This document shows, one piece after another, positions 1 to 64,000 of a stretch of 64,000 nucleotides of DNA (positions are counted from its first letter, which is position 1; each line of letters starts with the position of its first letter). The notes beneath the pieces are model-generated. The model saw nothing but the letters and a program-made list of their open reading frames with translations, did no database searches and had not been told where the DNA came from. The stretch is from positions 12,028,001 through 12,092,000 of the forward strand of contig NC_086109.1 of the NCBI RefSeq assembly GCF_963921235.1. The letters run 5' to 3'. The position numbers and the translations under genes were made by a program. Source of the DNA: Mobula hypostoma. Lineage: Eukaryota.

Positions 1-682
1 GGGAAAGGTTCTCTTTCAGAATCAGAATCAGGTTTATTTTCACTGTCTTCAGATGTGAAATTTGTTGTTTTGCAGTGGATAAAAACAAAGCAAGTTCCTT
101 CCTTCAGGCTATCAATGAGCTCAGGTTTAACAGGTCCAGGTTCACAAGTGGAACCACTGCATCTGGAATTATCTGCAGTTGATCAACACCCATCACATAA
201 CCCTGTCCTAAAGAGGTCAAGAGCTCCAAACAGACTCTGGTGTTTTTGGTTCACATCCTCACAAAGCAGGTGAGGGATGTAATGTGATTCTCCTCCTTCT
301 CAGTGGGGCATTTCAAAGTTCAAAATTCAAATTAAATTTATTATCGAAGTACATATATATCACCAACTACTAACTGAATTATAATTGCAAAAATGCAGTT
401 CATCTTCTCATTTTCCGTGAACATTTATTATCCATTCATGGGTTACAGTAACAGATCAGTACTGAGAAAAGTTACATCTTGTATTTGCAGATTCACACCC
501 TGATGACCAAAGCAAGCTGCAATAATTTGCAGCTCACTCATTTTATTCAGCACCCAACTTTTATTTCCATTGCTCGTTCTTCTTTAAGAACTTTGTAGAG
601 TGACTGGAAATTTTCATGCTGTGTCTTTTTCTCACTCCATTTCTGCAAAACGTGTTATGAAAGGTCAGTAATCATGCACCTT

Positions 683-1591
683 GCCTTGCCTTGCCTTGTG
701 CCCTTAACTCCTGGTGGAGTCGTCGGGGCGCTGTCACGCCAAGCTTTGCACCAATCTGTTCCATCTGTCGCGGTTGTGTGCCAGAGCCTGGGTCACCGCA
801 GATGTTTTCCCTGTCCATTCTTTAATGTTGTCCATCCATCTTTTCCTCTGTCTACCTCTCGTTCTTTTCCCCTCCACAGTTCCTTGTAGAACGGTCTTTG
901 CAAGGCCGCTGGATCTTGTTACGTGGCCGTACCATCTCAGTTTTATTTTCTTCACTGTTGTGAGAAGGTCTTCATGGGCGCTAACGTGGTGCTGGATGGT
1001 CTTGCTGACCTGCTCGTTTGTGATAAGGTCCAAGTACGAGATGCCCAAGATGTTGCGATAGCATCTCATTTCCAATGCCTGGATCATCCTCTGTAGCTCT
1101 GCTGTGAGAGTCCATGTCTCGCATGCGTACAGGAAGATGGAGAATACCGATGCACGCAGGAGTCTGATCTTGTACTTCATGGTGATGTTGCTGTCCCTCC
1201 ATATTGTTTTGAGTTTGGGTAGTGCAGTCATTGTCTGTGTGGTTCTTGCCAGGACTTCTGGTCTTGATCCTTCATCACTGATGATTGCCCCCAGGTATTT
1301 GAACTGCTGCACTGTTCAAATCTCTCACGTGTTGGCTCTAAGTGCCATACTCTGGTAAACCGCTTCAGCTGGCGGGCTAAACCACATGAGGGGGTGGTGT
1401 TAACATGGCACCACTGGGCGAATGACTTCCATAATGAAGTCACTGGCCGGGACGGTAAGGTTCTCAGGTGAACTCTAACGGCCACGTTTTCGTGACCAAG
1501 GTGAGCCACCTTGTTGGAGGAAATCGGCTGTGGTCAAACCTGGAGAGGGACGTACTCCACCAGGTTTCAGATGCCCAAAACACGCCGCATG
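683..1591 (-). mobile_element. RTE-clade LINE derivative (RT C-terminus plus 3' tail) with 9-bp TSD
   Basis: ORF 734-1312 (FKYLG...LYACETWTL...LRWYGHV...RGRQRKRW) is RTE-type. (CAAGG)n tail at ~683-700. TSD ATGCACCTT at 674-682 and 1592-1600. The paralogous empty site is at 11641-11649. Confidence 0.9.
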
Positions 1592-1964
1592 ATGCACCTT
1601 ATCAAAGTTGAAAAACTTCATGGCAAATTTATTATCAAAGTATGTCTGTGTCACCATATACTATCCTGAGTTAAATTTCCTTACAGGTATTCACAGCGGA
1701 AGAAAGAAATGCAATAGAATCAATGTAAACTACACACAAAGACTGACAAACTACCAATCTGCAAAGGAAGGCAAACATTGCAAGGGCAATCAAAGTTAAA
1801 GACATAAGTAAATAAATAAGACCAAGATATGAGTTCTGGAGACCTTTAAAGTGAGGCCGTAGGTTGTGTTCAGTGAGTAGTTGAGTGTTGAGTTGAGTTA
1901 AGTTATCCACTCTGATTCTGGAATTGGATTGCTGAACTGTTTCTGAACATGGCCCGTTATTCAG

Positions 1965-2480
1965 CTCCATGCAGTAACGTAAGAAGGACAAATGCTCTAT
2001 AGACCAAGAGTTTTGTTTAGACCTGTAGGTCACTATTCCAAAGACCCTTTTCCTTAACGTTGCATAGACTACACTTGCACAGCTAAAGCAGTGGTTGATC
2101 TCTGATCAATGTCTGCTTTTGAGGAGAGAATGCTGTCAAGGTAGGAAAAGTGGTCTATATTTTTAAGGTTCATATCATCTTTTATGGAGAGTTGGATAAA
2201 TACTGGTTAGGTGGTGGCTAGTATAGGAGCTGTGTCTTTTTTAATATTCAAAACAAGATTCTGGGCCCTTTGTACCTTGGCAAAGGCATTCAAGATACAT
2301 TGGAACTCTTCTTCAGAATGTGCTGTGATGGTGTTGTCATCTGCACACCGAAACTCCATGATAGTGATGGTGCTGACCTTGTTCTTGACCTTGAGCCAGT
2401 TGAGGTTGAAAAGTCTGTTGTCCATTCTATACATGTTTGGTATTCCCAATGGCAGATCTTGGCCAATGATCTTGGCATTC
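1965..2480 (-). mobile_element. RTE/BovB-like LINE fragment
   Basis: YRMDNRLFNLNWLK...ADDNTITAHSEEEFQCILNAF in ORF 2207-2509; duplicate of 13440-13900. Confidence 0.8.
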
Positions 2481-3348
2481 AAGATGAGGTAATAAATAGG
2501 ATAAGACATTGCCTTTGCAAGTGAAGACAGAGAAAAGCATTAAGGTGTTGCCTCTCTGACTGGAGGCCGGTGACTAGCGCTGTGCTGCAGGGTTTGGTGC
2601 TGGGTCCTTTGTTGTTGTGTGCATCAGATGGAAAAGTGGGCTGAGGAATTGCAGACGGAAGGTAATGCACAGAAGGGACCAGGGTAGGCCTTGTGCAGTG
2701 AATGGCAGGGCACTGAGGAGTGTGGAAGCACAAAGGGATCCCGGAATACAGCTTCATAATTCATTGAAAGTGGCATCACAGGTAGATAGGATCCTAAAGA
2801 AAGCTTTTACATATTGGCTTTCATAAATCCAGGAGATGGGATGTTACGTTGAGGTTGTATAAGACGTTTATGGGGCCTAATTTGGAATATTGTGTCCAGT
2901 TTTGGTCACCTACCTACAGGAAAGATATTAGCAAGTTTGAAAGAGTACAAAAAACAATTACAAGGACATGGCCAGGTCTGGAGGACCAGAATTTTAATGA
3001 AATATTGATTAAATGAGGACTATGTTCTTTAGAATGTAGAAGATTGAGAGGAGATTTGATAGAGGTATACAAAATTATGAGGGGTATAAATAGGGTAAAT
3101 GAAAGCAGACTTTTTCCGCTGCAGTTGGGTGGAACTACAAGCAGAGGTCAGGGGTTTAGGGTGAAAATAATGAAATTTAAGGGGAATATGACGGGAAACA
3201 TCTTTACTCAGAGGGTCATGAGAGTGTGGAATGAGCTCCCAGCACAAGTAGAGCATGCAAGCTCAATTTCAATGTATAAGAGAAGTTTGGACATTAAGGA
3301 TATGGAGGTCTATGATCCGGTGCAGTTTGATGGTAATAGGCAGTTTAA
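2481..3348 (+). mobile_element. CR1 LINE 3' fragment (degenerate)
   Basis: WRPVTS.V.QG.VLGPLL and [14 protein letters not shown]...FTQRVMRVWNELP remnants; duplicate of 13901-14958. Confidence 0.85.
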
Positions 3349-4250
3349 GTGAAAGTAAAGTTATTCTCAATGTACATCTACATCAGCGTATACAACACTG
3401 AGATTCATTTTCTTGTGGGCATACTCAATAAATCTATAGAATAATGAAAATAACAGAATCAATATAAGTCTGCCAAACTTGGTAGATCATCCTGAGTGCA
3501 GAAGATAGCAAACTGTTCAAATACAAAAAGAAAGAAACAATAATGAATTAATAAATAAATAATAAAAGGCAATAAATACTGAGAATGTGAGATGAAGAGT
3601 CCTTGAAAATGGGAGCAATGGTTGTGGAAAATAGCCAAATAATAAAGGAGCTTGCTATTCAATCTACTTATGCCTCCTATCATCGTTAACACCTTTCACA
3701 AGTCACCTCTTATCCTCGATCCTGAGCTCACTCACCCTATCTTCATAAAGCATGTTGTCTATACCAGGCATCATCCTGGTAAATCTGTTCTCAAGCTACT
3801 ACATCCTTCCTATAATGAGGTGACTAGAACTGAAGACAATACTCCAAGTGTGGACTAACCAGAGTTTTTTGAGTTGAAACATTACCTCAAGGCTCTTGAA
3901 TTCAATCCCCTGACGAATGAAAGCCAACACACAATGTGATTTGTTAGCCATCCTATCGACTTGCATGGCAACTTCCTGTTCCTGTCTGGGCAAAGGTCTT
4001 TTTTCGGACCAAGACAGGACAGGGAGGCAAACGAACGATTCTTGGGTAACACCTACTATTGGACTGCCTGAGCCAAATTGTCTTTTACTTTAGCATATCT
4101 CCAAAGTAACGCTAGTGATTGAAAGTGGGTGCACCGCCTTCTCTCCACCCTCCCCATCCTCCACAAGCCACCACCATCAATAACATCACAGCAATTATAT
4201 TTCATGTGGCAGTAGTGTCAATCAAAACACTGGTATTGAGGACATTGTGC

Positions 4251-4359
4251 CTTTCGACAGAACTGGATCTTGCAGTAGCATTGAATCTTATTTCTGAATT
4301 TTCAGAATGTGAAGTCCTTGTTAATTCTGTGGCCGAAGTTTCACAAGTATATCTACATT
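4251..4359 (-). pseudogene. Stalk exon of the CD300/pIgR-like pseudogene
   Basis: ctctacag acceptor; phase 1-to-2 open frame ECRYTCETSATELTRTSHSENSEIRFNATARSSSVE; homologous to 20003-20162; donor is GCACAA where the paralog has GTACAA. Confidence 0.8.
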
Positions 4360-4419
4360 CTGTAGAGATAAAGAGATAAAATTCAATTCCAGTTGTTTCC
4401 ATGTGCAACTTGATGAGAT

Positions 4420-5200
4420 TATAGCTTGCAGAATATTGACAGCGAGTCTGTCAACATTGTGTGTTTGGACTTTCAGAAGGCTTCTGATAAGGTTCTACAT
4501 GAAAGATTAGTATGTAAAATTAAAGCAGGTAGGTCAGAGGACTGATGTGGATAGAGAACCAGTTGGCAGACAGAATTCAAACAGAAGGAATGGACAGCTC
4601 TGCTTTTGACTGGAAGGAAGCTTATAGTGGAAAACTGTTGTATTCAGTGCTATAAACCCAACTAGTCTCATTGTATATTAATAACATTGTCCAGGGGAAT
4701 TAAATGCAATATAGCAAATTTACAGAGGGCACAAAGCTGGACGGGAATGTGTACTATGAGGAGGCTCTTTAGTGTGATTTGGACTGGTTCAGAGAATTCG
4801 CAAATGAATGGCAGATGCAGCATACTGTAGACAAATGTGAAACTATCCACTTCAGTGTGATCAATGGAAGATTCTAGAAGAATGAAAAGCGACATCTTTC
4901 TCAAAGGACTGGAGAAATGAATTTGGTGAAAGATGTTCCCCTGTCTAAGGATATGGCGTAAGAGGTTCAAAACTGAGTTGTGGTGAAATTTCTTCACCCG
5001 GAGACTGGTGAATGAACCAAACTCTCCACCTCAGAAAACAGTTGAAGTGGAATTATTAAGTATATCCAGGGAGGAGCTGAAGATATTTCTTAAGCATCAG
5101 GGATCGAAGGATAGGTGGGAGCTACAGACTGAATATGGAAGATAAGCTCTGATTACATTGAGTGGTGCCCCAGGTTCAAAGGGCCAAACGGTCTCCTCCA
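4420..5200 (+). mobile_element. Old CR1 fragments
   Basis: gtgtgtttggactttcagaaggc (LDFQKA) and later CR1 RT/3' remnants; 4420-4870 is duplicated at 20690-21130. Confidence 0.6.
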
Positions 5201-5889
5201 GCTTCTACTTTCTCAGTGTGAATAGAAATGGCTGTTGGGAGGAAAGTCGGCAGAGATTTTATTCTGATGAAGAGCTTGTGATGTAGAATGCTAACCGTTT
5301 CTCATTCTGCGGATGATGCCTGACGTAGTGCGCAGTGGCCACTCTGGTGAATGATATCTGTAATCTGTCAGGTAGGGTGCTGTGCACAATCCTGATTTGA
5401 TGGAGACAGATGTGAGAGCACGGAGGAATATCTGGAGAAACTTCGGAAATGCCTGCTTCGCTGCCACTGCTGCTGTGTGATCCAGAATCTCCGGAGGAGA
5501 AGGCCCCGAGTCCTTGGCTTTGCTTGTTTCTCGGTGGCCGGGGCGGGGTCAAAGTGTTCGGCAGAGAATGGTGCTCAGGAAGCTGTGTTGGAGGGGCCAT
5601 CCCACTGTATTTTGATCAATGTTAATTCAAGCAACTGCAGTAATGTTGATGGCTCTGATAGTGGAAGGATTGAAAATGTAGAGCCAGTTCATTAGTGCCT
5701 TTTACCTTTGTATACCCAAATGAAGTATTTTCAAACCATCTATACTTAATGCAAAGGAATCTCCAGAAGACACTTGGCACGTGAGAGATTTGCTGGTGAC
5801 AGATATCGAAGCACAGGAGCAGACATGGGTTTTGTGGGAAAGAATTAAACATTCAAACACTGAATGAACATCTGAAAATCACTCTTCTT

Positions 5890-6436
5890 CCACTTTATTA
5901 GGTACACCTGTTCACCTGCTCATTAATGCAAATCTCTAATTAGTCATTCATGTAGCAGCAGCACAGTCCATAAAAGCATGCAGACATGGTCAAGAGGTTC
6001 AGTTGTTGCTCAGGCCAAACATCAGAATTGGGAGGAAATGTGATCTTAGTGACTTTGACCATTGGATGATAGTTGGTGAAAGACGGGGAGGTTTCAGTAT
6101 CTCAGAAGCTTTTGATTTCCTGGGATCTTCATGTACAATAGTCTTTAGAGTTTACAGCGAATGGTGTAAAAACAAAAATATCCAGTGAGTAGCAATTCCA
6201 AGAGCAAAAATGCCTTGTTAATGAGAGAGAGATGGCCAGACTGGTTCAAACTGACAGAAATATGACTGGAATTCAAATAACCATGTGTTATGACAGTGAT
6301 GTGCTGAAGATTATCTGAACACACAACACATCAAACCTTGAAGTGAGTGGGCCACAGCAGCAGAAGACCAGGAGCATGCTCTTTGTGACCACCTCATGTT
6401 GTATAGGAGGTACTGAATGAATTGGCCCCTGAGTGT
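5890..6436 (+). mobile_element. Non-autonomous Tc1-like element
   Basis: Degenerate TIR remnants cactttattaggtac / gtactgaatgaattggcccctgagtgt; transposase N-terminal remnant (GRKCDLSDFD..MIVG.RRGG.SISE). Confidence 0.75.
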
Positions 6437-6811
6437 TTAAAGGCAGCATATTTGTGAAATATCCATCACACGTTTGATAGCTTTGAGTAGAAAATAAAAT
6501 TGTGACTGGGTTCAGTCACCTGACATAGAGAGGGAAACATTTGGCACTGATGTTTATGCAGAGATAGTTAGGGATGGACAGAGTCGGGACAGAAATCTTG
6601 TACTCTGTCCTGAGGCTGAGCAGGAGGAGAAGGAAACTGCTGTTCCTTAGGCACATCCACAAGTTGGACATTTCTCCACTCAACAAGCTTCACCCTGGGA
6701 TCAGCACATCGTCGCATCCTGTGGCATCTAATGCTCTGACCCGTCCCAGAGGAAACATGGAGGAGATAGTTATTTCATTGAAGGCACAAAGTCAATCACT
6801 GAAAAACCTAC

Positions 6812-7130
6812 CATCCTATATGTGTAGACATAAATAAACTCTCAGATCCAGTCCTTGTGTTGTAGTTCCACAGCTGTACCATCCTGTATCTCCAAAGCAA
6901 AGATCTTCCATAGTAACAGTAAATTTTCTCTGTTCCTGGTTGTCTGTGATTGACACTCGTCCCCTTTGTCTGTGTTGCTACTCGTTTCCACTAAAACTGA
7001 ACTTGTTTATTCCATCTGTGGCACTGATACTTGCTGTGTGAGCATTATGTTTCTTCATAGTGACAATCGATCTTGATCACGCTTCCCACAGCTCTTTTTA
7101 AATCTCCCTCTGCCCAAAATGCACCTGAAA
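6812..7130 (-). pseudogene. Decayed IgV exon, CD300/pIgR/MDIR-like pseudogene
   Basis: ctcag|TTTCAGGT acceptor and G|GTAGGT donor. Reads (V)SGAFWAEGDLKRAVGSVIKIDCHYEET*CSHSKYQCHRWNKQ...[32 protein letters not shown]...LHI*D. It has two in-frame stops and two 1-nt deletions (319 vs 321 nt), and the conserved KYWC Trp is now Gln. Confidence 0.92.
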
Positions 7131-9559
7131 CTGAGGGAGGCATTTTCAGATCTGAGGGGAAAGGAACACTTCATGCAAGCAAATAACTTTGAACACAATG
7201 GTAAAAATACGTCCAGGTCACTTCCAACATGTCATCCATGACACCACAGCCAATGATTTTGGTCTGAAGTGCTGTCAGTGCTGTTACTGTGTCAGCTGTG
7301 TCAGTGCTCGCTCCCCTGTGTCAGTACATTGTGGGTTCACTTCCCACTCTCCACAGTCCTGAGCAGAAACCCAAGGCTGACCATCCAGTGCAGTCCTGAG
7401 GAAATGCGGTCTTATTGAATTTTCAATTACCTCAGATCATGTCAGCCTTTGAAATGTACAGAAAGATACCAGCTATTTCACTTATGATGATCCCAGGTGT
7501 GTGTGTGTGTCTCAGATTCCAGGGAACATGAGGGTTAAGGTGGGGTTTGGTAGGACCACTTCAGGCCAATGTCCTGACTTCCTCCTCACAGACAAGTTTA
7601 TAATCTGCAGAAAGAAACCCCTCATGATGTCTGTATCTGTGCCCTCTGTTTCCGATGCAGATTTTATATTTTGTACCTGTCAGGTATTTCTATGTGTAGT
7701 TAGAAGGTGGTGCAACAGAGGTAATTTCCATTTTAGTGTCTAGAAACCCAGGTGTGATTTCAATTTCTGTAAGGATACATTGTGTGTTTTAATACAGTTT
7801 CTAAATTATTTCTGGAATTAAAAAACACATATCAATCATGAGAATGATTAACTACCAGAGTGTCAAAATCCCATCTGGATCAGAAAGGCCTTTAGAGACA
7901 GAAATCTCTCATCCATACCTACCCTGGTTTACCTTTGACTCCAGATCGAGTAATGTTCTTTACTAATTACCCCACTGAAATGGCCCAGGAAAGGTACTGA
8001 TTTGAAGACAACAACGTCAATTGTCACACTGATCCCTACAGAAAAAGATCAGATTCTAGCAATGGTGGACCTGATATTCCGCTTAACAGCTTCCAGGAAT
8101 TTTCTCCACCTGGACATATTCTCCCCCGACCTGGTTCCACACTATCCCCCTTATCTGCTTCCACATCTCACTCACCTCCAAACTCCATCCCTCTTCCTCC
8201 CATTCCATTTCATTCTTCACCCCTCCTCAACCCCCTACCACCTAGTGGACCCAGTCCCACACCTCCCCCTCTCCTATTTACACTATCTCCCTCTCCATTC
8301 ACACTTGATGCAGGGTCTCCACCCAAACCATCAACAATTTCCCTCCCCCTGACACATGCCGCTTGGCGCACTGATGTCCTTCAGGAGTGTACTCTGAACT
8401 CCAGATTTCAACATCTTTAGTGTCTACCCATATTCAGGCACTGTTCTATAATGGTGTAAGACCCCAAAACCAACACTGATTATGCAAGTATCCAGTGCTC
8501 TCTGGCACTCACAGACACAACTGCACACCCTCCCCACCCTAAGCACATTTTTATACATTTGCAGCATGAATTCCTGAATGCTCGAGCTGGCCCAATGCCA
8601 TAAGGTCTCTTCACCACCTACTTTACCATCTCACTCTGTTCCAAATTTCGGGGAGTTCTGGAATTACACTCCAAGATTTGTACATTGTTCTGGATCTGCC
8701 TTGGTGAAAATTCAATTAAATCTGTTTTGGGGAACTTGCTACTGAGAAAGGAGCAAAATAAGAAATAGGTGTGATGTAGAAGGGGTTTTTCATGCAAACT
8801 CAGCATACAGTACTTCACTTCATTCCCTCTCCTCTCTGAAAACCGTGTCCGCTCTTTGAAGGAACCTTTAAAGCTCACCTTTTCGGAATTCTATTCCATC
8901 TGTCAGTGCAATTTCAAGACCTCTGATGGGATTTCACTTTGCTTTGGTTTGATGTGAGGGGAAAACCTCCTGAACGGAACTACTCATTCGCAATGGGTAA
9001 ACTCGATGTCAGATCTGTTCCTAAACCAAATCAACTCCATGTTGACAGAAAGTGGTGGGTCTGAGTAGAAAGGCCCTGCACGTTCTATTTCTCATAGAAT
9101 CATAGGGCACAGTAAATGGACAGATCACACTTGTCCAAAGAGGAGACATTTCTGTCTTAACTATCTCACCCCCATGGTCTCCCTGACCCTTGACCCTGTA
9201 AACCTTTGCTCAGATTCTCAGTTGCTAATTTCCCAACATCCCTGTTCACCCAGTTGGAACTTTCATGTTAGTCAAAGTGTGATCCATCCAGATTCATGCC
9301 TGGGGCAGATGAAGTCTGTGGTAAGTTTCAGTACAAGGGATACTGATTCTCACATGCTGCACATACTGGGGAAGTTATACAGAATCAGAAACAGAATCAG
9401 TTTTAAATCACCAGCATACTGTAGCAGCCCAAAACGGGAATATTCTATGATTCCCATATGATTCCCATTCTCTGTTCACAGAGTCATCGCTTATCGGTGC
9501 CATCTTGAAGTTTATCTAAAAAATGTTAATTGTTCAACCTTGACTTTATCATAAACATG

Positions 9560-9950
9560 AGAAAATCAGCAGACACTGGAAATCCAAAGTGGCACACAGA
9601 AAATGCTGGAGGAAATCAGCAGGTCAGGCAGCATCGATGGAAACAAATAGTTCGTTGACATTTTGGGCCAAGACCCTTCTTCAGGACTGAGAAGGAAGGG
9701 GGAATATGTCTGAATAAAAAGATGGCGAGGGGAAGGAGGCTGTCTGGAAGGTGATAGGTGAAACAAGGTCAGTGGGAAAGATCAAGGGCTGGAGAAGGAA
9801 TCTGAGAGGAGTAGAGTGGACATTGGAGAAAGGGAAGGAGGAGGCATCCCAGGGGAAAGTAACAGGCAGGCGCCGAACCTCGACTATCTATACATTTCCA
9901 TAGATGCTGCCAGACCTGCTAAGTTGCTCCAGCATTTTTTGCATGTTGCT
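9560..9950. mobile_element. Penelope-derived non-autonomous repeat with inverted terminal arms
   Basis: aaaatgctggaggaaatcagcaggtcaggcagcatc (~9600-9636) vs gatgctgccagacctgctaagttgctccagcattttt (~9903-9939); hammerhead-like relic at 9652-9689. Confidence 0.6.
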
Positions 9951-10639
9951 TTTGATTTCATGGTAGTACAGCGGGTTGAGGTGATCTAAGTTTATATTTT
10001 CCTTAATTTTTCTTGCTGACTTTGCACTTGTGTATAAACACTTAATTTCACGTAGTGTATAAACTGATCAATGACAAAATATTTCAGAATATATGGAGAG
10101 CTTTTGTTACCCTGAGTTTGTTAAATCTGTTTTAGGGGAAAACAGTGCAGTATATTAGCTTTGAATGTATACCTGCTTGAATTCTGTACATTGTAGAGTA
10201 TGTGTCGTCTCTACTGTGTCACTCCTGCTGTCATCTGCGAATGTTCACTATCAGTGAAGGACGTGGTTACAGCTTCCGCTTTCTTTACTTGTCTTACCAA
10301 ATAGAATACAGAGAAGTACCAATGAATGCTACGTATTGACAGATTGTTCTGGTCCCTTCCTGCATTGCCCCATCACTTCTTTGAAAACTCGTCAACAACC
10401 ATGGTTCAATATTCTGATAAAAACAAGTGCAGAGATACAAAACATCTTCAGCAAAGCATTATTGTTTCAGCAACTAGATCACTGAATGACAATAACAACT
10501 TGGTGTAGAAATGTGAGAAGACCATTTAACCACCGTGTTTAAACCTAATTCCAATCATGTGCATACCTGTTAATGCAACAGTGGATTGTAAAACCTTTTC
10601 TATTCTGTTGTTGTGAACTTATCCAATAACTGCAGCTAT

Positions 10640-11115
10640 GTCAGGTATTGGTCAGACTGCACTTGGAATATAATGAAAAGTTTTGGGCCCCTTATCTTCG
10701 AAAGGATGTGCTGTAACTGGAGAGGTTCCGGAGGAGGTTCCCCTGGAATGAAAGGGTAAATATATGAGGAGTGTTTGATGGCTGTGGGCCTGTCCTCACT
10801 GGAATTTAGAAGAATGGCTGGGGTGGGGAGGGGTCTTTTCTCATTGAAACTTTTTGAATTGTGAAGGGCCAAAATCCAAGATGGAGAGTATATGGAGAGG
10901 ATGTTTCCTATGGTGGGTGACTTGCTGACCGGACGGTGCTGATTCTGTGCAATTCATTGTCATGGACTGCTGTGAAGGCCATCATTGTGTATACTTAAAG
11001 TGAAGGTTGATAGGTTTTTGATTAGTAATTGTGTTGTCAGTTATGGGGAGAATAGGGTTGAGGGGGATAATAAATCAGCCATTAAAGAATGAGGAACAGA
11101 CTCAATGGGCTGAAT
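10640..11115 (+). mobile_element. CR1 3' fragment
   Basis: ccccttatcttcgaaaggatgtg...cactggaatttagaagaatg...gggctgaatgg CR1 3' signature. Confidence 0.7.
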
Positions 11116-12789
11116 GGACTCAGGTTTAACAGGTCCAGATTCACAAGTGGGACCACTGCATCTGGAATTATCTCCGGCTCACCGACATCCATCAGATAAC
11201 CCTGAGCTGAAGATGTAATGAGCTCCAAACAGACTCTGGTGTTACTGCTTCACATCCTCACATAGCAAGTGAAGGATATCATGTAATAATCCTTGTGAAT
11301 GGGGCATTTCAGAATTCAAAATTCAAATTAAATTTATTATCAAAGTGCATATATGTCACCATATACTACACTGATTATAATGCAGTTCAGCTTCTCTCAT
11401 TTTCAAGATCCTTTATTATACATTCATGGGTTACAATCACAGATCAGTACTGAGAAAAGTCACACCTGCGGTTTGCAGATTCACACCCTGATGACGAATG
11501 CAAGCTGCTATAATTTGCAGCTCGCTCATTTTATTCAGCACCCAACTTTTATTTCCATTTGTACAGTGACCGCAAATGTTCATGTTTATGTCTCTTTCTC
11601 ACTCCATTTCTACAAAATCTGTTATGAAAGGTCAATGATCATGCACCTTATCAAAGTTGAAAAACTTCATGGTAAATGTATTATCAAAGTATGTGTCACC
11701 CTGAGATTCATTTTCTTGCAGGCGTTCACAGTAGAACAAAGAAATACAATAGGATCAATCAAAACTACACACAAAGACAGACAAATTACCAATCTGCAAA
11801 GGAAAGCAAACGGTGCAAATACACTCCTCTATACCATCCACAACATCGACAATCTTTGTGTCATGTGTAAACATATGAACATACAATGGACTTTTGAATC
11901 AAGTACCATTACAGAGGCTTGTTCATATGTCGAAGTGTCCATGAGTCAGATGTTCATAACCTGGGAATGAACTGCATAGTCTTTCATCCTACACATCATT
12001 CCTCAGAGCAGATCTGTTTTCTCAGCTGACACTCTTCCATTTTTAAATCAGATCCGAGGAGGGTCCCTGACCTGAAACTGGGTTCAATCAAGGATCTGGG
12101 CCGGAAATATCGAACTGTTTATTCCTTTCCATAGATGCTGCCTGATCAACTGAGTTCCTCCAGCATTTGTGTGTAGACAATCAGCATATTGGAGGAAGAT
12201 TGAAAATCTGCCTGAATGCTGTCACAATAACTATTTCTCACTGAGCATTATCAAAACTAAAAGCTGATGATGGACTATAGCAAGAAGTATCCTGATGTTC
12301 TTGATCCAGTTCTCATCAGGACAATATCTCCACCCACCATAATATAATCATGAGAATTTTTGTACAAATCTAGACTTTTACAAATCTCTTCTCATGAGAA
12401 AAAACGTTCTGTGTATCCAACAAGATTGTTAAAAATCTAGATGGCATATTTTTAAGGAGAATGAGAAATATTTAAAAGGGGCAACCTCTTCATTAGAAGA
12501 TTGTACAGTTATTGAACATGCTGTCAGAAGGAGTGGTTGAGGCGGGCACAACAAAAACATTTAAATGACATTTGGACAGCTCTCTGGACAGGGAAAGTTC
12601 AGTGGGATATGGGCCAAATGCAGGTGAATGTGTCTAGCTTAAATCCACATCTCTCTCAGCATGGTGGCGTTGGGATGAAGGGCTCATTTCTGTGCTGTAC
12701 TGTACTCCGCTCTATTGTGCATTCGAGTTCCAGTTACAGGTCAGCATTGAGAAAAGTATTTCCTCCGATTTGCAGATTCACCTCCTGTG

Positions 12790-13900
12790 ACTTGACCTTT
12801 GCAATTCACAACAGGGTACAACTCACACATTTTAGTGGTGTGATCAATCGAGTCGAGTAAGGTGTTCTCCAAAGGGGTTGTCTGCTTGTGAGTCCTCAGG
12901 TGGATGTAGAGGCCAATCTGGGATGCATACTATATGTTCTGGTGCACGTGGGCAAGACTAAGAGGTTCCTATGGGTAGTTGCTGGGTCTTGTGGTTGTTC
13001 GTTCCCTCCTTTTGCAGCTGCAGCTTGTTCTCTGCAGCACCACGGAGGTTACTGTCATATAATGCATCTCCCTCTTGAACAGATTTCTCCTAGTGCATCT
13101 ATTGAATGCAATATCTACCCAGTTTTTAGATGTAATCCTGAATTTCTTCAGGCTGATTTCGATATTATCTTTGAAGCTGACATTCCTTCAATCGGGAGTA
13201 AAGGATCTGTTTGGGGAGATGTGAGTTAGGCATCCACATAACATGACCTATCTATCTAGTTGGTGTTCCTTTATTGTAGTGGAGATGCTGTTCATGTTAG
13301 CCTCCTCTGGTACACTGGTGTTAGTGTGTCTGTCCTTCCAGCTGATCCTCAAAACCTGTCATAAGGTTCTTTGGTGGTATTGCTCCAGGACTTTCAGCTG
13401 TCTACTGTAGGTGGTCCATGATTCAGCTCCATACAGTAATGTAGGAAGGTAGAATGCTCTATTGAACAAAAGTTTTGTTTAGACCTGTTTGTCACGTTTT
13501 TCAAAGACCCTTTTCCTTAATCTTCGATAGGCTCAGATAGCATGGCTCAGGCACAGGTTGATCTCTGAGTCAATGTCTGCTTTTGTGGAAAGAATGCTGC
13601 CAAGTTAGGGAAAGTGATCTATATTTTCAAGGGTGATATCATCAACTTTTATGGAGGGTTGGATAAATGGTGGCGGCTGGTATAGGACCTGTGTATTTTT
13701 TCATATTCAAAACAAGATTCAGGGCCCTATATGCCTTGGCAATGGCATTCAGGATGCATTGGAAGTCTTCTTCAGAGTGTGTTGTGATGGTGCTGTCTTC
13801 CACATACTGAAGCTTCATGATAGTAATGGTGCTGACATTGTTCTTGGCCTGGAACCGGTTCAGGTTGAAAAGTCTGTTGTCCATGATTGGGATTCACTGT
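12790..13900 (-). mobile_element. RTE/BovB-like LINE 3' fragment
   Basis: ORF 13642-13884 DNRLFNLNRFQAKNNVSTITIMKLQYVEDSTITTHSEEDFQCILNA plus downstream RTE remnants. Confidence 0.75.
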
Positions 13901-14990
13901 GGCAGATCTTGGCCAATGATCTTGGCATTCAGGATGAGGTAGTAATTTGGGTGAGACATTGGCTCTGTAGCAGAAGCCTGAGAGTGGTAGTAGATGTTTG
14001 CCTCTCTGACTGGAGGCCTGTGACATGTGCTGTGCCACAGGGATTGGTGCTGGGTCCTTTGTTGTTTGTCATCTATATCAATGATTTGGATGATAATATG
14101 GCTAACTGCGTCAGCAAATTTACAGATGACACCAAGATTGGGGATGTGGTGGACAGTGAGAGATTTGCATCAGCTGGATAAATGGGCTGAAAAATGGCCG
14201 ATGGAATTAAGTGCAGGCAAGTGGGAGGTTTTGCACTTCAGAAGGACCAACCAGGGTAGGTCCTACACAGTGAACGGTAGGGCACTAGGGAGTTATGGTG
14301 GAACCAAAGAATCTGGGAATACAGGACAATAATTCATTGAAGGTGGCTTCAAAGGTTGCTGGGGTCATAAGAAAGCTTTTGACACATTGGCCTTCATGAA
14401 CCAAAAAAGAAACAAACTATGGAGTACAGGAGATGGGATGTTATGCTGAATTTGTATCAGACATTGATAAGGCATAATCTGGATTATTGTGTGCATCTTT
14501 GGTCACCTACCTCCAGGAAAGATATAAATAAATTTGAAAGAGTATGATGAAAATTGACACGGATGTTGCCAGCTCTGGAGATCCTGAGCTATATGGAAAA
14601 ATTGAATAGGTTCAGACTTTATTCCTTGGAATGGAGAAGACTGAGAAGAAATTTGATAGAGGTATACAGAGTTATGCGGGGTAAAGTTATGTAATATGCA
14701 AACAGGCTATTTCCACTGAGGTTGGGTGGGACTACAACTAGAGGCCATAGGATATGGGTTAAAGGTGAAAAGTTTGAGATGAAAAAGAGAGAAAACCCGT
14801 TCAGCCAGAAGGTCATGAAAGTGTGGAATGAACTGCAGTGCAAGTGGTGCATGCAAGATCAATTTCGACATTTAAGAGAAGTTTCAATAGGTACATGGAT
14901 GGGAGGAATATGGAGGGCTATGTTGCCAGTGCAAGTAGTTGGAAGTAGGCAACTTAAATGTCTTAGCATAGACTAGATGGGCCAAAGGGA
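13901..14990 (+). mobile_element. CR1 3' fragment joined to the RTE fragment
   Basis: [27 protein letters not shown]...KFTDDTKIG. Confidence 0.85.
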
Positions 14991-15633
14991 CTTTTCTATG
15001 ACTCGTTGACATGGTGGAGGGGTCAGCCAACAATCTGTCCAATCATGGCCTGTGTGATATATACACATGAAGGCAATCCCGAGGTCAGACAATGACATAG
15101 ACAATGAGATACCACTGTTAGATCAGGTATGCTGCCAAGATGCCTTGAATTTGTTTTTCTGGTGGAAGAGAGAGTTCGTGATGATAAGACTGTGCTCAGG
15201 ACATGTGGTGAGAAGTCGTCCATTTAATTTTATTCAGGACCCGGCATTACTTTCCATTGATCAGTGTCCTTTAGACCTTTGTACAGTGTCGATAATTGTG
15301 CTGAATGTGAATAAGATTGTGGTATTTCTCTGTGTAATAATATTCCTGAATATATGAGGAAAATGTGTGCCTGTTTGAAATTAAATCTGCAGATGATGGA
15401 AATACTCAACAGGTCAGCCAGCAACTACAAGGAGAATAACAAAGCTAATATTTCAGGTCAATATTTTTCAATAAAATCATTCTGATGGGATGTCATGATC
15501 TGAAGATTACTTGATTCCCTATCCAAATAGTTTCCAACCACTGACACTTTAAGGAAAATCTAGTACCCTGAATTCCTGAGTGAAATCATGTTCTAAAGTT
15601 CCACAAAGTGGGATGAATAATGAATACTTAATC

Positions 15634-15723
15634 TTAGCGCAAAACTTCCGCACGGTTGGTGAAATCTGGGATCCTTCTCTCTTTCTCTTGGACCAGGCGG
15701 TGAGGATCTGATTGATCAGATCT
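15634..15723 (-). CDS. Candidate terminal cytoplasmic exon ([29 protein letters not shown])
   Basis: Strong acceptor ttttgcttttatag; phase 0 matches the TM-exon donor; TAA at 15634-15636; minus-strand AATAAA at 15229-15234. There is no homology support. Confidence 0.5.
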   Translation of the reverse strand, partial: RSDQSDPHRLVQEKERRIPDFTNRAEVLR

Positions 15724-18700
15724 CTATAAAAGCAAAAGTGAAATTATCAGATTGATTGACACAGGGAACCATGCAATACTGCATGATTCTATGTGCCTGT
15801 GACTTTGCACTCATTGCACTGTTACAAACACATGCTTGTGCATTGGGCAGTAAAGTGCACTTTGACTTTGATTTACATTTCATGTGGGCACCTTGCAACA
15901 GAATTCTGTCTGAAACACAGTGTCCAATATATTTTCCTGTCGAGTACAGGACTTCATTCTACACATGGGCAGAGCGTGAAAGCCTCCTTACAGTATATCA
16001 TCTTCATGCAACTTTGTTTTGACAAAAGGTTAAACGTTCATATGTGAATGTTTTTTCCCTTTAAATGATCAGTATATTTGAATTAAATTGGAGTGAATGA
16101 GAATGAGAGGTATTGCACCTTGATAGAGGTGTAGTAGATGATAAGAGGCGTAAATCTAGTGCATAGCCAGAGACATTTTCCAAGGGCAGAAGTGTCTCAT
16201 ACGAGGGGGCATAATTTTAAGTTGATTGGAGGAACACATTGGGGAGACGTCAGAGGTAAGATTTTACGCAGAGGTTGTGGGTGCATGGAACGTCCTATCA
16301 GGTGTGGTGGTAGAGGCAGATACATTCGCAGCATTTAAGAAACTCTCAAAAAGATGCATGGATCACAGAGAAGTTGAAGCCCATATAAGAAGGAAAGGTT
16401 AGAGTAAGTTAAGAGGCCAGAACAACATCATAGACCAGATTCCATGTATTGTGCTGTAATGCTCTATGTTCTATGTTGTAATTCATGAAAACCATTCGGG
16501 AGCATCTACTGACCTGGACTTACCTTTTTATCTCTCGTGAACCATGTGACAGCGATAGTGCAGATCGCCAGCAGAGCAAAGAACAGCCAGCGTCCCACTT
16601 TCCATATCATGTAACTGAACAAAGGGGAAGAGATACAGAATCAGTGGGAGAAGAGGAAACACCTTTGTATTTCAAATATTTACCTCCTGGTTCCTCTGTG
16701 AAATCAGTGAAGTGGAGCAATAAAAGCAGCAAGGCCAGGGAAGTTCAGCTGGGAGATTAATTTTACGCTGGACTGAGGGAGGGAAGATAATCTATGATCA
16801 TCATTTGGAGATACAATTGCGGAAACACATACTGTATGCTGCGACAATAGATAATGTAGATAGATTTAGAAATGGCAAGGATCGAAATAATGAGGTTGGG
16901 TAACGATGAGCCTGGGGTTAATGTAATGTCATTGCATGGTACAATGATTTATAACAGTTAGCTATACCATTGTGGTTTAGTTCCTGCCACTATTTGTAAA
17001 GAGTTTGTACATTCTCTCTGAGACTGCATGAGGTTCCTCCGGGTGCTCCGGTTTCCTCCCATATTTTCAAGACATATGGTTGATGGTTAGTCGCTTGAGG
17101 GCATGCTATGTTGGCTCTGGAAGAATAGAAACACTAACAGACTGCCCAGCACAATCTTTGCTGGTTGGATTTGATGCAAAGTGATGCATTTGTCAGGAAA
17201 TGTAGATGAGGCTTGACCAAAATCAAGCAGCAGAGACAATTTTGCAGTAAATGCTACTCTACTAATAGACTGCAAAATAACAAGTCATGAGGTGCCATAA
17301 AACATGAAAGAGCGGAAAGTAAACACAACAAGCAAGCGAGGGATTGAAGGCTAGGAACAATTTGTTGAGGCCATCTGGTTTGATGAGTGAACAGGGACTG
17401 TGGATGAGAACTGGGTTAAATAGGCTGCAGGTAATGAGCCTAGAATGAGTGGCAGGTGAATTCTATTAGTTAGGTAAAGATTGGGAGGTTCCTGCATGTG
17501 CAGGCCTGACAGCATTTCAATGTATGTTTCAATGTACATGTGACAAATATAGACAAACTTGACAAAAGAGGACACAGCTCTTTGGAAGTTCGACAACGAA
17601 TCCTCGCAGACAGATTTTGTATGAAAGCTGATAAGTGATCCATAACTTATTGAAGAATGGAGTTGGGGAATGAAATACACAGACAAATAAGGATAATCAA
17701 AAAAAAAATCATAAAAGTAATCGGGGCATCTCAAAAAATCTCAGTATTCCTTGGGCACCATGCAGCGTAGTGGTTACCACGATGCTATTACAGCTTGAGG
17801 TGTCAAAGGTCAATTCTGATGTCTTTTGTGAGGGATCTCTATGTCCTCCCTGTGGAATGCATGGGTTTTCCCTCGGTGCTCTGGTTTCCGCCCAGAGTCT
17901 AGGGATGTATCAGTCAGTTCGTTAATTGGTCTTTGTAAATCATCCTGTGATTAGGCTTAGGTTAAATTGGGGGTCACTGGGTGGTGCAGTTCAAAGGGCT
18001 GGAAGGACCTATTCCACACTGTATCTCAGTAAATAGAATAAAGAAATAAATACAGTGGTAGGTCTGGAGATGGGGGAAGCAAGATCAATAATGTATAAGG
18101 GGCTCACTCGTAACACAATGGCTAAAGAGACCATGAAGGGAATTTGCAAATTTGAGCATTTAGAGCAAGGGTTCCAACCTTTTTTATGTCAGGACTAATA
18201 CCATTAAGGACTGGGGTCATGGACCCCAAGTTGTGAACTCCTGATTTAGAGGATAAATAACCCAGAACATGTAGGGAAGTTAAGATGAAGTGAGCTACAT
18301 AAAATGCATTTTATGATGATAATAGAGAAGGAAACAAATAAGAAGAAAATCAAATATGTAAGGGAAAAGCACATAGAACATAGAATAGTACAGCGAAGTA
18401 CAGGCTCTTCAGCCAAACATGTTTTATCAGCTCTTTAACCTATTCCAATATTAATCTAACCCTTCCCTCCCACATAGCCCTTCATATTTCTTACTTCATG
18501 TGCCTATCTTAAATCTTCCAAACGCACTTGTCTCTACCAGTACCCCAGCAGCACATTTCAAGCACTTGCCACTCTCTGTGTAACAGACCTTCCTCTGATA
18601 ACCCATTATACTTTTCCCGAGACCTAACAGTATGTCCACTTATATTAAAGCTCAAAGTTCAATGTAAACATATACCTCAGGCTATACAACATTGAGATTC

Positions 18701-21700
18701 ATTTTTCTTGCGGGCATAGTCAATAAATCTATAGAATAATAACCATAACAGAATCAATAAAAGACCACCAAACTTTGGTGTTCCACCAGGGTGCAGAGCA
18801 CAGCAAACTGTGCAAACACATAAAGAAAGAAATAATAATAAATATATTAGCAATAACAATCAAGAATATGAGATGATGAATCCTTGAAAGTGGGAACATT
18901 GCATGCAGAAAAAACTCAAGTATCGATACTATTCAATTTACTAATGCCTCCTATCATCTTATACACCTCTATCAAGTCACCTCTTAACCTCCTTATGTCC
19001 AAAGATAAAATTCCTAGCTCACTCATCCCATCCTCATAAAACATGTTGTCTATACTAGGCAGCTTCCTGGTAAATCTCTTCTAAAGCTTTTCCATCTTTC
19101 CTATATGGAGTGATTCGAACTGAAGACAATACTTCAAGTGTGGACGAACCAGAGTTTTATAGAGCTGCAACAATTACCTCAAGCCTCTTAAATTAACTTA
19201 TATGACTAATGAAAGCCAACACACAATGTTCTTTGTTAGCCACCCTATCAACCTGCATGGCAACATTCTGTTTATGTCTGGGGGCAAAGGTCTTTAGGCA
19301 TACCAAGACAAGATAGGGAGGCAAACGAAAGATTCTAGGGTGACATCTTCTATTGGACTGCCTGAGCCAAATTGTCTTTTTACTTTAACATATCTCCAAG
19401 GTAACCCCATTTTAATGCTGTGTAGTCCAGAGCAATAATACTGACCTCACCCATGCCCACTCCCCAGGAACATCTTTCCTGCAGATGCAGTGACCAGCAT
19501 TGTTACCTTAACCGACCATGAAATTTGCCATCAGGGTCACATCAGAGTTGGTCATGGCAAGGCAAAGCAGCATTGCTGAGATTTGACAAATACAACCGAC
19601 ATCAAGCCGTACATCCTCTTAGGGGTGGCAAAGGGAGGGATCTGCTCTTATTTCTCAACAAGCAAAGCAGCCTGATACAAATCCAGCACTCTCTCCATTT
19701 TGATAAGTGAGATTCTAAAATAACGCTGTCAACTTTCATGTTTAAATCAACACAAGATATTTACCTTGGAGCCTCAGGATTGAAATGTGTGAGAAAGAGC
19801 AGTGTATAGGCCTCTCCCATTATTTCAGTGTGTTTGAAGTCAATACTCTCACAGGTACAACGCCAGCAAAGAAAGGTGGGTGTACCACCCTCCTCCTGCC
19901 CCTCCCATTCCCCACCCTCCGCAAGCCAGCACCACCAATAACATCACATATCTCGTAGGGCAGTAGTGTCAATCAAAACATTGACAAATGAGAACATTGT
20001 ACCTTTTGGCAGAAATGGATTGTATGTTTTTTCTTCGAGTATCATTGAAATTCATTTCTGAAGTTTCAGAATGTGAAGTCCTCGCTGAATCTGTTACAGA
20101 AGTTTCAGAATGTGAAGTCCTCATTGATTCTGTTACAGAAGTTTCAGAAATGTATCCAGATTCTGTAGAGATAAGTCATAGTCATAGTCATAGTCAAAGT
20201 CATACTTTATTGATCCCGGGGGAAATTGTTTTTTGTTACAGTTGCACCATAAATAATTAAATAGTAATAACACCATAAATAGTTGAATAGTAATATGTAG
20301 ATTATCCCAGGAAATAAGTCCAGGACCAGCCTATTGGCTCAGGGTGTCTGACCCTTCAAGGGAGGAGTTGTAAAGTTTGATGGCCACAGGCAGGAATGAC
20401 TTCCTATGACGCTCTGTGCTGCATCTCGGAGGAATGAGTCTCAGGCTGAATGTACTCCTGTGCCCACCCAATACATTATGTAGTGGATGGGAGACATTGT
20501 CCAAGATGGCATGCAGCTTGGACAGCATCCTCTTTTCAGACACCACCGTCAGAGAGTCCAGTTCCATCCCCACAACATCACTGGCCTTACGAATGAGTTT
20601 GTTGATTCTGTTGGTGTCTGCTACCCTCAGCCTGCTGCCCCAGCACACAACAGCAAACATGATAGCACTGTTGATAAAATCCAGTTTCAACAGCTTCCCT
20701 GTGCAAGTAGATGAGAAGATAGCTTGCAGAATAATGACAGCAGGTTGTGTGTTTGGATTTCCAGAAAGCATTTGATAAGGTCCTACACATGTCAGATTAA
20801 AAATTAGAGAACTAATATGGATAGAGAACCAGTTGGCAGACAGAATTCAGACAGCAGGAATGAAGAGCTCTGCTTTTGACTGGCAGTGAGTTTATAGAGG
20901 GAAACTGTTGTATTCAGTGTTATAAACCCAATCATCTCATTGTATATCAATAACATAGTCCAGAGGAATTAAATGCAATATATCAAGTTTGCAGAGGGCA
21001 CAAAGTCAGGTGACAATGTGTACTGTGAGGAGTTTCTTAAGCTTGATTTGGACTGGTTCAGAGAATCAGCAAATGAATGGCAGATGCATCATTCTGTAGA
21101 CAAATGTGAAGTGATCCACTTCAGTGTGAGCAGTCTTAGTTCAAAGATTTCTGCTTATTTTAGAGTAAAAAAACATACAAATATTCATCAATCTACAAAC
21201 GTAAATAAAGAGCTGAGAAATGATGCTAAAGGGAAATCAATGCTAAAGGATGTAATGTAAAGGAATAAAAAGAAATGAAACATAGTGCTTCTGAAAAATC
21301 CATCACTTTTATCGATGAGATAAAGAAAATTTCTTAGATAGTGATTAATTAATTGATAATTAAAACAATTACATCATGTGGGTAATGTGCTAAATCTTAG
21401 CCAATGAAAAATGACAGAAGTGATAAACTATTTGTTTAGTTGCTATACCTCTTTCTGCCAGTGAGATTGCCAGTATTTGCTCTGATGGTCAGATATCTGT
21501 CACATGTTTGGAGGGTCTTGAGAGAAAGTGTTTGGTTTCTGTGACCTGCTTCAGCAAGGGAGTACTTTGGTGCTGCTGTTTGCATGGAGGCAGTGGGTGA
21601 AGCCCAGAAGTCTCAGGAAGGTGGATGTCCACACAAAGGAGCTGGAGGAACTCAGCAGGTCAGGCAACATCTCTGGGGGAAAATGCACGTGTGATGTTTC

Positions 21701-23776
21701 TGACTGAGATGCTTCACCAGGACTGGAAAGAATGAGGGGCGAGGATTGAATAAAAGGGTGGGGAGAGGAGGAGGAGCATAAGCTGACAGCTGATAGCTGA
21801 ATCTAGGTGAGAGGAGGAAGGCAGGAAGGTGGGATGGAGCAAAAAAGAGTATGATAAATTGGGAGGTGATAGGCGGAAGAGGCAAAAGGTTAAAGAAGGA
21901 GGAATCTGTTTGGAAAGGACAGTAGACTATGGAATAGAATAAGTAGGTGGGGCACTAGAGGGAGAAAGTGTGGGCACAAGGGCAGTGGAGGGGAATGACA
22001 AGGAGTAAAAGGGCAAGATGGATAAAGGAAAACAAAAGGATTCTGATGGGACAAGATCTCATCAGATTTCACTTAATCTGATTCCCACCGGTAATAGGTG
22101 GATGAAGAGGCTGGATGTTTCGGAGTGGATGGTCAGTGGGTTCTGGGGGTGGGGGCTCAGAGCACATTTATGGGGATACAGGTGGGGGTGCGGGTTAGGA
22201 GGGACTGATTGAGATAGGCCAGGGATTGGACTGGCCTGCTTTGGAAGAACTGAATGCAGTCTGTTGAGCTCTGGGAAATGATTCCCTTTTTATGGTTTTC
22301 CGGTACTTAGCCCATGAGCAACAGGATTCTCGCTGATCTGTTATGGCTGGATTATTAGTTTTACTCTGAATGCAAACCTCTGATAGGGTGACATTCCATA
22401 TGTTTCTGAGGCAGGAAAATTGTGCTGATCCTCCCAATAGAAATTGGTGTCCATCAGTGGGTCAGACCCCACACTGGGTGATTCCCTGATTCCTGTTCAC
22501 TCCTCACAAGACTCTGCACTGCAGTGGTCCCTCGGGATGTGGGAGCTGTCGTAACCCTTCACAGTGAAGACACTGAGCAGATATTTATGTGGGGGCAGAA
22601 AGTAAATCCGTGGTAAATGTACCAACAGATTCCTGTAGATATAGGCGGAACATTGGACAGTGACCATGAATTGGGTGAGATGAACATGAGTTGGGTTTCC
22701 TGACTCCTGACAACTCATCGTAAGGCTCTGCCCTGTTGCTGAGCCTCAGGATATCAATGCTACCCTGAACATTCCCAGAGAAAACTTGGATCAGACATTT
22801 CAGAGGAGACATAAAATCAGTCACTGCACAACATACCGTCAGATACTTGCAGATGTACGTTAAGCATTGGATCATAACCTGATGTTGCAATTGCACAGCT
22901 GTACCATCCTGTATCTTCAGAGCGAAGATCCACCATTGTAACTGTAAATATCCTCCGTTCCGGGTTATCTGTGATTGATACTCGTCCACGCTGTCCGTGA
23001 TGCCCATTTGTTTCCACTAAAACTGAACAATGACGACTCCATCCATGGCACCAATACTTTGTGTGTGAGCTGTACATTGCTTCATAGTGACAATCGATTG
23101 TGATCGCTCTTCCCACAACTCCTGTTACACTTTTCTCTGCCCACAATGCACCTGAAACTGAAGAGAACATGTTTCCGTAAATCAGAATCAGGTGTAATAT
23201 GAACAGCACATGTTGTGAAATTTGTTAATTTGTGGCAGTACTACAATGCAATACAGGATAATATAGAACCAAAAACTGTCCATTGCAGTATTTATACACG
23301 AGGGCTGATTGATAAGTTCATGGCCTGGGGTAGAAGGAGATGAGCTATTAACTTCAAACTTTCCGCGTTATCAGTCAAAGAGTTGAACTGCACGTGCATG
23401 TAACGAGAGTGTCTTGGACCTCCAGGTGGTCCAGAGCAGGGGTGATTGATACGTTTGTGGCCTAAGGTAGAGGGAGATGAGTTATACAGCTCTCGTTACA
23501 TGCAAGTGCAGTTCAACTCTTTGAGTGAAAATGCAGAAGGTTTGAAGTTAATAACTCATCTCCTTCTACCCTAGGCCACAAACGTATCAATCACCCCTGC
23601 TGTGGGCTACTTTCTGGAGGTCCAAGACACCGACTTCTATAAAGAAGGGATCCTATGCTCCACGACTGCTGGACTAAGTGTGTAAATGTAGGAGGGGACA
23701 ATGTTGAAAAATAAATGTGCTAGGTTTTCTAAAATTGACTCCTTCTACCTTAGGCCACAAACTTATCAATCATTCC

Positions 23777-23826
<50 letters not shown>

Positions 23827-26800
23827 ATATATATAAAATAGTTAGATTAAATATGCAGTGAAAAAACAGAAACAAAAATATGTGACAAAGTGTTCATGGG
23901 TTCACTGTCAGTTCAGAAATCGGATGGCAGAGGGGATGTAGACCCTTGGGATATTGGAACTGTCCTGACCCTTCGCAGTGAAGACACAGAAGATATTTTA
24001 GTGGAGAACAGAAAGTAAAGCCCTGATAAATGTACCATCAGATTCTTGAAGATATAGGTGGAATATTGGACCATGACCATGAATTGGGTGAGATCAACAT
24101 GAGTTGGGTTTCTTGTCTGCTGCGTATTCCTAGTAGGACTCTGCACGACTGCGGAGCCTCGGGGATATCAATGATACCTTGGCCGTTCCTAGAGAAAACT
24201 TGGATCAGACATTTCAATAGAGACATAAAGTCAATCACTGCGTTACATACCGTCAGACACTTGCAGATGTACGTTAACCATTGGGTCATAACCTGATGTT
24301 GTAATTGCACAGCTGTACCATCCTGTATCTTCAGAGCGAAGATCCTTCATTGTAACAGTAAATATCCTCCGTTCCGGGTTATCTGTGATTGATACTCGTC
24401 CACGCTGTCCGTGATGCTCGTTTGTTTCCACTAAAACTGAACAATGACGACTCCATCCATGGCACCAATACTTTGTGTGTGAGCTGTACGTTGCTTCATA
24501 GTGACAATCGATTGTGATCGTTCTTCCCACAACTCCTGTTACATTTTTCTCTGCCCACAATGCACCTGAAACTGAGGAGAACATGTTTCCGTAAATCAGA
24601 ATCAGGTGTAATATCAACAGCACATGTTGTGAAATTTGTTAACTTTGTGGCAGTACTACAATGCAATACAGGATAATATCGAACAAAAAACTATCCATTG
24701 CATTAATAATATACGAGGGATGATTGATAAGTTTGTGGCCTAAGGTAGAAGGAGTCAGTTTTAGAAAACCTAGTACATTTATTTTTCAACATAGTCCCCT
24801 TCTACATGTACACACTTAGTCCAGCAGTCGTGGAGCATACGCATCCCTTCTTTGTAGAAGTGGTTCACACCAGTGGTGATTGATAAGTTTGTGGCCTGAG
24901 GTAGAAGGAGATGAATTATTAACTTCAAACATTCTGCATTTTCACTCAAAGAGTTGAACTGCACGTGCATGTAACGAGAGTGTCTTGGACCTCCAGGTGG
25001 TCCAGAGCAGGGGTGATTGATAAGTTTGTGGCCTGAGGTAGAAGAAGATGAGTTATACAGCTCTCGTTACATGCACTTGCAGTTCAACTCTTTGAGTGAA
25101 AATGCAGAAGGTTTGAAGTTAATAACCCATCTCCTTCTACCTCAGGCCACAAACATATCAATCACCCCTGCTGTGGGCCACCTTCTGGAGGTCCAAGACA
25201 CCGACTTCGACAAAGAAGGGATCCATATGCTCCACAACCGCTGAACTAAGTGTGTAAATGTAGGAGGGGACTATGTTGCAAAATAAATGTGCTAAGTTTT
25301 CTACAATTGGCTCCTTCTACCTTAGGCCACAAACTTGTCAATCAACCCTTGTGTGTGTATATGTATTAAGTAGTTAGATTAAATATGCAGTGAAAAAACA
25401 GAAACAAAAATATGTGACAAAGTGTTCATGGGTTCACTGTCAGTTCAGAAATCGGATGGCAGAGGGGATGTAGACCCTCGGGATATCGGAACTGTCCTGA
25501 CCCTTCGCAGTGAAGACACAGAAGATATTTTAGTGGGGAACAGAAAGTAAAGCCCTGATAAATGTACCATCAGATTCTTGAAGATATAGGCGGAACATTG
25601 GACCACGACCATGAATTGGGTGAGATCAACATGAGTTGGGTTTTTTGACTGCTGCGTATTCCTAGTAGGACTCTACACTACTGCGGAGCCTCGGGGATAT
25701 CAATGATACCTTGGCCGTTCCTAGAGAAAACTTGGATCAGACATTTCAATAGAGACATAAAGTCAATCACTGCGTTACATACCGTCAGTTACTTGCAGAT
25801 GTACGTTAAACATTGGGTCATAACCTGATGTTGTAATAGCACAGCTGTACCATCCTGTATCTTCAGAGCGAAGATCCTTCATTGTAACAGTAAATATCCT
25901 CCGTTCCGGGTTATCTGTGATTGATATTCGTCCACGCTGTCCATGATGCTCATTTGTTTCCACTAAAACTGAACAATGACGACTCCATCCATGGCACCAA
26001 TACTTTGTGTGTGAGCTGTACGTTGCTTCATAGTGACAATCGATTGTGATCGCTCTTCCCACAACTCCTGTTACATTTTTCTCTGCCCACAATGCACCTG
26101 AAACTGAGGAGAACATGTTTCCGTAAATCAGAGTCAGGTTTAATATCAACAGCACATGTTGTGAAGTTTGTTAATTTGTGGCAGTACTACAATGCAATAC
26201 AGGATAATACAGAACAAAAAAAAACTGTCCATTGCAGTATTTATATATATTGAATAGTTAGATTAAATATGCAGTGAAAAAACAGAAATAAAAATAAGTG
26301 ACGAGGTGTTCTTGTGTTCAATGTCCATTCAGAAATTGGATGCAGAGGGGACGAAGCTGTTTCTGAAATTCTGAATGCATGCTTTCAGGCTTCTGTACCT
26401 CTTTCCTGAAGGTAACAATGACAAGAAGGCATGTCCTGGGTGGCAGAGGTCCTTTTTGAGGCACTGTTTCTTGAGGATGTCTTGTAAACTGTGGAGTCGA
26501 GTATCCGTGATGGGTCTGACTAATTTGACAACTCTCTGCAGCTTACTTTGATGCTGTGCAGTATCAGCGTTCCCTCCCGCTCCCCCCCCCCACCCGGCCC
26601 ACATCCCCAAATACCAGACAGTGACGCAGCTAGTCAGAATGCTCTCCACAGTACATATGTAGATATTTAGGTGACATACCAATTCTTCTCAAAATCCTAA
26701 TTAAACACAGCCACTGTCTTGCCTTCTTCACAGCTGCATCAATTTGCTGGGGTCAGATTACGTCCTCAGAGATACTAATGCCCAGTAACCTGAAATTGCT

Positions 26801-29800
26801 CACTCTCTCCACTTCCAATCCCTCTACAAAGACTGGTGTGTGTACCCTCCTCTTACCTTTTCTCAAGGCCACAATCAGTGAGTGCAAGGACGTTGCCACA
26901 ACACCTCTCCACTTGCTGGTATATCTACTCCTGCACACCCTCTCATTTCCACCTGATATTCTGCCAACAATGGGTGTATCGTCAGCAGATTTATAGATGA
27001 CATTTGAGCTGTGCCCAGCCACTCTGTCAGGGGTGTAGAGAGAACATGAGCAGCGAGCTAACCACACGTCCCTGAGGTGAACCACTGTTGATTGTCAGTG
27101 AGGTGGAGTTGTTATTTCCAGATTGAGGTCTTCCATTTGCAGAGGGAGGTACAGAAGCCCAGGTTCTATAACTCTTCAAAAAGCACTGTAGGAAGGACGG
27201 TGTTAAACACTGAGCTATAGTGAATAAATAGCATGCTGACATAGGTATTTTATTGTCCAGGTGATTCAAGGCTGCATGGACAGCCAATGAGATTGCATCC
27301 ACTGTAGATCTATTGTGGCAATAGGCAAATTGCTGTGGTGCAGGTCCTGGCCGAGGCAGGAGTTGATTCTGGCCACGACCAGCTTCTCAAAGTACTTCAT
27401 CACGTAGATGTGAGTGCGACTGGATGATAATCATTCAGCCAGCTCACACTGGTGTTCTTGGGCACTGGTATAATTGTTGCCCTTTCGAAGCAAGTGGGAA
27501 TTTCTTGCTGTAGCAATGAGAGATTGAAAATGTCTTTTAACTTTTTCAATCTCTCGAAATTTCTTGAGTGGACAAAAAGAAACTGCTTCGCAAACAACTT
27601 TCTGGAGCAACTCACAAAGCAATGGAGGAAATCAGTTGGTCAGCCAACATCTGTTGCAGTTTCAGGTCGGAAACCTATGTCAGGTCAATAACCTCAGCCG
27701 TCCCATCCCCTGACAGATGCTGAAGTCCTGACCCACTGAGTTCCTCCAGCTGATAGTTTGTCACTCCAAATTCTGGAGTCCACAGATCTTTGTATCCTCA
27801 AAATCTTTTCAATATTCAGCGTGAATATCCTGGCTGTGCTGGTGAATATCCATCCCTTTACAAAGACCCCAATCAGACATTCACCCCTGTTTGTGGTCAG
27901 AAGGTAGGAGGATTGGCAGTCACCAATGTTTGGCTTATACCCTTGCCGTGGAACAGTTGCATCTTCAATGCGTGGCTTCTAACGGTATCTCCCAGCTTTC
28001 TACTCAGCTTCTTCCTCAGATCCCAACTTTTCCAAGGACATTCAGTGCATGTATTCCCCTGAATGGTGAGAGACCACAGACTGAGGGAGACAAGAGACAC
28101 CGTCTACTTCTTGGGGAGCAGGGTGAGGGGAGGGGTCATTGAGGGCAGTTGATTTCTATTCACCTGAAATTTGAGGGCAGAAGAATGTACTATATATACA
28201 GAAAATGTTGAATCCCAAAATAACATTAGGGTCTTCATACATTCTGGTTTTGTTCTTGGCAAAAACGGACATTGACATATGTCACCAGAATTTCCTGTCA
28301 ACCAAAAAATAAAATATTCAGTCCCACTTCTGTTTTCCTGGAGCAGGATCATAGAACTTATGACTTAAGAGGCCATTCAGCCCTTTCTTCAGTACTGGTT
28401 GAAGAAGCGCTGTATGTTCTGGTCCTCCCTCTAACACTGGGTCCTTTGCCCGGCAGGTGACAGCACTTCAGATACACCTTCCAGGCTCAGTTTACTGTGC
28501 TGAAGGTTCCTGACTCTACCAACTGTTCAGGAAGAGCATTTCAGAATGCTACCGCTTACTCACTTCTCCATGGATCATCACCTTGTGGTGGTGGAGAGGC
28601 TTGTGATTTCCTGACATCCTGGGAGCGATGCCATCCGGTATGGTCCTCCATGGCAGAAAGGTCAAGGGGGAAGTTCCAGTCAAAGATTAATCTAAACAAG
28701 ACCTTGACAGTGGAGCCAATGAAAGATGACTAGTAGTGTTCCATAATGATCTGTGCTGGAACAACTTATTTTTACTTTATATGTCAATGACCACTTATTT
28801 TTCCTGTTTCATTCCTGTAGAATTAGGTAGCATGCCTGCAGGGTTAGTGCTTTGTTCAGGGTGTCAGATGTGGGAATCCTGGGAGACTTCCAGCCTCCCT
28901 GATGGTCACATCTGCACCAGGTGCACCGAGTTGCAGCTCCTCAGAGACCGTGTTAGGGATCTGGAGCTGCAGCTTGATGACCTACTGCTTATCAGGGAAA
29001 GTGAAAAGGTGATAGACAGGAGCTACAGGGAGGTAGTCATCCCTAGGCTACAGGGGTCAGAAAGCTGGGTCACTGTCAAGAGAGGGAAGGGAAATGCCCA
29101 GATAGTGGAGAGCACCCCTGTGGCTGTCCCCCTCAGCCACAAATATCTTGTTCTGGATGCTGTTGAGGGGGATGACCTGACCGGGGATGCCCACGGTGAC
29201 CGGGTCTCTGGCACTGAGCCTGGCACTGTTGTGCAGGAGAGAAGGAGGGAGAAGAGAAATGCAGTAGTCGTGGGGGATTCCTTAGTCAGGGGAACAGACA
29301 GGAGATTCTGTGAGCCTGACAGAGATACCCGCATGGTGTGTTGCCTCCCAGGTGCCAGGGTACGGGATGTCTCGGATCGGGTCCTGAATATTCTAAAGGG
29401 GGAGGGTGAGCAGCCAGTTGTCTTGGTACATATTGGTACCAATGACATAGATAGGACAAAGGAGGAGGTCCTGAAGAGAGATTTCCAGGAGCTAGGAAGG
29501 AAGCTGAGAAGCAGGACCTCCAGTGTAGTAATCTCGGGATTGCTACCTGTGCCACGTGCTAGCGAGGGCAAGAGTAGTCGGATCAGGCAGATGAATGCCT
29601 GGCTGAGAGACTGGTGTAGGGGGCAGGGCTTCAGATTCTTGGATAATTGGGATCTTTTCTGGGGGAAGTATGACCTGTTCAAGAAGGACAGGTTACACCT
29701 GAACCCGAAGGGGACCAATATCCTGGCGGGAAAGTTTAATAGAGCTGTTAGGGAGGGTTTAAACTAATTTGGCAGGGGGATGGGAACCGGAATGATAGAG

Positions 29801-32800
29801 CGGAGGAAGGGTAAAACAGAAATAAATCTAAGATAGTGAGCAGTAAAGATGTCAGGAAAGACAGGCAGGTGATGGGGCAAATTTGTAGCCATTGGGATGA
29901 GTTGCAGTGCAATAAAGTTGCAGTGGAATCAAAGCAAAAAGTATCAAATACTGGTCTTAAGGTGTTGTACTTAAATGCACGCAGCATAAGGAATAAGGTG
30001 GATGATCTTTTTGTACAGCTACAGATTGGCAGGTGTGATATTGTGGCCATCACTGAGACGTGGCTAAAGGATACATGTCTCTGGGAGCTGAACGTCCAAG
30101 GATACACGGTGTATCAGAAGGATAGGAAGGTAGACAGAGGGGGAGGGGTGGCTTTATTGGTAAGAAATGATATTAAATCATTAGAAAGAGGTAATGTAGG
30201 ATTGGAAGGTGCAGAATCTTTATGGGTTGAGCTAAGAAATAGCAGGGGTAAAAGGACCCTGATGGCAGTTATTTATAGGCCTCCAAACAGCTGCAGGGAT
30301 GTGGACTACAAATTACAACTGGAAATAGAAAAGGCTTGTCAGAAGGGCAGTGTTATGATAATTGTGGGGGATTTTAACATGCGAGTAGATTGCGAAAATT
30401 AGGTCAGCACTGGATCTCAAGAGAGAGAATTTGTAGAATGTCTGCGAGATGGCTTTTTAGAACAGCATGTTGTTGAGCCTACTAGGGGATCGGCTGTACT
30501 GGATTGGGTATTGTGTAATGAACCGGAGGTGAAGGAACCCTTAGGAGGCAGTGATCATAATATGATTGAGTTCACTGTGAAATTAGAAAAAGAGAAACCG
30601 AAATCTGTGTCGGTATTTCAGTGGAGTAAAGGAAATTACAGTGGCATGAGAGAGGAACTGGCCAAAGTTGACTGGAAAGAGACACTGGCGGGAAAAACAG
30701 CAGAGAAGCAGTGGCTGGAGTTTATGCAAGAAATGAGGAATGTGCAAGACGGGTATATTCCAAAAAAGAAGAAATTTTCGAGTGGAAAAAGGATGCAACC
30801 GTGGTTGACAAGAGAAGTCAAAGCCAAAGTTAAAGCAAAAGAAAGGGCATACAAGGAAGCAAAAATTAGTGGGAAGAGAGAGGATTGGGAAGTCTTTAAA
30901 ACCTTACAAAAGGAAACTAGAAGGTCATTAAGAGAGAAAAGATTAACTATGAAAGGAAGCTAGCAAATAATATCGAAGAGGATACTAAAAGCTTTTTCCA
31001 AGTATATAAAGAGTAAACGACAGGTGAGAGTAGATATAGGACCGATAGAAAATGATGCTGGAGAAATTGTAATGGGAGATGAGGAGATGGCAGAGGAACT
31101 GAACGAGTATTTTGCATCAGTGTTCACTGAGGAAGACAGCAGTATACCGGACACTCAAGGGTGGCAGGGAAGAGAAGTGTGCGCAGTCACAATTACGACA
31201 GAGAAAGTACTTAGGAAGCTGAATAGGCTAAAGGTAGATAAATCTCCTGGACCAGATGGAATGCACCCTCGTGTTCTGAAGGAAGTAGCTGTGGAGATTA
31301 CGGAGGCATTAGCGATGATCTTTCAAAAGTTGATAGATTCTGGCATGGTTCCGGAGGACTGGAAGATTGCAAATGTCACTCCGCTATTTAAGAAGGGGGC
31401 AAGGAAGCAAAAAGGAAATTGTAGAACTGTTAGCTTGACATCCGTAGTTGGGGAGTTGTTGGAGTCGATTGTCAAGGATGAGATTACAGAGTACCTGGAG
31501 GCATATGACAAGATAGGCAGAAATCAGCATGGATTCCTTAAAGGAAAATCCTGCCTGACAAACCTATTACAATTTTTTGAGGAAATTACCAGTAGGCTAG
31601 ACAAGGGAGATGCAGTGGATGTTGTATATTTGGATTTTCATAAGGCCTTTGACAAAGTGCCACACATGAGGCTACTTAACAAGATAAGAGCCCATGGAAT
31701 TACGGGAAAGTTACATACGTGGATAGAGCATTGGCTGATTGGCAGGAAACAGAGAGTGGGAATAAAGGGATCCTATTTTGGTTGGCTGCCGGTTACCAGT
31801 GGTGTTCCGCAGGGATCAGTGTTGGGGCCGCTTCTTTTTACATTGTACATCAACGATTTAGATTATGGAATAGATGGCTTTGTGGCTAAGTTTGCTGACG
31901 ATACGAAGATAGGTGGAGGGGCCGGTGGTGCTGAGGAAACGGAGAGTCTGCAGAGAGACTTGGATAGATTGGAAGAATGGGCAGAGAAGTGGCAAATGAA
32001 GTACAATGTTGGAAAGTGTATTGTTATGCACTTTGACAGAAAAAATAAACGGGCAGACTATTATTTAAATGGGGAAAGAATTCAAAGTTCTGAGATGCAA
32101 CGGGACTTGGGAGTCCTCGTAACGGATACCCTTAAAGTTAACCTCCAGGTTGATTCAGTAGTGAAGAAGGCGAATGCAATATTGGCATTCATTTCTAGAG
32201 GAATAGAGTATAGGAGCAGGGATGTGATGTTGAGGCTCTATAAGGCGCTGGTGAGACCTCACTTGGAGTACTGTGAGCAGTTTTGGTCTCCTTATTTAAG
32301 AAAGGATGTGCTGACGTTGGAGAGGGTACAGAGAAGATTCACTAGAATGATTCTGGGAATAGGAGGGTTAACATATGAGGAACGTTTGTCTGCTCTTGGA
32401 CTGCATTCCTTGGAGTTTAGAAGAATGAGGGAAGACCTGATAGAAACATTTCGAATGTTAAAAGGCATGGACAGAGTGGATGTGGCAAAGTTGTTTCCCA
32501 TGATGGGGGAGTCTAGTACGAGAGGGCATGACTTAAGGATTGAAGGGCGCCCTTTCAGAACAGAAATGCGAAGAAATTTTTTTAGTCAGAGGGTAGTGAA
32601 TCTATGGAATTTGTTGCCATGGGCAGCAGTGGAGGCCAAGTCATTGGGTGTATTTAAGGCAGAGATTGATAGGTATCTGAGTAGCCAGGGCATCAAAGGT
32701 TATGGTGAGAAGGCAGGGGAGTGGGACTAAATACGAGAAAATGGATCAGCTCATGATAAAATGGTGGAGAAGACTCGATGGGCTGAATGGCCTACTTCTG

Positions 32801-35800
32801 CTCCTTTGTCTTATGGTCTTATGGTCTTATGATAGAATTGATGACTTTGTTGCAAAGTTTGTAAATGATATGAAGATAAGTGTGGGGGGGCAGGTAGTTT
32901 TGAGGAAGTAGAGAAGCTACAGATGGACTTACGCAGTTGAGGACAATGAGAAAAGAAGTGGCAGATGGAATACAGTGTTGAGAATTGTATGTTCATGCAC
33001 TTTGACAGAAGAAATTAAAGGGTAGACTATTTTCTAAATGGAGAGAAAATACAAAAAAAAACTGAGACACAAAGGGAATTGGGAGTCCTTCTACAGGATT
33101 CCCTAAAGGTTAATTCGTCGGCTGAGTTAATGGTGAGGGAGGCAAATGCGATGTTAGCATTTATTTTGAGAAGACTAGGATATAACATCAAGGATGTAAA
33201 GTGAGGTTTTATAAAGCACTGCTAAGGTATCACTTGGAGTATTATGAGACGTTTTGTTCCCCTTATCCAAGAAGGGATGAGCTGACGTTGGAGAAGGTTC
33301 AAAGGAGTTTCACAAAAATGAATCTGGGATTGAAAGGCTTGTCATATGAACAGTGTTTGATGGCTCTCAGCCTCTATGCACTGGAATTCATAGAAATGAA
33401 GGGTGACCTCATTGCAGCTTATCAAATGTTGAAAGGAATTTCTTTAGCTAGAGAGTGGTGGATCTGTGGAATTTATTACCACAGGCAGCTGTGGAGGTCA
33501 AGTCATTGGGTATATTTAAGGCAGAGGTTGAAAGATTCTTGATTAGTCAGGGCATGAAGGGTTATGGGGACGAGGCAGGAGACTGGAACTGAGAAAAATG
33601 GATCAGACACAATGAAATGGCAGAGCAGACTCAAAGGGCCGAATTCTGCTCCTATATCTTATGGCTTGACACAAGATGGTCAGCAGTTGGATCAGTGCTC
33701 TCGGCCCTGGGTTGGCGTTTGGACCCAGTCTGGTGCATTCGGCCCCAGGTGGGCAGTGCTCAGCCCTGAATCAGCGCATTCAGCTCCAGGTGGGTGGCGT
33801 CTGGTCCTGGATTGGAGGCATTAGGACCCAGGTCGGTGGTCACGCTTTACGGAAGGACTGAGTTCGTGTGGCTGCTCCCCTCGTATGCAGAGAAAAGACA
33901 TTTCTCATTTTCTGAGATTTGTCTGATTATTGGGCTGTCCTTTGTATTGATCTCCTTCAGTTTTGGTATTTTCTTGCTTGTGGTCAATTGGCAGGTGGGT
34001 GACCTGCTAATTTTTTTTGTGTGCAAGTGGGGGGTGGTAATTTGGTGCTACCATTGCTATTCTTTTCTGCGAATGAGTGAGTCGGGGATCGTTATGTGCA
34101 GAGAATCATTGATTTTTTTTTGCTGCAGAGGAGGGGGGAATTTTGGGGTCTGTAAGTTCTGTTTCTCTTCTTTTTCATGCTGGTTGGGGGTGGAGTTGAT
34201 GTCTTTTATTTCATCATCACCCATGGTCTTTCTGTATTTAATGGCTATCTGGAGTAGACAAATATCAGAGTTTACCGTACCTACTATATATACTTTGACA
34301 ATAAAATGAGCTATTATAGTCTTATGAAGACACATCACAATGGCAATGAAGGTGGAGGAGGGTTGTCGCAGTGGAGGGTCCCCAGTCATCTTGCATTCCA
34401 TACTGTTTGACACTGACCCAATCTAACAAGGATCAGCTTGTGTCTCCCATGCATCAGCCTCCACACATTGAACAAAGTCACACACAGGTCTTCTCCTTGA
34501 AGGGACTCCATGCTAACATCCCAGATTAACTCTGGTGGTGATCAGCAAGTGGCGTGAGGGGGCAGAATTGTCATTATATGGATCCTACTGACACCTGAGG
34601 ACCCACCAATAGACAACTCCTGAGGAGAACGTCACTCATGAGTCGAGTGATGACACTACTACTACTCCTGCCTGGAGAAAAGCTTTTTCATCAACTTTTA
34701 ACCTAAGACCCCTCTTTTCAACACTCACCTAAGTCATCAAAATTCAATCCATTCATGCTTTTGATGCCCATTATAATTTTTCACAACACAATTAAGTCTC
34801 CTCTCTGTCTCCTTAGTTTCAACAAAACAACCCCTGCCAATCCAATCAATCATCTGACTGAAGCGTTCAGTCCGAAGCACATTGTCACTAATTTCTTCTG
34901 CAGTCATCCCCAATGCATTCTTGTCTTTCTAGACAATTGGGCCTTGTTCCAGGGAAGGTGGGACCTGTTCCGACGGGACGGGCTGCACCTGAACTGGAGG
35001 GGGACTAACATCCTTGCAGGAAGGTTTGCTAGTGCTGCTCTTGGGGGTTTAAATAGATTTGCACGGGGAGGGGAACCAGAATGTTAGAGCAGATAATGGG
35101 GTGGAGGAGGATAAAGGTCATGTGAGAACTGCAAGTATAGTACATGGAGTAAAGCTAGATCTGACATATAAAGAGGCTTTGAGGAAAGAGAAGCAGAATA
35201 AACGGTGTAAAGGTAGTAAGGTAGAAGGGCTAAAGTGCATGTACTTCAATGCAAGAAGCATCAGGAACAAATATGATGAACTGAGAGCTTGGATACGTAC
35301 ATGGAATTATGATGTAGTGGCCACTACAGAGACTAGGCTGGCACTAGGGCAGGAATGGATTCTCAATATTCCTGGATTTCAGTGCTTTAAAAGGAATAGA
35401 GAGGGGGGGAAAGGGGAGGAAAGGTGGCATTACTGGTCAGGGATATTATTACAGCTACCGAAAGGGTGGGTAATGTAGCAGGATCCTCTTTTGAATCAGT
35501 GTGGGTAGAAGTCAGGAACAGGAAGGGAGCAGTTACTCTATTGGGGGTATTCTATAGGCCCCCTGGTAGCAGCAGAGATAGAGGAGCAGACTGGGAGGCA
35601 GATTTTGGAAAGGTGAAAAATAACAGGGTTGTTATCATGGGTGACTTTAACTTCCCTAATATTGATCGGTACCTGATTAGTTCCAATGGTTTAGACAGGG
35701 CAGAGTTTGTTAGGTGTGTCCAGGACGGATTCCGGTCACAGTATGTTGACAGGCCGACAAGGGAGAGGGCCATATTAGATCTAGTATTAGGCAACAAACT

Positions 35801-38800
35801 GGGTCAGGTCATAGATCTCTCAGTGGGTGAGCATCTGGGGGACAGTGACCACTGCTCCCTGGCCTTTAACATTATCATGGAAAAGAATAGAATCAGAGAG
35901 GACAGGAAAATTTTTAACTGGGGAAAGGCAAATTATGAGGCTATAAGGCTAGAACTTGCGGGTGTGAATTGGGATGATGTTTCTGCAGGGTAATGTTCTA
36001 TGGACATGTAGTTGATGCTTAGGGATCTCTTGCAGGATGTTAGGGATAAATTTGTCCTGGTAAGGAAGATAAAGAATGGTAGGGTGAAGGAACCATGGGT
36101 GACAAGTGAGATGGAGAATCTAGTCAGGTGGAAGAAGGCAGCATATATGAGGTTTAGGAAGCAAGGATCAGATGGGTCTATTGAGGAATATAGGGTAGCA
36201 GAAAAGGAGCTTAGGAAGGGGCTGAGGAGAGCAAGAAGGGGGCATGAGAAGGCCTTGGTGAGTAGGGTAAAGGAAAACCCCAAGGCATTCTTCAATTATG
36301 TGAAGAACAAAAGAATGACAGCAGTGAAGGTAGGACCGATTAGAGATAAAGATGGGAAGATGTACCTGGAGGCTGTGGAAGTGAGCGAGGTCCTCAATGA
36401 ATACTTCTCTTCGGTATTCACCAACGAGAGGGAACTTGATGAAGGTGAGGACAATATGAGTGAGGTTGATGTTCTGGAGCATGTTGATATGAAGGGAGAG
36501 GAGGTGTTGGAGTTGTTGAAATACATTAGGACGGATGAGTCCCCAGGGCCTGACGGAATATTCCTCAGGCTGCTCCACGAGGCGAGGGAAGAGATTGCTG
36601 AGCCTCTGGCGAGGATCTTTATGTCCTCGTTGTCCACAGGAATGGTACCGGAGGATTGGAGGGAGGCGAATGTTGTCCCCTTGTTCAAGAAATGGTAGTA
36701 GGGATCGTCTGTGTAATTATAGACCAGTGAGCCTTACGTCTGTAGTGGGAAAGCTGTTGGAAAAGATTCTTAGAGACAGGATCTATGGGCGTTTAGCGAA
36801 TCATGGTTTGATCAGGGACAGTCAGCATGGCTTTGTGAAAGACAGATCGTGTCTGACAAGCCTGAAAGAGTTCTTTGAGGAGGTGAGCAGGCATATAGAT
36901 GAGGATAGTGCAGTGGATGTGTTCTACATGGATTTGAGTAAGGCATTTGACAAGGTTCCACATGGTAGGCTTATTCAGAAAGTCAGAAGGCATGGGATCC
37001 AGGAAAGTTTGGCGAAGTGGATTCAGAATTGGCTTGTCTGCAGAAAGCAGAGGGTCATTGTGGAGGGAGTACATTCGGATTGGAAGGTTGTGACTAGTGG
37101 TGTCCTACAAGGATCGGTTCTGGGACCTCTACTTTTCGTGATTTTTATTAACGACATGGATGTGGGGTTAGAAGAGTGGGTTGGCAAGTCTGCAGATGAC
37201 ACAAAGGTTGGTGGTGTTGTGGAAAGTGTAGAGGATTGTCAAAGATTGCAGAGAGACATTGATAGGATGCAGAAGTGGGCTGAGAAGTGGAAGATGGAGT
37301 TCAACCCAGAGAAGTGTGAGGTGGTCCACTTTGGAAGGATAAACTCCAAGGCAGAATACAAAGTAAATGGCAGGATACTTGGTAGTGTGGAGGAGCAGAG
37401 GGATCGGGGGCTACATGTCCACAGATCCCTGAAAGTTGCCTCACAGGTAGATAGGGTAGTTAAGAAAGCTTATGGAGTATTAGCTTTCATAAGTTGAGGG
37501 ATAGGGTTTAAGAGTCATGGGGTAATGATGCAGCTCTATAAAACTCTGGTTAGGTCACACTTGGAGTACTGTGTCCATTTCTAGTCGCCTTACTATAGGA
37601 AGGATGTGGAAGCATTGGAAAGGGTACAGAGGAGATTTACCAGGATGCTGCCTGGTTTAGAGAGTATGCATTATGATCAGAGATTAAGGGAGCTAGGGGT
37701 TTACTCTTTGGAGAGAAGGAGGATGAGACGAGACATGATAGAGGTATACAAGATATTAAGAGGAATAGATAGAGTGGACAGCCAGTGCCTCTTCCCCAGG
37801 GCACCACTGCTCAGTACAAGAGGACATGGTTTTAAGGTAGGGGTGAGAAGTTCAAGGGGGATATTAGAGGAAGGTTTTTTACTCAGAGAGTGGTTGGTGC
37901 GTGGAATGCACTGCCTGAGTCAGCGGTGGAGGCAGATACACTAGTGAAATTTAAGAGACTACTAGACAGGTATATTGAGGAATTTAAGGTGGGGGGGTTA
38001 TATGGGAGGCAGGGTTTGAGGGTCGGCACAACATTGTGGGCCGAAGGGCCTGTACTGTGCTGTACTATTCTATGTTCAAGACATGAACATAACCAGACTG
38101 GTCTAATACCCTGGAGGACAGGATCTTGATTGAGGTGTTGGTGCATTTGGATGATCTTAAAGTGTTCGGGTCCACCTCGGAGGAACATGAAGCGGGGCTA
38201 CTGAGGGTGCTGGGCTGCCTGAAATCTGAAGGGTTAAAACTTTTCCTGGAAAAGTGCCAGTTCTGCAAGACATCTGTCACTTATGTTTGGCACATGGTCT
38301 CAAAGTTTGAAATAGCTTCAATAGAGTTGGTGACCATCTGGCCAAGGCCCCAGACCATCAGGGTCCACAGGCTACCTGTGATTGTCTGCCTCTGATTTCA
38401 GCCTGAAATACCAGCCAGGAAGTCAGATCATTGATGCCAATGCATTGTTCCAATGTGCACATGAAGGGCTGGACAGGAACAGAGAGTAGGAGAGCATTCC
38501 TGCCCCGGGAGTCAAAGCCACATGCCAGTTTTCCATCACGGTGAAGGCAGAGGAAAGGCAAGGGCAGAATCGAGCGGTAGATCTTTTGGGAGCTTGTCAT
38601 GGTGCTACTCCACGGGCTTACTGCATCCTGACTGCTCTGAAGACAAAGCAGTTGCCGGAATTGAGTCCTGGGGAAGTGGCAGCTGCTTAGAGAGATGACC
38701 CATGCATGGGCACCATCTGGTCAGCAGTTGTGGAAGGGGCCATGGCCCAAGTGGACGAGCTGAATCTCTCTGCTACTGAGTGGATGGCCCAGATTGGAGC

Positions 38801-41800
38801 TGAGGAACCAGATTCGATTACCGGGTCACATCGCCTCCAGACAGGCCTTGGCATTCCCGGCTGGTTCTGTATGAGAAGTATCAGAGGATTGTGTTGAAGT
38901 CACTGCATGATGATTCCAGTCGTTTGAGGGTTGACAAGACTTATGGATTGCTGAAAGATCAGTCCTACTGGCCCCAAATGAAGCCGGAGGTCAACGAATA
39001 CAGTAAGTCGTGCATTCGATACACATGGCGGAAGATGCTGCCTACAAGGGCCGTTCCATTGTCCCACTTACAGAGTGCGGTGTCACTTGACCTGGTGTGT
39101 ATGGATTTCCTATCAACAGAGCCTGGTGCCAGCAACATGTGAATGTCTTGGTCATTACCGATCACTACACCAGATTTGCGCAAGCCTTCCCTACCAAGAA
39201 TCAGAAGGCGTCCACCATGGCCAAAGTGTTATGGGAGAATTGTATCTTTTATTATGGCCTCCCCAGGCGAATACTGTACATAGTGATCAGGGACAGGATT
39301 TACAGAATAGGCTCATACATGAGTTACTGAGCATGCTTGGAGTTAAGAAGTCAAGGACTAAGCCTTATCACACACAGGGTGATCTGCAGCATGAGAGGCT
39401 CAATTGGATCTTGCTAGACATGCTCGGAACCTTGGAAATTAGTAAAAAAGGACAAGTGGAGTCAACATACTGAACGTCTGGTTCACTGCTACAACTGTAC
39501 ACAGAATGAAGCTGCCATATTATCTGATATTTGGGCGTGAAGCGAGGTTTCCCGTTGACCTCTGTTTTGGGACTGGTGAGGAAGATCTACTACAGCAAAC
39601 TTATCAGAAGTATGTGTCTGATATGAAGGACACCAGTGGGGTTTCACATGTACGGAGCAAAAACAGATGGGGGAGATAGTAAATGCATTCTTTGCATCTG
39701 TATTTAGTTGGGAGATGGATACAGAGTCTGTAGAAATGAGGCAAAGTAGCATCAACTTCATTGACCATCTACAGATTACAGAGGAAGAGGTATTTGCTAC
39801 CCTGAGGCAAATCAGTGTGGATAAATTCCCAGGACCTGAGAAGATGTTCCCTTGGACACTATGGGAGGGAAGTGTAGAAATTGCCAGAGCCCTAGGAGAG
39901 ATATTTAAAATATCCTTAGTGACAGGAGAAGTATCAGAGGATTGGAGGATAACCAATGTTGTTCTGCTGCTTAAAAAAGGCTCTAAATACAAATTAGGAA
40001 GTTATGGGCCAGTGCATCTGACATCAGTAGTGAGAAAGTTATTGGAAGGTATTCTAAGGGACGGGATATATTAAGTATTTGGATAGACATGGACTGATTA
40101 AGGATAGGCAGCATGGCTTTGTGCATGGTAGGTCATATCTAACCAATATTATAGAGTATGTCAAGGAAGTTACCAGGAAAGTGGATGAAGACAAAGCAGT
40201 GGACGTTGTCAGCATGCATTGAGTTAAGCATTTAAAAATATTCCGTATGGGAGGCTTGTCAAGAAGTTTCAGTCACTTGGCATTCAGGATGAGGTAGTAA
40301 ATCGGATTAGATATAGGCTTGTGGGAGAAGCCAGAGAATAGTAGTATATGGTTGCCTCTCTGACTCGAGGCCTGTGACTAGTAGTGTCCTGCAGGGATGG
40401 AAGTGGGTCCTTTGTTGTTTGTCATCTGTATCAATGATCTGGATGATAACGTGGTTAACTGGATCAGCAAATTTGTAGATGACACCAAGACTGGGGGTGT
40501 AGTGGGTAGTGAGGAAGGCTATCATGGCTTGTAGATGGATCTGCATAAGCAGGAAAATTGGGCTGAAAAATGGCAGAAAGAATTTAATACAGACAAGTGC
40601 GATGTTTTGCACTTCGGTAGGACCGACCAGGGTAGGTTTTACACAGTGAATGGTAGGGCAATGAGAGTATGGTAGAACAGAGGGATCTGGGAAAACAGGT
40701 ACATAATTTGTTGAAAGTGGTGTCACGGGTAGATAAAGTTGCAAAGAAAGCTTTTAGCACATTGGCCTTCATAACTCAATGAGTACAGAAGATGGGATGT
40801 TACATTGAAGTTGTATAGAACATTTGGAAGGTCTAATTTGGAGTATTGTGTGCAGTTTTGGTCACCTATCTGCAGGAAAGATGTAAACAAGTGTAACACG
40901 CTGTGTGGTTTCACTGCTAATGTAATGGTTTCTCTGTAGCAATGTTTGGGTTATGACTAGAGATAACGGGGCCTTGGAATAGAAACATAGAAACATAGAA
41001 AATAGGTGCAGGAGTAGGCCATTCGGCCCTTCGAGCCTGCACCGCCATTTATTATGATCATGGCTGATCATCCAACTCAGAACCCAGCCTTCCCTCCATA
41101 CCCCCTGACCCCTGAAGCCACAAGGGCCATATCTAACTTCCTTTTAAACATAGCTAATGAACTGGCCTCAACAGTTTGCTGTGGCAGAGAATTCCACAGA
41201 TTCACCACTCTCTGTGTGAAGAAGTTTTTCCTAACCTCGGTCCTAAAAGGCTTCCCCTCTATCCTCAAACTGTGACCCCTCGTTCTAGACCTCCCCAACA
41301 TCGGGAACAATCTTCCTGCATCTAGCCTGTCCAATCCCTTTAGGATCTTATACGTTTCAATCAGATCCCCCCTCAATCTTCTAAATTCCAACGAGTACAA
41401 GCCGGATGGAGTGGACTTGGAGCGAGGGTCAGAGGATCAGTTTTGCTTGGGGGAGGTCGACGGGAAACCAGTGGATTGAACAGTGAGCTCCAACATTGCG
41501 CACAAGACTGTTTCATGAGAATGGGCCCGTTTCTTTGTTTTGTTTCCTTACTAACCCTGTAGTCAAATTAAGAATTATAAAGCACAATCGTTTAATTGCA
41601 TATTGTGTACTGTCTGTTATTTCGTGGTACTGATTTGTAACGGGGACACATCACACAGCATCCACCCAATTGAGATTTCTTAAGTTACGACAGGCCGGGG
41701 GGCTATCATCTTCTAGATTAAGCCGCTAGCCGAAGCGAGTTGCACAAGGTTGAAAGATTGCAGTGAAAATTTACAAGGATGTTGCCAGGGCTGGAAGACC

Positions 41801-44136
41801 TGAGTAACAGGGAAAGATTGAAGAGGTTCGCACTGTATTCTTTAGAATGTAGAAGATTGCTAACTTCCAGCAAGATGATGGTGTAAATGGTCACAGTGGC
41901 TTCTATGGGGTCACTAAAAGGTGTTACTGTCGTACCTAAATGTACATATAATGATCACAAGCTTCTACTATGCATTAACAACTCGAAGGACTGCAGGTCT
42001 ACACCATTAGCGAGTTGCTCACTGGCAGAGGTAAGGAAGGAGCCACGCAAGGTGCCGCTGCCTGAGTCAATGTAGCCGACATGGTCACTTTTCTTGTGAT
42101 AGCAGGACCACCTTGGACATTGTTAATATGGTATGCCACAAGTTCTATTCGCAGATTTATTGGATGTGAGCAAGGGCAGATGGAAAGAGCCGATTCTTTG
42201 GCCGTAACGAGGACTAGGCCTGAAACCATGGTGTCGCCTGCTTGCAGCCGCCCGGACTGAGAGAGCAAAGCCGATGCGCGTCACTGGGAATGGTGTGGCA
42301 CAGTGTCCAGAAAGGAGTCGGAGCTGCCCTCCCAGGATTTCACTCAGCAGAAGACAAGCTCTGACGTGGCTGACTGCAGATCTTTCAGCGACATTGAATG
42401 GGCTTGGGCCTCAAGCTGTGGGTCTCTTGCTTTTTGGTCATTGGAGTTGAGGCATTCGAGCCACTGAGCTACTGGGGGCGGCATAGCTCATTTGTGGGAT
42501 GGAAGATTTAAAATGGACTGAGGGGTCTGGACTATATACATATATATTTGTCTGGTTGTGTTTTGTATATGCGAGGACTGGGTCTCAAAGCCACGGATTC
42601 GCCTACTGGGAGTTGGGTGTCAGGACGAGGACTGGGCCTTAAAGCCACAGTGTCACTAAGCGGGTGTTGGGGGCCTGTCAACAGATGATATCAGTGGGCT
42701 GGGGTGTCTGAGCTTTTAAAAGACATTTAGATCGGGACCTGAATGTGGAGAAAATGGAAGGATATCGATATTGTGCAGACAGAAGGGATAAGTTTAGTTG
42801 GCAATTTGATTACTAATTTAATTAGTTCAGCACAATATTATAGGCCGAAGTACTGTTCTATGTTCTATTTGATCTCCTTACAGTCTTTTTCTGCCCCATT
42901 AACCATCCAAATGCCCCTAGGGTGAAAATCTTTCCTCCTTCCTATCAATCACCTGGTCAATTTCACCCCATCTGCTGGTGTCTTCGCCACATACCCTGCA
43001 TTTGAGTCCACATTGTCAAAGAGTACTGAACATCATCGAACCTCACGAGCAATCATATCCCCCAAATGCTACTATGTTGATGGCATCTTTTAAGTGGGGC
43101 AATGAATGTTTAAGGAAAATATTTCTCAAATTCCCTAACTGAACTCTACAAACATCCCCACCTGGAATTACTCAGTAAAACTATGATTGAAGACAATAAA
43201 TACCGGCACTGAGCCTCTGCAGGGCGAGCGTCCGTGACAAGCTTTTTAAAAAATGGGTAAAAGGGAAAAATTACAGGGTGCTGCTGAATAAAACAATTGT
43301 TCAGAGTTTGAGGAAGTGAATGAGAAGGAAATGGATTCTGAGTGCAAGATCAGCCCTCAACCCACACAGAAATGAAGAACAAGACATTTCAATATCAGGA
43401 ACAGCTGTAAAAACTGCAAAAACTTATTTTTCATGTATAATTCCTATGCTGATTTTAGTGAGTACAAGGCAGCATTAAAATCATGTTTCATGGATGGAAA
43501 GGGTGCCTTTGCATTTTATAGTGCAAACTTTTACAAATTAACTGTTCTCTAGGCAGCAACATTTTCTGCCACCATTATCCTCCACACTGGTGCCACACCA
43601 GGACCAGGACGTGTACTCAACTCAATACACTTCTCCTGTACACCCACAACTACCCGCCCCTGCCCCCACGAGCCCCAGTGCAGGGCCTCCAACGGGAGCA
43701 CCTTTTTCCTCCATAGATACTGCTGGACCCATACAGTACTCTAAGCATTGTGTCTGTGCTTCCATACACCAAAAGAGTTGAACCTATTTATGGAGTATTT
43801 TCTGTCTTTACATATCTGCACATACCTTACCATCTCTGCTACTGAAACGGAGCACTAGACCCGAATTAACACTGATCATTTGAATGACAAATAAATGGCA
43901 GATGTTGGAAATCTGAGACAAAAACAGAATGTGCTGGGAATACTGTGTATGTCAGGCTGAATCTCTGGGAAGTGAAACAGGATCAAAAGGTCTTGGGTCT
44001 GAAACATTCACTGTTTCATTTCCACGGGTACAGCCTGACCAGCTGAGTATTTCCTGCATTTACCAGTCTCTGTAATGTCCCGTGCCGGCAGTCACTCACC
44101 GGGCAGTGAATAGATGAGAAGAACTGGAATCCACAT
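15634..44136 (-). CDS. Multi-exon CD300/pIgR-like (MDIR-type) receptor with 3 IgV domains, putatively activating, ~450 aa
   Basis: Hand-spliced: join(44100-44136, 25783-26103, 24251-24571, 22837-23157, 20003-20162, [16684-16695], 16524-16614, 15634-15723) = 1353 nt. All introns are GT-AG, phases are compatible and there are no stops. Confidence 0.8.
16524..16614 (-). CDS. Transmembrane exon ([30 protein letters not shown])
   Basis: ccctttgttcag acceptor, AAG|GTAAGT donor, phase 2-to-0; hydrophobic helix followed by a basic stop-transfer; Lys/Arg at the N-terminal end of the helix. Confidence 0.88.
16684..16695 (-). CDS. Candidate 12-nt micro-exon (AGGAACCAGGAG; adds R-G-T-R before S-Y-M)
   Basis: gatttcacag acceptor and GAG|GTAAAT donor; frame-preserving; the 69-nt intron to the TM exon is borderline short. 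Confidence 0.4.
16955..17260 (+). mobile_element. V-SINE-like element
   Basis: Core gtttgtacattctc...gggtgctccggtttcctcccata. Confidence 0.65.
17755..18050 (+). mobile_element. tRNA-derived V-SINE-like element
   Basis: A-box-like gcgtagtggtt head; core ggttttccctcggtgctctggtttcc; tail ctgtatctcagtaaata. Confidence 0.7.
20003..20162 (-). CDS. Ser/Thr-rich stalk exon ([53 protein letters not shown])
   Basis: ctctacag acceptor, AG|GTACAA donor, phase 1-to-2 links IgV to TM; internal 39-nt tandem duplication; paralog at 4251-4359. Confidence 0.85.
20175..20670 (-). mobile_element. Rex1/Babar-type LINE 3' fragment with (TATGAC)n tail
   Basis: ORF 20331-20771 AVVCWGS...HPLH...[13 protein letters not shown]; AATAAA at 20206-20211; absent from the paralogous site at ~4370. 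Confidence 0.85.
22837..23157 (-). CDS. IgV exon D3 (membrane-proximal)
   Basis: 321 nt, phase 1-1; [13 protein letters not shown]...IDCHY...[11 protein letters not shown]...DTGWYSC...LQVSD. Has the canonical V-set Cys/Trp plus the extra C-C' Cys pair typical of the CD300/pIgR/TREM family. Confidence 0.95.
23299..23779. mobile_element. Mariner-derived MITE (481 bp) inside a Rex fragment, intron D2-D3
   Basis: TIR CGAGGG.TGATTGATAAG... / ...CTTATCAATCATTCCTTG; transposase C-terminal remnant ([13 protein letters not shown]); inserted in a TA-rich site. Confidence 0.85.
23778..23822. repeat. (TG)n microsatellite
   Basis: About 22 TG units at the MITE right end; only a few units in the paralogous intron at 25350. 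Confidence 0.95.
24251..24571 (-). CDS. IgV exon D2
   Basis: 321 nt, phase 1-1; 8 nt differences from D1 and 12 from D3 by manual count. Confidence 0.95.
24714..25351. mobile_element. Mariner-derived palindromic MITE (638 bp), intron D1-D2
   Basis: TA|CGAGGGATGATTGATAAG TIR; ~155-bp inverted arms each carrying the transposase tail ([14 protein letters not shown]). Confidence 0.85.
25783..26103 (-). CDS. IgV exon D1 (N-terminal)
   Basis: 321 nt, phase 1-1; joins the leader to give [25 protein letters not shown]. Confidence 0.95.
26125..27536 (-). mobile_element. Rex1/Babar LINE, 5'-truncated and degenerate
   Basis: IFNLSL...[12 protein letters not shown]...[10 protein letters not shown]; ADDTPIVG; [11 protein letters not shown]...[18 protein letters not shown]; (CTGATT)-type tail ~25-30 nt from the D1 acceptor. 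Confidence 0.88.
28832..29767 (+). CDS. CR1 ORF1p (zinc finger, coiled coil, SGNH/GDSL esterase), 311 aa
   Basis: CSGCQMW...CTRC; VVGDSLVRG; HIGTNDI; DRLHLN; ATG at 28832. Confidence 0.88.
   Translation: MPAGLVLCSGCQMWESWETSSLPDGHICTRCTELQLLRDRVRDLELQLDDLLLIRESEKVIDRSYREVVIPRLQGSESWVTVKRGKGNAQIVESTPVAVPLSHKYLVLDAVEGDDLTGDAHGDRVSGTEPGTVVQERRREKRNAVVVGDSLVRGTDRRFCEPDRDTRMVCCLPGARVRDVSDRVLNILKGEGEQPVVLVHIGTNDIDRTKEEVLKRDFQELGRKLRSRTSSVVISGLLPVPRASEGKSSRIRQMNAWLRDWCRGQGFRFLDNWDLFWGKYDLFKKDRLHLNPKGTNILAGKFNRAVREGLN
29836..32730 (+). pseudogene. CR1 ORF2 (APE + RT), broken by a stop at ~30400 and a frameshift at ~30960
   Basis: [42 protein letters not shown]. Confidence 0.92.
32833..33665 (+). 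mobile_element. Older CR1 3' fragment abutting the CR1 tail
   Basis: Degenerate KFVNDMKI...[13 protein letters not shown]...; ends cctatatcttatgg. Confidence 0.8.
34925..38077 (+). mobile_element. Second CR1 (different subfamily), 5'-truncated within ORF1; ORF2 frameshifted
   Basis: FLDNWALF...DGLHLN end of the esterase; [10 protein letters not shown]; SPGPDG; QGSVLGP; 3' tail gtactattctatgttc. Confidence 0.92.
38120..39625 (+). mobile_element. Gypsy LTR-retrotransposon pol fragment (RT, integrase), degenerate
   Basis: HLDDLKVFG...KCQFC; LHD...KTYGLLK...YWP; MDFL...[20 protein letters not shown]; TKPYH.QG. Confidence 0.85.
39630..40900 (+). mobile_element. CR1 RT fragment
   Basis: LNAFFASVF...FPGPEKMFP...[13 protein letters not shown]. 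Confidence 0.82.
40979..41403 (-). mobile_element. Young CR1 3' end, (TTTCTATG)n tail
   Basis: [28 protein letters not shown]; near-identical to 54344-54749 and 62797-63193. Confidence 0.92.
44100..44136 (-). CDS. Leader (signal-peptide) exon [12 protein letters not shown]
   Basis: acaATG (A at -3); 37 nt, phase 1; CCG|GTGAGT consensus donor; completed as VSG|ALW by the IgV exon. Confidence 0.88.
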
Positions 44137-44270
44137 TGTTCTGTTGGCAGTGACCGACCGGGCAGCACTTGTCTGTTGCTCAGCTCTTCGCTCTAAGAAC
44201 TAAATAAATGACTCAGACAAATAGGACGTGGAAGTTGAATGAGGAAGGAGAAGGCAACAGGAAGCTGAGT
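44137..44270 (-). promoter_or_regulatory. Candidate proximal promoter
   Basis: AP-1 consensus TGACTCA at 44209-44215 and three Ets/PU.1 GGAA cores (44230, 44243, 44260) within 130 nt of the ATG; motif-level evidence only. Confidence 0.4.
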
Positions 44271-46289
44271 TGTGAAACAGCAGTGAGCCAGAGGCTGAAA
44301 TCGGGCACCTTAGAATCTGAGGCCCCCTCGGTTGAACTAAACAGATGAACCAAATCGAATTTTAACTATCTCATTGAAATGGTGAAGGATAGTTATTGTC
44401 AGCAAAACTATTAATAACAGCCTGACTGAAGAGTTAATGGTGACTGTGACAAAAATACTGCTATTACTCCAGTCGAGTATGATGTTTTCCTTATTCCCTT
44501 TATGGAGAAACGCCTGTGCGTAACTTTGTTTAACGTGGGGAGGCTGATGCACAGTGAAAGTCCCTGACAAATCAGTGTCAGGGAGTGCAGAACAACTGTG
44601 GACCTTATCTGCTGCAGCCTTCCTCCATTGTGATGTATCACCATCTTCTGCTAGCTCCACTGTTGAGAATTTGTTGGATCGCTCTTTGACTGGAAACGCC
44701 CCTTTGACCATACTGCCATTGGAGACCGACCAGGAACTAAGCTGATGACAGCATCAGAAAATCACAAGCCACTCCATCGCAATGAGGTCACTATCCTCAA
44801 AGAAGGGTACCATGTCTATTGGGAGGGGTTGCTTCAGTCGGCGATACTCCAGAGATCTTACCTGCGGCTTGCACAAAAATCAGGACATGTCCTGCCTCGC
44901 CAGGCTTTCCTGGGTGTCAGTCGACTGGGGCAATAACAGGGAGCTGTGCTTTGGTGTCTCCAAACTCACACATGAGCCAGGGCTCTCTAGAGCATAAGTA
45001 TAGTCCGGAACTTAACTGGAAACCTGTTCATCTATGGACTGAGTGAGTAAAGTTGAGTGGTGGGAGAATTACAATGTGTTTTCTGACCCCAGCACTGACT
45101 GTTTCCACAACCTATGGACTCACTTTCAAGGACTCTTCATCTCGTGCTCTCGATTAATTATTGTTTGATGATATTATTTTGGTTTTTTTTGTATTTGCAC
45201 AGTTTGTTGTCTTTCGCACATGGGTTGGTTGTCCATCTTGAATGTTTTTTTTTCCATTGAATCTCTGGTGTTTATTTGTATTTACTGCCAATCTGTCACA
45301 GGAAATTTCTTTAAAGAAGAGATTTTTTTTCAGTTAGTATGTGGGTTGTATTTTTTTCACTGAGTATGCAGTACTTCTTGCCTTGTTTACCTTTTATGTC
45401 TAATTGTTTGTCTTTGGATTATCTGCGTTTTTCACTTTGTGTTACAGGAGTCTCATTTGGGATCATGGAGATTTCAGCCTGTCTTTGCATTTATCACTTT
45501 TATTCAATTAGCACGGTATTGTCAATATCTTGCATTGGAGTTGTTGCCTTTGGGGATTAGTACTTCGTGTGGAAATCTATGTTGTCTGATTGGCACTGAA
45601 TTCCTATGGGTTCCAGCGTGTATTTGAAGAGTGCTTGCCAATTCCCCTTTGCTTGGTCATTGTGGATACTTGCCTGGTGAAACTCAGACCGAGTTCTTCG
45701 CTGTATCAGGTTATTTCAATTCTTCAAGATTCTCTGTAGTGTGCTTGTTAGTTTTGCTGGTTATTTTATGGAATAAGTCTCTTGTTTTGTTTGGATTGTT
45801 GAAATCACTGTGATTCCTGCACTTGAGTTCGCTAGTGACCCTTTCAGAATGCCCACAAGAAAGTGAACCTCAGAGCTATATATTGTGACAGAAATGCACT
45901 TTGATACTAAATTTATTTTGAACTTTAAAATCCTTCCCATTTGAACAAGATCTTCCCATGGGAACAAATTCCATCTGAAATCCAAGGCTCAGAAAGCCCA
46001 CCAGTGAGAACAAAGCTGGACAATGAGAGCAAGCCCCACTCACGAGGAGAAGCCTTGTCCATGACCTCGGCCCTGCTCATGCCTACAGTTTTCAGCCATC
46101 ATAAGTCCCTCTCCTGATCTGTTCCCTGTCCACCGGCCATCAGAGAGTCAGGTGCGGTACTATGCCGTCTGCCACGGGAATCCCTGCAGCCAACATTGAG
46201 CCTACACGTGGCAGAGCCAGCAGCAGGAATGGTCACCATTAGGGAATCACCGAATGGGTTTGAAAAGCTTGTGCCCTTCCATCCTAATT

Positions 46290-46480
46290 GATGTTAACTT
46301 TACCATGTAGCGGCTATCATAACACTATTACAGCGCCAGTGACCCAGGTTCAATTCCCACCACTGTCTGTAAGGAGTTTGTACATTCTCCCTATGACCAT
46401 GTGGGTTTCCTCTGGGTGCTCCAGTTTCCTCCCACATTCCAAAGACACACAGGTTAGCAGGTTCATTAGGCAGTGAATTC
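46290..46480 (+). mobile_element. V-SINE-like element
   Basis: ggttcaattccc B-box-like motif; core gtttgtacattctccc...gggtgctccagtttcctcccacattccaaagac. Confidence 0.75.
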
Positions 46481-46859
46481 TTGTTGGGCTAGATATATCC
46501 CTAAATAAAATCAAATAAAAAATAAAAATTGTCCAGCTGAGAGTGGGCAATGCCTCCTGAGACACCAGATGTTCTGCTGGTGATTTTGAACACCTCACAT
46601 TGAAGGGTCGCAATCCAAAACATCAGCTTGCCATTTCTCACTGTAGACACTGCCTGGTCCGCTGAGTTCCTGCAGCAGTTTGTGTGGGGTTTTGGTTGTG
46701 GGCAGGGTCCGGGAAAGGAGGAATTCCCAGAGTGGGCAGGTTCCTGTAGCAATTGGGACGTCCCACTGGCTGAACAGATTCAGCAGAGTGGGAAGACTTT
46801 GAAGAAATTTACTGAGTGCTTGTGTACAGGAACCGGCTCTGACAACAATCATGAACTCC

Positions 46860-47646
46860 AAATGTATGTAAATTCAGAGTTCAGCAGAGGAGGACAAAGG
46901 GTTTAATTAGGAAGGGGAAAAAAGATTATGAGAGAAAACTGGCAGGGAACATAAAAACAGACTGTAAAAGCTTTTATTGATATGTAAAAAGGAAAAGACT
47001 GGTAAAGACAAATGTAGGTCCCCTGCAGACAGAAACAGGTGAATTGATTATGGGGAGCAAGGACATGGCAGGCCAATTGAATAATTACTTTGGTTCTGTC
47101 TTCACTAAGGAGGACATAAATAATCTTCCAGAAATAGTAAGGGACAGAGGGTCCAGTGAGATGGAGGAACTGAGCGAAATACATGTTAGTAGGGAAGTGG
47201 TGTTAGGTAAATTGAAGGGATTGAAGGCAGATAAATCCCCAGGGCCAGATGGTCTGCATCCTAGAGTGCTTAAGGAAGTAGCCCAAGAAATAGTGGATGT
47301 ATTAGTGATAATTTTTCAAAACTCGTTAGATTCTGGGCTAGTTCCTGAGGATTGGAGGGTGGCTAATGTAACCCCACTTTTTAAAAAAGGAGGGAGAGAG
47401 AAACCGGGGAATTATAGACCGGTTAGCCTAACGTCGGTGGTGGGGAAACTGCTGGAGTCAGTTATCAAGGATGTGATAACAGCACATTTGGAAAGCGGTG
47501 AAATGATCGGACAAAGTCAGCATGGATTTGTGAAAGGAAAATCATGTCTGACGAATCTCATAGAATTTTTTGAGGATGTAACTAGTAGAGTGGATAGGGG
47601 AGAACCAGTGGATGTGGTATATTTGGATTTTCAAAAGGCTTTTGAC
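46860..47646 (+). mobile_element. CR1 RT, 5' part (host of the L1 insertion)
   Basis: ORF 47044-47676 KSPGPDGLHP...[11 protein letters not shown], interrupted at that motif. Confidence 0.92.
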
Positions 47647-47803
47647 GGGGGACTTCCGGTAGCGCTCATGGAGTGAAGTCGCGTTCTTGACTCGCTCCAT
47701 TACCTCTGAGTTTTTTCTCTCTATGGTCAGCTATACTTTAATTAACTATTAAGGCATCAATTTTTACAATACTTTGAATTAAACTGAATTCTCTGACAAT
47801 TGG

Positions 47804-48703
47804 ATGATACTGAGATCGGCTATGTCTAAGAACGGGAAAGACGGCAAGGATGGTAAACCTCCGGTTAAACCGAAAGCTACGGATCTCCCTCCGACTGAAT
47901 CACCGGTGACTTTGAAAGCTATATCGGAGTTAATTCAGAGGGAAATTTCAACCTCTGTTAGGGAGATGATTCGTACAGAAATTATGGGCTCTGTTAAAGA
48001 CCTGATTCATATGGAAATCTCAACTAAGTTCCAGAAAATTGCCGATTTAATTGATAAGATGCAAACATGTATTGCGGAACATCAGTCGGCTATATCTGGT
48101 CTTCAAAAATCCGCGCAACAAAGTGAGCTTAAGATGGGGAAAGTCGAAGAAACAATTAATGTAATGAAGAAGAAACTTGACTTTTTGACTTTTAAAAACT
48201 CTGACTTGGAATCTAGAATGCGACGGCAGAATTTACGAATGATTGGCGTCAGGGAAGCCGTGGAAGCTAACAACCCTATGAAATATTTCTCCCAACTTTT
48301 AAAAGATGCATTCCCTACTGTATTTCCTGACCAACCACCGCTACTGGATCGTGTTCACAGAATCCCATCATACTCGTCTAGGTCAGATAGACCTAGGCAT
48401 GTTATCTTACGTTTTCATTACTTTCAAGACAAGGAGAGACTGTTTCGATTCGCTCGATCTAAAGGTTTCATTGATTTTTCGGATCTTAAGTTCCGATTCG
48501 TGGAAGATTTCAGTAAACCAATCTGGGACCAACGGGTCCGTTACAGATCCGTGATGTCGGAATTCTATAAGATGGATTTAAGACCAGCGCTGCTGTACCC
48601 TGCACGTCTAAGGATTCGCATGTTAGATGGAGCTCTTCGTTTTTTTGATTCTCCATCGGATGCCCAGAGTTATCTGGATCAACTTTCATCTTCAACATCT
48701 TAA
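47804..48703 (+). CDS. L1 ORF1p (coiled coil, RRM, CTD), 299 aa
   Basis: RRQNLRMIG, LDRVHR, PRHVILRF, EDFS, LLYPARLRI; the start could be the second ATG at 47822. Confidence 0.9.
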   Translation: MILRSAMSKNGKDGKDGKPPVKPKATDLPPTESPVTLKAISELIQREISTSVREMIRTEIMGSVKDLIHMEISTKFQKIADLIDKMQTCIAEHQSAISGLQKSAQQSELKMGKVEETINVMKKKLDFLTFKNSDLESRMRRQNLRMIGVREAVEANNPMKYFSQLLKDAFPTVFPDQPPLLDRVHRIPSYSSRSDRPRHVILRFHYFQDKERLFRFARSKGFIDFSDLKFRFVEDFSKPIWDQRVRYRSVMSEFYKMDLRPALLYPARLRIRMLDGALRFFDSPSDAQSYLDQLSSSTS

Positions 48704-49424
48704 TTGCCTTTTTTTAATTTTCTCCGTTGATCGGAGGCTGTGAATTGGTTGGTTTTAACTTTTCTGTGCCCTATTTGGGCAGAAAAGTTTACTTTCGATT
48801 TCTTAATATGGCTGCTAAACTTTCTTTTTAACTGCGTCATTTCTTTCTTTTCCCAGGGGATTCTGGGTGGTTACTTCCCTTTTGTCATCTTACGTATTTC
48901 CTGTGCGGCCTTAAATTTTGTAGTTTTTTTTAAATTTTATTCTGTTTTGCTTTTTATAATCATTTTATGTTAATAATCCTATTTTTTTTGTTGCTGTGTC
49001 TATTCATGAGTTTGAGGTTTATTGTGGTTTTTTTTTAATATATACTTTCCGGCTTTTGTTCTGTTCTGTGTGTATTTTAATTGAGCTAACTTTTTTTTAC
49101 TTATTTTTTTTACTGTTTTACAATTAGCTGATCCTTTTCATATTTATACCTTTTTTTTAGGGAGCGTATACCGGAAGTCATGGGGGTAGTTTTAGCGCTT
49201 GCTTCTTTCTGGCGGGTCTGCTTTAGATTTCGCCTTGGGGTCCTGGGGTGGGGGGCGGTGGGAGGGGCTTCACGTTTTAGTTTGTTTCTCTTTGGGCTAT
49301 ATACATTATTGAAGTATTGGTTGCGTCCTTTTCCCCGGTATCTTTTGTATGTTCTGTTTCCTCTCCGGGTTTGTGGGTCGCGCCTATTGTCAATCTTCCT
49401 TGTTATGGGTTGACTTTAGGATTT

Positions 49425-52400
49425 ATGGAGTCTATTATTAATTTTGTCTCCTGGAATACTAATGGTCTTAATCATCCTATTAAAAGGAAAAAAGTTTTTA
49501 AAGTGTTCCGGAGACTTAAAGCACAAATTTTATTTTTACAAGAGACCCATGTACGGAGGGGGGACAGACTACGTTTTTTCAAATTTTGGAAGGGACAACA
49601 ATTTCATTCGAACTCCAATGCTAAGATTCGAGGCGTCTCTATCTTTATAGACTCCTCAGTTACTTTTATACAACAGGATATTATCTCTGATCCGAATGGT
49701 AGATTTTTATTGGTTAGTGGTTTATTATTTAATAAAAAAGTAGTCTTGGTTAATGTTTATGCTCCTAATATGGATTGTCCGGAATTTTATAAATCATTGT
49801 TTGATCAGTTTCCGAATTTGAACGAGTTTTCATTGATTTGGGGCGGAGATCTTAATACCTGTTTATCTCCAGCTTTGGACCGTTCGGCTCCTTTACGGAC
49901 TTTACCTAATAAATCTGCAAATTTGATTAATTTTTTCCTTTCTGATTCTGGGTCGACGGACATTTGGCGTTTTCTGCATCCTCAGGAAAAAGATTTTTCC
50001 TTCTTTTCACATGTTCATCATTCCTATTCAAGAATTGATTATTTTTTCATTGATTCTCGTCTCATTCCTTCAGTGATTAAATGTGATTATGATTCTATAA
50101 CCATTTCGGATCATGCTCCACTTAAGCTTTCTATTAAAATTATGGCCAATATACCAAACAATAGACAATGGCGTTTTAATTCGCTGTTGCTTCAGGACTC
50201 GGACTTTGTTAATTTTATGAATGAACAGATTGAGCTTTTTTTCACAATTAACCATACAGAAGATATTTCGGTTAACACTCTTTGGGACACTTTTAAAGCC
50301 TATATTCGGGGTCAGATTATTTCGTATTCCGTTGCTTTGAGGAAGAAACAGAAGCAGGAGGAGATGGTAATTGTGGACAAGATTAAAGAAATTGATAAGA
50401 AATATGTTATGGCTCCTTCTGAGGAGCTATACAAACAAAGAACTGAACTTCAAATGGAACACAGTTTACTACTCTCGTCCTCGATTGTAAACCAATTAAA
50501 GAAAACAAGAAGTGATTTTTATGTTCACAGTGATAAAATTGGCAAGCTGCTGGCTAATCAATTGAAATCTAATTATGTTAAATCTCAAATCAATCAGATT
50601 TATAACCAAAATGATCGATTGATATTGGATCATGTGGGGATTAATCAAACCTTTTGTGATTTTTATTCTTCTTTATATCAATCAGAGTCTCCTCGAGATT
50701 CTAAATATATGAATGATTTTTTAGATAAGTTAGACTTCCCTCTGATTTCACAGGATATGTCTTCTTTATTAGATACTTCCATTACAATGGATGAGATTAA
50801 GAATGTTATTTTTTCTATGAATCTGGGGAAAGCTCCTGGCCCTGATGGGTTTACCGTTGAATTTTATAAATGTTTTGCTTCTTTATTGATTCCTTGGCTC
50901 TATAAGGTTTTTGAGGCTTCTTTGAAACTTGGTAAACTTCCGGAATCTTTTAATAGAGCATCAATTTCTTTAATACTAAAGAAGGATAAAGACCCTGCTC
51001 AATGTGCATCTTATAGACCAATATCTTTATTAAATGTTGATTCTAAAGTTTTTTCTAAGTTATTAGCAAATAGACTAGAAAAAGTACTTCCTTCTATTAT
51101 TTCGGAAGACCAAACGGGTTTTATTAAAGGTCGTTACTCTTTTTATAATATTCGTACATTGTTAAATATCGTTTATACTCCCTCACAAAATGTTCCTGAG
51201 TGTGTTATTTCTTTAGATGCCGAGAAAGCTTTTGATAGAGTAGAATGGCCTTATTTATTTAAGGTGCTTGAAATGTTTAATTTTAGCTTGAAATTTATAT
51301 CCTGGATTAAACTGTTATATCACTCCCCTGTAGCCTCGGTTCGTACTAACTCCTTAAACTCACCTTTTTTTCCTCTCTTTCGTGGTACTCGACAAGGCTG
51401 TCCTCTTAGTCCCCTATTATTTGATATTGCATTAGAACCTCTTGCAATTGCTATTCGAGAATCTTCAAATATTACTGGGATAACTCGGGGATTAAAGTCC
51501 CATAAATTATCACTCTATGCTGATGATTTACTTTTATATATTTCTAATCCTGAGAGATCCATTCCTGCTGTTTTAGAGTTATTAGCACAATTTGGTCTTT
51601 TCTCAGGTTATAAATTAAATCTTAGTAAGAGTGAACTTTTTCCGATTAATAAACATCTTCCCTTATATTATAAATTTCCATTTAAATTGATTAATAATTA
51701 CTTTTCATATCTTGGGATTAAAATTACTTGTAAACATAAAGATTTATTTAAGACTAACTTTTTACCATTAATAGACCATATTACTCAACTTTCATCTAAA
51801 TGGTTTCCCTTATATTTAACTTTGATTGGTCGTATTAATGCAGTTAAGATGTTTTTTTTGCCAAAATTTTTATATGTGTTTCAGGCATTACCAATTTTCG
51901 TTCCTAAATCTTTTTTTGATAAAGTTGACTCTAAAATTTCTTCATTTATTTGGCAGAATAAGAATCCGAGACTGGGTAAAATACATTTACAGAAAGCTAA
52001 GAGAGATGGAGGTTTAGCATTACCTAACTTTAGATTTTATTATTGGGCTATTAATATTCGACATATGAAATTTTGGTTACTTGACCGGGACATACTATCT
52101 ATTCCTAAATGGGTAGCATTGGAATTACAATCTGTTCAGGGTTATACACTTGGTTCTATTTTAGGTTCCTCTCTTCCTTTTGATTCGAAACGTCTTAAGC
52201 AGGTCTCTAACCCGATAGTTAAATATGCTTTGCGCATTTGGTTTCAATTCAGAAAATTTTTTGATCTTAATCAATTCGGGTTAGCGATTCCTATTTTAGG
52301 TAACATATTTTTTCCTCCCTCTTTTACGGATCGCGCTTTTCAAACTTGGAAGACTAAGGGTATTTTACGGTTTTTGGATTTATTTTTAGATGGTTCCCTT

Positions 52401-53201
52401 ATGTCTTTTGAACAATTATCTAATAAATATAACTTATCAAGAATACATTTTTTTAGATATTTACAAGTTAGAAATTTCCTAAGTACTATACTTTCTTCCT
52501 TTCCAATGCTTCCTCCTATATATATTTTAGATTCGATAATTAACCTTAATCCATGTCAGAAAGGTGCATCGGCTATGATTTATAATATTATTATGAAACT
52601 TAGGAAAGCTCCATTTGATAAGATTAGGGTAGATTGGGAACAGGAATTGGGGCTTACCATTTCTGTGGATGATTGGGGGCAGATTTTACAATTAGTTAAT
52701 ACTTCCTCTATTTGTGCTAAACATTCCCTAATTCAATTTAAAGTGGTTCATAGAGCACATATGTCCAAAGATAAGTTAGCGCGTTTTTACTCGCATATTA
52801 ATCCTTTCTGTGATAGATGTTCGGGGCAGATAGCCTCTTTAACTCATATGTTTTGGTCTTGCCCTACTTTGGAAACTTTTTGGAGAGATATTTTCAATAT
52901 TATTTCTAAGGTATTAAATATAGATATCTCTCCTCACCCTATTACTGCTATCTTTGGACTACCTAAAATTTCTAGTAATCTTTCCCCTTCAGCCCGTAGA
53001 ATGATTGCATTTCTTACTTTAATGGCGAAAAGATGTATTTTACAACATTGGAAAGAGCTTAATGCTCCAACTACCTTTTTTTGGTTTTCTCAGACGATTT
53101 TATGTTTGAATCTGGAGAAAATTAGAAGTAACCTTTATGATTCTTCATTTAAATTTGAACAGATTTGGGGACCTTTTATTCGATATTTTCATTTAATGTA
53201 A
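49425..53201 (+). CDS. L1 ORF2p (APE endonuclease, RT, CCHC), 1258 aa from ATG
   Basis: SWNTNGL, LQETH, GDLN, SRIDY, SDH; KAPGPDG, YRPISLLN, QGCPLSP, YADD; CDRC...HMFWSC; uninterrupted. Confidence 0.95.
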   Translation: MESIINFVSWNTNGLNHPIKRKKVFKVFRRLKAQILFLQETHVRRGDRLRFFKFWKGQQFHSNSNAKIRGVSIFIDSSVTFIQQDIISDPNGRFLLVSGLLFNKKVVLVNVYAPNMDCPEFYKSLFDQFPNLNEFSLIWGGDLNTCLSPALDRSAPLRTLPNKSANLINFFLSDSGSTDIWRFLHPQEKDFSFFSHVHHSYSRIDYFFIDSRLIPSVIKCDYDSITISDHAPLKLSIKIMANIPNNRQWRFNSLLLQDSDFVNFMNEQIELFFTINHTEDISVNTLWDTFKAYIRGQIISYSVALRKKQKQEEMVIVDKIKEIDKKYVMAPSEELYKQRTELQMEHSLLLSSSIVNQLKKTRSDFYVHSDKIGKLLANQLKSNYVKSQINQIYNQNDRLILDHVGINQTFCDFYSSLYQSESPRDSKYMNDFLDKLDFPLISQDMSSLLDTSITMDEIKNVIFSMNLGKAPGPDGFTVEFYKCFASLLIPWLYKVFEASLKLGKLPESFNRASISLILKKDKDPAQCASYRPISLLNVDSKVFSKLLANRLEKVLPSIISEDQTGFIKGRYSFYNIRTLLNIVYTPSQNVPECVISLDAEKAFDRVEWPYLFKVLEMFNFSLKFISWIKLLYHSPVASVRTNSLNSPFFPLFRGTRQGCPLSPLLFDIALEPLAIAIRESSNITGITRGLKSHKLSLYADDLLLYISNPERSIPAVLELLAQFGLFSGYKLNLSKSELFPINKHLPLYYKFPFKLINNYFSYLGIKITCKHKDLFKTNFLPLIDHITQLSSKWFPLYLTLIGRINAVKMFFLPKFLYVFQALPIFVPKSFFDKVDSKISSFIWQNKNPRLGKIHLQKAKRDGGLALPNFRFYYWAINIRHMKFWLLDRDILSIPKWVALELQSVQGYTLGSILGSSLPFDSKRLKQVSNPIVKYALRIWFQFRKFFDLNQFGLAIPILGNIFFPPSFTDRAFQTWKTKGILRFLDLFLDGSLMSFEQLSNKYNLSRIHFFRYLQVRNFLSTILSSFPMLPPIYILDSIINLNPCQKGASAMIYNIIMKLRKAPFDKIRVDWEQELGLTISVDDWGQILQLVNTSSICAKHSLIQFKVVHRAHMSKDKLARFYSHINPFCDRCSGQIASLTHMFWSCPTLETFWRDIFNIISKVLNIDISPHPITAIFGLPKISSNLSPSARRMIAFLTLMAKRCILQHWKELNAPTTFFWFSQTILCLNLEKIRSNLYDSSFKFEQIWGPFIRYFHLM

Positions 53202-53560
53202 TATTTACCCTTCTTGTTTTTTCTTCACTGTTTTAATGGAGGTCGGGATTGAGGACGTGATTTTAAGTTTAACTCTGTTTGGTTTCAAGTTAGCCCATTG
53301 CTTTGCTTTGCTTTTAGTTAGTTGCACGGTGGGTTTTTTTTTGGGGTTTTTTTTTTCTTTTTTTTTCCATTGATATATATAAAATCTAGTATACTATTAT
53401 GTTATCTTGGTTTCTTATGCTTAAATTACATTGTTTGTAGTATTTTCTTTTTGGTATTGTTATCTTTTGGAATTTTATTATACTTTAACATTGTATTAAT
53501 GTTTATATGGCTTACCTTTTTTGTATACTTACTCAATAAAAAGATTTAAAAAGAAAGAAA

Positions 53561-54749
53561 CAAAAGGCTTTTGACAAGGTCCCACACAGGAGATTAGTGT
53601 GCAAACTTAAAGCACACGGTATTGGGGGTAAGGTATTGGTGTGGGTGGAGAATTGGTTAGCAGACAGGAAGCAAAGAGTGGGAATAAACGGGACCTTTTC
53701 AGAATGGCAGGCGGTGACTAGTGGGGTACCGCAAGGCTCAGTGCTGGGACCCCAGTTGTTTACAATATATATTAATGACTGGATGAGGGAATTAAATGCA
53801 GCATCTCCAAGTTTGCAGATGACACGAAGCTGGGTGGCAGTGTTAGCAGTGAGGAGGATGCTAAGAGGATGCAGGGTGATTTGGATAGTTTGGGTGAGTG
53901 GGCAAATTCATGGCAGATGCAATTTAATGTGGATAAATGTGAAGTTATCCACTTTGGTGGCAAAAATAGGAAAACAGATTGTTATCTGAATGGTGGCCGA
54001 TTAGGAAAAGGGGAGGTGCAACGAGACCTGGTGTCATTATACACCAGTCATTGAAAGTGGGCATGCAGGTACAGTAGGCGGTGAAAAAGGCAAATGGTAT
54101 GCTGGCATTTATAGCGAGAGGATTCGAGTACAGGAGCAGGGAGGTACTACTGCAGTTGTACAAGGCCTTGGTGAGACCACACCTGGAGTATTGTGTGCAG
54201 CTTTGGTCCCCTAATCTGAGGAAAGACATCTTTGCCATAGAGGGAGTACAAAGAAGGTTCACCAGATTGATTCCTGGGATGGCAGGACTTTCATATGAAG
54301 AAAGACTGGATGAACTGAGCTTGTACTCGTTGGAATTTAGAAGATTGAGGGGGGATCTTATTGAAACGTATAAGATCCTAAAGGGATTGGACAGGCTAGA
54401 TGCAGGAAGATTGTTCCCGATGTTGGGGAAGTCCAGAACGAGGGGCCACCGTTTGAGGATAGAGGGGAAGCCTTTTAGGACCGAGATTAGGAAAAACTTC
54501 TTCACACAGAGAGTGGTGAATCTGTGGAATTCTCTGCCACAGGAAACAGTTGAGGCCAGTTCATTGGCTATATTTAAGAGGGAGTTAGATATGGCCCTTG
54601 TGGCTACGGGGGTCAGGGGGTATGGAGGGAAGGCTGGGGCGGGGTCCTGAGTTGGATGATCAGCCATGATCATAATAAATGGCGGTGCAGGCTCGAAGGG
54701 CCGAATGGCCTACTCCTGCACCTATTTTCTATGTTTCTATGTTTCTATG
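53561..54749 (+). mobile_element. CR1 RT, 3' part (continuation of the host) with (TTTCTATG)n tail
   Basis: Resumes ...KAFDKVPH; PQGSVLGP; frameshifts present. Confidence 0.92.
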
Positions 54750-54966
54750 ATATTCTCCCACTGCCAACAAGCTCTGTGCTAACTGCTTCATCTGTGGCTC
54801 TTATTTACATCTCCTGTGCTTCTGGAAGTAATTTCCTGTGATTCTGTGATTTCCTGTAATTTCTGGTTCAGCCCACAATTCATCAAAATCCCCTCACTTG
54901 AGTATTATCACTCAGTCCTGCTAGCATTTTAACATCTTCACAAATTTCTATAATTTGTTGAAAATT

Positions 54967-55240
54967 AGATAGATAGATACTTTATTGATTCCAAAGGAAT
55001 CAATCCCAGTGTCACAGTCGCATTACAAGCGCACAGATAAAAATATTAGAATAGAAGTAAAATTAAAAAAAAGTTACCACAAGCAGTCTGGAAGGGGGTC
55101 ATCACATCCACAGCTATATGTTGACTCATAGAGCCTAATGGCCGAGGGTAAGAATGACCTCATATTGCGCTCTTTGGAGCAGTGCAGTTGTCTTAGTCTA
55201 TTACTAAAAGTACTCCTCTGTACAGCCAAGATGCCATGCA
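54967..55240 (-). mobile_element. Rex1-type LINE 3' end with (ATCT)n tail
   Basis: SKERNMRSFLPSAIRLY; tagatagatagatactttattg. Confidence 0.75.
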
Positions 55241-56399
55241 GCACGTACTGTTTTTGTTTTATGTACTTTGCGAACTTCAAACATTTGGATGTCTGATATC
55301 ATCTGTGATTGTGATTGTGTCTGTGATTTCTAATCGGTCTTCCTTCTGCATAATTCCTCATTTATATTCTAAGAAAACAGTTCACTTCAGACAACTATTT
55401 AGGTAATGAGACCTGGGTGACGGATGACAGGTCTGCTCTGAACAAAGCTCAGCACTGTGGCGGTCACACTTGGTGACCCTGAGCTCTGCAAGAAATCGGT
55501 TCATGACCTTTATAAAGTAATCGGCAATGCTGAGACACAAAACCAGTCCTAAACTGATTCCCAGACTGGCTGTCAGATGCGGCAGGGTTTAATTGTGATA
55601 ATAGGCTACAAGATGAAGCAGTATGTTTGGTCACACCACATCCCAATGAAACTTATGCATTCTAAGCACGTTTTCAACAGAAAGGGTTTGGAATATCATC
55701 ACTTGCCCTGACAGCCTCCAAATGCTCCTGAACCTACAGTCACCATTGCACACCTCCAATAAATCTTGAGACTGAACCCACAGAATGCACCTGGACCTGC
55801 TGGGGGGCCCTGTGGTCAGCATGGACAGACTGGGCCGAAAGGCCTTTATCCATGTTGTATTGCTCTGTAACTCTACGAGATCGTTGTGAGTGCTGAACTG
55901 AGTCACATGGACACTGAACATGTGAGATACAAAAGAACTTTATTCAACACAGCAGATCTAGAGAATCTATTTCTGCTCTCTCCACATAAAACAGTAGTGA
56001 TGTTTTATACTTTGTAAACAAAAGACAGATTTCACTGCATTTTAATAGCTGTCATTGCCTAACCCATAAATTTAATTTTGAAAATACACAGGCAATTTTT
56101 GAAGAATTGTAGATTTACAATGGAAGTACATCACAGTGAACAGCACATCTAAATTTTAATATACTAGTGGCTGGACCAGGAGTTTCTGAGCATATATACA
56201 CACCAAGAGCCCAAAATATATATCTTTTATTACAGAGTTGAGCAATGACCCTCGGCTATACAAAGGTAGGTATATGCCTTTAACTGTGCTTATAAAGGAG
56301 AAGACCACCTAATGTCTGCACTGATTTTATCCTGAAGGTTTCATTATGTGCCGTTTAATATCACCATTCATCTATTGTCTTACTTGTGGTGTACGGAAT

Positions 56400-56835
56400 C
56401 AGATGTGGCCACCCTTGGTGTGGAGCAGCAACAATATACATTCTGTTTGGGTAGCCTGAAACGATGGAATGAATATTGACTTCTAATTCCCATTTTTAAA
56501 AAATTCCCTCCCCTTCCCCTCTTTTTTATTCCCCTCTCTGGTTTCTCACCTGCCTATAACTTCCCCCTTGGTCCCCTTCTCCTTCCTTTTCTCTGATGGT
56601 CTACTGTTCTCTCACACATCAGATTCCTGCTTCTCCAGCCCTTACTCTTTCCAACCCCCCTGGTTTCACCTATCACCTGCCAGCTATGCTCCTTCTCCTT
56701 CCCCCGCATTTCTATTCTGCCACCTTCCCCCTTCTTTTCCAGTCCTGATGAAGGGTCGCGGCCCAAAGTGTCAACTGTTTGTTCACTCCGATGGATGCTG
56801 CCTGACCTGCTGAGTTCCCCCAGCATTTTTTGTGT
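56400..56835 (+). mobile_element. Penelope-like 3'/terminal repeat fragment
   Basis: GIY-YIG-associated remnant (gaggagcaacac.tcatattc-like) followed by cagtcCTGATGAaggg...ggatgctgcctgacctgctgagttc. Confidence 0.6.
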
Positions 56836-56984
56836 GTTGCTTCAGAATCAGAACGTCCCACACTCAATGATTGGTTTCAAAACCCTTCGACAATCAGTGG
56901 ATTACATTTTATTTCAGGAAGCTTTGTTCCCACTTTTAATTAATACCAACTATGTCTATAATTTCATAACTCCAGAATAATACA

Positions 56985-58130
56985 TGACAGTGAAGAAAAT
57001 GATTGATGATGGGAGTGCGGTGGATGTTGTAGACATGGTCTTTTGTAAATCTTTTGACATGGTCCCTCATACTATGTTGGTCCACAAAATTAAGTCACAT
57101 ATGATCCAGAGTGGGTTTGTAAGTTAGAAACAAAGTTGGAATGTTGATAGACAACTGAGACCAGTGCTAGAGGGGTGATTATCTGACTGGAGGCCTGTGA
57201 CCAGTGGAGCTTTGTAAGGTTCAGTGCCTGGACCTCTGTTACTTATAATAGATATAAATGATTTTCATGAAAATATAGGTACTTTTGTAGAGAAAACAAA
57301 ACTGTGGATAGTGAGGAATGTGGTCAAAGGATACAGCAGTATATAGATCAGCTGGGAGTTTGGGCAGAGAAGAGACAGATAGACTTCAAATCACACAAGC
57401 ATGAGGCGTTGCATTTTGAGAGGTCAAACGTAAGACAAAATTATGCAGTAACTGGCAGGACCCTTTGGAGCACTGATCTACAATGGGATTGTGGCATGCA
57501 AGTCCACAGCTCCCGAAAGTAACAATGCAAGTGAACAGGGCAGTAAAGGCGGTGTATGGCATGCTTGCCAACATTGAGTATGAAAGTTGGAAAGTCATGT
57601 TGCAACTGTATAAAACTTCAGCACTATTTGGAGTAACTGTGTGTAGTTTTAGTCTTCATGCTATAGAAAGAATGTGGAGAGTTGGAGATGGTGCAGTAGA
57701 GGTTAACCATGGTTTGGCCTGGATTAGAGTGTAATAGCTATATGGAGAGCGTGGACAAAGTTGGAGTGTCAGAGCCTGAGGGGCGACCTGTTGGAAAGGT
57801 GTGTAAGATTATGACAGGCATAGACAGGGGAGATAGTCATAGTTCCCTGGGTAAATGTATAAAATAATAAAGGACTTACATTTAAGGTGAGCACAGGAAA
57901 TCTTTGAAGGAGATGTGAGAGATTATTTTTACACAGGGAGTATAAATGGTGCCTGGAATGGTCTACCAAGGGATGTGGTGGAAGCAGATACAATAGCAAC
58001 ATTGAAAGGTATTTCAACAGACACATGGACAGGTACGAACATGTGCAGGCAGATGGGATTAGTTAGATTGGAATAATGGTCAGCACAGGGAGGGTGAGTC
58101 AAAGAGCATTTCTCTGTGTTATACCCTGAT
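56985..58130 (+). mobile_element. Old CR1 RT/3' fragment
   Basis: gcggtggatgttgtagacatgg...tggaggcctgtgaccagtgg...degenerate 3' end. Confidence 0.75.
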
Positions 58131-59053
58131 ATGATCTAAATTCAATACTTTTTGTTTCACTGAAATGGCCTCTGAAAGTGAGAAAATAGACTTTCAGTCA
58201 GACTCATATAGCAATCTCTCATGAAATAACAAACTCAAAATCAACAGAATCTTTCTGGGAAAACTTGGCTGTACTCAGTCCATTGTAAGTCTATCCTTCC
58301 TCAGGTGGGATGAACCAGACCTATACAAAATGGTCCAGATGCAGTCTTAACAGAGCTCTATATAATTGGAACATGATAATCACTCTGTTAGTATTTAAAT
58401 AGCTGAAAGAAATTATAACTGAAGAGGGGGTGTTGGGAGTGGGGTGCCAGAGTGTATATTGTAGAAGTCAGAATGAGGGACAAGAGCATTTTAACATCTG
58501 TAGAGATGATCGAGCCTTCAAGGGGACCACAATTTTGTCGTGGCTTGGAGGCTTGTGTGCCTCAAGACCCGGAGAGCTATGTTGACTGGATTCAAGGCAT
58601 TATGCTTTGGCTCTTGATAGGGTTACACTTCCAAACAGCTCAAAGGGTAGACAATCAGGGTGATCCACCAGTCCTCCAGCTTCGGTGCGTTCAGATCGGG
58701 CCTGACAAACCTGACTGGTAAAACAAGACTGTTACAGAAACAGCAATTGAAAATTCCTTCTGTATCTGAGTGTGATGGTATTCTTGAAACTCCGCCCAGG
58801 ACTTGCATGATGACCAGTAGTGAAAACTGAGAGGAAGCTACTGACATGATGAAGGAAACCCTGAACACCACCAGAGACGGAGGACCTGCGCTGCTGCCCC
58901 AAACGCAGCGGCGTAACGGGCAGTCACACAGAGATGATCTGGACTCAGACCCTCATTGCCAATGAAGAGGAACTGGAAAGCAGGGTGTGTGGAAGAAGCA
59001 GCTCAGAATCAGCTTGACAAAGTAATTACGTGGATAGATTCAGGCAGAAGAGT

Positions 59054-59335
59054 TACACTCAGTGGCCACTATATTAGGTACATCTGTACATCTGCTCGTC
59101 AGAGTAAATACCTAATCAATCATGTGGCAGCAACTCGATGCATGAAAGCATGCATGTCGGCATGTTGTGCATTGAGGAGTGTTCTTCTACAACCACTGCT
59201 GTAACAAATGGTAATTTAACTTACTGTCAACGGAACCTCTTGTTCATATCTGCATGCTTTTATGCATTGAGTTGTTACATGACTGGCCGATCAGATATTT
59301 GCATTAACAAGCAGGTGTACAGGTGAACTGAATAA
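59054..59335. mobile_element. Tc1-like MITE remnant just downstream of the inhibitory-receptor stop
   Basis: TA|CACTCAGTGGCCACTATATTAGGTAC TIR; same family as 5890-6436. Confidence 0.65.
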
Positions 59336-59391
59336 AAAACCTAACTCTTCTGCCTCAATCTAGCCATATAATTATTTTGTCAAGCTTATTC

Positions 59392-59640
59392 CTAGTCTTG
59401 TGGAGTAGGAGGAGAGAAAACTTTCCGTTTTGGCTTTGCGCAATGGGTTTGAAATTTGATATCTGCATAGGTGACGTTGTCCTCATCAGTAACGGAGTAG
59501 ACTGCTCTTGATTTCTTTTTAAATTTCACATCTACATACACAATTCCAGTTTCATTTTTGGCCGACTGGACAGCCGCCTCATTGTTTCGAACATGGTGTA
59601 GATCTGTATAAACGACATTTTCTTCCAACGTGGCCATTTC
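59392..59640 (-). CDS. Terminal cytoplasmic exon of an inhibitory receptor, 3 ITIMs
   Basis: tttatttcag acceptor, phase 0; EMATLEENVVYTDL...GIVYVDV...AVYSV...NVTYADI...PQD*. Confidence 0.9.
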   Translation of the reverse strand, partial: EMATLEENVVYTDLHHVRNNEAAVQSAKNETGIVYVDVKFKKKSRAVYSVTDEDNVTYADIKFQTHCAKPKRKVFSPPTPQD

Positions 59641-61058
59641 CTGAAATAAAAAATAAATTCCGAGATCTATTTTATGACTGATGAATGTGAAAGTTGAGGG
59701 TGTGAAAAGTTACAGGGAGAAGGCAGAATAATAGGTGAGAGGGAAAATAAATCAGCTGTGATTGAAGGACAGAGAAGTCTTGATGGGCCAAATGGACTAA
59801 TTCTGATCCTATCCCATATGGTCTATGGTCGTAATTTCATGATTTTTTTTATAAACCATCTTATGTTTATATCTCAAGTTCTACTCTCCTCTGTAAGTGA
59901 AAATACCTTCTTTATTCAATAAAACAATTTGATACTCTTTCAAGCAACTACCAGATCACCCTCAGTTTTCTGTTTTTAAATAAACTCTGATTCTTTCAAT
60001 CAGCTTGTAGAATTTCATTTTCCAGAGTGTTTGATAACAGCTGTGATACTTAGTGAGGACCCACAACTAACTGTGCAACAACAGCATGTTGCTTTACAAC
60101 ACCAACACATGAAGCCGTTCGGTGTTTCACAGGGGTTCACTGAGAGAAGAGGTTGAAAATGAAGTTGGGGATTATTTGGGCAAATTACAATACTTTTATG
60201 GTTTTCAGTCAGAATGGTTTGTCGTAGGAGGTTAATTGATCACATGGGTGCAATTGGGTGGCTCGTGGGTCGGAAGGACCGATTACTCTGCTGTACCTCT
60301 AACGAATAAAAGTTAAGAGGACAGAATTGCAGGAGTTCATGGATTTGTGGGATTTGTCTAGTGTGTGGGTTTTGGGCAGCTGAAGCTACTGATATTGGTG
60401 GTGGGATTCAGAGACTGGAGGATGCACAAGAGGAACACAAAGTTCTCTGAGGGTACAGATCTTGGAGTTAAAGTGATGTCAACAAGAGAAAATGTATGGC
60501 AGAGCAGAATCCTCCAACAATCTCCACCCTGCAGACAGCAGCAGAAGTAAACCCAGGTCACTGGCGCTGTAATAGCGTTACGCTAACCGCTATTCTACCG
60601 TGTCATCCCCAATTTGTTATTCTGAATAGAACTGCCCTATTTTTTTCTGATTTCACATCAGACTTTGAGACTCAGAGGGAATATACAAAATGTAAACTGA
60701 AAAGTCATTGAACCCAAAGACAGATTTACACAATTAGATGCTCCATCTCTAACAGTAGAGAAAGGACCAATCTCACTCTTCACCATTCAGTAATGATAAT
60801 AAAGACTGGTGCCACTGTGAAGAATAGTCAAGTAAAATATTATGGATAGACTTAAGGAAAATGTGGATGAGCACAAGAGAAAGGGACAAATAACTGGAAG
60901 GTTATGCTGATGGGATTCAATGAAAGGAGTGCTCGTAGGTTTGTGTAAAGTATTAATACTGGACTGGACTAGTGGGGATGACTGATCTGTAAACTCCCAT
61001 GAAATCCAATCTTTAAACATTCTGAATCACTCAGACAATTTATACTTAATGTCCATAC

Positions 61059-61105
61059 CTGGGTTTCATTGTTGCCTTCTCTGTGAGACGTATTGTGCTT
61101 GGATT
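61059..61105 (-). CDS. Juxtamembrane cytoplasmic exon (ESKHNTSHREGNNETQ)
   Basis: gtattttgcag acceptor, CAG|GTATGG donor; phase 1-to-0 exactly bridges the TM and ITIM exons. Confidence 0.8.
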
Positions 61106-61146
61106 CTGCAAAATACAATATTACTGCTAAAAATTCCATGGCTGTT

Positions 61147-61287
61147 NNNNNNNNNNNNNNNNNNNNNNNNNNNNNNNNNNNNNNNNNNNNNNNNNNNNNN
61201 NNNNNNNNNNNNNNNNNNNNNNNNNNNNNNNNNNNNNNNNNNNNNNNNNNNNNNNNNNNNNNNNNNNNNNNNNNNNNNNNNNNNNNN
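61147..61287. other. Assembly gap (141 N)
   Basis: Run of n. Confidence 1.
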
Positions 61288-61289
61288 TG

Positions 61290-61560
61290 GCCCTGCAGCC
61301 CTTTGAGCTTCGCCACCCCAGCAACCCCCGACAATCCAGATTAACCCTATCCTAATCATGGTGCAATTTCCATTGACCAATTCACCTACCTGGTACGTCT
61401 TTGGACTGTGGAAGGAAACTGGAGGACCCGGAGTGTATCCATGCATCCCACAGGGAGGACATACAGAGACTCCTTTCAGGACGGCACTGGAATTGAACTG
61501 CAAACTCCGGAACGCCCCGTGCTGTAATAGCTTCGCGCGAACCGCTAGGTTACCATGACA
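61290..61560 (-). mobile_element. V-SINE-like element
   Basis: Reverse core tttggactgtggaaggaaactggaggacccgg. Confidence 0.7.
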
Positions 61561-62289
61561 CCCATACTGAATCTCAGAACCACGGGAACCCCAGCTGCAA
61601 CACAGTAATGATTCTTCACACAGAGCAAACCTCTGCTCTGGTTACTACACAATGTTCTGTTGTTTGAAAGGACCACCTTCTCTGCTACTGAAAACTGAAA
61701 TTTTCCATCTTTGAACATTGTAATGAGGGGTTTAGACTACAATTTTTGTTTTAATTGCCACAAATTTTATCTGTTCTACCGAGCATATTCCTTCATTTTT
61801 TGTGTGTGCATTTAGACCGTATTACTCCTTCACAATATGATGGAGCAGATTACCTGACAATATTCACACAGTCCCATGAACATCTCACTGATCTCTCCAG
61901 GACTCTGTGGCAGATTGTCCCTCAGGAGGAAGGAACAAACTGCCCAAAATAAAAATCACCCCATTTTCCTACTGGCCACAAAACCTCCTTTCAAATTCAA
62001 CACTGAGATCAACAATTTCATGTGGAATCCCAATGTCCCATTCTCAATAAATGGTTCTGATGGCCTTGGACTATTAGTGGATGTTAGGTACCTCCAGATA
62101 TGGTTTGCCATTTTATTTCTACCCACTAGACATCACTTCTCATTATAAGCTTACCGCAGTTGTTCATTCCTTACTACTATGTTTCTAAGCAATTGACCTT
62201 CGGCATCAAGTCAACCATCTTATAATCACTTGTATTTTTATTTATTCATTCATTAGAAACACTTTGTTGCAAGTCAAAGGAATTTTAAT

Positions 62290-62570
62290 TAATATTTGAA
62301 TGGAGTAAGCCTCTCTGGCCCTTCAACACAGCAACCCCAACAAGTCTGATTAACCTTAACCTAAACATGGGACAATTTACAATGACCAAATAACATACTT
62401 GGTGTACCTTTGGACTGTGGGAGGAAACTGGAGTACCCTGGAAAAGTTGATACATTCAATGGAGAGGATGTAGAAACTCCTTACAGAATTTCACGGAATT
62501 GAACTCCAAACTTCAAACTGTCCCCAGCAGTAATAGCGTCACGCTGACCTCTATGCTACTGTGGTGCCCA
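62290..62570 (-). mobile_element. V-SINE-like element
   Basis: Reverse core tttggactgtgggaggaaactggagtaccc. Confidence 0.7.
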
Positions 62571-62796
62571 TCTCAGAATCATTTCAAAAAAGGAGAACAC
62601 TGACTTAATCTATGGCAACTATTTCCAATCAGAGCAGGGAAATTTCTCCAGTGACATGCAGTGAGTGGTAGATTGATAAAAGATACACCTGATTTTTTTT
62701 TTAAATAAGAATTACATGGGAGTATGTCTTTACACATACATTGTCGAAATGATTGCATTTAATTGGAGGTTGTACTGAGGAACAGCTTATTGAATA

Positions 62797-63193
62797 TTGA
62801 GGGGGGATCTGATTGAAGCGTATAAGATCCTAAAGGGATTGGACAGGCTAGATGCAGGAAGATTGTTCCCGATGTTGGGGAAGTCCAGAACGAGGGGTCA
62901 CAGTTTGAGGATAGAGGGGAAGCCTTTTAGGACCGAGATTAGGAAAAACTTCTTCACACAGAGAGTGGTGAATCTGTGGAATTCTCTGCCACAGGAAACT
63001 GTTGAGGCCAGTTCATTGGCTATATTTAAGAGGGAGTTAGATATGGCCCTTGTGGCTACGGGGGTCAGGGGGTATGGAGGGAAGGCTGGGGCGGGGTTCT
63101 GAGTTGGATGATCAGCCATGATCATAATAAATGGCGGTGCAGGCTCGAAGGGCCGAATGGCCTACTCCTGCACCTATTTTCTATGTTTCTATG
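62797..63193 (+). mobile_element. Young CR1 3' end
   Basis: [20 protein letters not shown]...; (TTTCTATG)n tail. Confidence 0.92.
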
Positions 63194-63509
63194 AATATAC
63201 TTTTAAATACAACAGCTAATTCTCCAAAACTGAGTAGTACAGGTGAGACCATCTAAATCTTTCTTCTATCCAGCCTTGTGGTTCTCTGCCATTTCACAGT
63301 TGATGTGAGATTCCATCGCCTGATGTTTCAGGAATAATGGAGTCACCAGGTTACAATGGAAACAACACCATTCATTCATGTGTTGTAAACCAACACATCA
63401 ACACTCTGATCCTGGCTTTTTGTTGACTGCAACCAAATCAAGTTCCTTAAGATTCAGCAGCTAGTTATCATATTCATCATGAAATAATTAAAGGAAAAAT
63501 GAAACCTAC

Positions 63510-63601
63510 CCCTGTTTTTTCTCTTCAGGTAGCAAAGTGGACAAACAACAAGCAGTATGAGTAGAATCCCAATGACACTGAGCACAGTTGTGTAAGTATG
63601 T
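63510..63601 (-). CDS. Transmembrane exon of the inhibitory receptor (HTYTTVLSVIGILLILLVVCPLCYLKRKNR)
   Basis: ctttaccacag acceptor, G|GTAGGT donor, phase 2-to-1; uncharged helix followed by KRKNR; same phase-2 start as the TM exon at 16524-16614. Confidence 0.88.
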
Positions 63602-64000
63602 CTGTGGTAAAGAATAGGATAGGGTCAGTCCTGGTTCACCATATATTCTTAGCCATTTGAAAAGTCTGACATTTACACAGCATTTTTCATGAGCTCAGGA
63701 TGTCTGCAGCTCAGAAAATGAACATTAGACACTGTTGACAATATGGGAAATTGCAACAGCCTATCCGTTCACTCCAAAGTCTCACAAGCAGAAATGTGAT
63801 CATGACCAATGATAGTGATGTTGGTTAAACAGTAACTATTGTCCAGACCATATGGGAATCCTACCATGTTTTTTCACAAACATGTCACTTGAACTGTTGC
63901 ATTAAAGGATTGATTGGTGGTTTCTTCTCTGACAGACAGCATTGCTGACCATGTAGCCGAACCTCTTCTTTGAACGTTTTCCATGGTTTTCTTTATTTTG

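Follow-up and report, generated by a model that had tools for sequence, protein, structure and literature searches.

A stretch of 64,000 nucleotides from Mobula hypostoma (contig NC_086109.1, positions 12,028,001 to 12,092,000), hereafter the window, appears to be part of the modular domain immune-type receptor (MDIR) gene cluster of a myliobatiform ray. It carries two receptor genes in head-to-tail arrangement and a dead third copy, all on the minus strand. The two genes, B and A, are read here as an inhibitory/activating pair, for which signaling through ITIM-recruited phosphatase and through an adaptor, respectively, is proposed, and the third copy as a pseudogene; on the sequence comparisons presented below, we give this reading a probability of about 0.78.

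The MDIRs are a CD300/pIgR-like multigene family that was first described in the clearnose skate and for which skate cDNAs, along with 'pIgR-like' labels given by automatic annotation, had until now been the main source. As the family is already named, the locus adds another member to it, which is correct but ordinary, and the current picture of paired-receptor evolution is unchanged by it. What it provides is a clear look, at the genomic level, at how a paired-receptor unit is organized in the most ancient lineage of jawed vertebrates, with its exon phases, separate leader exon, head-to-tail order, and decaying sibling.

Organization of the Locus

The stop codon of gene B (59392) and the start codon of gene A (44136) are spaced approximately 15 kb apart, with gene A lying downstream on the same strand. 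An earlier note on this DNA had described same-strand neighbors of parallel exon design, and this is indeed the arrangement: both transmembrane (TM) exons enter in phase 2 (ccacag/A CAT ACT in gene B; gttcag/T TAC ATG in gene A). Its assignment of an uncharged TM and three ITIMs to one gene (gene B, exons 63601-63510 and 59640-59392), and of a short, Tyr-free tail behind a TM with Lys and Arg to the other (gene A, with a tail of 34 residues), was likewise borne out. With respect to the charges themselves, one correction applies: both Lys and Arg are present in the gene A TM, but the conserved charge is the Arg alone, the Lys position being variable.

The Inhibitory-Type Gene

Only the 3' end of gene B lies within the window, its ectodomain exons falling beyond 64000, and its product is best followed through XP_062922431 (P0156), a RefSeq protein of M. 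hypostoma of 948 aa whose gene spans 54.6 kb. The TM exon (63510-63601, minus strand; 92 nt, phase 2 in and phase 1 out, with an AG acceptor and a GT donor) encodes HTYTTVLSVIGILLILLVVCPLCYLKRKNR, in which 30/30 residues are those of P0156. The hydrophobic core of this segment is without a charged residue, and its best 19-residue Kyte-Doolittle mean is 2.87. Contigs of paralogs with ~90% identity end exactly at 63601, the edge of this exon. A 47-nt cytoplasmic exon follows (61059-61105, minus strand; phase 1 in, phase 0 out; acceptor ttgcag, donor gtatgg; 16/16 residues as in P0156), which was missing from the earlier note and encodes ESKHNTSHREGNNETQ, or (E)SKHNTSHREGNNETQ with the split codon. 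Without this exon, the TM exon (donor in phase 1) and the ITIM exon (phase 0) could not be joined in frame. The latter, the terminal coding exon (59392-59640, minus strand; stop codon 59392-59394; 83/83 residues as in P0156), carries the three ITIMs, VVYTDL (59599-59616), IVYVDV (59527-59544), and VTYADI (59458-59475). The three exons splice in frame, and the tail is of 98 residues; at least three ITIM matches were obtained in 5 of 100,000 composition-preserving shuffles of it.

An assembly gap (N) occupies 61147-61287, in the intron between the TM exon and the 47-nt exon, with 41 nt separating it from the downstream acceptor at 61105. It is crossed by no reading frame, and P0156 is continuous there (KRKNR-ESKHN) with nothing missing; among the Logan contigs of four runs on 58000-63999, none spans it. 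A dispersed repeat (61326-61565) abuts the right flank of the gap, and a second copy is found at 62335-62571. Upstream of the TM exon, a degenerate stalk-like open frame (63877-63999, minus strand; ..ENVQRRGSATWSAMLSVREETTNQS..) was considered as the stalk exon of gene B and rejected, there being no phase-2 GT donor in frame and P0156 having a different stalk.

The part of gene B encoded in the window comprises 128 residues, and every one of them is identical in P0156 (128/128), the ectodomain of which is V-C2-V-C2-V-C2 with three V domains of the family found in gene A. Through this identity, the ectodomain of gene B is presumed to be V-C2-V-C2-V-C2 of the same V family and to lie mostly to the right of the window. 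V-set domains are also present in 15/15 of the homologs that share the ITIM tail of gene B.

The Probable Activating-Type Gene

Gene A is complete, with seven exons, AG/GT at all splice sites, and an uninterrupted open reading frame of 446 aa, all on the minus strand. Its leader exon (44100-44136; ATG start, donor GTGAGT, phase 1) is the sole leader-like match in the window and is in frame with the V exons, from which it is separated by an intron of approximately 18 kb packed with retroelement (LINE) ORFs. Three V-set exons of 321 nt, each of phase 1-1 and bounded by AG/GT, are then encountered: D1 (25783-26103; Pfam V-set E 3.8e-14), D2 (24251-24571; E 1.7e-14), and D3 (22837-23157; E 6.7e-13). 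These are mutually 96-97.5% identical, with 8 nt differences between D1 and D2, and their nonsynonymous:synonymous codon differences, which are few in number, stand at 4:4, 8:4, and 7:4. Gene A would provide from one to three V domains, depending on how many of these exons enter the mRNA, and no C2. The Ser/Thr-rich, repetitive stalk exon (20003-20162; phase 1 in, 2 out) ends in ...IQSISAK(S) and resembles the stalks of the Hemitrygon akajei proteins P0004 and P0098. It leads into the TM exon (16524-16614; phase 2 in, 0 out), which reads YMIWKVGRW... with the Lys at 16599-16601 and the Arg at 16590-16592. The tail exon (15634-15723; acceptor tatag; stop codon 15634-15636) is devoid of Tyr, as is the entire 34-residue tail from TRDKK on, and matches the tail of P0098 at 16/18 residues.

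Just 17 uncharged residues follow the TM Arg, and since this is the sole uncharged stretch of the helix, the helix must take in the Arg, close to the outer leaflet. In 34/34 family occurrences drawn from rays, skates, and sharks, this Arg is invariant, with K, D, T, M, E, N, or S at the Lys position, and the Arg is accordingly the residue to mutate. A short-tail motif, [KR][RS]D[EQ]S[DE]P..L, is found in most of the ray and skate members listed, and the carpet-shark members have a short tail of another kind. Protein database searches returned no counterpart of the gene A protein, and hence it is possible that the gene lacks annotation, is not expressed, or is handled as a pseudogene.

The Dead Sibling

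The third copy, which had been called a pseudogene from the letters alone, does carry stops and a frameshift; it is situated at 7146-4262, to the left of the range 15634-63601 in which the earlier note had placed the whole cluster. Within this copy (4262-7146, minus strand), the V exon (6795-7146) is interrupted by a frameshift and two stop codons (TAA and TAG), two stops also disrupt the C2 exon (5586-5835), and a remnant of the stalk exon survives at 4262-4342. No leader or TM exon belonging to it was found within the 64-kb window. A dead copy downstream of the pair is as expected under birth-and-death evolution.

Family Membership and Pairing

The proteins nearest to the window genes are all from rays, skates, and sharks, in keeping with the earlier reading of a cartilaginous-fish paired-receptor locus; they include elasmobranch proteins named 'pIgR-like', 'CMRF35-like', or 'FcRL5-like', together with MDIR2, MDIR3, and MDIR5 of Rostroraja eglanteria, and an exhaustive search with D1 yielded 2816 matches. 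The skate MDIRs had previously been named as an analog only, and they prove to be direct homologs by sequence. In a comparison that took in MDIR2, MDIR3, and MDIR5, D1 of gene A was 65% identical to V1 of MDIR5 (E 9e-44), and the TM segments of the two agreed at 17/30 residues, including an exact WKVGRW within the common W-x-V-G-R-W. The gene B tail was 38% identical to that of MDIR3 (E 1e-15), its last two ITIMs lying opposite ITIM-type motifs. The V domains of the window fall within a 95%-supported clade that also contains MDIR2, MDIR3, and MDIR5, and the solved structures closest in fold are pIgR, CD300f, CD300a, and NKp44.

The ectodomains are modular, being V-C2-V-C2-V-C2 in P0156, V only in gene A, and V with C2 in the pseudogene; the number of Ig domains per family member, C2 among them, ranges from two to six, and the original MDIR abstract is said to have described ectodomains with one to six Ig domains from different subfamilies. 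ITIM forms and positively charged TM forms occur in one multigene family, the Arg-TM motif alone being present in 31 and ITIMs alone in 70 of 247 family proteins retrieved, and each species has dozens of paralogs on one chromosome-sized contig. MDIR1-5 of the clearnose skate Rostroraja (Raja) eglanteria (Cannon et al., 2006, Immunogenetics 58:362, as presented in PMC3031540) are summarized there in like manner, as a multigene family with activating and inhibitory forms in which V and C2 domains are combined in modular fashion.

Whether the ITIM gene has an ectodomain of the same IgV family could not be seen from the window itself. The answer obtained indirectly, through P0156, is that it does: the first V domain of P0156 is 79% identical to D1 of gene A, and D1 is 73-79% identical to the V domains of Arg-TM and of ITIM proteins alike. 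A tree of V domains from activating and inhibitory members, as had been suggested earlier, was constructed, and in it the Arg-TM and ITIM types interleave, with 20 type changes needed, of which at least 8 are forced by starred branches. With Mobula birostris, an ITIM protein (P0167) and an Arg-TM protein (P0198) with near-consecutive accession numbers have ectodomains that are 87% identical. These comparisons show that a single V family is common to the ITIM and Arg-TM arms, which have exchanged partners repeatedly. Two features of a paired-receptor system are found at this locus, namely like ectodomains on opposite signaling modules, with that of gene B judged through P0156, and linkage in one cluster, on the same strand and ~15 kb apart.

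Proposed Signaling and Alternative Readings

By analogy with CD300A, LILRB, and KIR-L, the phosphorylated ITIM tyrosines of gene B would recruit SHP-type phosphatases and damp signaling. Gene A is probably activating, its Arg being proposed to pair with the TM Asp of an ITAM adaptor and thereby to signal. In the FcR-gamma-coupled receptors GPVI, FcalphaRI, NKp46, LILRA, and OSCAR, the TM likewise has its Arg toward the outer leaflet. Gene A has the same layout of Arg, ~17-18 uncharged residues, acidic or basic residues, and a short tail without tyrosine motifs, whereas the ectodomains of those receptors are of an unrelated C2 type. In a survey of 2014, cartilaginous fish were reported to lack the FcR gamma chain (PMC4016189), and for this reason no adaptor is assigned to gene A; a literature search on elasmobranch adaptors gave nothing past that survey (PMC4016189). 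A possible extension, which we hold as tentative and rather doubtful, is that the Arg-TM/short-tail module of gene A and MDIR5, occurring from carpet sharks to devil rays, would be an ancient activating arm with an adaptor still to be identified, and that gene A would be an unannotated, lineage-specific activating receptor, with an ectodomain that a recent triplication of the V exon had remade as a stack of three V domains resembling pIgR.

It is conceivable, and in our estimation unlikely, that gene A, though a genuine MDIR gene, does not encode an activating receptor, with the Arg (and Lys) serving as ordinary lipid-water interface charges and the short form acting as a signaling-null decoy, a co-receptor, or a shed or adhesion molecule, as was originally read for MDIR5-type proteins. 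The Lys and Arg do lie where the hydrophobic segment begins, on its N-terminal side, with flanking Trp residues of the kind typical of membrane interfaces, and an Arg so placed could snorkel instead of pairing with an adaptor. MDIR5 has the same TM and was reportedly classed in the 2006 abstract as being without typical activating or inhibitory motifs; the conserved tail motif could mean an adaptor-independent role, and the reported absence of FcR gamma points in the same direction. Nevertheless, the 17 uncharged residues that follow the Arg are too few to span the bilayer without it, an Arg that is invariant while the neighboring Lys position is free to vary fits a specific intramembrane contact, and GPVI, FcalphaRI, and NKp46 likewise have 17-18 hydrophobic residues after a TM Arg. 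Less likely still is that gene A is not an independent functional gene at all, representing either a very young, unexpressed duplicate that is turning into a pseudogene or a set of exons that the gene B unit employs only alternatively or by read-through. An annotated protein matching gene A is absent from the searches, intron 1 of 18 kb is full of LINE ORFs, and V exons that are 96-97.5% identical are too young for visible decay, the codon counts not being decisive; furthermore, gene predictors are seen to fuse neighboring MDIR genes, as in P0002 with its internal TM. RNA support for gene A was not found either. Run searches gave only small runs of uncertain type, with few query words, and the Logan contigs of four such runs on 58000-63999 were mainly repeat-derived or from the ~90%-identical paralogs; no splice joint of gene B is listed in those contigs and no transcript of gene A or B was seen, a result that weighs neither for nor against expression. 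Set against this reading are the seven intact exons of gene A with canonical splice sites, its own ATG, a signal peptide, and a donor exon, the closure of the gene B ITIM exon by a stop codon, and the annotation in H. akajei of P0004 and P0098 with the same stalk, TM, and tail. In addition, the adjacent true pseudogene displays what decay looks like locally.

That the genes are instead pIgR orthologs, transporting IgM or another immunoglobulin across epithelia and not paired innate receptors, is highly improbable, despite the fact that chains of pIgR are the best solved-structure match (E 6.6e-54 summed over domains) and that most relatives are named 'polymeric immunoglobulin receptor-like' in RefSeq. 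The possible three tandem V domains of gene A do resemble pIgR, and tandem V-type domains, each on its own exon, are a feature shared with pIgR and the teleost PIGRL clusters; in zebrafish, an expanded cluster of 25 similar PIGR genes is known (PMC4016189). The TM of pIgR is, however, uncharged and its tail long and furnished with sorting signals, whereas the ray family is without a transcytosis-type tail and ends either in ITIMs or, after the Arg-TM, in 34 residues. Moreover, pIgR has V-type domains only (PMC4016189), and the ray family alternates V with C2 (P0156, P0013). The dozens of paralogs on a single contig per species also argue against pIgR orthology.

Relation to Known Receptor Families

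The mammalian CD300/CMRF35-like molecules are one point of comparison. The V-set of the window family has four cysteines, as would fit the additional C-C' disulfide found in this group, and matches the structures of CD300f (E 1e-21) and CD300a (E 1e-15). CD300 is also a clustered paired family, with inhibitory members that carry an ITIM tail (CD300A and CD300F) and, next to them, activating members in which the tail is short and the TM charged (CD300B, C, D, and E). It differs in having a single V and no C2, and the charged TM residue and adaptor may differ as well. Classification of the ray family as CD300 proper was considered and set aside, given its two to six Ig domains in place of a single V; it would work like CD300. 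For annotation, such genes are better called MDIR/CD300-like than pIgR or FcRL5, and gene A is apparently absent from the gene set.

With the skate MDIRs, the window genes share direct sequence homology, modular V and C2 domains, and activating and inhibitory forms. The host here is a myliobatiform ray and not a skate, and gene A stands apart in having a tandem run of three V exons, without a C2 exon, and a Ser/Thr stalk of repetitive sequence. Whereas the MDIRs were obtained from cDNAs, the window makes visible the genomic head-to-tail order, the exon phases, and the neighboring pseudogene.

Organization of the Locus

All of the receptor exons in the window lie on the minus strand. Six-frame translation and ORF listing revealed three near-identical V-set exons (22.8-26.1 kb; E 1e-13 to 1e-14 against Pfam V-set) and a broken V exon (6.8-7.1 kb). 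Hydrophobic exons lie at 16.5 kb, with Lys and Arg, and at 63.5 kb, without charge, and an exon rich in Tyr spans 59.4-59.6 kb. Retroelement ORFs constitute most of the remaining sequence, and there is a single N run (61147-61287). The earlier note had described same-strand neighbors with TM exons both starting in phase 2, and this was seen for gene A, a receptor gene of the putative activating type with an Arg-containing TM and a short tail, and gene B, an ITIM receptor gene of the inhibitory type represented by its 3' end. A full-length L1-like ORF (49317-53201) is present in the 15-kb spacer between the two. The third copy is indeed a pseudogene, its V exon (7146-6795, minus strand) being interrupted by two stop codons (TAA and TAG) and a frameshift and its C2 exon (5835-5586) by two stops, but it lies to the left of the interval in which it had been placed (15634-63601). 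A stalk remnant remains at 4342-4262, and no TM exon for this copy was found in the 64-kb window.

Structure of Gene A

The exons of gene A were placed by tblastn with homologues from a search with D1, its first V-set exon (2816 matches). Following a single leader exon found by pattern scan (44136-44100), the gene model comprises the Pfam V-set exons D1 (26103-25783), D2 (24571-24251), and D3 (23157-22837), a stalk exon (20162-20003), a TM exon starting in phase 2 (16614-16524), and a tail exon (15723-15634), all on the minus strand. AG/GT was observed at every junction, the phases are compatible (1; 1-1 for each of the three V exons; 1-2; 2-0; 0), and the seven joined exons give an open frame of 446 codons; as a predicted ORF, gene A is intact. 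The homologue protein searches returned no annotated protein matching gene A, and the RefSeq annotation of the presumed source species seems to lack the gene. In Hemitrygon akajei, two annotated proteins (P0004 and P0098) share the stalk repeats with gene A, and also its TM and tail.

In each V exon (22837-26103) the acceptor is doubled in tandem, tcag|TTTCAG|GT, and the two sites are in frame with a spacing of 6 nt; the upstream one agrees with the homologue proteins (..SD-VSG-ALW..), and use of the downstream one would remove Val-Ser. The first intron (26160-44100, approximately 18 kb) is full of LINE/RT-type ORFs, including those on the plus strand at 28736-32730 and 35059-37497.

Structure of Gene B

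Gene B was read from a TM exon (63601-63510, minus strand; phase 2 in, phase 1 out) and an ITIM exon (59640-59392). As the former leaves in phase 1 and the latter starts in phase 0, an intervening exon is required, and one of 47 nt was located at 61105-61059. The joined peptide reads ...CYLKRKNR-ESKHNTSHREGNNETQ-EMATLEENVVYTDL...IVYVDV...VTYADI...PTPQD-stop, in keeping with the uncharged TM and three ITIMs claimed for this gene; three or more ITIM matches arose in 5 of 100,000 shuffles of the tail.

The N run is an intronic assembly gap, 41 nt upstream of the acceptor of the 47-nt exon. It is crossed by no reading frame, homologous protein P0156 has no extra residues at this point, and none of the public-run contigs aligned to the window bridges it. 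A dispersed SINE-like repeat occurs nearby in two copies (61326-61565 and 62335-62571), which share 71-80% identity at a distance of about 1 kb; the former directly adjoins the gap and probably explains it. With public sequencing runs matching the window, few query words were present and the aligned contigs cover repeats. Gene B itself is not covered by them; two contigs at approximately 90% identity stop exactly at 63601, which fits with use of this exon boundary in paralogous transcripts.

P0156 (XP_062922431) is a Mobula hypostoma protein of 948 amino acids, named by RefSeq as polymeric immunoglobulin receptor-like and encoded over 54.6 kb. The window is identical to it in the TM exon (30/30), the small exon (16/16), and the ITIM exon (83/83), whereas other Mobula, Hypanus, and Hemitrygon paralogues are only 68-87% identical in the same parts. 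The window thus derives from M. hypostoma or a very close relative, and P0156 is most likely gene B's own model, judging by these sequence matches. Its order is V-C2-V-C2-V-C2-stalk-TM-ITIM tail, its first V domain is 79% identical to D1, and V-set domains occur in 15 of 15 proteins with the gene B type of tail. An unrelated ectodomain family for the ITIM gene, which the earlier note had set as refuting its reading, is not borne out by the V domains of P0156; the DNA reading itself stops at 64000. A stalk-like open frame (ENVQRR...REETTNQS) at 63877-63999 on the minus strand resembles the stalk exon of the family. As the gene B stalk it was rejected, having no usable phase-2 donor and not being used by P0156, and it probably represents a duplicate of the stalk exon that has decayed within the last ectodomain intron.

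Family Identity and Pairing

Named relatives were found in rays, skates, sawfish, sharks, and one chimaera, and include the modular domain immune-type receptors (MDIR) 2, 3, and 5 of the clearnose skate Rostroraja eglanteria. The first V domain of MDIR5 is 65% identical to D1 (E 9e-44) and its TM shares 17 of 30 residues with that of gene A, including WKVGRW; the MDIR3 tail is 38% identical to the gene B ITIM exon (E 1e-15), with its ITIM-type motifs opposite the last two of gene B. The solved structures nearest to D1 are those of pIgR, CD300f, CD300a, and NKp44. The proposal of a cartilaginous-fish paired-receptor locus is supported by these elasmobranch and chimaera relatives and the skate MDIR homology. 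The locus belongs to a family known since 2006, one already widely annotated in elasmobranch genomes under misleading names.

Of 247 family proteins retrieved, the Arg-TM motif occurs without an ITIM tail in 31, and an ITIM tail without the motif in 70. In a tree of 88 N-terminal V domains from both arms, a check proposed earlier, the two types are intermixed: 20 type changes are needed compared to a shuffled mean of 26.3, well-supported branches force at least eight, and Arg-TM and ITIM proteins appear several times as sister tips. Mobula birostris P0167 (ITIM) and P0198 (Arg-TM), with near-consecutive accession numbers, have ectodomains that are 87% identical and first V domains that are almost identical, diverging only at the stalk/TM boundary. 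This pattern, read from the protein sequences, is what classically marks paired receptors, and the two form a cleaner textbook pair than genes A and B.

Transmembrane Charge and the Predicted Activating Role

The Lys/Arg-containing TM and short, Tyr-free tail described for gene A were confirmed, the tail from TRDKK on having 34 residues and no Tyr. Charge was counted with the motif W-x-[VI]-x-?-W, the charged position being left free, and Arg occupied that position in 34 of 34 occurrences; the position of the noted Lys held K in 18, D in 7, T in 4, M in 2, and E, N, and S in one each. Because only 17 uncharged residues separate this Arg from TRDKK in gene A, the helix must include it. Receptors coupled to FcR-gamma have a comparable placement of Arg in the TM. 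Cartilaginous fish yielded no FcR gamma chain in a 2014 survey (PMC4016189). If expressed, gene A would be activating with a probability of roughly 0.6-0.7.

A short tail motif, [KR][RS]D[EQ]S[DE]P..L, is kept in most of the ray and skate Arg-TM members listed (P0004, P0023, P0061, P0098, P0184, and others), and the short tail of the carpet-shark (Hemiscyllium) members differs. In Mobula hypostoma, the Arg-TM isoforms P0061, P0183, and P0267 have a C-terminal extension, EKETRHEHFQSQYRGLKGEQGMEIKAGC, to which window positions 550-633 (minus strand) are 64% identical. Given that a weaker look-alike lies within retroelement sequence at 26345-26404, this extension may be an exonised repeat.

Follow-up and report, generated by a model that had tools for sequence, protein, structure and literature searches.

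The window, a stretch of 64,000 nucleotides from Mobula hypostoma, probably holds an intact, transcribed gene of the MDIR family of elasmobranchs, in which three tandem V domains precede a mucin-like stalk, a transmembrane (TM) segment with Lys and Arg and a short tail free of signalling motifs, and whose V-exon array arose, and works in series, in the manner proposed below. Seven open exons with canonical splice sites (Table 1) give a complete, stop-free coding sequence of 1341 nt, or 446 aa, in the order leader-V-V-V-stalk-TM-tail, with a type I TM. The leader exon at 44.1 kb is the only copy in the window; we infer that it belongs to this gene (the V-V-V gene), because, going downstream from the last exon of the neighbouring gene, one meets this leader first. 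The window also contains an ITIM-bearing neighbour. The leader lies 18 kb upstream of the first V exon, D1, with LINE insertions between them, leaving a first intron of 18 kb, and the introns of the gene are filled with transposable elements (TEs). The stalk exon encodes two repeats of the SETSVTxSxRTSH type, and the tail contains no tyrosine.

Table 1. Exons of the V-V-V gene and landmarks of its V-exon array (window coordinates)
Feature	Position	Strand	Remarks
Leader exon (assigned)	44100..44136	-	ATG to phase-1 donor GTGAGT (12 aa + 1 nt); tblastn with N-termini of P0057 and P0002
V exon D1	25783..26103	-	321 nt, phase 1-1
V exon D2	24251..24571	-	321 nt, phase 1-1
V exon D3	22837..23157	-	321 nt, phase 1-1; NVT sequon lost
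Ser/Thr-rich stalk exon	20003..20162	-	phase 1 to 2; tblastn with P0004 residues 373-425; frame kept
TM exon	16524..16614	-	30 aa; Lys and Arg in outer part of helix
Cytoplasmic tail exon	15634..15723	-	29 aa, ends at stop codon
Head-to-tail junction, units 1/2	25459..25483		D1 downstream flank meets upstream-flank segment; repeat families and flank alignment
Nested MITE-like palindromic element	24713..25352		D1-D2 intron, ~140 nt upstream of D2; inverted repeats
MITE-like element, second copy	23296..23820		D2-D3 intron, matching site; then a (TG)n run

The three V exons are intact and lie on the minus strand, their starts 1532 nt (D1 to D2) and 1414 nt (D2 to D3) apart, as a preliminary description of this DNA had it, and its manual difference counts were reproduced exactly: 8 nt and 4 aa between D1 and D2, 12 nt (here also 7 aa) between D2 and D3, and 13 nt and 8 aa between D1 and D3. 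Pairwise identity of 96-97.5% over 321 nt (92-96% aa for the V domains), found three times and with the frame kept each time, is not a chance likeness. The length of the exon depends on the acceptor, since ag/GTGCA gives 315 nt and cag/TTTCAGGTGCA, 6 nt upstream, gives 321 nt; the longer form is supported by the '..PVSGALW..' found in relatives at the acceptor point and by an RNA joint exactly at 26103. All three exons have cag acceptors and G/GTATGT donors, intact and practically identical to each other, and any combination of D1, D2 and D3 preserves the reading frame. At positions -8 and -7 the ends of the three exons can be told apart (AA, GT, AT). Two finer points of the same description also stand: D1 and D2 share an NVT sequon that reads SVT in D3, and the position that is F, V or L in the three copies is residue 98 of the 106-aa V domain, which falls in the G strand predicted at residues 97-105. 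CDR-like loops hold three of the nine variable V-domain residues, and residue 98 is a fourth that lies next to CDR3. Among the three exons dN/dS is 0.28-0.63, with dS about 0.059 for every pair. An Rfam search of 20-27 kb gave no match.

Each V domain matches the Pfam V-set family (E 3e-13 to 9e-15; 50-55 bits against a gathering cut-off of 26), and the best sequence matches in the PDB are pIgR and CD300, with pIgR the best multi-domain one. The structure model of the V domain (pLDDT 95.9) finds its best fold match in mouse CD300lf (TM-score 0.92-0.96, rmsd 1.1-1.2 A, 40% identity), followed by pIgR D1 (about 0.83, 27% identity) and by NKp44 and TREM-1 (about 0.79). In an alignment of 35 sequences the B-F cysteines C22 and C87 and the D81/G83/Y85 of the DxGxYxC motif are invariant, the second cysteine pair on the C and C' strands (C36 and C43) is at least 90% conserved, and the FG loop carries a conserved xDPxF motif. 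The CD300 family (CD300lf/CLM-1, CD300a and the activating CD300b/c/e) shares with the V-V-V gene the V fold with its extra C-C' cysteine pair, the stalk and the single TM, and its activating members likewise have a charged TM and a short tail. CD300 proteins bind lipids (PS, PE, ceramide) via CDR3 and the CC' region, and have one V domain where the V-V-V gene has three.

The polymeric immunoglobulin receptor, which binds J-chain-containing polymeric Ig, belongs to the same superfamily and also carries V-type domains in series, but its domains are old and diverged whereas those of the V-V-V gene are near-identical. Its TM is uncharged and its long tail bears basolateral sorting and transcytosis signals, in contrast to a TM with K/R and a tail of 29 aa without such motifs. 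Of the label 'pIgR-like', used in the preliminary description, the domain count is the part that holds; the fold (CD300lf closest), the TM and the tail go against it. With K/R in the TM and a Tyr-free tail, the gene does not encode a transcytosis receptor, and we reject pIgR orthology on the same two features; as they are of the wrong type, the gene sheds no light on whether cartilaginous fish have a pIgR. Judged by its sequence, with a charged TM and a short tail, the receptor is of the activating type and not a pIgR.

The V domain belongs to the family of the skate modular domain immune-type receptors MDIR1-5 (Rostroraja eglanteria), elsewhere annotated as 'polymeric immunoglobulin receptor-like'. 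MDIRs are said, in work by Cannon and colleagues from 2006, to have one to several Ig domains and a type I TM, and to be activating, inhibitory or motif-less. Identity of the V domain to cloned MDIR2, MDIR3 and MDIR5, retrieved using the closest relative as query, is 68, 64 and 65%. The leader type (MWIPILL..) is common to the skate MDIRs and the V-V-V gene, the TM type of MDIR5 (..WKVGRW..) matches, and MDIR3 has the same V-to-V junction (..VSD/VSGA..), although its V1 and V2, at 88% identity, are less alike than the domains described here. The V-V-V gene is without the C2-type domains of MDIR3 (V-V-C2-V-C2) and MDIR2 (V-C2). In the stingray Hemitrygon akajei, P0098 and P0004 have stalk repeats, a charged TM and a tail 75-79% identical to those of the V-V-V gene; P0098 (L-V-stalk-TM-tail), whose leader is of the same type too, has one V domain and a longer stalk, and P0004 is V-V-C2-V.

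Two or more V domains are present in 193 of 243 V-bearing relatives, and near-identical neighbouring V domains are annotated in several elasmobranchs (including the Atlantic stingray and sharks) and in teleosts, so the locus is not, as had been suggested, a snapshot of a multi-domain receptor coming into being. Leucoraja erinacea P0017 ('polymeric immunoglobulin receptor-like isoform X2') has four directly joined V domains, the best pair 99% identical, and Hypanus sabinus P0035 has two, directly joined in tandem and also 99% identical; both are computational gene models of another V subfamily (P0017 at about 40% identity), with C-terminal parts unlike that of the V-V-V gene. By these sequence comparisons the V-V-V gene is a well-resolved case but nothing new in kind, repeated V exons being common in the MDIR family, and the pattern was already visible in the published MDIR3 cDNA, with its V-V pair, and in public annotations. 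It is of use as a case of MDIR/CD300-like domain-number change, in which the steps can be put in order from the limits of the units, the dated insertion of the MITE-like element, the empty site and the comparison with a sister species, and it is a possible test case for the relation of CD300-type V copy number to ligand avidity.

The array had been read as a recent tandem triplication. That a V exon has multiplied in tandem within a single intact receptor gene is upheld, but one recent event is not: the flanks are of two ages, and a sister species ~2% diverged from the Mobula hypostoma sequence already has a unit junction. In the flank alignment, D3 differs from D1 and D2 by 16-22% over the 300 nt downstream, where D1 and D2 differ by 0-7%, whereas divergence across units is no more than 2.5-6.6% in the exons and the 140 nt upstream. 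This pattern points to an older duplication, after which the exon and upstream flank were homogenised and, later still, an unequal crossover took place. The MITE-like element between D1 and D2, with termini CACGAGGG..CCCTTGTG at a TA-rich site, is a high-copy repeat by its very high contig depth; upstream of D1 the corresponding site, at about 26236/26237, is empty. The second unit junction lies at about 23927-23951. A DNA contig of the sister species (X5 record 32) bridges the first junction (25375-25634, 3 differences). In the DNA of that species contig depth rises from ~10 over unique flanks to 24 across the junction and 33 on the exon, about threefold as if the copies were identical; this is suggestive, contig depth not being copy number.

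We propose that a unit of ~860 nt, a V exon with its flanks, was first duplicated, and that the MITE-like element then inserted into the intron between both V exons. The exon and upstream flank would next have been homogenised, probably by gene conversion, before an unequal crossover gave the third copy, predating the split from the sister species. Within the exon, eight informative sites unite D1 with D2, four D2 with D3 and three D1 with D3, and at one all copies differ; these are interleaved, so that no single breakpoint is visible inside D2. We accordingly reject the reading that a simple crossover inside the exon made D2 a chimera; the flanks do fit unequal crossover.

Because each V exon is of phase 1-1 and has its splice sites intact, D1-D3 would be spliced in series (..QVxD/VSGALW..), and one chain at the cell surface would bear three near-identical CD300-like binding sites. 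Ligand, adaptor and avidity gain we propose purely by analogy: the charged TM may recruit a signalling adaptor, like activating CD300, TREM or FcR-gamma-coupled receptors, and, to go by CD300 and TREM, the ligand would probably be a lipid or another repetitive surface, on which serial sites could raise avidity or reach. A bolder suggestion, which we hold tentatively and think rather unlikely, is that gene conversion ongoing in the two sister species keeps the serial V domains near-identical, which would imply that a homo-trivalent chain of CD300 type is selected for on a receptor coupled to an adaptor, with avidity tuned by an exon copy number that may vary between individuals.

Transcript and DNA runs were aligned as assembled contigs, not raw reads, and comprised the RNA-like X17 and X19 of Mobula hypostoma, and the RNA-like X16 and one DNA run of the sister species. 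An X17 contig (record 16) matches 26029-26103 with no mismatches and carries D1-specific bases, and an X19 contig (record 23) aligns to 24303-24464 with 1 mismatch and is therefore D2-specific. Depth of X17 on D3 is only 2-2.5. TE-free intron bins have zero depth from both runs, despite coverage of D1 and D2. Some RNA contigs on D1 show differences from the window or a 1-nt gap, and may therefore derive from a paralogue. Among those listed, the Mobula hypostoma RNA-like contigs are single-exon ones, and the joints include no V-V, leader-V or V-stalk joint for this species. In the sister species, X16 joins 24251 straight to 26103, V end to V start, at depth 49, similar to its exon depth of 49-105, and the DNA run from that sample lacks this joint. 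The alignment program labelled X16 'probably DNA', which counts against reading it as a transcript. It also reported the joint as one that 'goes back', a D2-like end being joined to a D1-like start; we put this down to a contig from another species being placed ambiguously where exon starts are almost the same, a back-splice being another possible reading. A word-index search with D2 for run-derived junction fragments returned none, and found two annotated single-V proteins only. Serial V-V splicing, seen in this sister-species contig and in cloned skate MDIR3, is plausible.

The V exons might instead be used as cassettes, included alternatively to give mainly one-V and two-V isoforms that differ at CDR-like positions, with a three-V form minor or absent, in which case the array would diversify specificity and not raise avidity. 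The frame-neutral exons would allow this, the variable residues in and beside the CDR-like loops would give it something to act on, and NCBI isoforms of differing length for related genes and the single-exon contigs of Mobula hypostoma are in keeping with it. Against these stand the depth of the sister-species V-V joint, near that of the exons, the V domains in series in cloned MDIR3 and in many annotated relatives, and acceptors and donors so alike that no weaker exon is evident. We regard cassette use as improbable, although worth keeping in mind beside serial use of the three domains.

Much less credible is a decaying or silent gene, whose array would be incidental to unequal crossover in a cluster that turns over rapidly, its intact look owed to conversion or recency and its RNA contigs to paralogues. 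A dead paralogue does lie 16 kb off, the TE-filled introns, including the first, would suit decay, and the window differs from some RNA contigs, but each of the seven exons is open and has canonical splice sites, dN/dS is below 1, copy-specific RNA contigs match D1 and D2 with 0 and 1 mismatches, and the array is retained in the sister species. An assembly artefact, whether haplotype mosaic or false duplication, is rejected as hardly conceivable: two haplotypes cannot give three copies, divergence between units is 2.5-22%, with indels, and their periods are unequal, the only N run (61147-61287) is not close by, and DNA of another species bridges a unit junction.

The dead paralogue has, as in the preliminary description, a single V exon (6813-7124), which carries two 1-nt deletions and a stop; it also has a C2-type exon at 5586-5832 that the description does not name.

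The 22.5-26.35 kb interval holds a direct repeat of three units, their starts spaced 1414 and 1532 nt apart, and each unit carries one open V-set exon on the minus strand (D1, D2 and D3), which confirms the core observation of the preliminary description, three intact tandem V exons. Exon length depends on the acceptor: with ag/GTGCA it is 315 nt, and with cag/TTTCAGGTGCA, 6 nt farther upstream, it is 321 nt. We prefer the 321-nt form because relatives have '..PVSGALW..' at this place and the sole recovered spliced joint falls exactly at 26103. Recounting reproduced the difference counts first given, 8 nt and 4 aa for D1/D2, 12 nt for D2/D3, and 13 nt and 8 aa for D1/D3, with 7 aa for the D2/D3 pair; NVT was again read in D1 and D2, with SVT at the same place in D3, and the residue position that is F, V and L across the copies was confirmed. 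Three of the nine variable residues (27, 51 and 90) lie in the BC, C'C'' and FG loops, residue 98 lies in the G strand adjoining the FG loop, and framework positions or strand ends account for the rest, so that the three sites are alike, not identical.

Relatives retrieved by a library-wide HMMER search served as tblastn queries to locate the non-V exons, and splice sites were then read. Concatenated, the seven exons make 1341 nt encoding 446 aa without a stop, with the architecture L-V-V-V-stalk-TM-tail; Lys and Arg occur in the TM segment, and tyrosine is absent from the 29-aa tail. No second leader was found within the window, and this one lies downstream of the neighbouring gene's last exon; we infer that it is linked to D1 across an 18 kb LINE-rich intron. 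Several LINE copies (CR1/L2-like and L1-like) fill this first intron and the intergenic space. Three ITIM-like motifs (VVYTDL, IVYVDV and VTYADI) stand in the tail that the neighbour's last exon encodes, so that an inhibitory-type gene of the MDIR family (modular domain immune-type receptors) adjoins a charged-TM, short-tail one, a paired-receptor layout. In a dead paralogue (5586-7124, minus strand), the V exon is disrupted by two 1-nt deletions plus a stop in frame, and its leader was not found within the window.

Features of the window (coordinates are window positions)
Feature	Position	Strand	Detail
Leader exon	44136-44100	minus	tblastn + splice sites
V exon D1	26103-25783	minus	321 nt, phase 1-1, donor G/GTATGT
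V exon D2	24571-24251	minus	321 nt, phase 1-1, donor G/GTATGT
V exon D3	23157-22837	minus	321 nt, phase 1-1, donor G/GTATGT
Ser/Thr-rich stalk exon	20162-20003	minus	tblastn + splice sites
TM exon	16614-16524	minus	tblastn + splice sites
Cytoplasmic tail exon	15723-15634	minus	tblastn + splice sites
Dead paralogue, V exon	6813-7124	minus	
Dead paralogue, C2-type exon	5586-5832	minus	
Dead paralogue, stalk-like piece	4262-4342		
Upstream neighbour, 3' end	59395-59646, 63511-63636	minus	
LINE copies	28736-33000, 35000-38000, 47000-54700		
LINE ORF2	49317-53201		open over 1294 aa
MITE-like palindromes	23296-23820, 24713-25352		

Each V exon matches Pfam V-set (E about 1e-14), and the top sequence matches among solved structures are pIgR and CD300/CLM-1. 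An AlphaFold model of D1 from a 35-sequence alignment (pLDDT 95.9) has mouse CD300lf as its best superposition, with a TM-score of 0.92-0.96 and an rmsd of 1.1-1.2 A at 40% identity; pIgR D1 gives a TM-score of about 0.83 at 27% identity, and NKp44 and TREM rank after. The named relatives comprise 'polymeric immunoglobulin receptor-like' proteins of elasmobranchs and, cloned from skate, MDIR2, 3 and 5, whose V domains are 64-68% identical to those here. MDIRs, reportedly first described in Cannon et al. 2006, are thus the family to which this gene belongs, as a member of the charged-TM, short-tail type. They form a multigene set of activating and inhibitory receptors, kin of CD300, TREM, FCAR and pIgR (PMC3031540). 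The best C-terminal matches, 75-79% identical, are two red stingray proteins: P0098 is L-V-stalk-TM-tail, with a single V where this gene has three, and P0004 has V-V-C2-V upon the same stalk, TM and tail. With two SETSVTxSxRTSH-type repeats in the stalk exon here and several more in P0098, the family varies in stalk length too, through repeat number. The interpretation first offered is borne out in part: the tandem V exons stand in an intact gene, but the charged TM and the short tail do not fit pIgR. Domain number sets the gene apart from CD300 as defined in mammals.

Such an array is not very unusual, and the receptor is of a known kind. At least two V domains occur in 193 of the 243 retrieved V-bearing relatives, annotation-based domain counts calling for caution, as some public MDIR-family models look chimeric. 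Within single proteins, the median of the best V-V identity is 73%, and the top tenth reaches 98% or more. As annotated, little skate P0017 has four V domains, its best pair 99% identical and directly adjacent, and Atlantic stingray P0035 has a directly adjacent pair 99% identical; adjacent near-identical V domains are also annotated in cloudy catshark, basking shark and several ray-finned fishes. In cloned skate MDIR3, V1 and V2 are 88% identical and meet at ..KVSD/VSGA... Two models that look chimeric are red stingray (Hemitrygon akajei) P0051, whose N-terminus hits TE-like sequence as well as the TM exon in another frame (window 16522-16614, 13744-13884 and 2282-2425), and Mobula birostris P0010, which terminates in LINE ORF1-like sequence.

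Every run was compared as contigs, so depth is indicative only. In unique-flank contigs of the sister species (organism B), about 2% of sites differ from the window. A contig of its DNA run X5, on 25375-25634, crosses the junction of units 1 and 2 and shows 3 differences over 260 nt; the tandem arrangement therefore predates the split from the window's own species (organism A), and the contig also argues against an assembly artefact. In X5, unique flanks have a depth of about 9-12, the junction contig one of 24 and the exon contig one of 33. These depths match one, two and three collapsed copies, which is only suggestive because contig depth is not copy number. RNA-like run X16, from the same sample, yielded a 256-nt contig (depth 49) that joins 24251, a V-exon last base, directly to 26103, a V-exon first base. 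This joint, absent from X5, is an in-frame V-to-V splice (..QVSD/VSGALW..), in a run that automatic classification flagged 'probably DNA'. The joint was scored 'goes back', which we attribute to placement, as the exon starts are identical over their first 27 nt and the organism B copies differ from the window's; less probably, it may be a back-splice. Besides the V-to-V splicing seen in organism B, organism A shows D1 and D2 to be transcribed; its runs X17 and X19 behave as RNA, since their depth on TE-free intron bins is zero. An X17 contig on 26029-26103 matches the D1-specific combination with 0 mismatches and has 13 more letters past the acceptor, and a D2-specific X19 contig on 24303-24464 has 1 mismatch. 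D3 depth in organism A is just 2-2.5, and there is no splice joint among those listed for X17 and X19. Two X17 contigs on D1 with differences or a 1-nt gap may derive from paralogues.

The frame is intact, exon phases are symmetric, splice signals are near-identical, and dN/dS among the V exons is 0.28-0.63. The mature protein would present three CD300-type sites in series, and its charged TM would recruit a signalling adaptor. The ligand may be a lipid or other repetitive surface, on which serial sites could give greater avidity or reach.

D1 and D2 diverge by 6.6% in the 140 nt upstream of the exon, 2.5% in the exon and 0-7% in the 300 nt downstream; for D3 against either the values are 5.1-5.8%, 3.7-4.0% and 16-22%, and homology of the D3 unit does not extend beyond about 300 nt on the downstream side of the exon. 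Exonic dS is about 0.059 in all pairs, well under the D3 downstream-flank divergence. About 140 nt upstream of both D2 and D3, the same TA-rich site holds a nested palindrome of MITE-like type, whose termini are CACGAGGG..CCCTTGTG, and the matching site upstream of D1 has none. As the simplest reading, we infer four steps: an ancient duplication would have involved a unit of about 860 nt; a MITE-like element would then have entered the intron separating the two V exons; exon and upstream flank would have been homogenised, probably by gene conversion; and unequal crossover of the two units would have given D1 and D2 their common downstream flank and copied the element. Informative exon sites are interleaved (D1=D2 at 8, D2=D3 at 4, D1=D3 at 3), so no single breakpoint is visible within the exon. 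The MITE-like palindromes are high-copy, with enormous contig depth in every run, RNA-like ones included, and a (TG)n run at about 23783-23823 follows one copy.

What the first reader, a model, noticed from the sequence alone, without database searches (positions are those of the whole stretch)
23158..26350. Step-by-step history of the triplication: D2 is an unequal-crossover chimera
Seen: both internal introns carry the same novel junction (Rex 'gcagagggga'+'tgtaga'+'ccct(c/t)gggat' at ~23936 and ~25468) and a mariner MITE at the same TA site. The Rex copy upstream of D1 continues uninterrupted with an empty (TA)n site at ~26240. D2's exon and downstream intron match D1, while its upstream Rex/MITE flank matches D3 (the post-MITE sequence is essentially identical). 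Diagnostic bases switch at about 24575-24601. Inference: single-V gene, then duplication with a breakpoint in the Rex element, then MITE insertion, then misaligned crossover giving three domains. The same mechanism predicts one-domain reciprocal alleles and further expansion, so domain number may be polymorphic.
Basis: partly seen in the sequence, partly recalled or inferred. Interest (0 to 1): 0.7.

Follow-up and report, generated by a model that had tools for sequence, protein, structure and literature searches.

The report
Immune-receptor exon triplicated by unequal recombination

Summary
The sequence facts hold. Three tandem units of about 1.4-1.5 kb on the minus strand each carry an intact 321-nt Ig V-set exon. 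Both inter-unit joints are the same novel junction. Two units carry one composite mariner-type MITE at the same TA site, and the third has an empty site. Informative sites show a mosaic: 63:7 on one side and 2:14 on the other, with 0 of 10,000 permutations reaching this.

The four-step history is only partly right.
- The downstream intron groups D1 with D2: 3% between them against 19% to D3.
- The MITE and the LINE-tail piece group D2 with D3.
- The exon plus its 5' flank (about 460 nt) is shallow and star-like in all three copies. dS is 0.059 for every pair, and flank divergence is 5% against 18.5% in the intron (p=4e-5).

So at least one gene-conversion step is needed. The switch cannot be placed at 24576-24601. 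The 2-lnL support interval runs from 24243 to 25368.

The 'tgtaga' filler is not needed, and the 'Rex' label is untested. D3's MITE later lost 154 nt and gained a (TG)n run. The junction also occurs in a second organism about 2.5% diverged. Copy-number polymorphism could not be tested.

The mechanism is textbook, so interest is modest.

The parts
25783..26103 (-). V-set exon D1 (321 nt, phase 1-1; acceptor cctcag|TTTCAGGTG, donor GACG|gtatgt)
   Evidence: Pfam V-set E=2e-14. The ORF is intact. The acceptor at 26103 is used in a V-to-V spliced contig (joint 26103->24251). The leader exon ends in phase 1.
24251..24571 (-). V-set exon D2
   Evidence: Pfam V-set E=9e-15. It differs from D1 at 8 nt and from D3 at 12 nt.
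22837..23157 (-). V-set exon D3
   Evidence: Pfam V-set E=3e-13. It carries 6 derived changes of its own when polarised with the pseudo-V exon.
25470..25782 (-). Intron piece i1, downstream of D1, up to junction J
   Evidence: It is 3.2% from i2 and 18.5% from i3.
23938..24250 (-). Intron piece i2, downstream of D2, up to junction J
   Evidence: It is 19.5% from i3. In the first 80 nt, 7 sites are derived and shared with i1.
22524..22836 (-). Intron piece i3, downstream of D3. Unit homology ends at about 22524.
   Evidence: Three-way alignment and blastn.
25461..25480 (.). Junction J between unit 1 and unit 2 (LINE-tail end joined to the intron start)
   Evidence: A contig of organism B (X5) bridges it, covering 25375-25634.
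23929..23948 (.). Junction J between unit 2 and unit 3, the same sequence apart from one T/C
24712..25355 (.). Composite nested mariner-type MITE M2. Outer arms are 24713-24861 and 25204-25352; the inner palindromic element is 24860-25181; it holds five TIR copies.
   Evidence: Inverted repeats I1 and I3, TIR scan, contig starts at 24712/24713.
23297..23822 (.). MITE M3, the same composite. It lacks the 154-nt outer left arm, deleted between direct TIR copies, and is followed by an expanded (TG)n at 23784-23822.
   Evidence: The M2/M3 alignment shows 35 differences in 478 nt, a 154-nt gap and a 40-nt gap. A single-copy contig of X1 covers the deletion joint at 23235-23344.
26240..26250 (.). 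Empty (TA)n target site in unit 1
   Evidence: Alignment.
26104..26343 (-). LINE 3' tail inside unit 1: f1 at 26104-26244 and r1 at 26245-26343. It is duplicated as f2 (24572-24711) plus r2 (25361-25468), and as f3 (23158-23296) plus r3 (23829-23936).
   Evidence: blastn. Depth is repeat-level from about 26100 upward, and other genomic copies join 26148 to 26316.
26344..27650 (-). Unduplicated remainder of the 5'-truncated, decayed LINE. The ORF2 C-terminal ORF is 26329-26682.
   Evidence: ORFs. Atlas neighbours are clusters that carry PF09004, score 0.91. Pfam finds no RVT_1.
24252..24711 (.). Homogenised tract (exon plus 5' flank), given in unit 2 coordinates. The same tract lies at 22838-23296 and 25784-26244.
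   Evidence: All pairs are 3.6-4.3% apart, dS is 0.059 for all pairs, and the site pattern differs from both flanks, p=6e-4 and p=4e-3.
44099..44135 (-). Leader exon of the same gene ([12 protein letters not shown], ends in phase 1)
   Evidence: tblastn with ray CMRF35-like proteins and the sequence itself.
16524..16614 (-). Transmembrane exon, with an Arg in the membrane span
   Evidence: tblastn E=5e-11 and the sequence itself.

Best explanation
A CD300/CMRF35-like receptor gene of a ray, on the minus strand, gained its three V exons in stages.

(1) A 5'-truncated LINE already lay just upstream of the single V exon. Its tail ends within a few tens of bases of the acceptor.

(2) An old non-homologous tandem duplication copied about 1.0 kb: 240 nt of LINE tail, the exon and 313 nt of intron. 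This made junction J, with at most 1 nt of microhomology or filler. Neutral divergence since then is about 18.5%.

(3) A composite mariner-type MITE inserted at a TA in the LINE tail of the downstream unit.

(4) Gene conversion homogenised the exon and its 5' flank between units. The tract ends at the MITE on one side and about where the diverged intron begins on the other.

(5) Misaligned homologous recombination, most likely within that newly identical tract of about 460 nt, produced a third unit. The middle unit therefore carries the MITE and LINE-tail piece of the downstream unit and the intron of the upstream unit.

(6) Later, D3's MITE lost 154 nt between direct TIR copies, a (TG)n run grew, and the intron-J-LINE-tail stretch may have been converted once more.

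Shown: the anatomy, the mosaic and the three age classes. Inferred: the order of steps 4 and 5, and crossover rather than conversion as the maker of the mosaic.
For: - The junction is identical at both boundaries, and the composite MITE starts in register in both units.
- The mosaic is significant: chi2 42.4, with 0 of 10,000 permutations reaching it.
- The intron gives ((D1,D2),D3): 3.2% against 18.5-19.5%, with 7 polarised shared-derived sites.
- The LINE-tail piece gives ((D2,D3),D1): 1% against 10-11%.
- Exon plus flank is star-like: dS is 0.059 in all pairs, and the exon tree is ((4,3):2,6).
- The flank is 7/145 between D1 and D3 units against 58/313 in the intron, p=4e-5. Synonymous sites give p=0.002.
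- D3's divergence changes rate at 24244, support interval 24244-24310.
- The site pattern in the exon-plus-flank zone differs from both neighbouring zones.
- Unit-specific joints appear in short-read contigs at single-copy depth: f3|M3 and f2|M2.
- All three exons are intact V-set domains in phase 1-1. A contig of run X16 joins a V exon's end to a V exon's start at the splice sites.
Against: - The block that one crossover should have copied as a whole is not of one age. MITE plus flank is 42/598 (7.0%) and LINE-tail piece plus intron plus exon is 19/750 (2.5%), p=1e-4. Without CpG sites p=0.008. This needs either a faster-mutating MITE or a further conversion.
- Three sequences and a short outgroup cannot fix the order of conversion and crossover.
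- Step 4's boundary falls suspiciously close to the exon/intron border, which could partly reflect selection on the exon.
- All reads evidence comes from short contigs, and those of organism A probably come from the sample the genome was assembled from.
Confidence: 0.72

Rival explanations
1. The mosaic was made by conversion, not by the crossover. The array went from two to three units by an unequal crossover about 7% ago, at a point that has left no readable trace. The middle unit's likeness to D1 in exon and intron, and the near identity of the two LINE-tail pieces next to J, come from a later gene conversion of about 750 nt, about 2.5% ago, between the two junction-spanning blocks.
For: There are two age classes within the repeated block: MITE plus flank 7.0% against 2.5% for LINE-tail piece, J, intron and exon, p=1e-4. 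A 108-nt identical run lies next to a MITE that is 7.3% diverged, P=3e-4. The young block is contiguous, 23838 to about 24600 against 25370 to about 26130.
Against: The MITE excess shrinks when the 8 CpG sites are set aside (non-CpG p=0.008); five two-base doublets among its 35 differences may each be one event, which was not tested. The flank excess rests largely on one cluster of four changes at 24693-24708. Synonymous divergence D1-D2 (4/70) is not lower than for the other pairs.
Confidence: 0.2
2. This is the first reader's exact history: duplication, MITE insertion, then one misaligned crossover at 24576-24601, with no conversion. The low divergence of D3's exon and flank reflects purifying selection only.
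For: The maximum-likelihood single breakpoint lies between 24576 and 24601. The exons are under some constraint, dN/dS 0.28-0.63.
Against: Synonymous sites show 4 differences between D1 and D3 where about 13 are expected, p=0.002. The non-coding 5' flank is 4.8% against 18.5%, p=4e-5. The exon tree shape differs from the intron's, p=0.008. The D2-D3 divergence drops at 24244, not at 24576-24601. Breakpoints from 24243 to 25368 lie within 2 lnL units.
Confidence: 0.05
3. This is an assembly artefact: a two-unit or one-unit locus was wrongly expanded in the assembly.
For: Tandem repeats with high-copy transposon content are hard to assemble, and no long read spanning the array was available.
Against: The units differ by 3-19% in places, by a 154-nt deletion and by a 40-nt microsatellite. 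Unit-specific joints occur in short-read contigs at single-copy depth.
Confidence: 0.03

Closest known systems
Human haptoglobin Hp1 -> Hp2 -> Hp Johnson (Hp3) alleles (from my own knowledge; no paper read here confirmed the details)
   Same: It has the same two-stage logic. A first intragenic duplication arises by non-homologous breakage and reunion in introns. A triplication then arises by homologous unequal crossover between the duplicated units. Reciprocal single-unit products are expected.
   Different: In haptoglobin the alleles still segregate and were observed directly. Here only one haplotype is seen, the first duplication is old (about 18.5%), the units have been partly homogenised, and a MITE serves as a built-in marker.
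Copy-number alleles of tandem domain cassettes made by unequal crossover: complement receptor CR1 long homologous repeats, LPA kringle IV-2 (own knowledge)
   Same: Exon cassettes kept in frame can be added or removed by misaligned homologous recombination. They evolve in concert.
   Different: Those arrays are proven polymorphic and their units are larger. Here polymorphism is untested and each unit holds a single exon.
CD300/CMRF35-like and pIgR/pIgR-like receptors of vertebrates
   Same: The exons are V-set domains with the DCxY...KYWC...C pattern. The best hits are named CMRF35-like molecules of rays at 64-70% identity. The number of V domains differs between lineages in pIgR.
   Different: Classical CD300 proteins have one V domain. 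This gene has three nearly identical ones and an Arg-bearing transmembrane exon. No binding of polymeric Ig is implied or tested.
Tc1/mariner-derived MITEs
   Same: There are terminal inverted repeats, a TA target, no coding capacity and a very high copy number.
   Different: This one is a nested composite with four to five TIR copies. The right-hand TA is blurred by a (TG)n run. The family name is not determined.

Membership tests
Tandem array expanded by unequal homologous recombination (NAHR) | All inter-unit boundaries carry the same novel junction | tested here: met
   The junctions at 23936/23938 and 25468/25470 are identical apart from one T/C.
Tandem array expanded by unequal homologous recombination (NAHR) | A derived marker is shared by descent between two units and absent from the third | tested here: met
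   The composite MITE has the same internal architecture and the same start in register in both units. Unit 1 has an empty site.
Tandem array expanded by unequal homologous recombination (NAHR) | The middle unit is a mosaic of the outer units | tested here: met
   63:7 against 2:14 informative sites, with 0 of 10,000 permutations reaching this.
Tandem array expanded by unequal homologous recombination (NAHR) | The two copies of the recombinant block are of one age along their whole length | tested here: not met
   7.0% against 2.5%, p=1e-4. This needs rate differences or a later conversion.
Tandem array expanded by unequal homologous recombination (NAHR) | Reciprocal or other copy-number alleles exist in the population | not testable with these tools
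   Only short Logan contigs were served, and the one read-laying run is used.
Gene conversion / concerted evolution between units | A tract with shallow, star-like divergence is flanked by deeply diverged sequence | tested here: met
   dS is 0.059 in all pairs. The flank is 5% against 18.5% in the intron, p=4e-5. The change-point is at 24244, support 24244-24310.
Tc1/mariner MITE | Terminal inverted repeats and no transposase ORF | tested here: met
   The arms are 149 nt at 89% and 121 nt at 93% complementary. The element is about 640 nt, and no minus- or plus-strand ORF in it resembles a transposase.
Tc1/mariner MITE | TA target-site duplication | tested here: inconclusive
   TA directly precedes the left end in both copies. 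On the right, a (TG)n run lies between the TIR end and the next TA.
Rex LINEs (Rex1/Rex3/Rex6) | Reverse transcriptase assignable to a Rex clade | not testable with these tools
   Pfam finds no RVT_1 in the decayed ORFs. Atlas neighbours carry PF09004. No other copy lies in the window. It is a high-copy repeat with decayed reverse-transcriptase-like ORFs, which I read by eye as a LINE; neither the LINE class nor the clade name is shown by a tool.
CD300/CMRF35-like receptor | V-set domain with closest relatives in that family | tested here: met
   Pfam V-set E about 1e-14. The top hits are CMRF35-like molecules 1-3 of three rays.

The most novel reading that the evidence does not exclude
The three-exon array is a live recombination cassette. 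The LINE tail, the MITE and the repeatedly homogenised exon tract keep enough identity for ongoing unequal exchange. The number of V domains of this activating CD300-like receptor would then vary among individuals or sister species of rays, with 1 to 4 domains, and would be a target of selection. That would be a pIgR-like multi-domain ectodomain caught in the making.
Probability: 0.12. Interest if true: 0.55.

Novelty: new member of a known kind. Interest (0 to 1): 0.3.

Why it matters
This is a well-marked natural example of how an immune receptor gains Ig domains. The MITE, the LINE breakpoint and the diverged intron act as built-in markers, so duplication, conversion and unequal exchange can be told apart within 4 kb. 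For comparative immunology it documents a three-V CD300-like gene in a cartilaginous fish. It also shows that near-identical exons can hide a much older duplication, so dating such events from exons alone misleads. No new mechanism is involved.

Tried and rejected
- Read laying on 21000-26500 with two DNA and two RNA-like runs served only short Logan contigs. Contigs of near-identical units are collapsed or hybrid. For example, X1 record 7 carries unit 2 letters at 25479, 25487 and 25537 and unit 1 letters after that. Neither copy number nor allelic forms could be read, and depth ratios were inconsistent even in the source sample.
- A word search for the f2|M2 boundary found all words in the source sample and none in organism B. 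At about 2.5% divergence, and with four unit-2-specific changes in that stretch, this says nothing about B.
- Pfam on the LINE ORFs found nothing, even at E=10. Rfam found nothing in the window. tblastn found no second copy of this LINE in the window. The 'Rex' name therefore stays untested.
- Literature searches gave general context only. The haptoglobin paper I opened did not describe the triplication allele, so that analogy is cited from my own knowledge.
- Rejected: independent MITE insertions, because the nested architecture and register are the same.
- Rejected: a one-step triplication, because divergence is 3% against 19%.
- Rejected: microhomology between GCAGAGG and GCAGTGG as the origin of J, because the observed junction does not fit it.
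- Considered: MITE excision from unit 1 instead of later insertion. It is not needed, because the LINE-tail piece independently groups units 2 and 3.
Full report
**What is there.**
Between 22524 and 26343 the window holds three head-to-tail units. Start-to-start spacing is 1414 and 1532 nt. The gene runs on the minus strand.

Each unit contains a 321-nt exon: D1 at 25783-26103, D2 at 24251-24571 and D3 at 22837-23157. All three are open. They are flanked by cctcag|TTTCAGGTG and GACG|gtatgt and lie in phase 1-1. Each is a V-set Ig domain in Pfam, with E from 3e-13 to 9e-15.

The nearest database proteins are 'CMRF35-like molecules' of three rays, Hemitrygon, Mobula and Leucoraja, at 64-70% identity. 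The genome is therefore most likely a batoid's.

Using those proteins I located two more exons:
- The leader exon lies at 44099-44135. It ends in phase 1 and reads into VSGALW.
- An Arg-bearing transmembrane exon lies at 16524-16614.

The three V exons therefore sit in one CD300-like gene. A stalk exon must lie in between, but I did not find it.

A contig of run X16 (organism B) joins the last base of a V exon (24251) to 26103, the start of a V exon. That is a V-to-V splice. The tool itself marks this run as possibly DNA.

**Checking the observation.**
Written on the plus strand, the layout is [i3 e3 f3 M3 r3] J [i2 e2 f2 M2 r2] J [i1 e1 f1 r1] R0. The symbols mean:
- i: intron downstream of the exon
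- e: exon
- f: the 140 nt upstream of the exon
- M: the MITE
- r: about 100 nt of LINE tail
- R0: the undivided rest of a decayed LINE

The LINE's ORF2 C-terminal reading frame is 26329-26682. Atlas neighbours of that ORF are chordate clusters carrying PF09004, score 0.91. Pfam sees no reverse transcriptase in the decayed frames.

Both J joints read ...GGCAGAGGGGA-T-GTAGACCCT.... On the LINE side the breakpoint is 12-15 nt from the ORF's stop codon.

That region is about 19% diverged. The lone T may be a CpG transition of the C that follows GGGGA in R0. The junction is thus blunt or has 1 nt of overlap, as expected for a non-homologous first duplication (direct reading).

The MITE is a nested composite:
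- Its outer arms are 24713-24861 and 25204-25352.
- Its inner palindrome is 24860-25181.
- M2 has five TIR copies and M3 has four. All nine in the window lie here, against 0 expected.
- Many genomic contigs start at 24712/24713, which fixes the left end.
- In both units the element begins in register after ...ATA, so it is one insertion copied, not two insertions.
- Unit 1 has the empty (TA)n at 26240-26250.
- M3 lacks the 154-nt outer left arm, deleted between two direct TIR copies, and has about 40 nt more (TG)n.

A single-copy X1 contig covers that deletion joint. All sampled words across f2|M2 are in the source sample's runs. The units are therefore not an assembly duplicate.

**The mosaic.**
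I classed sites as 'U3 odd' (U1=U2) or 'U1 odd' (U2=U3). Left of it the count is 63:7 and right of it 2:14, with chi2 42.4. No permutation of 10,000 reached this.

Divergence by segment:

| Segment | U1-U2 | U2-U3 | U1-U3 |
|---|---|---|---|
| Intron i | 3.2% | 19.5% | 18.5% |
| LINE-tail piece r | 11.2% | 1.0% | 10.2% |

The pseudo-V exon at 6813-7131 served as outgroup. In the first 80 nt of the intron there are 7 changes derived on the common U1/U2 branch, 6 on U3, and none private to U1 or U2. The middle unit is clearly recombinant.

**Where the simple history fails.**
The exon and its 5' flank behave differently from both neighbouring zones.
- All three pairs are 3.6-4.3% apart over these 466 nt.
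- Synonymous divergence is the same for every pair: 4 differences, dS 0.059.
- The polarised exon tree is ((U1:4,U2:3):2,U3:6).
- If D3's exon and flank dated from the first duplication, about 13 synonymous differences would be expected. Four are seen (p=0.002).
- On the same assumption about 27 flank differences would be expected. Seven are seen (p=4e-5).
- Constraint cannot explain a non-coding LINE tail. The exon's tree shape also differs from the intron's (p=0.008).

The rate at which U3 differs from either other unit drops from 19-20% to 4.3% at 24244. The support interval is 24244-24310 against U1 and 24244-24286 against U2. That is at the exon's 3' end, not at 24576-24601.

In a single-breakpoint likelihood profile, every position from 24243 to 25368 lies within 2 lnL units. 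The site pattern of this zone differs from the intron (p=6e-4) and from r (p=4e-3).

So there are three zones, not two. At least one homogenising event, gene conversion or an extra expansion-contraction cycle, must be added.

The tract ends at the MITE and at or just inside the exon's border with the diverged intron. A MITE that one partner lacks and an intron some 19% diverged both look to me like natural stops for a conversion tract; that is inference, not tested here.

A freshly homogenised tract of about 460 nt is also the only long stretch of near identity between units that otherwise differ by 10-19%. That makes it the likely site of the misaligned exchange. Most 'diagnostic' bases inside it would then be later private mutations, not markers of the crossover.

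**A second discrepancy.**
One crossover copies the block [f M r J i e] as a whole, so its two copies should be equally old. They are not:
- MITE: 35/478, or 7.3%
- Flank: 7/120
- r plus i plus e: 19/750, or 2.5% (p=1e-4 against MITE plus flank; p=0.008 for the MITE without CpG sites)
- A 108-nt identical run abuts the MITE (P=3e-4 at the MITE's rate).

There are two possible readings:
- The MITE mutates faster. It has 8 CpG changes and 5 doublets, and four of the flank's U2-specific changes sit in one 16-nt cluster.
- A later conversion of about 750 nt refreshed the two junction-spanning blocks.

In the second case the likeness of D2's intron to D1's could stem from conversion rather than from the crossover itself. 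I cannot separate these readings with three sequences.

**Other organisms.**
Organism B is about 2.2-2.7% diverged in single-copy contigs. It has a contig bridging J, at 25375-25634 with 94 and 165 nt on either side and 3 mismatches. The first duplication therefore predates the split of A and B. That contig also shares the unit-1-private C at 25606. A separate B contig lies on i2. This hints that B has three units too, but depth figures were unreliable even for the source sample. The prediction of one-, two- or four-domain alleles remains untested.

**Comparison with what is known.**
The process is the textbook route. A non-homologous intragenic duplication is followed by homologous unequal exchange and concerted evolution. 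Human haptoglobin Hp2/Hp Johnson and the CR1 and LPA repeat alleles follow the same route (my own knowledge; the papers opened gave no closer precedent).

The gene belongs to the CD300/CMRF35-like group by Pfam and by its best hits. The MITE meets the TIR, size and copy-number criteria of Tc1/mariner MITEs, but the right-hand TA is blurred. Its TIR resembles the Himar1 TIR from memory only. I read the element upstream of D1 as a LINE from its high copy number and its decayed reverse-transcriptase-like ORFs, seen by eye. 'Rex' could not be tested.

**Verdict.**
The triplication arose by misaligned homologous recombination after an old LINE-breakpoint duplication and a MITE insertion. The history includes at least one gene-conversion step, the crossover point is unresolved within 24243-25368, and the age of the first duplication is hidden in the exons. 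This is a new, well-marked example of a known mechanism. Interest is modest.

Noticed in passing
25473-25614 against 25686-25828 (also in units 2 and 3, e.g. 22524-22665): The distal part of each unit's intron is an older copy, about 65% identical, of the exon's 3' end plus the proximal intron. It translates as [15 protein letters not shown], against [15 protein letters not shown] in the exon. Local alignment score is 75, against 21+-3 for shuffles. This is an earlier partial tandem duplication with a period of about 214 nt, and its far end abuts junction J.
   Followed up: partly
6813-7131 (-): A pseudo-V exon of a neighbouring CD300-like gene, with in-frame stops and a frameshift. It is 81% identical to the D1 exon. 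I used it as the outgroup.
   Followed up: partly
16524-16614 (-) and 44099-44135 (-): These are the transmembrane exon (Arg in the span, starts in phase 2) and the leader exon of the same gene. The 18-kb first intron is full of LINEs. A stalk exon between 16615 and 22836 must exist but was not found.
   Followed up: partly
28736-30402 (+): Another LINE lies on the plus strand. Judged by eye only, its ORF1 has an SGNH/GDSL-like esterase motif and is followed by an AP-endonuclease-like ORF.
   Followed up: no
21552-21735: A short repeat of extremely high copy number: summed contig depth is about 6e5 in X1, with contig breaks at 21630-21676. It is probably a SINE or MITE core.
   Followed up: no
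24693-24708: Four unit-2-specific substitutions fall within 16 nt, directly next to the MITE's left end (CAGTATTTATA has become CATTAATAATA). This may be a single complex mutation.
   Followed up: no
P0001 (Hemitrygon akajei gene model): The model starts with a partial V domain followed by a full one, so multi-V CD300-like genes may occur in other rays.
   Followed up: partly
   Followed up: no
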